This document shows, in pieces, positions 1 to 56,088 of a DNA stretch of 56,088 nucleotides (within the stretch, counting starts at the first letter, position 1; every line of letters starts with the position of its first letter). A model generated the notes under the pieces. It did no database searches and was not told the origin of the DNA. It was given only the letters and a program-made list of their open reading frames with translations. The DNA lies in contig MU271368.1 in assembly GCA_021432655.1 (NCBI GenBank), positions 24,929 through 81,016 on the forward strand. Direction: 5' to 3'. This stretch comes from Atractiella rhizophila. Lineage: Eukaryota. A program made the translations under genes and the position numbers.

Positions 1-385
1 GCATGAACACTGAAACAGCTCCATTCCAAACGGTAGGCAGAGATACATCTGTCTTCCTCCTTCTCAGAAGAGGAAATCATGATTTCTTCAACACAACAGA
101 GGCGCTTCGGTAACGGTAAAAGTGAGTCTCGCGCTCCAACGCAACATCTCGCTTCATGAATCTTTCTACCTGGACGATTTCACTGTTCCTCGACAAGCAC
201 AAACAGCAGCCGACCTTATCAAACAACATATCAGTCGTTCCGATATTACTCTCAACCACTTCTGTTATCAACACTAGACGCCCATACCTAGAACAACACG
301 ATGCACTTCTCAGTAGTTTTCTAGAGTGCGACGGCCTTCTCTATGTAAAGGTGACTTTTTTTCCATCTTGGCTGCTCGAAACGGA
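1..385 (-). pseudogene. Fragment of degenerate repeated hypothetical gene X
   Basis: Near-identical to 4122-4500 and homologous to about 23370-23830. Broken ORFs (LITEVVE..., PFGTYYGRVELF). No domain recognised. Confidence 0.45.
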
Positions 386-1717
386 TGGATTGAATAGCGA
401 GAACAAGGTTGGTTGTGAGTGAAGTAGGAGAAACGTTGGATGGATGAAATGTGAAGTCTTGAGCGAGACATATGAGAATATTCTTCATCAGATTGGCGTG
501 AGAGAAACGCACTGGAAGAGGAAGTAAGATTGTAGCAACACCCAATCGCGATCAACACATCTTGACGTTCTGCACTCCCAGAGCTAACGAAAGCGCGCGA
601 TGTGTCCACAGTAAGATCTCCACAGGCGTGCAAAGCACAAACTAGCCTTCCCTCTTCCTTCTCCGCACGTCCTTCCTGCAGAATTTCTCATGCCATTCTC
701 ATCCAACACTTCCGTTTTCAACGTCAACATCCCTCTCTTATGTTCCTCTTCCTCCTTTTTCTTATATTTCAGACGGTTTGAAAATAACTTCTCTGCTCCA
801 GTGACTTGAGAGGAGCTGCCCTCAATCGCACAGACATCAAGAAGCAGTGGCTCTCCGGTCACAGCAACAGAGAGATGTGCTCGTCCGGATCCAATATCAA
901 TCGCGTTCTCAATTTGTGGTTTATGGCAGAGGAGCGTTTGGGCAAGTGCGATGAAGCGATCGACCTCATGCGCTTTCTTCGGAGACATGCCATGAGGCAA
1001 TCCGTCAGTAAAGGCTTTGGATGTGCTGGACATGGCGTGTGAAGACGAAGTCGCTTTAATTCCTTTGCCAGAGATTTCCCAGCTGAGAGGGGTTTGCCAC
1101 TTGGCTTTCGAGGGAGAGAGCATTCACGACAACGATCCGTGAATGCGTTCAGTGAAGCAAGAGCGTCCGGCTGGGCTGCACCGCAGCCAATATCTCTCGA
1201 AATGAAGATTAAGATTGCAGATAAATGTATGTGACAAGTTGTGAAGGGAATCTCCGGGAGCAGGGAAAGCCAATCCCTACATGCCCAACGACGTTGTAGG
1301 GTTGGGACAAAGCCACCGCGTTGAATATTGGTCTAAGCCATTTAATAGCGAGCAGGGGTATGTCCAAGACGGTGCTCTGCCATTGGTAAATAGACCCAAG
1401 ATATCATCAAAACCATTCAAGTTTACCGGGATGCGCAATGAAGTGCGATCTCAACGCAGCAAACACACCTTCACCTCCCCCCAACTCAGATTTTTGAACG
1501 TGGATTCCACAACACTCCTTGCGAGAATTCCGTCATACGATTCCCTCCCATTCACTTGGGACCATTTCTGCTGCTTTGTTCACATCAACGGTAGTTGGAT
1601 TGATAGGGGACTGTCTGAAGAAAGAATTGCTGGATGAGGAGCAGAGCCGAGCGACGGTGGAATCGTGAAGGAACTCGAGGTTTTTGCAAGTGAAAAGGCA
1701 GTTGGGTGGGAGCACTC
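386..1717 (-). pseudogene. METTL25/RRNAD1-like methyltransferase, copy 1 (3'-truncated, frameshifted)
   Basis: Motifs MSPKKAHEV, DIGSGRAHLS, LHACGDL, GCCY. Frameshift near 690, start codon lost, 3' end replaced by gene X sequence. Confidence 0.85.
1237..1397 (-). ncRNA. Candidate intronic two-hairpin (H/ACA-like) RNA, copy 1
   Basis: Lies in intron 1. Stems AATGGC.GAGCA/TGCTC.GCTATT and CCAACCCTACA/TGTAGGGATTGG, hinge AGACCA (ANANNA), ACA after the second hairpin. Confidence 0.4.
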
Positions 1718-1769
1718 TTTCGTCGAGGTCAAATTGAAACTTGAAACAAAAGATTGGTGCCTCAGTGTT

Positions 1770-2330
1770 GAGTCATGCCCTCCTCAACACGGTTCTTTGC
1801 TTCGCTCCATTTCCTCCGTTCCAACTCGGCGAGAGTTTGCGGCATCGACCACTGCATCCGCAACGCAACGTATCCAAACATCGAAGCACTCCTTCCTCCG
1901 ACAAACGCTCTTGCCTGCGCCTCCAACCCGGGCACTCAGACTATCAGCCACCATCGTTCCCGTCACCACTCCATCGTCCATCTCCTCCCCACTTCAACTT
2001 GTCGGATCCTCTCCAATCACGCCTATCGGATCGAACAACACGTAGCCAGTTAGGATGCGAGCAACAAACTCGCTAAAAACGACTGGTTCAACAGAGAACG
2101 AATGGGGAGGGAGAGCGAGCGGTGTATGTGTTGCCTTTCAAACCCGACGTTACGATACAGGGCAATGCGAGTCAGGCGCGGGAAATCAAAGACCAAATGG
2201 GAAAATGGGCTTCAAGCCGGATGGAATACTTGTCTCTGCTAGAGGTGGTTCGTTGCTTGGACGTGTGTTGATGGGACATGAAGCTGTACGCTGGGATCAC
2301 GGTGCGCTGGCACTCCTTATTATTTTTTTG
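1770..2330 (-). pseudogene. Fragment of degenerate repeated hypothetical gene Y
   Basis: Homologous to 5890-6470, about 28580-29010 and 55870-56088 (MDDGVVTGTM..CRRKECFDVWIRCV). Strand inferred, function unknown. Confidence 0.4.
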
Positions 2331-2349
2331 CATCTTGGCTGCTCGAAAC

Positions 2350-3686
2350 TGATGGATTGAGTAGCGAGAACAAGGTTGGTTGTGAGTGAAAGTAGGAGAA
2401 ACGTTGGATGGATGAAATGGGAAGTCTTGAGCGAGACACATGAGAATATTCTTCATCAGATTAGCGTGAGAGAAACGCACTTGATGAGGAAGTAAGATTG
2501 TAGCAACACCAATCGCGATCAAGACATCTCGACGTTCTGCACTCCCAGAGCTAACGAAAGCGCGCAACGTGTCGACAGTAAGATCTCCACAGTCATGCAA
2601 AGCACAAACGAACCTTCCCTCTTCCTTCTCCGCACGTCCTTCCTGCAGAATTCTCCTGATACCGTTCTCATCCAACACTTCCGCTTTCAACGTCAATGTT
2701 CCTATCTTCTCTTCCTCCTCCTCTTTCTTCTTATATTTCAAACGGTTTGAACTAACTTCTCTGCTCCAGTGACTTGAGAGGAGCTGCCCTCGATCGCACA
2801 GACATCAAGAAGGGGTGGCTCTCTGGTCAAAGCAGCAAAAAGGTGTGCTCGTCCGGATCCAATATCAATCGCGCTCTCAATTTGTGGTTTATCGCAGACA
2901 AGCGTTTGGGCAAGTGCGATGAAGCGATCGACCTCATGAGCTTTCTTCGGAGACATGCCATGAGGCAATCCTCTGGTGAACACTTTGGACGTGCTGGAGA
3001 TGGAGTGTGAACATGAAGTCGCTCTAATTCCTTTGCAATCGATTTCGCAGCTGAGAAGGGTCTGCCGTTTGGCTTCCGAGGAAGAGAGAATTCACGACAG
3101 CGGCCCGTGAATGCTTTCAGAGAAGCAGGAGCATCCGGCTAGACGGCATTTCAGCTATTTCTCGAATGAAGATTAAGATTGCAGATAAATGTATGTAACA
3201 AGTTGAGAAGGGAATCTCTGGGAGCAGGGAAAGCCAATTCCTACATGCCAATGGCGTTGTAGGGTTGGGACAAAGCCACCGCGTTGAATATTGGTCTAAG
3301 CCATTTCATAGCGAGCAGGGGTATGTCTAAGACGGTGCTCTGCCATTGGTAAATAGACCCAAAATCTCACCAAAAGCGATTCAAGGTTACAGAGGTGCGC
3401 AATGAAGCGCGCCATCTCTCAATTTCTTCCCAACAGAGGACACACACCTTCACCAACCCTCGACTCAAATTCTTTCGCGTGCCTTCCACGTCGCTATTTC
3501 TGTAGAGAGTTCCGTCATACCATTCCTGCCATTCGATCGCCTCAGCACATTACAGGTAGTAGGATTCGCAGGACTGTCTAAAGAAAGAATTGCTGGATGA
3601 GGAGCAGAGCCGAGTGATGGTGGAATCGTGAAGGAAACTCGAGGTTTCTGCAAGTGAAAAGGCAGCGGTGGGAACATTATCGACAT
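2350..3686 (-). pseudogene. METTL25/RRNAD1-like methyltransferase, copy 2
   Basis: ATG at 3686 (MSIMFPPLPF), KKAHEV, DIGSG, LHDCGDL. Frameshifts near 2745 and 2510. Same 3' truncation as copies 1 and 3. Confidence 0.85.
3201..3360 (-). ncRNA. Candidate intronic structured RNA, copy 2 (ACA mutated)
   Basis: Same conserved intronic block as 1237-1397; the ACA position reads TCA. Confidence 0.3.
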
Positions 3687-3749
3687 TCTCCGACGAGGTC
3701 AAATTGAAACTTGAACAAAAGATCCTAGCTGCAGTGCTGAGTCATAAGG

Positions 3750-4500
3750 AATGTTCGACTTCCTATGCGAATCTGCACTCGCTCGAGTATTATTACAGGT
3801 TGCCCACAATCGCATTTAAAAATGATGGCAACGTCTGCTCCATCCAATAGTTGAGTTGCGGTAGATACCCCTTGATCCCCATCCTAAATTTTCAAAGATG
3901 AACGGGAAGATGGGTACCGATTCCATTTAAATTGAGCATCAGTTGACTGATTTGGGGTGCAACGTTCAATAGATGCCACTTCTCAACTACCGTATTTCCA
4001 GTTGCTTCTCCATCCGCATAGTGGACAGTCCGCACCAAGTGTCCATTCCGAAAGGGAAACACAGGCATATTCAGCGACCAGACAATGAACAGTTCGACAC
4101 GCCCATAATAGGTGCCAAAAGGCATGAACACTGAAACAGCTCCATTCCAAACGGTAGGCAGAGATACATCTGTCTTCCTCCTTCTCAGAAGAGGAAATCA
4201 TGATTTCTTCAACACAACAGAGGCGCTTCGGTAACGGTAAAAGTGAGTCTCGCGCTCCAACGCAACATCTCGCTTCATGAATCTTTCCACCTGGACGATT
4301 TCACTGTTCCTCGACAAGCACAAACAGCAGCCGACCTTATCAAACGACATATCAGACGTTCCGATATTACCCTCAACCACTTCTGTTATCAACACTAGAC
4401 CCATACCTAGAGCAACACGATGCACTTCTCAGTAGTTTTCTAGAGTGCGACGGCCTTCTCCATGTAAAGGTGACTTTTTTTCCATCTTGGCTGCTCGAAA
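3750..4500 (-). pseudogene. Fragment of degenerate gene X
   Basis: ORFs 4198-4425 and 3892-4131. Homologous to about 22990-23830 and partly to 53620-53680. Confidence 0.45.
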
Positions 4501-4504
4501 CTGA

Positions 4505-5836
4505 TGGATTGAATAGCGAGAACAAGGTTGGTTGTGAGTGAAAGTAGGAGAAACATTGGATGGATGACATGGGAAGTCTTGAGCGAGACATATGAGAATA
4601 TTCTTCATCAGATTGGTGTGAGAGAAACACCGGAAGAGGAAGTAAGATTGTAGCAACACCCAATCGCGATCAAGACATCTTGACATTCCGCACTCGCAGA
4701 GCTAACGAAAGCGCGCAACGTGTCGACAGTAAGATCGCCACAGGCATGCAAAGCACACACGAGCCTCCCCTCTTCCTTCTCCGCACGTCCTTCCTGCAGA
4801 ATTTTCCTGATACCGTTCTCATCCAACACTTCCGCTTTCAACGTCAACATCCCTCTCTTCTCTTCCTCCTCCTTGTTATATTTCAAACGGTTCGAAACTA
4901 ACTTCTCTGCTCCAGTGACTTGAGAGGAGCTGCCCTCGATCGCACAAACATCAAGAAGCAGGGGCTCTCTGGTCAAAGCAGCAGAAAGGTGTGCTCGTCC
5001 GGATCCAATATCAATCGCGCTCTTAATCTGTGGTTCATTGGACAGGAGCGTTTGGGCAAGTGCAATGAAGCGATCGACCTCATGCGCTTTCCTCGGCGAC
5101 ATGCCGTGAGGCAATCCGCTAGTGAGCACTTTGGACGTTCTGGAGATGGAGTGCGAAGATGAAGCCGCTCCAATCGCTTTGCCATCGATTTCCCAGGCGA
5201 GAAAGGGTTTTCCACTTAGCTTCCGAGGGAGAGAGAATTCACGAAAACGATCCTGAATGCGTTCAGTGAAGCAAGAGCGTCCGGCTGGGCTGCACCTCAG
5301 CCAATATCTCTCGAAATGAAGATTAAGATTGCAGATAAATGTATGTGACAAGTTGTGAAGGGAATCTCCGGGGCAGGGAAAGCCAATTCCTACATGCCTA
5401 ATGACGTTGCAGGGTTGGGACAAAGCTACCGCGTTGAATATTGGTCTAAGCCATTTAATAGCGAGCAGGGGTATGTCCAAGACGGTGCTCTGCCATTGGT
5501 AATAGACCCAAAATATCATCAAAACCATTCAAGTTTACAGGGATGTCCAATGAAGTGCGCCATGTCTCAATTTCATCCCAACAGAGGACACACACCTTCA
5601 CCAACCCTCGACTCAAATTCTTTCGCGTGCCTTCCACGTCGCTATTTCCGTAGAGAGTTCCGTCATACCATTCCTGCCATCGATCGCCTCAGCACATTAC
5701 AGGTAGTCGGGTTGGTAGGACTGTCTAAAGAAAGTATTGCTGGATGAGGAGCAGAGCCGAGCGGTGGTGGAATCGTGAAGAAAGTCGAGTCTTCTTTGCA
5801 AATGAAAAGGCAGCGGCGGGAGGACTATTGACAATC
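4505..5836 (-). pseudogene. METTL25/RRNAD1-like methyltransferase, copy 3 (3'-truncated)
   Basis: ORF 4608-5528 contains MSPRKAHEV, DIGSGRAHLS, LHACGDL, GCCY. Start codon reads TTG. C-terminal exon replaced by gene X. Confidence 0.85.
5351..5509 (-). ncRNA. Candidate intronic structured RNA, copy 3
   Basis: Same conserved block with AGACCA hinge and ACA. Confidence 0.4.
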
Positions 5837-5889
5837 TTTCGTCGAGGTCAAATTGTAACTTCGAACAAGATCGTCGCCACCTTTCTGTG

Positions 5890-7130
5890 CTTCAGCGTGA
5901 GTCATGCCCTCCGCCCTCAACACAGTTTTGGCTCGCTCCCTTTAAATTTCCTCCGTTGCGACTCGGCGAGATGTTGCGGTATCGACCACTGCATCCGCTC
6001 ACAACGCAACGTATCCAAACATCGAAACACTCCTTCCTCCGGCAAACGAGTTCTTGCCCGTGCTTACACTCGTGCCCTCGGATTGTTAACCTCATCGTTC
6101 CTGTCACCACTCCATCGTCCATCTCCTCCCATCCTCAACTTGTCGATCCTCTCCAATCACGACCGTCGACTTGAACGACACGTAGCCAGTTAAGATGCGA
6201 GCAACGAACTCGCCAAAAACGATTGTTTGAAGAGAGGAGAGCGGATGGGGATGGAGAGCGAGCGGTGTATGTGTTGCCTTTCAACCCCGAGGTTGTGATA
6301 CAGGGCAATGCGAGTCAGGCGCGGGAAATCAAAGACCAAATGGGAAAGCGGGCTTCAAGCGGCATAGAATACATGTCTGTGTTGGGGGTGGTGGATTGCA
6401 TGGAGTAGTGTTGATGGGACATGAAGAAGTACGCTGGGATCAGAGTGCGCTTGCACTCCTTATCCTCCTCTGCATGAGGGCCACAGCTGATTCGTTCAAC
6501 CAAATGAGCAGTACCAGTCCCTGTTATCGAAACGAGAGGAGCGGCATCGCTCCACGCCTCCCTCCTTGCCTCATACACGGACCACAGTGCGCCGACTCCA
6601 AAACTCGTGTCATTGGAAGCAATAACCTTTGTCGGCTCGGTAGGGCCCAAAGACACTCTCGAAAGAATGTATAAGGCGTTGCCATACTCACAAAGGAGGC
6701 GTAACGAGTGTGATAGTTGAAGACTTAAGGGTAGTGGACATGATTGAACGCTTTGCTGGTTCGTCTTCCTACCTGCTTGCTTTCATCAACAAAATCGTCT
6801 GGGGCTTATAGGGATCGATAGAGACCATCAAATCCTCGTCAAACCTGCCGTCGTAGGTCTTGCACCTTTTTATGCAGATGGAGCGCCGGAGCACTTGAAG
6901 AAGATATTCAAGGGATCTGCTGAAGGACAGAGCAGCCGTGTTTGACGTTTTTGTTTGTGGAGGTAGTCAGGTGTCAATGGCGAAATTGATGGAGTGAAAA
7001 CCACGGTTTGAGGACGTGCCGTTGGGGGATATTAAGGTCTTTCTTAACTGGATCTGTGACGGTGGCATTTCGTTTCCACAAACCTGATCTCAACAAAATC
7101 TGGCTTAACGGTATCGTTGTATCTCATTTG
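5890..7130 (-). pseudogene. Degenerate gene Y / NLR 3' flank
   Basis: Homologous to about 28580-29580 and 8640-9100. Fragmented ORFs with stops. No domain recognised. Confidence 0.35.
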
Positions 7131-7619
7131 GACTTCCAGATACCAACGGATCCTGTTGATATGTCAAGGCACAAATGACGCATCCTCCATTCAAGACTTT
7201 ATGACAGCTGACAGCATTGCTTTGATGAAGAGTTACATCCTGCAATAGGAGGTCAGCTTGCACAAAGCAGTAGCGTTAGAGCACTACCTGAATCATTTTG
7301 ACGCGTAGTCGTTGATCTCTCCGCTTCATCGATGTTCTGAAGCAGATTGTCGCAATTATTGACGTCGGAAGTGGCAAAACAATCCGAGTAAAGCTGACGG
7401 GCGCGACTAACTTCCTCTCGCGCGACGGGGTATTGGGACGATTGGAAGAGGAGTTGGGCCAGATTCTGTCTGCTCCGAGCTTCGTAGTAGCCGCCAACTG
7501 CTTTGCTCAAATTGACTGCTTCCTGCAGAACGTCGATTGCTTTGAACACACTCTGGGAGTCTCCAGTGTAAACCGTGCTTATATTGAAAAGACAATTAAG
7601 TTGACCTCCTAGATCTTGA

Positions 7620-8365
7620 GCCAGCAGGTACAGCTCCTTTGCGTCCTCGAAACGGCTCAGCGCTTCCTCCATCCGACCCCGATGCTGCTCAATCGCCCCG
7701 ATGCTGCGAATGCAGTGTGCTTGGCCCTGCCGATCTTCTACCACCTGATACAGCTCCTTTGCCTCCTCGAAATGGCTCAGCGCTTCATCCATCTGACCGC
7801 GATGCTGCTCGATCTCCCCAATACTGCGAATACAATGAGCTTGCCCTGGTTGATATTCTACCACCTGGTACAGCTCCTTCGCCTCCTCGAAACACCCCAG
7901 CGCTTCCTCCATCTGACCCCGATGCTGCTCAATCTCCCCGATGCTGCGAATGCAGTGGGCTAGCCCCAGCCGATCTTCTACCATCTGGTACAGCTCCTTC
8001 GCCTCCTCAAAATGCCGCAGCGCTTCCTCCATCCGACCCCGATGCTGCTCAATCTTCCCGATGCCGCGAATGCAGTGGGCTAGCCCCAGCCGATCTTCTA
8101 CCATCTGGTACAGCTCCTTCGCGTCCTCAAAACGCCGCAGCGCTTCCTCCGTCTGACCCCGATGCTGCTCAATCTCGCCGATGCTGTGAATGCAGTGGGC
8201 TTGCCCCTGCCGATCTTCTACCGCCTGGTACAGCTCTTTCGCCTCCTCGAAACAGCTGAGCGCTTCCTTCATCCGACCCCGATGCTGTGAATGCAGTGGG
8301 CTTGCCCCCGCCGATCTTCTACCACCTGATATAGCTCCTTCGCCTCCTCAAAATGTTTTAAGGCT
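7620..8365 (-). repeat. 120-bp TPR tandem array, about 6 units (one with a 19-nt deletion)
   Basis: EEAKELYQVVEDRQGQAHCIRSIGEIEQHRGQMEEAL repeated with a 120-nt period. Confidence 0.92.
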
Positions 8366-8638
8366 GTTTGAGGAATTCCCTGCTGTTGAAATGCAAGACC
8401 CATTGCCATTTTCAATTCCGCTTTGACATTCATTTGGAAACTATTGGATTTCGTGGTTGACAAAGCCTGCTGCAACAGTTTGATTGAGAGATGGTGCTGG
8501 AGATACTGAAAGCGCCACATTTCCACAAGGAAATGGACCAACATTGTCGAATCCTGCAGATGTTCAAAACCAACCAGAAGCACATATTCAAGGTTTGCAT
8601 GGTCGTTGCGGAAACACAACAACCCTATCCGTTCACCA

Positions 8639-9817
8639 GAAACAATGTTTAAGGCGTTGGCCTACTCACAAAAGGAGGCGTAATGAGTGTGGGAGTTGAA
8701 GACGTAAGGGGACATGATTGAACGCTTTGCTGGTTCGTCTCCACTCGCCTTGTTTCATTAACAGAAGTCCTGATGCTTATAGGGATCGATAGATGACCAT
8801 CACATCCTCGTCGAACCCGCCGTCGCGGCTCTTGCACTTTTCTATGCAGATGGAGTGCCAGAACTCTTGAAGAAGACATGCAAGGATCTGCTGAAGGATA
8901 GAGCACTGGTGTTTGTCATTGTTGTTTGTGGAGGGATTCAGGAGTCGATGGCGAAGTGGATGGAGTGGAAGAGACGATTTGATGATGTGGCGCTGGGGGT
9001 TATTAAGGTCTTTCGTGGCTGGATGGTGAAGGTGACGGTTCGTTTCCAGAAACCTGATCCCACCAAATATGGTTACACGGCATCGTTATATCTCATTTAG
9101 ACTTCCATATACCAATGGAACCTGTTGAAATATCAAGGCCTCCATCCATGACTTTATGATAGCTGACAACATTGCTTAGACGAAGCGTTACGTCCTGCAA
9201 CAGGATATCAGCTTGCACAAAGCAGTGACGTTAGAGCACTACCTGAATCATTTTGACGCGTCGTCGTTAATCTTTCCGTTTCATCAATCTTCTGAAGCAG
9301 ATTGTCGCAGTCATCTACATCGGAAGTGGCAAAACAATCCGAGTAAAGCTGACGGGCGCGACTAACTTCCTCTCGCGCGACGAGGTATTGGGACGTTCGG
9401 AAGAGGAGTTGGGCCAGGTTCTTTCTACTCCGAGCTTCGTAGTAGCCGCCAACTGCTTTGCTCAAATTGACTGCTTCCTGCAGAACGTCAATTGCTTTGA
9501 ACATACTCTGGGGGTCTCCAGCATAAAGCTCACTTATGTTGAAAAGACAGTTAAGTTGACCTCCTAGGTCTTGATCCAGGAGGTACAGCTCCTTTGCCTC
9601 CTCAAAATGGCTCAGCGCTTCATCCATCTGACCCCGATGCTGCTCGATCCCCCCAATACTGCAAATACAATGAGCTTGCCCTGGTTGATATTCTACCACC
9701 TGGTACAGCTCTTTCGCCTCCTCGAAACGGCTGAGCGCTTCCTCCATCAGACCCCGACGCTGCTGGATCTTCCCGATGCCGCGAATGCAGTGGGCTTGCC
9801 CCTGCCGATCTTCTACC
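8639..9817 (-). repeat. Diverged duplicate of the NLR 3' end and downstream flank (paralogous to about 6661-7900)
   Basis: gaaacaatgtttaaggcgtt at 8639 matches gaaagaatgtataaggcgtt at 6661. Carries the same C-terminal cap QNDSGSALT.LLCAS. Confidence 0.85.
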
Positions 9818-9842
9818 NNNNNNNNNNNNNNNNNNNNNNNNN
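9818..9842. other. Assembly gap (25 N) at a TPR array
   Basis: Run of n. Confidence 0.99.
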
Positions 9843-12301
9843 TCACCATCCACTTCGAATCGTCGCCTATTTTCCCGAGCTTTATCCATGAGACATTCAG
9901 TTAGGGGTTTAAGGGATGGTACAGTGGTTTTAAAAGGCGGGTCACATTGACACACTACGTGGTTGATGTATTCGCGAATCGGTGAAAGCATGCGTAGTCG
10001 TATCACGTTTGACAAGGCATCCTCCACGTTTTCGGCGAGCCCAGTCGACAAAATCGAGGTCATGACCACGTAAGACTGCTCTAAATCAGGCAGACGGGAC
10101 TTCTCCGTAATTGCCACAATATCATTGTTCAAAAGTCCGTCGGTGTCCAAGATAGAACGGCAAGAATAAAAGTGCTTAGGTCTTGATGCACTTCAAGGAG
10201 AGGTGAACTGAGTGAAAAAGCTATCGACCTTGCAAGCGTTGGAGTCTCCTCGCTGTCCTTGTTCCACAGTGTCATTGTCTTCTTTGCCTCCCACTCCTCT
10301 AACAGAGTGGATATACGTTTCGTCGACTCTGCATTGGCGCGAAGAACAAACAGCTTGATTGACAAAGTGTGATGATCCAGCTTGGCGAAAATGGTTTTTG
10401 AGTAGCGGTTCCACACAATCCTCTTTTCCCGTGTACAGGTGGTTGAACAGCTTCAGCAAGGCTGTATCGCTTAGGGCACCAATCGACAGCTCTCGAAATT
10501 TCACATCTGTGACGTTCACGCGATAGATTTGATGTCCTCGATGTGCCACGATGAGAATGGACCCCAACGTATTGTTGGAAGAAAGAATGGTTTGAAAGAA
10601 TGGCTGCAGGTGCTCCGTGTCACGCTCTGCTGTCGTTTCTAAATTGTCCAAGATAAGGAGACACTTGTGACTATGGAAATATCGAGCCACAGCACCAAGC
10701 TCACTTTCGCCAGGTCCAGGGGCTATTGCAAAAGATGTGCCTGCAAAGCTCTCTGGCGAGTGATGAAAATGTGAAGAAAGCGTCGCATCGAGCCCAGAAC
10801 CGAAAGTCTTCCTCCTCACCACCCGCGCAATCGTCGTGAATCCATCTTTGACTTCCTTCGCATGCAAGATTTGTCGGGCCACAGTAGACTTCCCATTGCC
10901 AGCGCCACCGATGATTGCAAGATGTTTGTTGTCGGTGAGGATGCACTTGATTGCCGTCGCAACTTCGTCATCTCTTCCATAACAATCTCCTGGATGAGGC
11001 AACGGAAGCTTTCTGGGCACGGCAATGCGTTGTTTATAGCCTAACCAGGGCTGACTCAGCATGATGCCATCAGTCACGCAACATGGAGAATACCTTTCAC
11101 AAGCAATCTCGTTGCAGAGGACACTTCATGATTCATTGCCTCCATGTAAGCCTTCGCGCAGCCTACAACGTTGTTCTTCCGCTCCCATTCCTCCCACCTG
11201 AAGTCTCCGAATGTATCCACCGAGAAACGATGATAGCAATGACCCATCTCGCGGTCCTGCATCTTCACCTTCACGCTATTCGAAACATTCGAGCAATCCG
11301 CCACTATCGCTTTCAGTGCTTTGGACGTTACCCCCCAATATGGCTCAACTTGACAGCCCTTCCAACCCCGGCCCGAGAGACACAAGACAGGCAATCTCAC
11401 TGCTGGCTCCCCAAATCCGGTTAGCTTCATCGACGGCTACCAATGTAGGGTTATTGGTGCTAAGCTGAACGAAGCCGGTGGAATCTTCGTTCATGGGAGG
11501 AAAGAACGGAGACGGGCAGAGGTAGCCCTCGCGGCCTGCCAGACGAAATATGGGGAAGCCGGTCGAGAGGCAGATCCAGCATGATGAGTGTCGTAGGTGC
11601 GCATCTCCGTGGAAACGACAACGCTGGCTTGATAGCTAGAGAGGACGAACGTCCTGCACCTATCCTGCAGAGATGGGTCCTTCATAGGAACGGGCTTCTG
11701 GGATCTTCTGCGGGGGGTGTGTGTCGCTGAATGATAGAGATCAAAGTCTCTTCGAGTTTCTTCGCCGAGAACAAGTACTCGCCCGTGGAGTCCGAATCCT
11801 CTTCAACAAAGCCGTCTCGCGCGATCTCTTCGTACGCTGCAATGCACTGACGTACTGTCATCCCCAGCCTCCCGAGCATAAGTGCGATCCACCCGCCAGT
11901 AGACGTCCCACAAATGAGATCGAAGACATCGCAAGGTCGAAGTTCTTCACCCTCTGGTACTTTGAGAAGATATGCGGCTTGACGCATGATGGGTTCGAGC
12001 ATGTAGGGAGCTGAGAAAGTGCCAACGCCTCCATTGTCGATAGAAAGGATCCGTAGTCCGAGCGGATTCGTTTTCTTAATATTCTCAGGAATTTTGAACA
12101 CTTTGACGGAATTCGCGGACATGAAGGGCAAAGTCTTGGATTGCAGGATGAATCTCCAAAAACAGCGATTGGGATCGTGGTTATAGGTAGAGGAAGGAAC
12201 TGCCTGAAGCTGGTACAATCTAGTCACTTCCATTAGCCTTGCTTCTATACGTTCCTTGCATACAACATAAATGAATCCAGCTTTGTGCCATTGTCCTCGA
12301 G

Positions 12302-12786
12302 TTAATATTTAAGAGAGCAGATGATCGCAACCTCGCCAAACGTAGTGCTTTGCTGCTCTGTTCGTTGCCTCTGTGCCATCACATATGACACTGTACCTTT
12401 CTCTGCGCCGCACGTGGAAGCTCTTTCCCTTGTTGAATGAATTAAGTCTTGTAAGTCTTTTTGGAACTCTGCCAGCGTACGTGCGCTTTGGAAGCGACGA
12501 GATGAAGAAAGCCAAATCGTGAATGCTTCTTCTGTATCCTTTAAAGAGCAGATTAAGGACAACGGTGAAGCCATATCGATATCATTTCTGCGTTTTTCCT
12601 GCTGCGAAGCGAGCAAATACTCACCTCTGAAAGAGAATTTACGAAATCACGCTTCAGCTCTCTCCAGCTCAGATGCAATGGTCGCTGAATGTTACAATAT
12701 CCCAAATAACTCTTTTCCAATTTTTCCAGACTCCTTGCGCTAGCCTTGGACTTTCTCGCTAAAGATTCAACACTCAATACTTTCAT
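12302..12786 (-). other. Conserved possibly coding block upstream of the NLR (paralog about 36090-36590)
   Basis: Short ORFs with a GTGAGT donor. Conserved upstream of both patatin genes, but reading frames differ between copies. Confidence 0.3.
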
Positions 12787-12810
12787 CGCCGTTTCTGTGC
12801 TCCAACAACT

Positions 12811-12858
12811 GACCCTAACTCACTGCGACGCGTGACGCGTGAACCCTACTTCCTGATT
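12811..12858. promoter_or_regulatory. Conserved CGCG-rich motif with tandem ACGCGT
   Basis: ACGCGT at 12828-12833 and 12835-12840. Block conserved at 36602-36649. Confidence 0.35.
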
Positions 12859-13724
12859 CCCCTCGCCTTCTTCTGTCTAAATCCTACGAGGAACTCCAGT
12901 TAGCCAACCCTGCTTCGTCCCGCAGCTACTGCTCTTTCCCTTGCTTATATGTTCCTCATTCTTCTCTGATCGAATCGCTGGCACTCCCGATCGCGCGGTG
13001 TTCCCTCCATCAAGCGATAGGATCGAGAGTTGCTAGCTTGACATCAGCACATTCCCGTGCCCTATGGGGATCTATGATAGGACCCCGTCATAGAGCGCTT
13101 CCTGTCTGTTCCTACCGCGCTGTGGGAGCTATGAGGGAGCTATGGTGGAGCTATGAGGGGCTATGAGGGGCTATGAGGGTGACTCACATATAAAATGGCT
13201 TACTCTGTTTATGCATTTATTATACAGTAGAGCTTGGGACATGGAGGCGTCGAAGATGGCTTGTGAGATGAGTCATCCACCGCAACACCCGATCGATCGA
13301 GCAGTCAATCTCTCCCATCTTCTCGATCAGTCCCAGCCAGGCTCGTTCTCAGCGTCCAATTCACTGTTGCGGGAAGGAGTTCACTCATCACTCTCATTTC
13401 ACAGTTGTCGTCACTCGTAAGCGCGGAGCACAAAGGGTAGATGAATGTGTGAGCATGGGGGATTTGCTGTATGGAAGCTGGATGTGGCATCGGCAGAGAG
13501 GGTAACACTGGTGAGAGTTCTTCTAGTAGCGTAGCGAAATGGAGGAAGTGGGTGAGGGTTTGTTGTCTCAGCTTCAATTTTGACGGAGCGGGGAAGATAT
13601 TTGCAGAATTGAAAGGGCAGGCTGCGAGCATGAATGTGTTTCCGTTCATTTCATCTTCTGTATGGAGCTGTGCCAAGTTAGTGTGGTTGTTGCCTTGCGA
13701 GGGAGCCCAGCAACTTATAATTTC

Positions 13725-16700
13725 TCAAATGAAACGCAGGAAGGCGTCTTGATCTGAGAACTTGTTAAGCCAAGCTTCTCGGTGGCTTTCTAAAATGTTG
13801 GAGCGGTTCTGATCGCGAGGTGTTTCTGCCTTGAAGATTGGAGTGATGTGTGCCTGCCGAATGATGCGCTCGATGGGGATGACCTCCACATCTCGAACTG
13901 ATTCGCGATTGACGGAGACTTCGGCAATCTTGAGTTTCCACATGCGTGTGGTTGGGTCAACGTCGCGTCCTACAAGGTTGAAATACTGCACAAAAGCGAG
14001 TTCATGCTCTTCTCCCTCATACTCGAGCCTGAAACAAAGAAGTACCTGGGCAGGGCGGAAAGATCGCTTCGCTGTTGCCCGTTTATCGCGTATCACAACG
14101 CAGTCAAAGCGTTCAAAAGCATCGTCGCTGGACCCTGGCACATCTCGAGCGTACCAAGAGTCCTTAGCCCGAATAGAATACTTCATGAGCGGTTTTGCCT
14201 TTGAGGATGCCGCAAGGTTCCTCCAGATAGCGGTAGCAGCACCATAACGTGCAATGGACCCCTGAAAGTCTGGTAACTGGTCGTCATGTTCGTAACCGAC
14301 ATACTCCCCTGTTTCCAGCGACTTTAGAAAGCGTCCGATATGGTAACGAAGGTAGAAGAGTCGCTCCTTCTCAGTTGCTTGTAGCACAGGCATTGGATAT
14401 CCTATCTCTATGCCATGTTTCAGTTCTTGGAGCTGTCCAGGAGGAAATTGTACCTGGTGTTCTTGCCATGAAAACTCCTGCCCTGCCTCCATATTCAACA
14501 TGTCGCACACCTCGAGGTCGAGCTGCTTCCCTTGGAAGCAAGCCGACATCTTCAAGATAGGCAGTTTTGAGTTGGAATGCATCTTGCAAGAAGTTTCGGT
14601 TCAAAATCTGGGTGTCTGCATTGTTCTTGTTCGTCCCTCTGAACGGATCCTTGAGGTCAATGGAATGAAGACTCTCTGAGTACTCGGTGCTGACGAATGT
14701 CACCGGTCCAACATTGACAATGTCCGTGTCATAATGATGTAATGAATGAATTTTCAGAATGTTGTCAAACCCTTTCTCTTTACCATCTTTACTGATACGG
14801 ACACAAGCGAAAGCAGGCAGATCAGCAAAGAACTGTGTCTTTGCTTGCTGCAAGCCATCACGCTCATGATCACCGAAGACAGGTAGGTTGGCGAAGTAGA
14901 TGAACTCCAGCAATGCAACTGTGCAGCGTAGAGCCGGAGTAGGGATGAGACCATAAATTGCTGGTGCAAAGACGGCTGCAAGCTGTTCAGCATCTCCTGC
15001 CGACCAGCGAGAGAAGTTGAGACCTGTGTAGAAAGCACGAATGCCAGGAAAAGCTGGCATAAACTTGAGCCGCCTCTCCAGCTCTGAGATGCCTGGCCCA
15101 CGACGTTCTTGGCGTTCGAGTTTAATAAGTGCAAGAATCCATTGAACAATATGATGGAGAAAGATTCCTTTAAGAAGTTGATGAAGAATGTCAGACACCA
15201 GAATGCTGTGCATGTCGGTCAACCGCAAATCATCGGTGTATGGCAGCAGTGGCGTAGCCCAGCTTGCTTGAGTTGTGCCTCCGGCCATCCAGCTGTCAAA
15301 GCATCTCTACGCTGGTTTTCGTTGCATAGCGGCCACTGGCCGTCTGTTCCCTTATCAGAGGGGTCGACGAGACACTGGTCACACCACCCATCGAAAAGGA
15401 GTGCGAGGAAGATTTTCTCCATGTAATCAGCCAGATGAGCTACGATTGAAGGAAAAAAGCGCCGGTAGTGTCCATCGGGGCATCTTGCAAAGATGCCCGT
15501 CTCTTCTAGTTCTCGTAGCGGCTCTGACAATGCGACCCGGAAGGCTTGAGTGACAAGAGCTCGCGAGAACATTCGGTATTCTTCACTGCTCTTTTCAGCA
15601 TCTGTTGCTCCTAACACTTTTTGAGATAAACAAGATGGTGTCAAGTATGCAACATACCACGGATGAGTGGAACTCCCGCTACAAGCATGAAGTACCTAAG
15701 GTGGTGCAGATAGGCAACATCTTCGTCAATGTTGCCCGGCAAGATGTAGATTGGGTAGAACTCTGCACCACCTTTCTGAGAAGCAAGGAGAGTTTTGTCT
15801 GAAGCGACTTTCAAAGGCATTATAGTTGCGTCTGAGCCCAGCGATCTCTGCAATCCACATATCTAGTGATAGAAGGCAGAGAAAGGTGTTCGACAAACCT
15901 GTAGCCGTCTCCAGGCTTTTGCAGAAGCCATTGAGCTATACACCTCCTTTCCCTCGTTGTCGACGTCAACAAATGCCTTGTACTGCACATGGCCGTGAAG
16001 ACCTCTTGCACTGAGGGTCCTCCTCAAGACCTTCTTCAGGTCCCGATGCCGAACAACATACTTCTCTCGCATGTATCCCGGCAGTTCTCCATCAGGGAAT
16101 CTGTCACGGACCTCAGCAACATTGACATTGACAATGGTCTCATGCCATTTGAAGTCCTCCGCTCCTGGCACTTGAGCAACGATATCGAATAGCTTCTGCC
16201 GGTCTTGAAAAGGCCGGTAATTGAAGTGCTCTTCTAAGAAGTCAAGATACTCCTTTGTCCTTTCAATGCTAAGCACCACCCCTTTCACATTTAATATAAA
16301 CATCCCCGCATCTCGCTGACGCTTATCCTCAAAGGGCCACCATCCATGATTTTTCGCATTGGCCTCCTCCAATGGATCAGGCTCTGGAGGATCACCACGA
16401 ATGGCCGGAGTTCCATCTTTTCGATATCTCCTCCCTCCAAGCAGTACTCAACCAGACATAATGCAGCAATGAGGATCTTACCACCAGCAATGACTTTCCG
16501 ATGCACGGCTCGAGCATGCCATCCATCATCCTCCTGTTCAATATCCGGCAAGGCTTCAAATATCTCCTCATCCTCACCCCATCCTGCTTCTTGAGGAAGA
16601 CCGTCTTCCCTCATAACAATGTCACCTCCCAAGACTTCCAATCCAACCTGTTGCCCTATCACTGGTTCCACTTCTCCATCCTCTTCGCCGACTGGAAATT

Positions 16701-16839
16701 GACCAGGTGCTTGAGCAGCCTCAGGACGATAATCGGGGTGTGCAAGTGTGACATGGCGTCTCACGTCTTGGTCGCATCTCCCAAGGTAGTTGGTAGTACA
16801 GCCAGGCACCCAACAGCGAAGGACTCGGCGTTGCGCCAT
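13725..16839 (-). CDS. Plavaka transposase (multi-exon, apparently intact)
   Basis: N-terminal C2H2-like CWVPGC..HVTLAH; WWPF; ASDKT; YPIYILPGNI; CPDGHYRR..ADYMEK..WCDQC; DILHQLLKG; KIHSLHHY; STEYSESLH. Frame changes are explainable by short GT-AG introns (one checked by hand). Confidence 0.88.
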
Positions 16840-17013
16840 GGATATTGAACCGTACTGAGGTTGAGGCTGCACGGATAGAGGGTGAGGAGGGAGTTGAAAG
16901 GAGACGGAGCAAGTTGCTTGTTTATGGTTTTCTCAGGTTTCTGCTTCAATATTCTTCTTGAGACGCTTCTAAAAACTACAACCAATTTCGTTGGGTCTCA
17001 TTTTTCAAGACAG

Positions 17014-20000
17014 ATGCCACCAAAACGATCCACAAGACGGCATCTTCAACCACCTCCATCCCCTCGAAGAAATCTAGCCAGCAGCGCTGAACATTTCCAG
17101 TATGGCATTGCTTGTCCTCTTCTGCTTGTTGTCAATAAACATGTTTTAGTGATAGCAGCAATACAGACAACCTCTACAATCGCCGCCCAGTCACCTCGTC
17201 AAGCATAGAGCAAATGGAGGCGATTGTTGAGCCATCTACTGGTGGAGTGCCTTCAGGGGAATCTGATACACTTGACGCTTGTGTTCCGGTTGACAGCCTG
17301 GTCGCTCCAATGCGGATGCCACGTAAAGTCAAGCTCATCCTGCCAACTCGCAAGACAATCGAACGGAAGTCAAAGACAGAGTCGATTCGCAATCTCAAGG
17401 CAAGGGAAATTGGCTCTCGGCGCAACTTACGGCCAATTGAAGAATCGGTTGGAATAGAACAGGACCCGCTTAGTGCTGCACGAGCTTTGGTAGTTACAGC
17501 GAGACCATTGAAGGCCGGGGATCAGCCAAGAGATGCGCAGGGGGAGAATGCAGTTCCGTATGGAGGAGTATTGGTGGAGAAACACGTTGGCCCATATGTT
17601 GAGCCTGTGAGTCGTGGACGTGGGAGAGGGAGAGGACGGAGTGGGCAGAGAGGCAAGGGGAGAAGGAGAGCCAGATTGTGCGTTGGTTCTGCACTGGAAA
17701 GAGAAACGGGCGGAATGATTGAGCTCGACGACGGCAATGGACAACATTGCATACAACTGTCACTCAGCTTGCGCACTCTCTTCCTGCGATTGAAGCAAAT
17801 GCTCCTCATGCCACCACATCCTCAAACCTCAAGCCAGACCTAGTCCTACGAGTATTAGCATTCACATTTCCCGATATCGAACGGAGCAATATGGCCACCG
17901 CCTTTTGGCAGCTTCCAAGCGCAGGTGACACTTTTCAGCGGCTCTATCAGGCATTTGTCCTTCTTGACAGTTTCCGGGCAAAGGCATGTGAGGGGAACTC
18001 AGAGTTGACGACTAGTAAAGAGCATAGGGAGAATATCAATGGCGCTCTGAGGTTGTTGAAGACGTGGGGTCAGGGTGTGCAGAGCGGATCAAGTCCGAGG
18101 GCGGGAATTAACACAAGAACCAAATCTAAATGTGTTCCTGAAAATTCTTTGGCCAATCTCTCAGCAATAAACCCACACGATCCTTCTGTATCCCCGCCTC
18201 CTATCGAGCCTCCCGCACAACCCCTTCCACAGCACCTGGAACACCTGCCTGCTCCCACTGCCAGCGATACTGCGGTGAAGCATTTGCGAGTAGATGGATT
18301 GAGGCATGCCAGAGAATATACGGTGGCTGTCAGGCATTATGAGACGCGTGGCAAGGTTGTTAGTGAGTCGCTTTGCTATCAGCTTCACATTTTAGTTGAA
18401 CATGATGCAGATTTAATCGGAGAAGATGATACAGAACAGAGCACTGATAGTAGTGATCATGCTAATGACCCTGTCATTGTGGCCACAGAAGATCATACCA
18501 GTGACTGCGAGGATCCTAGTTTCGTGCGCATTCTTTTATCCTCGGTCTTTTCTGGCTCACAATAATTTCAGGTTTCTGATGCGGGCGAAACTCCTTTGCT
18601 AAAGGACCAGGCTATACAACTCAAGCAGAAAAATGTGCTTCCCTTCTCTCTGTCTGCTTTGATGCTAATTGCACGATAGAAAAAGTATCGAAAGGCTGTT
18701 GCTGGCGGTAAAATAATCAACGGTGCTAAAGAGAAGAAGGTAGATCTTGACTTGTCCTTCCGGGCAAAAGCTGATCGAGAGAATTAAGAAGCAAGAGGAG
18801 GCTGCTGGACAGAAAATGAAATGAGCCCAGGCTATTAACTCCATTGCCGGATCACGAGCAACACTCGTCTGTGTCCCTGCCCGATTCGCCATTTGTAGCT
18901 AATTGGTTTGCAGATGCTCTCCTCCCCAGAAAATTCCGACAACGTCACGACCGGAGATGCTGCCAGTGCCATTTCACAATCCGTAATCAATGGCCAACTA
19001 AGCAACATGCGGTACAACGTTACATTCTCTTCGCAGTCTCGGGAACCTCGAAACTCATATAGGAGTTTTAAGCGATTGACAGATCTTGATTCCGATGCCG
19101 GTGAGATGACTGTTGACCGTGATCCATTCTCAAATCTTCAGATGCATGCTGGACGCCGCGGCTCTGCGGTTTCTGACTCCACGAAGTCGAACATTGAAGT
19201 GCCTTGGATGCTCAGAATGTCCAATCTTGCAGGTAGTGTCAATGAAGATGACATCAAGGTGTGTTAGTTTGGGATCAGGCAATTGCATGGAACTGACGCA
19301 GGGACAGGCGGCATGCTCACCATTTGGCAGGATACTAGCAGTCAGTTTCCATCCAGCAATCGACCGGACTGTCTCTGTCGATGTCGTCTATGCGAAGGAG
19401 TCACACGCAAAGTCAGCAGTTATGCAACTGAAGTATATCTTTCTTTATTTCTCTAGCGGCAGCTAAAGATCCATAGTGGCAAGGAGAACCATGATCATAA
19501 GTGGGCCGCCATCGCGTTTCAAGTCCCCTCGTCATCTCCATTCCATCCCGTTAGCCAGCCAGCTCCACCTTCACAACAACTACTCCACCGCCTCCGTCGA
19601 CCTGCAGATGCAGTATCAAATGTTAGCACTCCTGCTGCTTCACCAGCCACAGGGTTGGTGGTTGTGAGCTGTGCCCAGCCTCATCATACGCCCACTCCTC
19701 CACCACCTTCCCGCTCCCTTGTAACTATCGGCCGTAACATGAAAGCAGGCACACCCCTCCCGGCAAGTTCAAGTTTGCTCTCTGGGTCACATGTGGCTAC
19801 TGTCACATCGATAAAACGAAGAAATAGCTTGGAAGGCAGTTCAGAATGCGAGGACGATAAGCGGAGGAAGAAGAGGAAACCACGCATGAAGATGAATGGT
19901 GCGTACTCTTATCCTCCTTTCCTTGCCTGACCAAAGGTGTTAGAGTGGACGCCACAATCCCAGCACTCTCTCAAGGAGCTACAGAAGCAGATGCGGCTCA

Positions 20001-21193
20001 CCATCCTTCTTGAAGATCCATTCATTACCTCCAACAACAAACGTGTGCGTACTATTGAGGCATTCAAGACTTTGCAAGGAGAGGTAGCACTTGATGAGGA
20101 ACAAATCCGACATGTGCGTGTTTATGTATTTCATGGGGCGTGTTTCTCATAAGAGGTTACAAGTTAATGTCATGGGTGAGCTCTTATAAAGGTCACTTTG
20201 CTCGAACCGCCAAACTGTATACGCGTGATCTGTGGAAGATTCCTTCTGGTTACAACACTGACGACGCCGTTGACAATGCGGAGGAGATGTACAAGCTGTT
20301 TGAGTGGTGGAGGTTGCGGTTCCATTATGGTGATGCCGATCTGAAGAACCCTGATGTCACTCCAGACAAGGTGAGTTATCCTGTGGCGTGCACTTGTGAC
20401 TTGCGTCCTAACGAGGTAGCTTACCAGCTCTCCGAGCCATTCCTTTCTCCATCTTTCATTAGCCTTATCCACAAAGCCATCTTCAATTCTCGCGCTTGGG
20501 CAGATGCTGTCGGTGATTGCATGCACTTTGACGATACGCTTCCTCCGTCAACCTTAGCCTTGGTGGGAACTGCTGTGCGTTTCTTGCACTCCTCAGATGA
20601 TGTGCACTAATCTCAGTCGGTGAAGGTATGGCATGAGTTCAGCCGGGAGATGAGGTTCTATGAGGTACTGGGTACTAAGAGAAGCTCCCAGAAAGCAAAG
20701 GAAGCTGCCGCAAAGGTTCAATTCACGCCTGAGGCATACAGCGGCGTCTACAAAGCATTTCTACAGCGCACAAACACGCTCTCAGCTCAGACCTTGTGCG
20801 CTATCAACAGAGCTGCTGGTACGCGCCATTTCAGTGTCTTCCATCTGCTAAGATCCCATAGGTGGGCGAACCCATTCACTGATGGCTTCGCCTTTCCTGA
20901 CAAAACTTTCTATCTCTCATGCTGAGGCCGTTGCAAAGGATGCTGATGATCTTGCAAAATGTCTCGGCTTCTCGTCAACTACTGGGCCTACTAACATCAT
21001 CGATCCATCACTCCTCAATGAGGCGGTCATAGATACTGAATACGATCTGGATGCAAGACTGTATGGGATGGAGGAGATGGAGCCCGTCGTTGAAGGGGAT
21101 GCGGATATGGTTGACTATGGGGTTGTGCGAATGGGGCGGCTGTGGCCAAGTGATCGATTGGCAGATGGTGCTCTGAACGGAATGGATAGATGA
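17014..21193 (+). CDS. Plavaka-borne accessory gene region: RRM-like domain plus DUF6532-like C-terminus (multi-exon, possibly more than one gene)
   Basis: ATG 17014 (MPPKRSTRR), divergent from the transposase. Spliced LRMSNL..EDDIK|AACSPFGRI..AVMQLNG is RRM-like. PFLSPSFISLIHKAIF..LALVGTAV..F..EAYSGVY is DUF6532-like. Confidence 0.6.
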
Positions 21194-21799
21194 GGAACTC
21201 GAGGCTTTCTGACAGTGCGAAGGATCCCGGAGGGAAGATTGAGAATCAGGTTAAGTGAGATATTTTATAATATACATCGATAATTAATATTAATTCCATG
21301 GATTCGCAATGTACAAGTGGCGCAATATGGTAGTGGCATAAAGCATAGAGACATAAGAGCGTGATAGTGCATAGGCTAGCATAGGACATAGCAGCATAGC
21401 ACGATAGCCCATAGTGGTATAAGCACATAGGATTATAGCCCTGCTTCAACCGCTCTATCATAGCGCCCAGGTGACAAAACCCCTATGAGCTATCAAAGAC
21501 CTCATAGCGCCATAGGCAACCGCTCAGAAACTGCTGATGGAGGCGCTTCGGGTTAGATGAGGTGCGGCGCTGGTCGATATCATGGGTTGACAAAATATTG
21601 GAGTCAAAAGGAGGGAGCGTTCGAGACGTTAAGCATCAAGGGTAGCTGCTAGATTTGGATCAGGTCAATTGTTTGGTTGCTTCATCATACTTTGGCAATT
21701 GAAAGCATATCCAAATATCAATAAGACTAGGGGGACAGAGGCCGATCAGCACAATTTCGTTATATCCTTAGAAGAGTTGAACGCACCTCTTTCTCCGAT

Positions 21800-23830
21800 C
21801 GAGTAGCACTTTCTTCAAAGCAGCCGCCAACTGAACCAACTTCTCCCCCGCTCAGTTCTTTTCAACCCCTCCTATCGATCCCCCTCCACCCATCTTCGAG
21901 CACATAACCCCTGACTGTTATCCCTCCTCCTGACGCCGATTCTTTAAGGGAAAAGAGTGGGGACTTAGCAGAGTGCGGTTGATTTCGGTAGACCACGCGC
22001 AAACGTTGGAGCTTTGATGGGTGATTTAGTGGAATAGGACTGACGTCCTGGCGGATGATCGTGGACGAAACGCAGGGAGGACATCGATTCTTCTTGAAGC
22101 GATGAGAGCAATGGTTCTAGCGGCAAGTGAGCGTAAACGTGCATCCTGCGATATGAAGCTAGCAAGGTCAATGTAACTCCTGGTATACAGAGATCAAGAT
22201 GATAGAAGAACCCGATGTTTGCCCACAAACTCCGGAATCGTGTCTTTGAACAACTTGACCTCTGACGCAGTCTTAGTCATCGGTGCCAGGCAGAGGTCAG
22301 GAAAGGTTCAATAGATAGACTTGAGCAATGACTTTCTTACCAAAGAGAGGAGGTACAAGGCAATCTTCCTCCCATCACACCGCTGATGCATCTTTCGAGG
22401 GGCCGCAGGACCGAGGACCACCGACTAGAGCAGTCACGCGAACTGACCTGGGAAGGCGAGGAGGTCTGTGACGCTCGATGCGTCTAGCTCTATCTCTGTG
22501 AGCCGAGGCAGAAGTGCAATTGACATTTTGAATGCGTAGTTGTGCTAGCTGTGCCGTCATTCGATCAAAACTGGGGAGGGCAGGAATGCGGCAGTATTCT
22601 CTTCTTCCTTAAGCGTGGGGGAGATGAAGGTGTGGACGAGTTTGACCAGAGGAAAGCGTCTGTATCAAAATTGCCTCCAAAAGTAGTGACGCAGCTTCCT
22701 GCATTCAAGCTGTATGTGAACCACGGTTCGTCCGCCAGCTCGCTACGTTCTTTGCGTAGTATGTGTCAGTCCGATTCGAGGACGTTGGCGTTCTTGTTGC
22801 AGTCCTCGTAGGGTCGAGAAAGACCAGACGGGATGCCTGTGTGAGGAAGGTGACTTAGTGTTTGCGGTGTAGGTGTAACGGTGCTGGAATATCTGCACCG
22901 CATAATGAGCAAGTTGTCAGGACCGTCCCACCAGTCGTTTGTTTCAATTCATACTCGATTGGCGGCTTCCGCAACTGATATCATAGTACTGTTCGACTTC
23001 CTATGCGAATCTGACCTCGCTCCACTGCGGTTACAGGCCGCCAACAATCGCAGCAGTTATTGGAAATGATGGGAACATCTGTATCATCGCTCGGATAGTG
23101 GGTAAGTAAGGACAGTAGTGGAGGTTGCTATAGATGTCTGTAGATTCCAATTCTAAATTGCCACAGACATACTGAAAGAGTAGCACTGATTCCATCTGAA
23201 TCGAGACATCAATTGACTGTCTTCGGTGCACCATTCCAAAGACGCCACTGCTCAGCTACAGTATTTTCATCTACTTCCATCCACACAGTGGACAGTCTAG
23301 TTTCCATTCCAAACGGAAACACAGACATATTCAGGACATACGCCGACCAGTCAAAGAACAGCTGGACATGCCCATAATATGTCCTGAAAGGCCTCAACCT
23401 TGGTCAACAGCTCAGCTCCAAACGGTAAGCATAGATGCATCTGTCTTCCTCCTTTTTATAAGTGGAAATCATGATTTCTTCAACGCAACGGAGGCATTTC
23501 AGTAACAGTAACAGTTAGTCTTGCGCTCCATCGCCAAACCTTGCTGTCGTGAATCTTTCTGCTTGACGATCTCACTCATTCTTGACAGCCACAAACGGCA
23601 GACAAGATCGTCAAAAAGACATGTAGGACCTCAGGATATTTCTCTCAGCCACTTCTGTTATCAACACAAAACGGCCATCTCAGAGCAACATGACGGACTT
23701 CTCAGCAGTTTCCTAGACTGCCATAGCAATCTCTAAGACAACTTCCACTTGTGCAACGCCTATCATAGGCGGACGACCAATCATTGTCTCGGACGAAGAG
23801 GTGAGCTTTTTTCCATCTTGACTGCTCCAG
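21800..23830 (-). pseudogene. Degenerate gene X region (longest copy)
   Basis: Homologous to 3750-4500 and about 52740-53700. Many stops. Confidence 0.4.
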
Positions 23831-25311
23831 GCTGCTTGAAACTGATAGACCGACCCAGTTCTGGACTATTTGTGCTAACTGACAGCACGACACTCGATAC
23901 ACCATACCTCCTCTTCGGAAACCATGATAGGAACAGCACTACGAACTGCAGGGGCAGATGAAGCGCAGGATATCACGGAGAATGCCATGACGCTGTAGAA
24001 AATCGCAGAGAATTGCATGTTTTATTTTGAACTCTTGAATACCCTTTTCTGACCGGAAAAAGCTTGGACCTGAAGCAGCCAGGATCGAGAGCTTTTATAT
24101 TTTCCACACCATCCATGCGGTGCTCTCGTGGTTTCGCCAAAGCTCAAAGGACAAAGGAAACGGACCAGTAGCTCAATGACATTGCGACGGAAGGAGCGCT
24201 GGGGCCGAGTAAAATGGTTTCTTTGACCTTTGAGGTGTGTTTCTCGGATGATTGGTAGTTGGCATCCGTTCAGCGGTGGGACAAAGATAGCCAAATTGTG
24301 TCTATGGCTAGAATCGGTCCTAGACACATTGTTTCACCGTCTTGCAATTTGTAACGGGGGGTGGGGCGTTCGCAACGGCTTGAATGTTCCTGTGTTTTGC
24401 GGCAAGTCCGTCACCATTTCTAGAGTAAGAGACATTTTCCATCATTCCCCGTAATGAGTCCTATATGAACATGAGTCCGGCAACAACTACATTCTAGGTA
24501 ATCTGAATGCCACTCAGTTCCGCTGTCATGCATCAGAGAACGTCCAAGCTTTCCATTCCGTACTGTGACATATCATATTCATGCAAACAGTTGAACCACT
24601 GTGGTCAGTCCGTCATTATGGGCCGCTGCTGACGTTGGTATGTATCGATCACAGGGAAGAAGCCAGTTGTGAGTAAACTTTAGGTCCGTCGATTTGCGGA
24701 CATGTTTCGTCTATTCTCTTTGGAGATGATCAAGCAGGTCTGAAGAGCAATTAATTGCGGTGCGTAGTATAATGTTGCCACGAACTGGTCCATGTTTCAA
24801 ATATTATCTTCTCCGTCGATGTCAACCTTTCTGGGCACGCAACATGTGCCAGTGCATTAACATGAGACGCAACCACAGCACTTTTTATATCCCTTTTCAT
24901 TCTGCATTAAACGCCTTTAGCAGCCCCTGCAACCTGCTGTGGTTTACAGACATCCTGAAAGGAGTGTAAGTTCCTGGTTCCATCGAACCATCAAAACTGA
25001 TAAGCAAGCCAAGTTTTGGACTAATTGGGCCACTGGAAACTTGACCATTGACACTGCTTGTAAGTCAAATTTCGACTGCCTCAACGTTGACTGAAATATC
25101 TCCACAGGTTGCGGAGCGTGTTCCGTGGTAAGCATTTTTCATAATCTGAGTCGCGGACGCCAAAACGATCTCTACAGAGTTGCGGCAGATGCTGCTCTTG
25201 CGTTACCTGCCAATGCACCGGAACTTGTTAAGAAATCTCGGAGAAATGATGTGCAATGCTTCTTTCTAAACTCGAGATTTACCGCGTCTTGTGTTCTTTC
25301 ACTGGAATCTT

Positions 25312-27136
25312 TCAATGTACAACGATAGCTAGGTTTCTTGCACTACCGCTTTCCTCCTGATCAAACAGATTCCACAATTCCAGCCTAATCTCCTTGCCCG
25401 CATTCTCGTCAACAGCCAGTCGCTCTTGCAACAGCAAAGCAAGCCCAGTGAATCTCTCCAACACAATATAGCTCTCCAACACCGGTCCGAGAAGACATCT
25501 GAGTGTCCAAAAGAACATGAATTTCTTCTCGAATCCTTCCCATTCTCCTTGAGGTTCAAGTCGTGCAACGTCATTCTCGTTGAGATGCATCTTCTTCAAC
25601 GCTTTTGAACGAAAGATCTCGTATGAAAGAAAACAGGAGTCCGCCAGTCTACCGACCCTATTCTCAGAAGGAGAAGGACCCTCAGATGCGTCGAGCTCTA
25701 CTTGAAGACGTGCTCGATAGACAAGTTTGCGCAAGGATAGTTTGGCGGCTTCCCAGGATGACGCTGAAGACGACCACAGGATGGGAGATTGAGTAGCGAG
25801 AACAAGGTGGTTGTGAGTGAAAGTAGGAGAAATGTTAGATGGATGGAGTGGGAAGTCTTGAACAAGACATATGAGACTAATCTACAACAGATTTGCCCGA
25901 GAGACACGCACTGGTAGAGGAAGTAAGATTGTAGCAACACCCAATCGCGATCAAGACATCTTGACGTTCCGCACTCCCAGAGCTAACGAAAGCGCGCAAC
26001 GTGTCGACAGTAAGATCTCCACAGGCATGCAAAGCACAAACGAGCCTTCCCTCTTCCTTCTCCGCACGTCCTTCCTGCAGAAGTCTCCTGATACCGTTCT
26101 CATTCAACACTTCCGTTTTCAACGTCAACATCCCTCTCTTCTCTTCCTCCTCCTTCTTATATTTCAAACGGTTTGAAACTAACTTCTCTGCTCCATTGAC
26201 TTGAGAGGAGCTGCCCTCGATCGCACAAACATCAAGAAGCAGTGGCTCTCTGGTCAAAGCAGCAGAAAGGTGTGCTCGTCCGGATCCAATATCAATTGCG
26301 CTCTTAATCTGTGGTTCATTGGACAGGAGCGTTTGGGCAAGTGCGATGAAGCGATCGACCTCATCCGCTTTCTTCGGAGACATGCCATGGGGCAAGCCGC
26401 CAGTGAACGTTTTGGAGGTGCTGGAGATGGAGTGTGAAGATGACGTCGCCCTGATTCCTTTGCCATCGATTTCCCAGCTGAGAAGGGGTTTGCCGTTTGG
26501 CTTCCGAGGAAGAGAGAATTCACGACAACGGGTTGTGAATGCTTTCAGAGAAGCGGGAGCGTCTGGCTAAGCGGCATTTCAGCCAGGTACACGCTGAAAT
26601 AAAATTAGATTGCAGGAATTTGTACAACGTATCTAACCAGATGTGGAAGGAATCTCCGGGAGCAGGGAAAGCCAATTCCTACATGCCCAATGGCGTTGTA
26701 GGGTTGGGACAAAGCCACCGCGTTGAATATTGGTCTAAGCCATTTAATAGCGAGCAGGGGTATGTCCTAGACGGTGCTCTGCCATTGGTAAATAGACCCA
26801 TCATCAAAATCCTTCAAAATTACTAGGTTGTGGAGTGAAGGCGACACCTCTCAATTTCTTCTCAAGACAGAAACACACCTTCACCTCCCCTCGACTCAAA
26901 CTCTCTAGTATGCCTTCCACGTCGCTATTTCTGCAGCGAATGTCGTCATACCATCTCTCCCATTCGCTTGGGACCATTTCTCCTGCTTTGTTCACCTCAA
27001 AAATAGCTGGATTCATAAGAGACGGTCTAAAGAAAGAATTGCTGGATGAGGAGCAGAGCCGAGCGACGGTGGAATCGAGAAGGAACTCGAGGCTTCTTTG
27101 CAGCTGAAAAGGCAGCGGTGGGAGGACTATCGACAT
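25312..27136 (-). CDS. METTL25/RRNAD1-like SAM-dependent methyltransferase, copy 4 (intact, 485 aa predicted)
   Basis: Exons 27136-26879, 26566-25912 and 25856-25312 total 1458 nt in frame. Motifs DIGSGRAHLS, LHACGDL, GCCY, FPL, YRARLQ, FWTLRCLLGPVLES, LFDQ..SARNLAIV. Confidence 0.88.
26639..26799 (-). ncRNA. Candidate intronic structured RNA, copy 4
   Basis: Inside the 312-nt intron 26567-26878. Two hairpins, AGACCA hinge, ACA. Confidence 0.42.
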
Positions 27137-27543
27137 TCCTTGGTCGAGGTCAAATCTATTGAAATCTTGAAAAAAAAAACTGAATAGTTGGTGGTCGATG
27201 AAAAAAATGTCTAGCCCTCACAAACTTTGTCCTCCGCGTAATGCCACAGTTTCTGTTCGTCATCGTACGCTCCAGAACTCAACAACACCTTTCTCTTCTT
27301 GGTTGCTCCATTTCTTTCGAGCTCACCTCACCGTCTAGGGACCCAGCTGTGGCTCCCCTGCCACGACCGCTAGGCTTCGGGTGCGTGTTTCCACACTTTC
27401 AAGTTGGAACATCTCAGAGAACACTGTCGTGACCAGCTACTGTACTTACTTAAGATCGAAGTGGAGCTCTAATCACTCTTTACCTATCTACCTCAATATT
27501 TATCTATCCCGCGAACTTATCCAATCAGTTTGAGCCCTCAAAT

Positions 27544-28460
27544 ATGGAGAACGATGAACTGGAGTATTCCGTGAAGCGGATCAACAAACTGTCAGGTCAT
27601 CTTCATCAACACCTTATTTATGTCGTGTTTCTGACATTCAATCAATCAGATCCACTGCTGGAGAGTTTCATCTCCTGTCGCATCGAAGCGAATAAGCAGT
27701 GTGAGTCGTTATATCAACCTCCTTACTTCTTGTTGACCAGTTGTGGTTGCGGTATAGCCAAGGAAGTAAGATCACGACTTGGCGGTCATGAAGAGTTGCG
27801 AGATCTGTATCATCGCACTTCAAGTCGAGCAGCAGTGATTGCTTCTAGTTGCTGGGCGGCCGTTAAGGATGGAGAGGTGATAGGAACCGTGGCTTGGTTG
27901 GTGTCATCTTCCTTATATGGCTGCTTCTCATGGAACGTGTAGGTATCCTCCTGGAAAGAGTCTCATGGGCGAGTACGCAGTCTACTTCCACGTCTCCATC
28001 ATCTCTGACCGTGCAAATTTTCGACCATTGGCACAGTCCGAAAGAAGCTGACGAACTGCAAGTGTTATTCCACGAAGTGGGGCACAATCATCCCTCGCTG
28101 ATCGAGTATTGGACATAAGATTTCCTTGTGCGTCCTCCTCTCACGCATGCGCCCTCCCGCTGAAAGAAAACTAGCCAGCAGAGGCACGGATCGCATCCAC
28201 CTATTTCAAGGAATACGCCACTCGCGGCGATCCAGAAGGAAAACATGTTCTGACGAACAGTTGGACATTATACGGCCTCACTGTCCGGCCCAAATATCAG
28301 CGGGAAGGTGTGGGATGGAAGTTGATGTCGATCGGGATGGAAGTTGTGTGTCCCTTCTCTAACTCTTCCCTTTTTGACCTGAGCTTGATGGGGTGGCATG
28401 GCGGATAGGCTAAGCGCGATGGTGCAAAGGTCATCATCCCGAAAACGGACGATAAATGAC
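27544..28460 (+). pseudogene. GNAT-family acetyltransferase (multi-exon, premature stop, truncated)
   Basis: Spliced segments AVKDGEVIGTVAW|YPPGK and WTLYGLTVRPKYQREGVGWKLMSIGME (acetyl-CoA motif Q/RxxGxG). In-frame TAA at 28116-28118. Confidence 0.6.
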
Positions 28461-28579
28461 AGGTAGAGATGTTTGAGCGGATTTCTGTTCGTCATCGTTG
28501 CGTCATACCGTCTCCTTTCTTTGCTTCCTTCCCGGTGCAACCAGGCGAGATGAAGCGATATCTTCCACGTCATGCCTTC

Positions 28580-29600
28580 CCAACATATCCAACATCCAAT
28601 CATCCCTTCATCTGGCAACTGAGCACTCGTTTACACTCCTCGTCCACTCAGATTATCAACCATCATAGTTCCCGTCACCACTCTCGTCCATCTACTCCCG
28701 TCTACAGCTTGTCGGATCCTCCCTAATTACGAGTGTGGGAGTGAAGCGACATGAAGCTAGTTAGGGCAACCTCGCGAAACGACCGATTGAAGAGAAGGGC
28801 GGTGGAAAGGCAGCAGCCTATGTGTTGCCGTTCGATCACGAGGTTATCATGCAGGGAAATGACAGTATGGTGTGAGAGATCAGAGCAGTTGTGTAAAGTA
28901 GGCTTGAAACCGGATGGGATCCTTCTCTCGGCTGGAGGTGGTGGATTGCTTGGAGGTGTGCTTATTTGTTTTAGGCTGGCGTCACGGTGCGCTTGCATTT
29001 CTTATTCTGCTGTGTATAAAGTTCCAGAGCAGATTCGTTTAACCAAATGGAACCGCACCAGTCGCAGCTATCGAAAGAAGCGGAGCGACATCTCTCCACG
29101 ACTGCCTCCTCGCCTCATACGTGAATCACAACGAGCCAACTCCGAAGCTTGTGTCATTGGAAGCGATAACGTCCATCGCCAGCTCGTTCGGCGCAAAGAC
29201 CGTTGAAGACGCGAGTGTGGTGGACATGACTGAACGCTTTGCTGGATCGTCTTCCTACCTTCCTTGCTTCATCCCTCATACGGATCCGTAGATGACCATC
29301 AAATCCTTGTCGAACCAGCCATCGCAGCTCTCGCACCTTCTATGCAGATGGAGTGTCGGAGCTTTAAAGATATTCAAGGATCTACAGCAGGATAGAGTAG
29401 CATCGTTTGCGGCAGCAGTCAAGTGTCAATGGCGAAGTTGATAGAGTGGGAGAAACGGTTTGAGGACGTGGTGTTGGGGAGATCACGGTCTTTCGTAGCT
29501 AAATAGGTGAAGGTGATTTTTTCGTGTCCACAAACCTGATCCCAACAAAATCTGGTTTAACGGCATCGCTACATCTCATCTGGCCTTCCAGATACCAATG
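28580..29600 (-). pseudogene. Degenerate gene Y / NLR 3' flank
   Basis: Homologous to about 6010-7140. Confidence 0.35.
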
Positions 29601-29745
29601 AATCGTGTTCATATTTCACGGCATAAATGAAACATCCTGCATTCAGAACTTTATGTTTAGCTGACAACATTGTGTAGACGAAGCGTTACATCCTGCAGCA
29701 GGAGATCAGCTTGCACAGACCAGCGAGGCTGGAGCAGTACCTGAA

Positions 29746-31678
29746 TCATTTTTGATGCGTCGTCGTCGATATTTCCGTTTGTCCAATCCTCTGAAGCAGA
29801 TCGTCGCAATTATGTACATCGGAGGTGGCAAAACAATCCACGTAAAGCTGACGGGCGCGAGCTACTTCCTCTCGCGCAACGGGGTATTGGCACGATCGGA
29901 AGAGGAGTTGGGCCAGTCTCTCTCTGCTCCGAGCTTCGCAATGGCCGCCAGATGCTTTGCTCAAATTGACTGCTTCCTCAAGCACCGCGATTGCTTCGAA
30001 CATTCTCTGGGAGCCTCCTGCGTAAACCTCACGTATATTGAAAAGACAATTAAGTTGACTTCCTAGGTCATGCTCCAGCAGGTACAGCTCCTTTGCCTCC
30101 TCGAAACATTTCAGTGCTTCCTCCATCCGACCATGACATTGTTTGATCTCCCCCACGCTGCGAATGCAGTGGGCTTGCCCCTGTTGATCTTCTACCACGT
30201 GGTACAGCTCATTCGCCTCCTCGAAACATCGCAGCGCTTCCTCCATCCGACCCCAATGTTGCTCGATCTTCCCCATGCTGCGAATGCAGTGGGCTTGCCC
30301 CTGTTGATCTTCTACCACCTGGAACAGCTCCTTTGCCTCCTTGAAACATCTCAGCGCTTCCTCCATCTGACCCCTACACTGTTCGATCTCCCCCATACTG
30401 CGAATGCAGTGGGCTTGTCCTTGACTATCTCCCACTGCCAAATAAAGCCTCTTTGCCTCCTCGAAATGTTTCAATGCCGTTTGAGGAGCTCCCTGCAGTT
30501 GGAATGCAAGACCCATAGCCTTCGTCAAGTCGGCGGTGAATTTCATTGGGCAACTATTAGATTTTGTGGTTGACACAGCACGTTGAAGGAGTTTGATTGA
30601 GAGAAGGTTCTGGAGATACTGAAACGGCCAGATTTCCACAAGAAAATTGACCAACGATGTCGAATCCTGCAGATGTTCAAAACCGGCCAGAAGGACATAT
30701 TCAAGGTTTCGATGGTCATTGCGGAAACACAACAACCCTATCCGTTCACCGTCCACTTCGAATCGTCGCCTATTTTCCCGAGCTTTGTCCATGAGACGTT
30801 CCGTTAGAGGCTTAAGGGATGGGACAACGCTTTTGAAAAGAGGATCGCATTGACAGATTAAGAGGTTGATGTATTCGCGAATCGGTGAAAGCATGCGCAG
30901 TCGTATCACGTTTGCGAGGGCGTCATCCGTGTTTTCGGCGAGTCCAGTGGACAAAATCGAGGTAATGACCACGTAAAACTGATCTGAATCAGGAAGACAG
31001 GACTTCTCCGTAAGTGCCAAAATGTCGTTGTCCAAAAGCCCGTCAGGTGTCCAGGATAGAATGGCAAGTATAAACATGCTTAGATCCTGGTGCATTTCAA
31101 GGAGAGGTGAACTGAGTGAAAAAGCTATCGACCTTGCAAGCGTTGGAGTCTCCTCGCTGTCCTTGTTCCACAGTACCATTGTCTTCTTTGCCTCCCACTC
31201 CTCTAGAAGAGTTGAAATACGTTTCGTTGATTCTGCATGGGCACGAAGAAAAAAGAGCTTGATTGACAAAGTGTGATGATCCAGCTTAGCGAAGATGGTC
31301 GTGAGTATTTGCTCCGTACAATTTTCGTCTCCTGTGTCTAGTTGCTTGAACAGGTCCAGCGCGCCAGCGTCAGATATGCCTCTGACTGTCAACCCTCGAA
31401 ATGTAACATTTGGGATGTTCACTCGATAGACTCGATGTCCCCGATGTGCGACAATGAGAATGGACCCCAGTGTATTGTTTGCAGAAAGAAGAGCTTGAAA
31501 GAATGGCTGCAGGTGCTCCGTGTCACGCTCTGCCGTGGTTTCAAAATTGTCCAAGATAAGGAGACATTTGCGACTGTGGAAATATCGTGCAACAGTACCG
31601 AGTTCACTTTCACCAGGTCCAGGGGCTATTGCGAAGACCTGCCTACACAGCTCTCTGGCGAGTGATGAAAATGTAGAG
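29746..31678 (-). pseudogene. NB-ARC - TPR NLR, copy C (5'-truncated: no patatin, no Walker A; 3 TPR units plus cap)
   Basis: Open frame from STFSSLARELCRQVF through LLILDNFE to the C-terminal cap. Starts abruptly at the end of the copy B TPR array. Confidence 0.85.
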
Positions 31679-34600
31679 ACTCAGAGCTTCATCCATCTGA
31701 CCACGATGCTGCTCGATCTGCCCAATACTGCGAATACAATGGGCTTGCCCTGGTAGATCTTCTACCACCTGGTACAGCTCCTTCGCCTCCTCGAAACGCC
31801 CCAGCGCTTCCTCCATCTGGCCCCGATGCTGCTTGATCTCCCCGATGCTGCGAATGCAGTGGGCTTGCCCCAGCCGATCTTCTACCACCTGGTACAGCTC
31901 CTTCGCCTGCTTGAAACGGCGCAGAGCTTCATCCCTCCGACCCCGGCGGTGCTCGATCTCCCCGATGCTGCGAATGCAGTGGGCTTTCCCCTGTTGATAT
32001 GCTACCACCTGGTACAGCTCCTTCGCCTCCTCGAAACATCTCAGCGCTTCCTCCATCCGACCCCGATGCTGCTCTCTCTCCCCGATGCTGTAAATACAGT
32101 GCGCTTGCCCTAGCCAATCTTCTCCCACCTGGTGCAGCTCCTTTGCCTCCTCAAAGAATTTCACCGCTTTTTCCATCTGCCCTCGATGCTTCTCAATCTC
32201 CCCCATGCTGCGAATACAGTGGGCTGTCCCCTGTTGATTTTCTACCACCTGGTACAGCTCTTTCGCCTCCTCAAAACATCTCAGTGCTTCCTCCATCTGG
32301 CCCCGACGTTGTCCGATCTCACCTATGCTGCGAATGCAGTGGGCTTTCCCCTGTTGATCTTCTACCACCTGGTACAGCTCTTTCGCCTCCTCAAACCATC
32401 CCAATGCTTCCCCCATCCTACCCCGATGCAGCTCGATCTTCCCGATGCCGCGAATGCAGTGGGCTTGCCCCTGCCGATCTTCCACCACCTGATACAGTTC
32501 CTTTGCCTCCTCGAAAAGTTTTAGTGCTTTCTCCATGTTCCCTCGATGCTGTTCAACCTCCCCTATGCTGTGAATGCAGTGAGCTTGCCCTTGCCGATCT
32601 TCTACCACCTGGTACAGCTCTGTCGCCTCCTCAAAACATCTTAGTGCTTCCTGTATCTGACCCCGATGTCGCTCGATCTCCCCCATGCTGCGAATGCAGT
32701 GGGCTTTACCCTGTTTATATTCCACCACCTGATACAGTTCCTTTGCCTCCTCGAAAAGTTTTAGTGCTTTCTCCATGTTCCCTCGATGCTGTTCAATCTC
32801 CCCTATGCTGTGAATGCAGTTGGCCCGCCCCAGCCGATCTTCTACCACCTGGTGCAGCTTTTTTGCCTCCTCGAACAGTTTCACCGCTTTTTCCATCTGC
32901 CCTCGATGCTGCTCTATCTCCCCCATGCCACGAATGCAGTGGGCTTGTCCCTGCCGATCTTCTACCACCTGGTACAGCTTATTTGCCTCCTCGAAACATC
33001 GCAGTGCTACCTCCATCCGACCCCGACGCCGATCCATCTCCCCGATGCTTCGAATGCAGTGGGCTTGTCCCTGCCGATCTTCTACCACATGGTACAGCTC
33101 CTTTGCCTCCTCGAAGAGTTTCACCGCTTTTTCCATCTGCCCTCGATGCTGCTCGATCTCTCCCATACTGCGAATGCAGTGGGCTTTCCCCTGTTGATTC
33201 TCTACCACCTGGAACAGCTCTTTCGCCTCCTCGAAACGTCCCAATGCTTCCTCCATCCGACCCCGACGCTGCTCGATCTCCCCGATGCTGCGAATGCAGT
33301 GGGCCTGCCCCAGCCAATCTTCTACCCCCTGGTACAACCCCTTCGCCTCCTCAAAATATTTCAACGCCTGTTGTGGCGCCTGCTTCTGCCTGACTGCGAA
33401 TCCCATAGCCATAGTCAATTTAGCGCTGAATTTCACTGGTAAACTCATTGACTGTATGATGGACAGAGCATGATGCAGTAATTCGATCGATAGAAGGTGC
33501 TGGAGATACTGAAAGTGCCAGATTTCCACAAGGAAACAGACCAGTTTTGTCGAATCTTGTAGATGGTCAAAACCGGCCAGAACCACATACTCAAGATTTG
33601 GATGATCGTTGCGGAAGCACAACAGCCCTATCCGTTTGCCCTCAACTTCGAATCGTTGGATATTTTCCCGAGCTTTGTGCATAAGACGCTCAGTAACGGG
33701 CTCAAGGGAGGGGACGATGGTTTTAAAACCAAGATCAGGATGTAAGACTGAGTAGTTGACATGTTCACGAATTGGCACAAGCATCCTCAATCGTGTTGAG
33801 TTTGTCAAGCCGTCTTCGTCAGTTTCAGCGAGTCCGACGGAGAAAATTGAAGTGATGACCTCGTAGGATTTCTCTGAATCAAGAAGGCAGGATTTCTCCG
33901 TAAGTGCGACAATGTCCGTGTCCAAAAGCCCATCAGGTGTCCAGGACAGAGCGGCAAGTATAAACGTGCTTAGGTCGTGATGCATTTTGAGAAGAGGTAA
34001 GCTAAGGGAAAAAGATATCGACGTTGCAAGAGTTGGAGTCTCCTCGCTGTCCTTGTCCCATAGCACCTTTGTCTTCTTTGCCTCCCACTCCTCTAACAGA
34101 GTTGGAATATGTTTCGTTGACTCTGCGTTGGCACGAAGAACAAAGAGCTTGATCGACAAAGTGTGATGATCCAGCTTAGCGAACATGGTCTTGAGCACCT
34201 GTGCCGTACAAATCTTTCTTCCCGTGTACAAGTGCTTGAACAAGTCCAGCCAGGCAGCATCAGATAAGCCTCTAATTGTCAGCTCTCGAAATTCCACATC
34301 TGTGACGTTCACTCGATAGATTCGATGTCCCCGATGGGCTACGATGAGAATGGACCCCAATGTACTGTTTGCAGAAAGAAGAGCTTGAAAGAATGGCTGC
34401 AGGTGCTCCGTGTCACGCTCTGCGGTGGTTTCAAAATTGTCCAAGATAAGGAGACACTTGTGACGGTGAAAATATCGAGCAACAGCACCAAGTTCACTTT
34501 CACCTGGTCGAGGTGCTATTGCAAAGACATGCCGGCAAACATATGTGGCAAGTGATGAAAATGTAGAGAAAGCATTGCATCGGGCCCAGAACCGAAAGTC

Positions 34601-35915
34601 TTCCTCCTCACCATCCGCAATGGTTTTGAATGCATCTTTGACTTCCTTCGCATCCAAGATGTGTCGGGCCACAGTAGATTTCCCATTGCCAGCGCCACCG
34701 ATGATTGCAAGATGTTTTTTGTCGGTGAGGACGCACTTGATTGCCGTTGCAACTTCGTCATCTCTTCCATAACAATCTCCTGGATGAGGCAACGGAAGCT
34801 TCCTGGGCACAGCAATGCGTTGTTTACAGCCTAGCCAGGGTGAGTCAGCATGCTGCCATCAATCACACAACATGGAGAATACCTTGCATGAGGGATCTTG
34901 TTGCAGAGGAAACGTCATGACTCATCGCCTCCATGTAAGCCCTCGTGCAGCCCACAACGTCCGCCTTTCGCCCTCATTCCTCCAACTTGAAGTCTCCGAA
35001 TGTATCAACCGAGAAGCGATGATAGCAATGACCCATCTCACAGTCCTGCATCTTCACCTTCACCTCATTCGAAACCTTCGAGCAATCCGCGACTATCGCT
35101 TTCAGCGCTTCTTGGACGTTACCCCGAATATGGCTCAACTTGACAGCCCTTCCAATTCCCGGCCCGAGAGACACAAGATAGGCGATCTCACTGCTAGGGC
35201 CCCAAATCTGCTTGGCTTCGTCGACGGCTATCGATGTAGGGTTGTTGGTACTAAGCTGCACGTAGCCGGTAGAATCTTCATTCATTGGAGGAAAGAAAGG
35301 AGGACAGGCAGAGGTGGCCCTTGCAGCTTGCCAGACGAAACATGGGGAAGCGGAGCGAGAGGCAGATCCAGCATGATGAATGTCGTAGGTGCGCATCTCC
35401 GTGGGAACGAGAACGCTGGCTTGATAGGTAGAGAGAACAAACGTCTTGCACCTATCCTGCGGAGATGGGTCCTTCATAGGAAGTGGCTCCGAAGAATCTT
35501 CAGGCGGGGGCGTGTGTCGTTGGATGATGGATATCAAAGTCTCTTCGAGCTTCTTCGCCGAGAACAAGTACTTGCCACTGCCGTCCGGATCCTCTTCCAG
35601 AAAGATGTCTTGCGCGATCTCTTCATACGCTGTAATGCACTGACGTACCGTCATCCCCAGCCTCCCGAGCATAAGTGCGACCCATCCGCCAGTAGAAGTC
35701 CCACAAATGAGATCGAAGACATCGCAAGGTCGAAGTTCTTCGTCTTCTGGGACTTTGAGAAGATATGCGGCTTGACGCATGATGGGTTCGAGCATGTAGG
35801 GAGCTGAGAAAGTGCCAACACCCTCATTGTCCATAGAAAGGATCCGTAGTCCGAGCGGATTCGTTTTCTTAATATTCTCAGGAATTTTGAACACCTTGAC
35901 AGAATTCGCAGACAT
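31643..35915 (-). pseudogene. Patatin - NB-ARC - TPR NLR, copy B (14 TPR units, premature TGA at 34974-34976, no C-terminal cap)
   Basis: Patatin ORF with GTSTG; in-frame 52-nt intron 34831-34882; 1055-aa ORF with GGAGNGKST, LLILDNFE and 14 x 40-aa repeats. Confidence 0.9.
31681..33370 (-). repeat. 120-bp TPR tandem array, 14 units
   Basis: Units counted in the translation; strict 120-nt period. Confidence 0.95.
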
Positions 35916-36746
35916 GTAGGGCAAAGTATTGGATAGCAGGATGAATCTCCAATAACAGCGATTGGTATCGTGGTTACAGGTGAAGGAGGAAGGAACTGCC
36001 TGAGGGTGGTACAATCTAGTCACACTTCCGTTAGCCTTGCTTCCGTGCATTTCTTGGATACAATAGAAATGAATCCAGCCTTGTGCCTTCGTCAAAATTC
36101 GAGAGATTGATTGGTCTCAACCTCGCCAAATGTAGTGCTTTGCTGCTCTGTTCGTTGCCTCTGTGCCGTCACAAATGGCACTGTACCTTTCTCTGAACCG
36201 CACGTGGAAGCTCTTTCCCTTTGTTGAATGAATTAAGTCTTGAAGTCTTTTGGAAATCTGCCAGCGTACGTGCGCTTTGGAAGTGAAGCAGAGGAAATGA
36301 AGAAAACCAAATCGCGAGTGCTCCTTCTCTATCTTTTCAACAGCAGTTTCAGGACAACGGCAATGTCACATCGCTATCATTTCTGCGCGTTTCCTGCGGC
36401 GAAACAAGCGAATACTCACCTCTGAAGGTCAATTTATGATATCTTGCGTTCCAGCTCTCTCTGGCGATAACACAACGGTCGCTCAATGTTATAAAATTCC
36501 AAACAGCTTTTTCCAATTTTCCGGACTTCTTGAGCTGCCTTGGACGTTCTCGCTAAAGATTCAACGCTTTCGTCGTCCTCATGGTTTCGTCGTCCACAAC
36601 AGACCCTAACTCACTGAGGCGCGTGACGCGTGAACCCTACTTCTTGATTCACCTTCTTCTGCCTATCCAGTTAGCCAACCTTGCTCCGTCCCGCTGCCAC
36701 TGCCCATTCCCTAATAAGTTCCAGATTCCTCTTTGCTCCAACAGGC

Positions 36747-36988
36747 TGTGAGCTGATCCCCAGCGAAAATGAGATGGTGGAACGCTGGGGAATCACGGTG
36801 CTAAGAAACCTAACCCTATGTACACGTTGTAATGTAAATGTGAGAAGACAACTGGAGTGAAACCAAACGAACGTGCAGTCGTGCCGAAGAGTGAAAAGAC
36901 AGAGAGAATAGTACAGTTGTAGACACTGAAATGAACGGATGTGAAGATGAACCAAATGGAATGAATGTAGTTGTACTATTCTCTCACA
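36747..36988. repeat. LTR-like segment (TGTGAG...CTCACA) with an internal 14-bp inverted repeat; related start at 40261
   Basis: Terminal 6-bp inverted repeat. GAGAGAATAGTACA at 36902-36915 is inverted at 36972-36985. No TSD, PPT or PBS seen. Confidence 0.35.
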
Positions 36989-36994
36989 ATTTGC

Positions 36995-39240
36995 TTATTG
37001 AGATTGCCAAGATTTGAGATCCAAGGAGGGGGTTAGATACCTTAAGAGGAAACTTCGATTAGAGTGGGGAGTGTGGAGGCAAGCTTGGCAATGAGCTTTA
37101 TCACAGAGAGAACAGATGTAATCCTCCATGACAATGCTCTCCCTCACCTCCAAAGCGGCATCCATTTTTCCTGATTTGATAATATTGGCATATCGATTTA
37201 CGGTCTCCTTGAGAGACGAGTTTACCAGCGACTTGTGATGGATGCTGCAAATCTTTGGAAACATTGACATCTTCAATTTTGAGGGGAATGCACCGGTCGA
37301 TGCTGTGGCCAAGGCGGTTGCATCTGTAACAGTGGATGGGTTGTTGAAAGAATGATGTGGAGCGTTGTGAGGGGCTAGTGCCCAGGGTTTGCGCACGAAA
37401 GGGCTGTCGAAAAGGCTGAGATGGAAGGGTATTCGAAGTCCCAAGAGAAAACGAAGTGTTACCAAATGGTGAGGAAGATTTAAGCTGAATGAGGTCGGAA
37501 ACTTCCATCCGAGCTTCATTGAACATGATCTCCCAGTTATCTTCTGAACCAAAGTGGGCTCGGTGACATTGCTCAATGAATTTTCCGAACATGTCGTTCA
37601 ACTTTAAGAAGAATTAGCCATTGCCCCCTAGCTCAGGGCAAGTCATGCGCGAACAGTTATACTTTGCATGCATCCAATGTTGAAGGTGTTGTATTTGAGC
37701 AAGCACACCATTAGGTTTTATTCCCTGGACCATTTCTAGTTGCTCACCCTCAAGGAGGATGCGGCAGTACACTTCAATCCAAAGTCCCAATCTGCTTTCG
37801 ATGTGAGAAGGGTATCGGCCACATACTTGTGGACGATGGAAAGTCCCTGTTGGCGAAATGCTGTGTCACGTACTGCTGGATTCTCAGAATTGAGGCTCCC
37901 TTTTGACTCATTGAACTCCACTTCCACCTTATGCTTGGTGGATTCTGCGAAAATATTGAGCGGAACGTAAGCATAAGGATGATGTTGAATCCATTCTTCG
38001 ATACGAGGAGCAACAGACTGGAAGAGTGAGTATGAGTAAACATTCTGGAGAAGTGAATTCTGGAAGTAAACATATGAATGAATTAGAGGAGAAGTGCATT
38101 GGGATATGGAACATTTCTCTCATTTGAGATGTATACTTGGAGAAGGAGAGATAAGTATGGGAGATGTGAATTTGGTTGTGAAAAGAGCAACTGTGATGAG
38201 AGAGGGAGAAGTCAATACGAAGAGCACAACCTTGCATAAGGGATTGATGAATTAGGAGAGATGTCTCCGAAATAAGAATCGGAGAACTAGATGGAATAAA
38301 GACTAACCACGAGGAAGAAGGAAGGATTCATATTAGGGTCAATGTCTAATGTCTGGTACTGTTTTGATGACCAGGCATCCTTCACCAGGTCCTTCCTAGA
38401 CTTTGTAGTATCCCCAATACGTTGAGTGCCAATGGTGCTTGTATTTTCAATAGGGCTGCTGATCCTACGGCACTTGCACTCATCAATGGAGGGCAAGTCA
38501 TCCAGGTCAAAAAGAACACATTTTTTCTGAATAGGAATGGAATTGGAACCAGATGCAATAGGAGGAGCTGGGTGGGCAGAAATCGAGGGAAGCAAAGAAG
38601 CGGCAGAAGATGTGACTTGAAGATGACCAGAAGAGGAGGAAATTGGTGGAGAACTTGAAGTTCAGATTCTAGGGATGCAATCCTTGTGAGTACAGCTTCA
38701 AGAGAAGTATCCTTCTCCTTAGCTGCAGATGCTGCTTTTGCAATCTCAATCTCACACTTTTCAATATGGGAAACATAATCCCATGTGAGAATGAGACATG
38801 AGAAGTAGCGATCTTGCAGGAGTACGATAAGATCAAGTGTCTTTGAGGGTGGGGGACCATTAAATTGACGGATCCAGTGCTCTCAATCTTTGCTGGAATC
38901 AATGAATTCGGAGGCAAAAATTTATGAGTGTTAGTGAGGTTCCCTGGATCCTCCAAGCGTGGTAAGCCCAAGATCATTGGTAAATCCGGATGAGAAGCGA
39001 AGTATGATTTGACAAAATTGCCAATGCTTTTCTGACCCATCGGAGGTGAGGCACCATTGAGAACCTCCAGGTCTGGGGAAACTTCCCTGCTCAGTTGCAC
39101 TTTGCTTTTGCTTTTATTTCTAGGTGGTATCAAAGGATCAGTATCGGCATCAGAGGAAGGGTCCTCTGGGCAAGGTGCATTTTGGACTGGATTGTAGGCA
39201 GAGTCTGTCAGGATTTGTACTGGCCTCATGCTCAGCATCC
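36995..39240 (-). mobile_element. Decayed gag-like ORF (zinc knuckle plus Cys/His cluster), possibly from a DIRS/Ngaro-type retroelement
   Basis: CYRCNRLGHSIDRC (CX2CX4HX4C) followed by CQYY..GC..C..H.CSLCDKAHCQAC split by a frameshift. Pro/Ser-rich N-terminus, many stops. No RT seen. Confidence 0.5.
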
Positions 39241-39939
39241 TTCAAGCTCCTTCTTGTACCTAATAAGACTACTGTAATACGGGTTAGAAGTATTGATAAT
39301 GTGCAATGTTTACGTTGAAGTACTTATCTGATTCCGTGTTCAATTTCCAATCTGTCTCAGTCATTTCTCCCTCGCACACAACCACCATCTGTCTTTTACT
39401 CGTAGCGTCTTTTTAATCGTTACGCATTGTTGTAGTGTGCGAGGTGAGTAGCCCTTTACTTTCTTATATCTTACTTATGCCAATGGGCACTCTTCAGGTC
39501 CCTTACTATTCCCCCTTGCGAGAGCCCCTGTTATCGTATAAGAGCACCCGGACTAGAAGGTAGGCTTAGGCCTTCTTAGTCCACATTCTTGTCGCTTATT
39601 TCTGTCACAGAGATACTGCTACTTGACTCTGTTCGCACCCGTTAGACGTGCGACTAGTTTGGGTGTTTTTAGGTATGCTTCCTTAAGTCTTATGGTATTT
39701 CTATTATCTTATGCAACTATGTGTTTTTTAGCCTTATCAATTCACAGTCCGCTTGCCCCCTTATCGGCTCACCCCCCGTTTGGATCCGTGCCAGTATAAC
39801 TACGCAAATAATTATCTCCTTCCACTAATTAGATCTATGTGGTGCTTCCAGGTGAGCACGTGCCTTGACCTTTACAAGTGATCGAATGTGCCCAATTTGC
39901 ATGTCCCCCTGGCCCTCATCAAAAGCCCCTTGCGTTCAA

Positions 39940-40054
39940 AACAGATTGCTGTTCTCGAAAGCACTGGGCGACACTGGCCTCTGCACTTTTTCGGCACCAA
40001 CTACACTGCCCATTCACTACTTGAGCACTGAGCTGGCCCTGCAAGTTTCCAGGG
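39940..40054. repeat. Orphan CACTA-type terminus (GCACT repeats ending CCCTGCAAGTTTCCAGGG)
   Basis: Direct-orientation relative of 52212-52242. Confidence 0.5.
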
Positions 40055-43000
40055 TATGATAGTTGGAGATGTGTAAAATGTTAGTAATACTTTCTTCATG
40101 AACATTCTGGAAGTTTCTATTTGCCACAAGCTGTCATGTATACAAAGACATGTTCTTGTGTTTCTGCTGCTCATGCGTTTACAACAGCTCAGCCAAACGT
40201 AATACATTTGTTTGAGGTTAACAAAGCAGCAGACAAAACAACAGTGATGAAAGTAGGATGTGTGAGCTGGATCCCAGTGAAATGTAAGATGGTGGAAAAA
40301 CCGCTCATGGAATGCAATGGAAAGACATACCTGGATCCCAGCGAAATGTGAGAGTGTGGCTTCTGTGAAGTGAGAAACGAACGACGAGATAGTCCAGTCT
40401 TTGAATGAGTGTGAACGTTATGTCGCTTGAATGAATGAATGACAATCACCTCACCCACCTCAACTCCTTGCTAGAATCGCAGCTCCAACCTGCTCACTAG
40501 TTTCACTCCGTCAAATCAATAATGGCACAAAATTACTTCAGTTCTGGCCTGGTAAAGGAGGTATTCTCCAACTTAGGGTCCTAGAGGTTATGCTGGACTG
40601 TCCTGAAAATTTGCCGCTCTTTGACAGGGCATGTTCAGCGCTCCATGCAGATGTTAAATTAGAGGGGTTCTTTTCTACCCACAAGTTTTTCCTAGCCTTG
40701 ATACCTGGGTTCCTGATTCTACCATTCCTGTGCCTGGGCCACCATTGCCCCCCCAATCGTTCCCCACACACCTCACTGTCTGCATATTCCTCACAGACCT
40801 AGACAACAACCACTCCTTCTGGGAATCTCTGATAGACTGTATCTAATATAATGTGTAGAAATGCAGATTAGCAAATTGTAAATGAAAAAATGAAGTAGAT
40901 TAGTTTACGCAAGTATAATACTGCTTACAGTCAAGAAATCCAGGTGAAGTGAAGAAGTGAGCAAACAGAGAGGCTAAACTGAGTCCGGAAGATCCATCTC
41001 GTCACTCTGACCTGCATCTCCTTCAAGAAGAGCCTTATCTGTCTCTGGCTCAAGGACTGGGTTGATAAGTGGATCGGAGTGGTGACGGTGAAGGATCCAA
41101 ACGAACCTTCTTCCCTCGTCATCTTCTGCTTGAAAGATCCCGATCAAACGCATGACTTGATCAAGAGGCACAAGGCGGAATTCATCGCTCCACTGGCAGA
41201 GGATTTCGCTTTCAAAGAGGTTGCCTCGTTTTCTGAAAAGCTGAGTAACGGCAAAGAGCTTGTCGGCAGCTGGGCTTGCTTCGGGGTCGAAGAAAGTCTC
41301 TGGGACTCGAAGATAGACAACTGCCTCACCATAGAAGGTCTCTCCAGTGTTGTCAATGCCCTGTTTCTCTCATTAGAAGAGATAGTAAGACAGATTGACC
41401 AACAACGTACCTCATATCTGCACGTCTTGCGTGCTTCGAACTTCCATGACCTTTCCAGCTTCTGTGAACAAATAACATCCCCATTAGCCAAAGCACACCG
41501 GCCCAGTGTTCCCACTTTGCCACAATCTTCTCCAGGTCCAGCCCATCAAGGTTCTTTCCGCGAGAGTTGCAATAGGTTCGAATCAAAGCAAGCTCCTCCA
41601 TCCATTCGGTGCTGTATTTGGTGCCTTGCAGCTTTTGCCAGCTTCGTGAGAGGAATTGATGCCCAGCGAGGCGAGTAAACTGAGTTACCTGAGTGGATGG
41701 AAGAAAAGTGCTGAAATCGAGAACCTGCCATCTCGTAAATCGAATTTCAGACTGGATACAGAATATCAACAATATTCATCTGCTCCTGCAAGAGAGCTTG
41801 GTTCAGCAGGTTCTCCTGGTACCTGATGTCCTGATTAATTCGTTTCTTAAGAAATCCAATCATTCCCTCCATCAGGAACTGTGAGTAGAGAATCCCTGGT
41901 CCACACCAGAGGATCCAGTCAGCGATGTGCAAGAGATGGTGGATGGACATGGGCATACGTGCGATCTCCATGAACGTACACCTTCTCCCAATTTATGACA
42001 AACCTTGCAAAAAAGCTCGCGGATTCTGAGCCTTTCCTGCTCGCTAATCTCATGCTGCCATGCAAGCCTGCAGCCACAAACGAAAGAATCGAGAACATGT
42101 AAGATGTTGAGTGGAAAACCAAGAAGGAGAAGACAGGGTATTAGCAATCAGTCATAAACATCCCACCACTCATGCATTTTGTATTGGGTGTTCGGAATCA
42201 ATGTGTGTTCCGAGGAGCCGCTTGAGAGAAGGCATAGGGAATATCGCCCTTGGAGCGCTCAACCATGTGGCCAAACTCCTCCCGTACTTGCTGTGTTGGG
42301 TGCCAGGGCTCAGGAAGAGACTCTTACTCGTTAATAGCGTGGAAAATAAGTTCGGCATCATTCTTCCAGTGGAGATGGGCAAGGTCTCCTGCAAAAAATG
42401 TCCAAGGATCACGAAATATCTTGAATCCGGAGTGATGGAGATGACACCACTATCGCGCACGTCCTCTGCTCGTGCTTTTTGTGTGGTTGCTAGTGCAAGA
42501 TTTTTCGCTGCTTGTGTGTACTCGGTCGTGGTGCGATTCGGAAGATTGAGAGGGTCATAAGCAGCTGGGCGATACGAAGGGAGAGTGCCGTCATCCTGTG
42601 GGATCGATATACACGGGTAATAGTAGTGGTGACCCAGGATCTGACCGATAAGCTTGCAAAGCGGCAGCTGCACTTTCCTTGATGGCCAGTCCAGCCATTT
42701 GCCTTCACAGAACCGAGCATGTCACCTACATTAAATATTCAGTACAATATCCAGTAATTGCAAAGAGACCTTTACCCAGCTTGTTGATAAGCCATCCCTT
42801 CTAAACAAACCACTTCCGAGAAGCTGCATCCCACATCCACAATCCTCCACTCAGCTTCGCCATCGCTTGGTAGAAGGGGAGGAAGAAAGATTGAATGTTG
42901 ACTAGATTGTTGGGACCAGGTACGCCAAGTGTAAAGATGGTGTGACGGCGCTTTGCTCTGATAAGTGGGGCGAAGCTGAGGAACGGGAGGGCGACGAACC

Positions 43001-43746
43001 ACATGTTGGAGTCACGGGTGGCATGAATAGCTGCACCATCTGTAGACACAATGAAGACAGATTCACGTTCATCCTCCATAAAGCCAATGTTGTCCTGAGT
43101 GAGTGCTTGAACCGCCGTACTATGATGGAAGTCGTTGTATCTGTAGCCGCTCTTCAGCTTGTCGATCAGGTACTCTGTTTTTTGCCAAAGCCTCCTTCAG
43201 CTTCCTCCCAAAGTATCCCATTATCTCAGCAGTCTGTGGTGCCCGGAACAATGCTTTGATTCGATGGAGGGGCTGCAGAAGAGAGAAGAGAAACCTCTTC
43301 TCAGTCTTCCTTTTATCTGGCGTCACGTGTCCTGGGATTGCAGAGCGCCCAAACGAAATCGCATAGCGTGGTCTATCGCACGCAGGGTACAATCTGTCCA
43401 TTGATCATGCGAGAGTGCGGGCATCTGCAGCAGTTTGTGAGTTTATCAAGTCCATTCATTCTACAAAGAGATGAGTCTTACCGCTCTAGCCCCTCGTACT
43501 TCCCAAGATAGGAGCTGCAAGAAGCTCCACGCATTGGCAACCACTCTCCTTTCAACCCATTCAGTTCAGCGACAATCTTCTTTGCTTCTGGCAGGGTATG
43601 TATTTCATGGTGACCCTGATAGCTTGCTTCCTTGTCGTTGTTTCGATGCCAGACTTGGAACTCATCCAATGTAAGCTGCTGTTTGTCGTCAAGCTCAGGG
43701 ATGTTGTCCTGATAAGTTGGAGGAAGAGCAGGAAGGTGATCAGAGC

Positions 43747-46700
43747 TAGGGATGGCTATCGGATCGTAATTTTCTGCCGTACATGAACGATACGTGTTTC
43801 CGTACCCGACCGTCCAACTCTTCCACCATACTAGCACCGATACGATACGATACGATACGTCTGCCTTCCCGTGCCGTCCGGCTTGGATTGCCTTGACACG
43901 GCGGAATCCGTGATGGAGTCTGGTTCTACAGCCATGAGTTTGTATTTCGTATTCCCTGTTCACTTGTGTCGAAACGACATCTCAAATTATTCTGCAAGGG
44001 GCACGAGCCATACTCGAAACTGCACCTGAAACCTTCTCGAAGGCCTTCATGCTTCACTCTCCTTCGTCGATCTGACACCACGACCCAGTCTATAAAATGT
44101 GCCTTCCTTTCAGCTCGGATCAGACAAGTTCTTCGGACTTTCCCTTTCGCTTTCGCATAGCAATCATGGTTCCTCAGGAAGACCGGCAGAAGAGACCTCA
44201 AAGGCAACATAAGCTGAGGGAAATTGTTAAATGGAATAATGAGGATGGAACTGCTTTGAGTGAGATGCAGAGGAAGCGAGGGTTGGAAGTGGAGTGAGTT
44301 CTTATAAAGTCTGTCCATGGGTGACTGACTGGTGTCAAGGTTGACAGGCATCTGTGGCTATGCTTGTCTCAAGACTCTTATCACTGCAAGTGGGAGCATG
44401 CCCTGCATTGCTAATGCGGTACGTTCTCACACTTTATGTGGAGAACAGTGTAACATGCAAGGGATAGCAACAGTCAGCTCTTTACCATCAAGCGACATCT
44501 CTTCTTGCTCAAGTGGAATCTCAATCTGAAGACAATGACAACCCGTTCCATGCTGCTCTCTTCGGATGGCACGCTTCATCTGTCAACGATGTTGGTTATC
44601 AAGATGGTCTGAAAGCGTTTGCTACTCTGTGGAAGGAGCTTCAAACGTCCCCCTCTTCGGTTCCTGAAGTCATTCTTCGTGCTTGTAAAGCATATCTATG
44701 TGCAGCCACAGAGCACATCCACGCTATTCTTCTGCCTGAAGGTCTCATTAATCCGATAGGACCAGATGGAGCTTTCACAGTCAATGAGAAGGATCAGCAC
44801 CAAGAGGAGGAGGAGGATGCAAAGTTGGAGCCTGACCCCATTGATATCGAGGCAGCTGAGATTGCAGAGATATTACCATTGAAAATTGATGGCTCAAAGA
44901 AGGACAACAAGCGGAGAAAGGTGTGCTCTACATGATGTGCCTGTGAAACGTCTGACGATAGCTAAATTGTGGACAGCTTCATTCTGATGGCTCCATTGTT
45001 GCAAAGTCAACTTTCCGGGGCACTAACCAAACGGCAACTGAAGACATTGTATGTACGCTACATTGCTGTCAAAATGCTGATTGGTGGAAGCACAGGGTTT
45101 AGCAGTCACCTACAGTCACCGCCGTGCAGTTGTCTATTACTTCTACCATTCCTTAAAATGGGAGGATGTTCCTGGATATCTCAAACCGAAGCATAAAGAA
45201 GGCGATAAGTACTTTAAGTGCAATCATTGCCCTAGAGTCGTTCGCCCTTCAGCTGCCAGCAATGGCAATACAAGGACTCTCCATAATCACTTGGAAAATC
45301 ATGGGCGCTCAATCACGTCATTCTTCAGCTTTTTGAAGGAAAAGCAGGACAAGGAGATGGCGATCACGGAGGAGGAAATGCAGAAGGCAGCAGGCATAAT
45401 ACCAGTTCGTCCCTTTGCGTTGCAGAGTCATTCATTTAGAGTTCTCATGTACATCGGAAATTCCATCTAGGTTGATTCGAAAGATGGATCCAGAGCTGCA
45501 AGAAAGGGCCAAGGAATCGACGACATCCTGTGACAAGTAGCAAAGAAGTATGGCTCACAGGTTTGTGGCTCTTTCAGAAATCAGTAGGTGCTGACCATAT
45601 GATACATAGGGTTTTAATTCTACTATCTTCAAGGACCTCCTTACTCACTTTGTTGTCGAAGAAGACCTTCCATTCAGCATTGTAAAAAGACCATCCTTTC
45701 AGGAACTTGTAATATATCTTCAGTGGGCACTACCGTCTGCCTCTAAGATTGAAATTTCTGATACTGAAAATGAAGGACTCCGCTTTTTGGAAGAAGAGAA
45801 TAGTGACAAGAAGTTTGAAATACCAAGCCGAAAGGTTCTGAAGGAGCGTATATGTAAGGTTGCTTTGAAAACTACAGAAGAAATGGCTAGATATCTAAAA
45901 GGTGCATACTTGGACGCTTTTGTAACAGCCTACTGAAGCATGAGGAAAGGCTACTGGAACCAAGATCCATCTCTCACTTAATAACTGGACTTCAGAAAAT
46001 CACTATGCATTCCTCTGTGTTAATGCACACTTCATTGATAGCAAGTGGGACTTGAATGAGGTATGTGTCGGGTTTGAAGAACTCATTGGCCCACATACAG
46101 GGGAGAACATGGCGGATGTCATTATGAAAATAGTTGATAAGTATGGAGTGGCTGATCAAGTATCTGCTTTAATTATATTTCATGCATATTCGTTAACGGT
46201 TGTCCAGATTTGATGCTTTGTCACTGATGGAGCTTCAAACAATCGAACAATGCTGACCGGGATTGAGCAACGAATGAAGAAGCGAGGCATCGACTTTGAT
46301 GCTTCTGAGCACCACATTCTTTGTATGCCCCATATCGTTCACCTTGCAGTTCTCGCCCTCCTAGACTTTCTCAATGTATGGCCAAATCTCGGTCAGCTAC
46401 GAAGGCGAAAGAGAGGACGGATACGATGAGTGGGCATCCGACAGAAGTTACATCACTTTCACGGGACGTCAACTATCAGGAGTGTGTCACGGAGAACCCA
46501 GCAAATGAACAGATGGATGCAGGGAAACTAGGCGAGGAAGAGCTGAACGGAATGGAGACAGATTTCGAGCAGATTAGAGGAGCAATCCCCAAGGTATATC
46601 TTATGCTCTATCATTCCTTATCATTAATCAGAGGAGCAGGTGCGAGCAATCATTAAGCATATACATGGGTCTCCTCAGCGCCAGCAGAGCTGGTTCGATC

Positions 46701-48096
46701 TTTTGGAAGATGCTCTCAAGCAATTTGAAAGCATAGCCGAAAAATCCCTTCGTATGTTGATCCTTGACGTGCAAACACGCTGGGGATCAACACATGACAT
46801 GCTTGACCTTGGAATTCGCTATAAGGATGTCATTGAAGCTTATCTGGATCGTCATGAGCTTCCAAGTTCACTGCACCTCAGCGAAAAAGAGTGGAATTCG
46901 ATTGAACAGGTTTGTTATCTCTTAGAGCTATACTATTACTGAATAGCTGGGTTCAGGTCTGCAGATGGCTTGCAGTTTTTCAACAGGCAACCTATGACAT
47001 GTCAATGACCAAGTCCTCCTGCCTCTCACAAACTCTTGGCGTCTACCATTCTCTCCTAGGACACCTGAAGACCGAAATCTCAAGTCTTACGGACAAGACA
47101 GTTCAGAAAGAGTACTAGCAAGCTTTGCTTGACTGTTACTATAAGCTTAGTGAGTATCACTACCGCTCTGATCTTTCACTTTATTACATCTATGCTATCA
47201 GTATGTCATTTTTGTTCTGCCCTTGCTCTGCAATGAGTCTGACTTTGGAACAGTTTGCGACCCTCGTCATGGTGTCACTTTCCTTGACTCTTCAGTCTTT
47301 GATAGTGAACGTCATGAGGTCTTGCAGCACAAGGAGAATTTCATCACTCTTTTCAGATATCACTACTATAAGACACCTGTCAATCCTCCTGAACCAACTT
47401 CTCCCCGCTCAAAATCCTCCAGACAATCCACGAAGGCAAAGCCGAATTTAACAGCTGCTTTCCTTGCTTCCCTTCAGCACGGGTTTACTCCTGGAGCTAG
47501 CGAGGATCCTGTCATAAAAGAGATTAACCATTTATTTAGACATAGTGTGTTACCTTGGGATTCTGATCCATTGGCTTTCTGGAAATATGAATCAACTCAC
47601 AATCTCCCGAACCTTTCATGGTTGGCTCGGGACATTTTGTCAATTCCCGGTGAGCTTTCTTTCTCTTTTGTTATCCTTTATAATAATAGAGCTGGCAGGT
47701 TGTGCTGTTGGAGTTGAGCGCATCTTCTCAGGTACACGCGATACTCTAGGTATTCGTCGCAGTCGCTTGGATGCCAAAACCATTCGTGATCTCATTCTTC
47801 TCAAGACCGCACTCTGGATGCAGAGGGGAGCTCACCTTAGGGATCTTCACAGGCAATTGAAAGCGTTGGAAGGGGATGTTTTGAAGGCAGCCAAATAGAG
47901 TAGCAGGAGAAAAATGAGATACAATGCAAAACACTTGGGACATAACCCATATTACGGACGGATGACGCGGTCTGCAGTCGGACTGGCCCGTTTTTGATAA
48001 ATTGAGTGACACTCCGACACGGTACGAGGATGGCTTAATGCTCGTACCGCTCGGAATAGTGAAATCCGTTACGATACGAGCCAATAGCCATCCCTA
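43747..48096 (+). mobile_element. hAT (Ac-like) DNA transposon, 4350 bp
   Basis: TIR TAGGGATGGCTAT (13 bp perfect). 8-bp TSD ATCAGAGC at 43739-43746 and 48097-48104. Subterminal (CGATA)4 at 43838-43857. Confidence 0.95.
44167..47898 (+). pseudogene. hAT transposase (BED finger, DDE core, dimerisation domain), inactivated
   Basis: CNHC..LHNHLENH; EEDLPFSIV; LNNWTS; TDGASNN; CMPH; DVQTRWGST; WLARDILSIPG|CAVGVERIFS. Stops at 46211-13 and 47116-18. Start approximate. Confidence 0.88.
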
Positions 48097-49105
48097 ATCA
48101 GAGCCGTCATCGAAGAGTGGCATAAGGATATCGTGGACCTCGCTGCAATCCAAGGTTCAAGCATTAGCACATTCTTTTTTACTTAGAATATTAGTACTTA
48201 CGACAATGGTAGAGCATGTGTGAGCGCCGCAGCTCCAGCAGGCCGAGCGGCATTGTCAGGATTCGGATTGTAGTATGCCTCCTCATCGTCTCAGGGGCAG
48301 ACCCAGCAAGCCTCACGTCCTCTTCCCTCAGCTCCCCCAACAAATCTCCTCCATCCCCTATTTGTACATCACTTTCATCTTGAAGATCGGGTCCTCCATC
48401 CACCATCTCTCTGTCGCTTTCATCCTCACGTTGAAGATTTGATCCCTGATCAAGATCAAGATCAGACAGATTGGGCTGCGCCATGTTGAGGCGATAAGAC
48501 TGAAGATCAGAGGCTGGGTGCGTGGAATTTCGTTGCTGGAGCTTGAGCTGGACCTTGGAGGCATAGGGGATGCTCCATGGATGTATCAGGTGGAGGTTGG
48601 TGTTCAGGTTCTTCAAATAGACGCCTGAAGACGCGATGGTGTCAACGTGTAGAGCTGCAGGTGTTTCGACATGCATCTTGTCGTCCTCTTCTTTCTTTTT
48701 CCTGGCTCAAGCTCTGGTGGGAGGATATGGTGATGAAGAATCCCTTGTAGGCCGTATGGTGTTCGAAGACGATGGTAAGGCGAGATGGAGTTGGAAGAAG
48801 TGGAACTCATTAAAAGAGGGGTTAGGATGATGTTCACAATGAATATTATTATGATCATCACAGCATATCTAAGGGCTCAGATAAGGTGAGACTCAGCTCT
48901 GACAATGCTTAAATCAGGAATTCTAATAAGGCTACCTGTTATTGTGCAGATGTGCATTAAGCATGCGTTAAGTTCAGACATTGCAATTCCGCCAGGGCAA
49001 GTGGACGACGACAAACGCTTTCCATACTCCACCTCTTTGCATTATCGGCTCACCTAACAACTATCAACATTCCCTCAATAACCTCCTGTTCGTACCTCAA
49101 TCGAG

Positions 49106-50020
49106 ATGTCACGAGAAGACGAGTCCTTTTCCGTTCATATCCAAATTACCACTCTCTGTGACCTCTTATTGAATCTTTATGTGCAGGAGCTTGAGTTGAA
49201 GGTGTTTGAGCTGGAGAGCTCTTTGGTGAGGGAACAGATGGATAAAGATAAGTGGAAGAAGTTCTACATGGAGAAGGATGAGGAGGTGGATCGTTTGAAG
49301 CTGGAGCTCGACAAGGCCAAGAAGTTGCTTCTACCTGCGAACTCGATGTCGAAACGTCACGCAGAAAGCAGGACGATGACGCCTTCCGAAGCTGGTGTTG
49401 ATTCTTCAGCAGACGATTGGATCAAGAAGCCTGTCAAACCATACCGGCCCATCATCAGCAAAGAAGATGTTGACGAACTTGGGATCTTTTGGGAACACAA
49501 GCAAGCTGCAGCCTGCACACGAACTGGTATTCAGAACAATCTCCTCAATCCGGTCCAGGTGCTGCACCAGCTTGTCTTTCACGAAACGGACAATACTGTT
49601 GTTGCAGCAACACAACTGTCAGTGAGAACCGCCGATGTCATACGAAATGATGCGACCTTCTACACGAAATCCTATCTGGACACTACAAAATTGATTAAGA
49701 ACCAGACTAGACTCTGCAGGACCACGTATCTCCCAAATATCCTCCGTAGGCTCAAGGCAGATTACAGCTCAGTTCCCTGCCTTGGGAAGACTGACTGGAT
49801 GGCACGTATCTTTGTAACATCTGTGCTATGGAATACCAGCGGAAGTTCATACAACAACGAAGATGAACAGGACTCTGGGCATGCCGAGGAAGGAGGCCGG
49901 ACTGTTATGAGAGGAGTGAAGAGGAAGCACGATGTGGACGGGTTTGTGGGTTCGAGGGAAAAGAGAAATAGAGTGCAGCTTTTCGAAGGAGATCAGGATA
50001 AGCGGCTCTCATTAATGTGA
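49106..50020 (+). CDS. Hypothetical coiled-coil protein, probable CACTA accessory gene
   Basis: 304-aa ORF divergent from Tnp2 with heptad-like ELELKVFELESSL..EVDRLKLELDKAK. True start may be spliced. Confidence 0.55.
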   Translation: MSREDESFSVHIQITTLCDLLLNLYVQELELKVFELESSLVREQMDKDKWKKFYMEKDEEVDRLKLELDKAKKLLLPANSMSKRHAESRTMTPSEAGVDSSADDWIKKPVKPYRPIISKEDVDELGIFWEHKQAAACTRTGIQNNLLNPVQVLHQLVFHETDNTVVAATQLSVRTADVIRNDATFYTKSYLDTTKLIKNQTRLCRTTYLPNILRRLKADYSSVPCLGKTDWMARIFVTSVLWNTSGSSYNNEDEQDSGHAEEGGRTVMRGVKRKHDVDGFVGSREKRNRVQLFEGDQDKRLSLM

Positions 50021-50298
50021 ACTTAGAAGGGATTGTACTGAACAACCCAGTGGAAGGTCTACGAGGACCAGAGAATTTGAAGATGCAGAGCAAGAAGAGA
50101 GTGAGAGCAGTCGTGCGCACACATCCTTTATGTGTCACAGACCCCATCGTGCTGATTCATTTGTTTTCTATCAGGCTGACTTGCCAACTGATCCACTCAG
50201 GGCAAACACGACTTGGACCAGTCAGGACGAGGTAGTTAAGAAAACCTACCCACCCAGCATTATTAAGGCAGCAATCAGTTTGTCCCCTTCTTTTGGCC

Positions 50299-51890
50299 AT
50301 GTTGCCTTCTGACGGGATGATAGATGACCTCAAAGCTATGGTTATTGACGACCGCTGTCTCACTAACCTCAATGTACTCAGCACGTTCCTCATAGATGGA
50401 GTACTGCCTCTCTTCCATGCCGATTCCCACACAAACGACAGTGATACACTTGCCCAAACGACTACGAAACGCCTTCTAGCAGCCATCACGTGTGCAGAAT
50501 GTGATGTCAAGCTTCCAGTCACTACTGACGACGAAGAGTACACCTCTGAGGACCTGCGAAACAACGCTCGAGGGGATCCACTTGGCCACAACAGCCTTGG
50601 GGAGGAGACCCTGCTTGGCTTGAGGAGATGGGAGAATGTGGGTTCGCAGGAGGCGAATGGAGAGCTGCTGTAAGCTGTGTTAAAAGGTGCAAAGATCGCA
50701 CAGCGGTTGTGTCAGCGATGGAAGGAAGGACATCCTGATTCGACGGAGGCAGCACGTTTACTTCTGAGCGTTGGCTGCATTGGGAGATTGGCGGAGAGTA
50801 TGGTTGAAGCTTGGCTGGATGGAGGTGGGAGCAATGCTGTGACCGTGAAGTCCTTTCTTACTCTTGCAAGATGCTGTTTAAGCTGATTTAGTACAAGGAT
50901 GCACAATCAGCCAAAGAACTCAAGGCACCATGGTGCCGGCTGAATATTCGAAAGCACTCCAAGATAAGATGCAGCTTCAAGATCGCCTTGCAGATTCGAT
51001 CGAGATCGCAAAAGAGAAGGCTTCCAAAGTCGAACAACGTCAGACTTATCATCCCCCTCCGCACCAGTGGTCTCCCTTCTCCTCCCCACATAACTATGGT
51101 TCTGCTCCTCCCATTTGTGCCAGTCAGGTTCCCCTCCTGCTGAGCATGGACTCAGTCCCGCTCCTCCTCCACATTGCGATGACGATGCTCCTGCACCTGT
51201 AGGTGACACCAATCCCATTCATCCCGTTCTGGGGAGGCAGGCAGCACTACCAATCCTTCCCTGCCTCATCTGGATAGTGGTGGTCTCTTCCCTTTCCACA
51301 TCCACCCTGCACCGCTGAAGCTGGGACAGGGGCAAGTGAATGAAGGCACTGTGGGCAAGAAGAAGAGAGGGACGGCAAAGAAGATCGCTGAGGATACCGG
51401 TGGGCCATCTCCGGATGAAGTTGTGAAGGTGCGTGAGGACGTAGAGAAACTGCGGCCGCTGCTGGACAAGCCGGATTCCATGGCACAACTGGTTGAGGCA
51501 AAAAAAATGGCGAAGGACAGTAGCTGGAACGCGGATCATTAGAAAAAGATGTTTCAACATCAGGTAAGCGTTGACTTTCTCCTGGCTAAGTCCTTACGGC
51601 AGTTTAGGAGTATAACAAAGAAGTCATGATTATGAAATTCAATTCCATCGATAGAAGAATAATGGAACTTCTCAGGCTGCTCAAGTAGGACCAGGACAAA
51701 GAGAGTGCTGGTAACAATGCAAGCGGAAGCGGTGGCAGTAGTGGTGTAGATTCTGCGGGGAGGGCAGAGAGGCGACTGCTACGACGACGACGATAACAAG
51801 GAGGGATCGAGGAGGATAAAGTCGTTGAGTGGAGTGGAATGGGAAGGGCTGGAGGCGGATTAGGGTGAACAGGGGCATGTTGAACGGATG
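50299..51890 (+). CDS. Hypothetical multi-exon or degenerate gene inside the CACTA element
   Basis: Successive + strand ORFs (50293-50673, 50677-50886, 50930-51202, 51336-51542) with GTAAG donors and some stops. Confidence 0.35.
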
Positions 51891-51959
51891 GCATTGGGAA
51901 TGTAATTTGAGGATAGGGGAACGTAATGCGATTATCCATTTCAAGAGACAAATCTAACA

Positions 51960-52242
51960 AACCTAGGGAGTGACTGAGACGCGACTAGAACAGCACTAGA
52001 CGTGGACTGGCGAAAGCACTGATTCTCGGCACTGAGGCAACACTGACAAGGCACACGATGGGCACTAAAAGCCCCAGAAATCATTTTCAAAGAAAAGCAC
52101 CCACTAGGCACTAAAAGCACCAAAGGTGCACTGCTGCGGAGCCAAATTTCGGCCCTAAAACTGCTCTCAGCATGCACTGTTTTAGCTGGTAGTGCCTTGA
52201 GTGACTAGGTCGGCACTAAGCCAGCCCTGCAAGGTTCCAGGG
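51960..52242. repeat. CACTA right terminus with GCACT subterminal repeats
   Basis: Dense GCACT motifs ending in CAGGG. Its reverse complement CCCTG fits the CMCWR terminus of CMC-superfamily elements. Confidence 0.6.
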
Positions 52243-54030
52243 AATCACGTTTAGTGTGCTTCAGCTTGTGTTCACTTTTGCTCATGTTTCTTTATTATTC
52301 AGCATTCCCTTATTACAATTGCCCTGTCAGTGCGAGACCCGTGTTTTTATTTAGTCTTGCAACTCATAGTCGTCTTTCGCAGTGCTCCCCAAAGTTCCTG
52401 ATTCCTCTTGGCTCGAAATTGAATCGTTCACACTCCTGATCGCACACTGTTCGCTCCATGAGGCGACAGGATTGCAAGTTATCATTGGCTATGCCTCGTC
52501 GGGTTATATGAGGTGAGGTGCTGGTCGATCTCATGGGTTGATAGAAATATTGGAGACAAAAGGATGGCAGGCGTCAAGAATAACACTTTGATGTATGCTG
52601 TTGCTTCGTCACCCTTTGTCAATAAAAAGCATATCCAAAGATCAAACATGACCAGGAAGGACAAAGAGTTCGTCAGCACATTCCTGAGAAGAGTTGAACG
52701 CACCACGATTTCCGATCGAGTCTCTTTTCAAAGCAACCGCCAACCTAACCGCTACGTCGTGCCGCCCAGTTCTCCTAACCCTCTAGTCGCTCATCTTCCT
52801 GCACATAACCTCTAACGATTGGTGCCCCATGACCCATCCTTCAAGGGAAAAGAGTGGCGCATTGACCGTGGACTTGACAGGCAAGTAGCAAATTGATTTC
52901 ACTGATCGACGCGCAACGTTGGAACTCTGATGGCGGTGACTTAGAACTAGAGGAGTTGTCCACATGGACTCTGAAATAGAAACAACTTGAGCTCTGCTAC
53001 CAGAGAGGGCGGCGCTGCATGCGAGGGTACCACACACTCTTCCTCCTATCACGACGGCTAGTGCGGCTTTGAGGACAGAAGAGTATCAGTTGCCGCGGTA
53101 CGACAATGGAGTGAATGCAATAAGGTCCATTACGCTCGAAAAGACCCCGCTAGCTTTGTCTGTGGTGCAGGCAGGGTAGAAAGGCAGCCGACATGTCGAT
53201 TGAGTGCCTGTGTGGATTGCTTGCAAAGGAAGAGCAGAAGCGGGAGCACCATTATCTTCTTCTTCAGCACAGGCGAGGTTTGATGGCGGATGAATTGTAG
53301 AGGAGCTTGATGGAAAAGAAGGCGTCTGTATCTAAATCGCCTGTGTTCCTCCAGCAAGGTACCTCCTCAATTTGAGCTGTATTTGATCCATCAACGTCTA
53401 GTCTGCACAGGCCTCCACGCTTTCCGTTGACCGATTTGAGGTCATGGGGTTTCTCGTCGCAGTTATTGAGCAGTCCTGAAAGACTGGACGTGGTGTTTCT
53501 GGGGTAGTGTAAAGCTGCATGATGATCAAATTTGCCAGCGGGACGTCGTAGCAGTAGTTCGTTCAATCTAGGCACAATTCATACTTCAGTGGTGGCTGCC
53601 AGAACTGATATCACACGGCCATTCGACTTCCTGTGAATTTGAACTTGCTCGACTACTGTTCCAGGCCACCCACAATAGCGAGTATGAAAATAATATGAAA
53701 ATCGATGGGGACGTTTGCTGTAGATCCCCATTCTAAATTGTCAAGGATGGACAGGAAGATTGCCACCGATTCCATCTAAATCGAGCATTAGTGGACTGAC
53801 TGGCACTGCCTCAACGTTGGCTGAAATATATCCACAGGTTGCGGAGCGTGCTCTGTGGTAAGCATTTTTCATCATCTGAGTCGCGAACGTCAAAACGATC
53901 TCTACAGAGTTGTGGTCGGTGCTGCTCTTGCGTTACCTGCCAATGCGCCCGAACTTGTTAAGAAATCTCGTGCAATCCTTCTTTCTAAATTCGAGATTTA
54001 GCGTGTCTTGTGTTCTTTCATTGGAATCTT

Positions 54031-55818
54031 TTAATGTAGAACGATAGCTAGGTTTCTTGCACTACCGCTTTCCTCCTGATCAAACAGATTCCACAATTCC
54101 AGCCTAAGCTCCTTGCCCGTATTTTCGTCTACAGCCAGTCGCTCTTGCAACAACAAAGCAAGCCCAGTGAATCTCTCCAACACAATATAGCTCTCCAACA
54201 CCGGTCCGAGAAGACATCTGAGTGTCCAAAAGAACATGAACGTCTACTTGAGGTTCAAGTGGTGCAACGTCATTCTCGTTGAGATGCATCTTCTTCAACG
54301 CTTTTGAGCGAAAGGTCTCGTACGAAAGAAAACAAGAGTCCGCCAGTCTACCCACCCTGTTCTCAGAAGGAGAAGGACCTTGAGATGTGTTGAGCTCTAC
54401 TTGAAGACGTGCTCGATAGACAAGTTTGCGCATGGATAGTTTGGCGGCTTCCCAGGATGGGAGATTGAGTGGCGAGAACAAAGTGGTTGTGAGTGAAAGT
54501 AGGAGAAATGTTAGATGGATGGAATGGGAAGTCTTGAACAAGACATATGAGACTATTCTACAACAGATTTGTCCGAGAGACACGCACTGGCAGAGGAAGT
54601 AAGATTGTAGCAACACCCAATCGCGATCAAGACATCTTGACGTTCTGCACTCCCCAAGCTAACGAAAGCACGCAACGTGTCGACAGTAAGATCTCCACAG
54701 GCATGCAAAGCACAAACGAGCCTCGCTCATCCTTATCCGCACGTCTTTCTTGCAGAATTTTTGTGACTCCGTTCTCATCCAACAGTTCCGTTTTCAACGT
54801 CAACATCCCTCTCTTATGTTCCTCTTCCTTTTTCTTATATTTCAGACGGGTTGAAACTAACTTCTCTGCTCCAGTGACTTGAGAGGAGCTGCCCTCGATC
54901 GCACAGACATCAAGAAGCAGTGGCTCTCCGGTCACAACAACAGAGAGATGTGCTCGTCCGGATCCAATATCAATCGCGTTCTCAATTTGTGGTTTATGGC
55001 AGAGGAGCGTTTGGGCAAGTGCGATGAAGCGATCGACCTCAATTGCGCTTTCTTCGGAGACATGCCATGAGGCAATCCGCTAGAGAACACTTTGGACGTG
55101 CTGGAGATGGAGTGCGAAGATGAAGCCGCTCCAATCGCTTTGCCATCGATTTCCCAGCTGAGAAGGGGTTTGCCACTTGGCTTCCGAGGAAGGGAGAATT
55201 CACGACAAGGGTCCGTGAATGCTTTCAGAGAAGCGGGAGCGTCTGGCTAAGCGGCATTTCAGCCAGGTACACCCTGATGCAGAAATTAGATTGCAGAAAT
55301 TTGTACAACGTATGTAACAAGATATGAAAGGAATCTCCGGGAGCAGGGAAAGCCAACTCATACATGCCCACTGACGTTGCAGGGTTGGGACAAAGCCACC
55401 GTGTTGAATTTTGGTCTAAGCCATTTAATAGCGAGTAGGAGTATGTCCAAGACGGTGCTCTGCCATTGATAAATAGACCCAAGATATCATCAAAAGCATT
55501 CAAGTTTACAGGGATGTCCAATGAAGTGCGACTTGTCTCAATTTCTTCTCAAGAGAGGAAACACACCGTCACCTACCCCGACTCAGATTGTTCAATGCGG
55601 ATTCCACAACACTACCTCCCAAACTTCCGTCGTACCATCCCTCCCATTCGCTTGGGACCATTTCTCCTGCCCTGTTCACATCAAAGGTAGTTGGATTGAT
55701 AGGGGACTGTCTAAAGAAAGAATTGCTGGATGAGGTGCAGAGCCGAGTGATGGTGGAATCGTGAAGGAAACTCGAGGTTTCTGCAAGTGAAAGGCAGCGG
55801 TGGGAGCACTTTCGACAT
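54031..55818 (-). pseudogene. METTL25/RRNAD1-like methyltransferase, copy 5 (full length, frameshifted)
   Basis: Colinear with copy 4. Indels near 55040, 54720, 54458 (23-nt deletion) and 54240. Confidence 0.88.
55320..55480 (-). ncRNA. Candidate intronic structured RNA, copy 5
   Basis: Same block with AGACCA hinge and ATA at the ACA position. Confidence 0.35.
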
Positions 55819-55869
55819 TCTTTCGTCGATGTCAAATTGAAACTCGGACAAGTGTCGGTGCCTGCTTCA

Positions 55870-56088
55870 GGTTTGAGTCATGCCCTCCGCCCCCAATACC
55901 TGGCTTCGCTCCTTTTAAATTTCCTCCGTTGCAACTCGGCGAGACGTTGCGGCATCGACCACTGTATCCGCTCACAACGCAACGTATCCAAACATCAAAA
56001 CACTCCTTCCTCCGACAAACGCTCTTGCCTGCGCCTCCAACCCGTGCACTCAGACTATCAACCACCATCGTTCCCGTCACCACTCCAT
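55870..56088 (-). pseudogene. Gene Y fragment running off the window
   Basis: Homologous to 1770-1975 and 5890-6115. Confidence 0.4.

Follow-up and report, generated by a model that had tools for sequence, protein, structure and literature searches.

In Neurospora crassa the gene plp-1 is linked to sec-9. The PLP-1 receptor needs its patatin activity and binds a SNARE, as outlined in the portions of the reviews drawn upon here, and together with HET-Z1 of Podospora and VIC2 of Cryphonectria it represents the patatin-NB-ARC-TPR NLRs which are encoded beside housekeeping-type genes. Fungal NLR clusters, including those of the Sordariales survey (PMC12258605) and the Podospora complex (PMC13449251), evolve by unequal crossing-over, gene conversion and pseudogenisation, and the sections of the survey used here describe clusters of two to five NLRs each, with paralogous copies numbering 16/272. 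The function of the METTL25/METTL25B (RRNAD1) methyltransferases (Pfam Methyltransf_32) is described as unclear in the relevant part of PMC8662637, and our literature searches found no publication linking METTL25-like genes to NLRs or describing the locus reported here (the word methyltransferase does not occur in the main text of PMC12258605 or PMC4986451, and their supplementary domain tables could still list one).

The window we analysed is a 56,088-nt stretch of the Atractiella rhizophila assembly GCA_021432655.1 (contig MU271368.1, 24,929–81,016; all coordinates are window positions), which comes from a fragmented assembly of 1,998 contigs. It contains part of a tandem NLR array whose evolution is very probably of the birth-and-death type, with a METTL25-like methyltransferase as a passenger. 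The array resembles known fungal NLR clusters in having several NLRs within 40 kb (PMC12258605 speaks of a cluster when at least two NLRs lie within 40 kb and eight genes), many pseudogenised NLRs, an association with transposons and highly similar internal repeats (120-bp TPR units), and differs from the Sordariales clusters, as far as the sections consulted describe them, in consisting of about 11 close paralogues in strict tandem, with whole neighbouring genes copied too, in a fungus of the Pucciniomycotina. It shares with PLP-1/SEC-9, HET-Z1 and VIC2 the patatin-NB-ARC-TPR architecture with an intact P-loop (PF01734, PF00931 and TPR matches, with an intact 1,551-aa model outside the window) beside housekeeping-type genes. 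In contrast to PLP-1/SEC-9, the array patatin lacks the catalytic Asp motif, the neighbours are PF13679, PALP, GNAT and small peptide genes with no SNARE, most neighbour copies are broken, and there is no excess allelic divergence. The methyltransferase is like METTL25/METTL25B in its PF13679 match (E 1.8e-18), its predicted class I SAM-methyltransferase fold (pLDDT 80) and the presence of motif I, HACGDL and CCY motifs across the full-length alignment of the Methyltransf_32 domain, and structure searches returned generic class I methyltransferases only. It is 36–39% identical to single proteins of Pseudohyphozyma and Sporobolomyces, and unlike METTL25/METTL25B it is found in about 13 copies which are mostly broken.

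Array layout

A first-pass annotation of the window had correctly recognised METTL25-like genes, patatin-NB-ARC-TPR genes and a basidiomycete origin, and had described five methyltransferase copies co-amplified with the NLRs as a cassette in the recurring same-strand order X, METTL25-like, Y, NLR. The five copies, each with a PF13679 match, are confirmed, and the unit order does recur far above chance (BLAST E = 0.0) with methyltransferases, both NLRs and two further NLR fragments all on the minus strand, but Y proves to be a decayed serine dehydratase on the plus strand (Table 1). The repeat is likewise real, but the cassettes are successive, often incomplete units of a single tandem array that is interrupted in two places, by a Plavaka insertion (8.5 kb) and by a transposon nest (15.6 kb). 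Only one of the five methyltransferases is intact, and both window NLRs are broken.

Table 1. Features of the analysed window (methyltransferase limits are approximate).
Positions	Strand	Feature	Remarks
388–1721	-	METTL25-like pseudogene 1	ATG absent, several frameshifts, 3' third deleted
1830–2333	+	Serine dehydratase pseudogene piece (Y)	Begins within intron 1
2355–3683	-	METTL25-like pseudogene 2	Frameshifts, 3' third deleted; letters match one spliced contig of run X2
3742–4448		X spacer	Only in array; no family match
4507–5831	-	METTL25-like pseudogene 3	ATG absent, frameshifts, 3' third deleted; methyltransferase half of KAH8921947.1
5967–7043	+	Serine dehydratase pseudogene (Y)	Without exon 1
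7198–8633	-	Orphan NLR fragment	End of helical region, 5.5 TPR units of 120 bp, C-terminus; no patatin, no P-loop
8639–9032	+	Serine dehydratase pseudogene, 3' piece	–
9153–12122	-	NLR 1 (patatin-NB-ARC-TPR)	Nine frameshifts; 25-N gap at 9818–9842
13037–21539		Insertion with Plavaka transposase (PF18759) and DUF6532	Interrupts one array unit
23908–24018	-	Cysteine-rich peptide gene exon 1	Signal-peptide-like; separated from other exons by 1.06-kb inversion
25014–25231	+	Cysteine-rich peptide gene exons 2–4	–
25312–27136	-	METTL25-like gene, ORF-intact, 485 aa	Exons 27136–26879, 26566–25912, 25856–25312; identical to KAH8921956.1
27544–28482	+	GNAT acetyltransferase gene	Divergent native neighbour; premature stop near 28116; cut at 28482 and joined to dehydratase remnant
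28546–29513	+	Serine dehydratase pseudogene (Y)	Without exon 1
29650–31679	-	Orphan NLR fragment	NB-ARC after P-loop, about 3 TPR units, C-terminus
31680–35915	-	NLR 2	Patatin without Asp; stop at codon 314 (34976); NB-ARC, 14 TPR units; C-terminus lost at 31680
36742–52393		Transposon nest, Transposase_21 and hAT dimerisation matches	Interrupts one array unit
53805–53960	+	Truncated cysteine-rich peptide gene, last exons	–
54034–55815	-	METTL25-like pseudogene 5	Seven frameshifts; within 5,413-bp stretch identical to contig start
55940–56088	+	Next serine dehydratase pseudogene, start	At window end

The local gene order is GNAT, METTL25-like, cysteine-rich peptide, X, patatin-NB-ARC-TPR and serine dehydratase, flanked by single-copy housekeeping genes. 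The repeated block stops close to dehydratase intron 1 at one end and, at the other, some tens of bases upstream of the methyltransferase ATG; it also carries the cysteine-rich peptide gene and, once, the cut GNAT gene. Units are mosaic and not always whole: three methyltransferases follow each other at 388–5831 with no NLR between them, and two deletions with junctions near 8637 and 31680, as read from the assembly sequence, appear to have fused an NLR or NLR tail to the middle of another NLR, with the methyltransferase absent. X is doubtful as a gene (its 12 matches all lie on array contigs and contain stops, with no Pfam match and no usable Atlas match). In a search for a non-coding RNA in the 312-nt methyltransferase intron 1, Rfam gave no matches over the window with E up to 1.

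A complete two-NLR array, without N gaps, is found on another contig (C57), with an intact methyltransferase at one edge and an intact dehydratase at the other. Its order is NAD synthase, glycosyltransferase, sugar transporter, intact methyltransferase, NLR, broken dehydratase, broken methyltransferase, NLR, intact dehydratase, GH20-type gene and RED-like gene. The left flank occurs twice at 93–99% identity, and two haplotypes were therefore assembled; no second haplotype of the right flank was found when looked for, which leaves the assignment of the long array to the other haplotype tentative. In this one assembly the putative methyltransferase alleles (dN 0.030 / dS 0.139) are no more divergent than those of flanking housekeeping genes (NAD synthase dN 0.029 / dS 0.124; dehydratase dN 0.035 / dS 0.121).

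Condition of the copies and selection

Among the 11 patatin-bearing NLR copies of the array one is a complete intact gene and about three are undecidable from gaps or contig ends; NLR 2 differs very little, in its NB-TPR part, from an intact NLR at another place along the contig. The patatin Ser elbow is kept in 23/24 loci, while the DG-type Asp motif is missing from all 23 complete patatin loci and from 7/7 representatives at 45% identity or more, as against its presence in 109/138 more distant patatin representatives, which suggests that the patatin head of this NLR family is probably non-catalytic (patatin matches in the genome number at least 132, counted as pieces). The NLR copies are under purifying selection, with omega on private substitutions of 0.41 for patatin and 0.46 for NB-ARC. 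As regards possible positive selection at repeat positions, the 40-aa TPR unit has six positions with four or more residues among 13 units and an overall omega of 0.47.

The serine dehydratase provides a built-in passenger control. The edge copy is like L-serine dehydratases (PALP, SDS/CHA1 type) in having a complete ORF of 369 aa (best PDB match L-serine dehydratase 1pwe, E 1.5e-26), whereas all internal array copies lack exon 1, those in the window starting no earlier than nt 205 of the gene, and decay neutrally with a private omega of 0.98. Two of 16 dehydratase stretches, both edge-type, are free of lesions and the other 14 are frameshifted. The cysteine-rich peptide gene is intact in 1/10 copies, and no homologues were found with its exon-1 ORF as query (a weak test, as the cysteine-rich part lay outside the query).

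The five methyltransferase segments of the window are 84–90% identical to one another, and the single intact copy retains its native upstream DNA. Broken copies begin close to the junction that took away this DNA and dehydratase exon 1, with native-upstream similarity lost within about 60 nt in all of them. Across the array 3/13 aligned copies are free of frameshifts and stops (one of these is partial) and ten are broken, nine of them distinct, so that 9/12 distinct copies are broken; eight of these nine have a common -1 frameshift at 27096/7, and in no broken copy do motif I, the HACG motif and the C-terminus lie within one frame. His154 is invariant in seven outgroups and altered in both complete ORF-intact copies by two different non-conservative changes (to Asp in the window copy, to Arg in the other), these being among only one and two changes in the two copies at 46 invariant sites; the His154-changed copy is the only intact one on C57, and the C1278 copy retains His154 and is spliced. 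One spliced contig of run X2, which we consider RNA-like solely from its intron-type joints and compared over 21300–37300, has letters unique to broken copy 2 among the copies fetched.

Neutral decay of the copies, which the first-pass annotation had listed among the outcomes that would refute its proposal, describes the dehydratase, but the broken methyltransferases are not fully neutral and lie between the NLR and dehydratase, with an omega of 0.71 on private substitutions (p = 0.014, an overstated value, as are those of the other omega and conservation tests, which treat recombining copies as independent) and 0.53 on shared ones, and of 0.60 and 0.64 for exons 2 and 3. Ortholog-invariant positions are changed in 16/371 cases compared with 246/2,636 at other positions, and similarity to the respective intact gene is 89% for the broken methyltransferases and 78% for the dehydratase copies. 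Methyltransferase intron 2 is 85% conserved and its flanking exons 93–94%; recent conversion alone does not predict this contrast, which requires descent from divergent functional alleles or a period of function after duplication. The exon 1 and exon 2 trees conflict, and end branches for exon 2 are 0.05–0.07 in 7/9 broken copies compared with 0.005–0.019 in intact ones.

Passenger or partner

In the birth-and-death reading, a first tandem duplication would have created the common junction, through which internal copies would have been deprived of exon 1 in the dehydratase and of the promoter in the methyltransferase, with the NLR duplicated in full. A second breakpoint, within the GNAT gene at 28482, brought along 1.35 kb of native upstream DNA, and it is the copy carrying this DNA that has an intact ORF. 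Selection would act on the NLR, with its TPR sensor, P-loop switch and probably non-catalytic patatin head, and one to three intact methyltransferase copies would carry on the usual work of that enzyme. The array shows the mixture of intact with pseudogenised copies, the mosaic paralogues and the purifying selection on the core that mark an NLR cluster under birth-and-death evolution, and as most extra neighbour copies are broken the methyltransferase looks like a passenger and not a receptor partner. Passive hitch-hiking, which the first-pass annotation had considered equally possible, is supported by the co-amplification of unrelated neighbours, the absence of native upstream DNA from broken copies and the uncorrelated histories of NLR and methyltransferase (pairwise identities of NB-ARC and its own downstream methyltransferase give Spearman values of -0.11 to 0.35 over 10 pairs, not significant). 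On this reading the locus is a clear example of an amplifying NLR carrying host genes with it, in which junctions, intact edge copies and a neutral internal control can be seen together, and cautions against taking co-amplification with an NLR as partnership.

The canonical METTL25 ortholog that had been expected elsewhere in the genome was not found there. Methyltransferase DNA matches occur on only six contigs with no gene outside the array among the best-scoring matches, and of the best candidates scored all 16 matches to the PF13679 profile and 27/28 to an outgroup protein are on array contigs (the remaining one has E 0.34), making the intact array copies the only candidates for this ortholog. 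None of 11 fetched non-array NLR stretches carries a methyltransferase. Linkage in relatives, which the first-pass annotation had suggested examining, was not seen at metagenome loci either: a metagenome scan with a single methyltransferase protein gave no matches, and one with the alignment gave 70 loci, of which the six with long ortholog matches each have one methyltransferase copy and no patatin, NB-ARC or TPR match (75/99 long ORFs from five of these loci similarly gave no NLR domain in Pfam).

The opposite view, that the array is a decoy nursery, strikes us as improbable. Here the His154-changed intact methyltransferases would be disabled baits watched by pseudo-patatin NLRs, the C1278 copy would be the housekeeping enzyme, and constraint on broken copies would record earlier baits or spliced NLR-methyltransferase fusions; if so, this would be the first basidiomycete NLR partner from an RNA/protein methyltransferase family, as far as our literature searches show. 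We give slightly less credence still to the general form of the proposal made by the first-pass annotation, in which the methyltransferase is a present or recent guardee, decoy or modifier partner of the NLR, by analogy with SEC-9 and PLP-1, with His-changed copies as disabled decoys and the His-retaining one as the working enzyme. Close linkage in most units, the residual constraint on exons 2 and 3, the two different changes at one invariant His in otherwise conserved copies, and a Botrytis NLR adjoining a housekeeping-type partner (as reported in the part of 10.1101/2022.04.03.486892 consulted) are consistent with this. However, most distinct copies are broken and nearly all of these share the early frameshift, units are often deleted or shuffled in ways that part NLRs from methyltransferases, the two unrelated dehydratase and peptide genes are linked just as closely in the same block, and there is neither a correlated history nor excess amino-acid divergence between putative alleles; that the His-changed copy is the sole intact one on C57 is equally consistent with a tolerated change. 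Were the methyltransferase a decoy, the guard model would reach beyond SNAREs and the uncharacterised METTL25 family would gain a role, but this reading is not the one favoured by the evidence.

It is more doubtful again that the amplification is mostly an artefact of collapsed or misjoined repeats and two assembled haplotypes. The 5,413-bp stretch with the fifth methyltransferase matches the beginning of its own contig at 100% identity and is either very recently duplicated DNA or an overlap in the assembly. Another NLR shares 1,410 bp of TPRs at 99.9% identity, there are two copies of the left flank, and N gaps occur within NLRs. Against this, most copies differ by 5–16% with lesions of their own, the two copies of the identical stretch continue differently (83% over the next 600 nt), and contigs of runs X1 and X2 span the 28482 junction without difference, though these runs may depend on the assembly.

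Captured neighbour genes are plausible raw material for integrated domains. It is least likely of all that the NLR is spliced to a downstream methyltransferase across an intron formed by the dehydratase remnant, the arrangement of the public 527-aa model KAH8921947.1 which joins TPRs and PF13679, for while hand-counted frameshift events are denser in methyltransferase exon 1 (11 in 258 nt) than in exons 2–3 (20 in 1,200 nt; p = 0.014), both halves of that model are fragments (the TPR half without patatin or P-loop, the methyltransferase half without its last third), the required donor reads GTTAGT in only 2/8 copies, the last NLR intron, which is conserved, has phase 1 and an acceptor of its own at a distance of about 50 nt, whereas methyltransferase exon 2 starts in phase 0, and every copy placed behind an NLR by the common junction has lesions in exons 2–3.

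Extent and layout of the array

The window (G000:C189:24929–81016; assembly of 51.5 Mb in 1,998 contigs) contains five methyltransferase segments sharing 84–90% identity and NLR blocks which self-BLAST found to be repeated, with Pfam placing Methyltransf_32 in all five segments and patatin, NB-ARC and TPR domains in the NLR ORFs. Genome-wide there are 15 DNA matches to the methyltransferase spread over six contigs, and block segments recur in unchanged order on C189, C57, C564, C869, C1278 and C1514. The recurring same-strand cassette of the first-pass annotation is partly confirmed, with five copies and same-order blocks on six contigs, but its 'Y' element is a serine dehydratase on the strand opposite to the methyltransferase and NLR, and most of the genes are broken. 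Two transposon islands in the window each interrupt one array unit. The 'X' element matched no Pfam family.

Two haplotypes are present in part of the assembly, as the left flank of the array occurs on both C57 and C852 (93–99%) and several PALP genes are likewise represented twice. Approximately nine NLR units beyond the two on C57 are found on C189, C564, C869, C1278, C1514, C1074 and C1361, and the haplotypes possibly differ greatly in copy number. The patatin query had at least 132 genome matches, and among those scored (128 of 227 candidates) the closest relatives lay on the array contigs. The methyltransferase was absent from all 11 non-array NLR stretches examined, and no METTL25-like gene outside the array, such as the separate canonical ortholog anticipated elsewhere, appeared among the best candidates scored in profile and outgroup-protein searches of the genome contigs.

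Positions of array features and of neighbouring observations (window coordinates unless a contig is named)
Feature	Position	Remarks
NLR 1	9153–12122 (−)	nine frameshifts
Peptide gene	23908–24018 and 25014–25231	split by inversion
Methyltransferase copy 4	25312–27136	intact 485-aa ORF, identical to KAH8921956.1
Intron 1 of copy 4	26567–26878	unusually long, 312 nt; first half 89% conserved (exon 1, 80%)
GNAT–dehydratase junction	27544–29513	cut GNAT (premature stop; cut at 28482) joined, same strand, to dehydratase remnant
NLR 2	31680–35915 (−)	stop at codon 314; end lost at 31680
Patatin head of NLR 2	34977–35915	
ORFs in transposon nest	49082–50670	long ORFs of 312 and 145 aa, no Pfam match for either
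Terminal repeat	50676–56088 = G000:C189:1–5413	5,413 bp identical at opposite contig ends; last 808 bp also on C1514, which then diverges into a different continuation
C57 array	C57 27.5–51.1 kb	two NLR units flanked by unique sequence
C57 local duplication	G000:C57:27514–29325	methyltransferase 5' end duplicated; apparent 0.6-kb deletion within GNAT gene; haplotype may lack intact GNAT or be misassembled here
C17 NLR	G000:C17:181500–186000	near contig end, with dehydratase remnant, no methyltransferase match; either outlying copy or array edge
Intact peptide gene	G000:C564 ~8150–8600	sole intact copy of ten

NLR, dehydratase, peptide and GNAT genes

A complete 1,551-aa NLR copy lies upstream of the window. 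In its patatin part NLR 2 departs from this copy by about 10%, but across 31680–34500 the two differ at just 8 sites and by a single indel, a pattern that points to either recent chimera formation or a repeat collapsed in assembly. The Ser elbow of the patatin head is retained, and the catalytic Asp motif, present in 109 of 138 distant relatives, is missing from all 23 complete loci. The head of NLR 2 and those of 23 other loci have an altered oxyanion loop and are under purifying selection (omega 0.36), and on these sequence grounds the head is probably a pseudo-lipase effector within a very large NLR family.

The C57 array edge carries an intact 369-aa dehydratase (PALP, E 2.1e-25; L-serine dehydratase match, E 1.5e-26). 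Because the copies in the window start within intron 1 or further downstream, they have lost exon 1 and with it the SFK lysine, the PLP-binding residue; 14 of the 16 aligned dehydratase stretches are frameshifted. Tail to tail with the methyltransferase is a predicted four-exon gene, whose model requires an AAG acceptor for intron 1. The 76-aa product is predicted to be secreted: it begins with a signal-peptide-like stretch, and ten cysteines lie among its final 24 residues (CC-x2-C-x3-C-x2-CC-x-C-x2-C-x-C-x3-C); none was found outside the array, and a homologue search with the exon-1 ORF, which excludes the cysteine-rich part, was empty. Upstream of the intact window methyltransferase is a GNAT gene (Pfam match on the C852 copy) with six intron-type joints in the RNA-like run X2, four reading GT..AG, and contigs of both X2 and a second run, X1, cross the GNAT–dehydratase junction without differences.

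Methyltransferase copies

The copy 4 product has a predicted class I SAM-methyltransferase fold. Three of 13 aligned methyltransferases are free of lesions (copy 4, the one at the edge of the C57 array and a partial one on C1278; two short fragments, from C1514 and C57 28.2 kb, are omitted from the alignment and the C189 4-kb copy, an identical duplicate, from the statistics), and the intact copies are separated by dS of 0.04–0.14 over exons 2–3. A single early frameshift is common to eight of nine distinct broken copies, and in all nine the similarity to native upstream DNA ends within ~60 nt of the start. Non-coding DNA just 3' of the stop is 92.5% identical among copies, level with exon 3, so that much of their similarity reflects recent exchange. 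Two X2 contigs are spliced at intron 2, one matching C1278 and the other only broken copy 2, and at least one broken copy thus seems to be transcribed. His154 (KKxHEV motif; window ~26675) is invariant in seven outgroups and retained in C1278; at this site the window copy has Asp and the C57 30-kb copy has Arg. The long intron 1 has no Rfam match. METTL25 has no known function and that of METTL25B is inferred from annotation (PMC8662637).

Origin of the association

The gap-free C57 array runs from single-copy genes through an intact methyltransferase, an NLR, a broken dehydratase joined to a broken methyltransferase, a second NLR and an intact dehydratase to further single-copy genes, a layout that would be left by a tandem duplication whose ends cut through both flanking genes. 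The substitution patterns agree with this reading: counted against the observed mutation spectrum, omega is 0.41–0.46 for private NLR changes, 0.71 for the broken methyltransferases and a neutral-like 0.98 for the dehydratase copies. The methyltransferase exon trees conflict and the identities of neighbouring NLR and methyltransferase genes are uncorrelated, so the units are mosaics in which the two genes do not form fixed pairs. Passive hitch-hiking, one of the two readings offered at first, is supported by the C57 anatomy, dehydratase omega and mosaic units, and we consider it very probable that the methyltransferase was carried along with an amplifying NLR.

The alternative, a guardee, decoy or modifier partner of the NLR, is not supported: putative alleles are no more divergent than flanking genes, and orthologous metagenome loci place the methyltransferase among housekeeping genes with no NLR. 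In three of them (L144, L145 and L146) the methyltransferase is flanked on one side by a gene for 2-oxoglutarate dehydrogenase E1 and on the other by one of PPC89/Cep57 type, a conserved neighbourhood that lacks NLRs. Decoy and integrated-domain readings are jointly improbable. Some observations weigh against hitch-hiking, among them the apparent transcription of broken copy 2 and the changes at His154. The broken copies also retain a constraint signal, with intron 2 less conserved than the exons, and may have had a functional period after duplication, but we explain this constraint by descent from divergent working alleles; a public gene model also fuses TPRs to methyltransferase copy 3, but both halves are fragments and their splice phases mismatch.

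PLP-1 has the same architecture as the array NLR, but the array is not a PLP-1/SEC-9 system, in which the patatin must be active and the partner is a SNARE (PMC12881547; 10.1101/2022.04.03.486892). Fungal NLRs are known to carry patatin heads and repeats of high similarity (PMC4986451), and the array works like the NLR clusters of Sordariales (PMC12258605) and Podospora (PMC13449251), but with more and closer paralogues.
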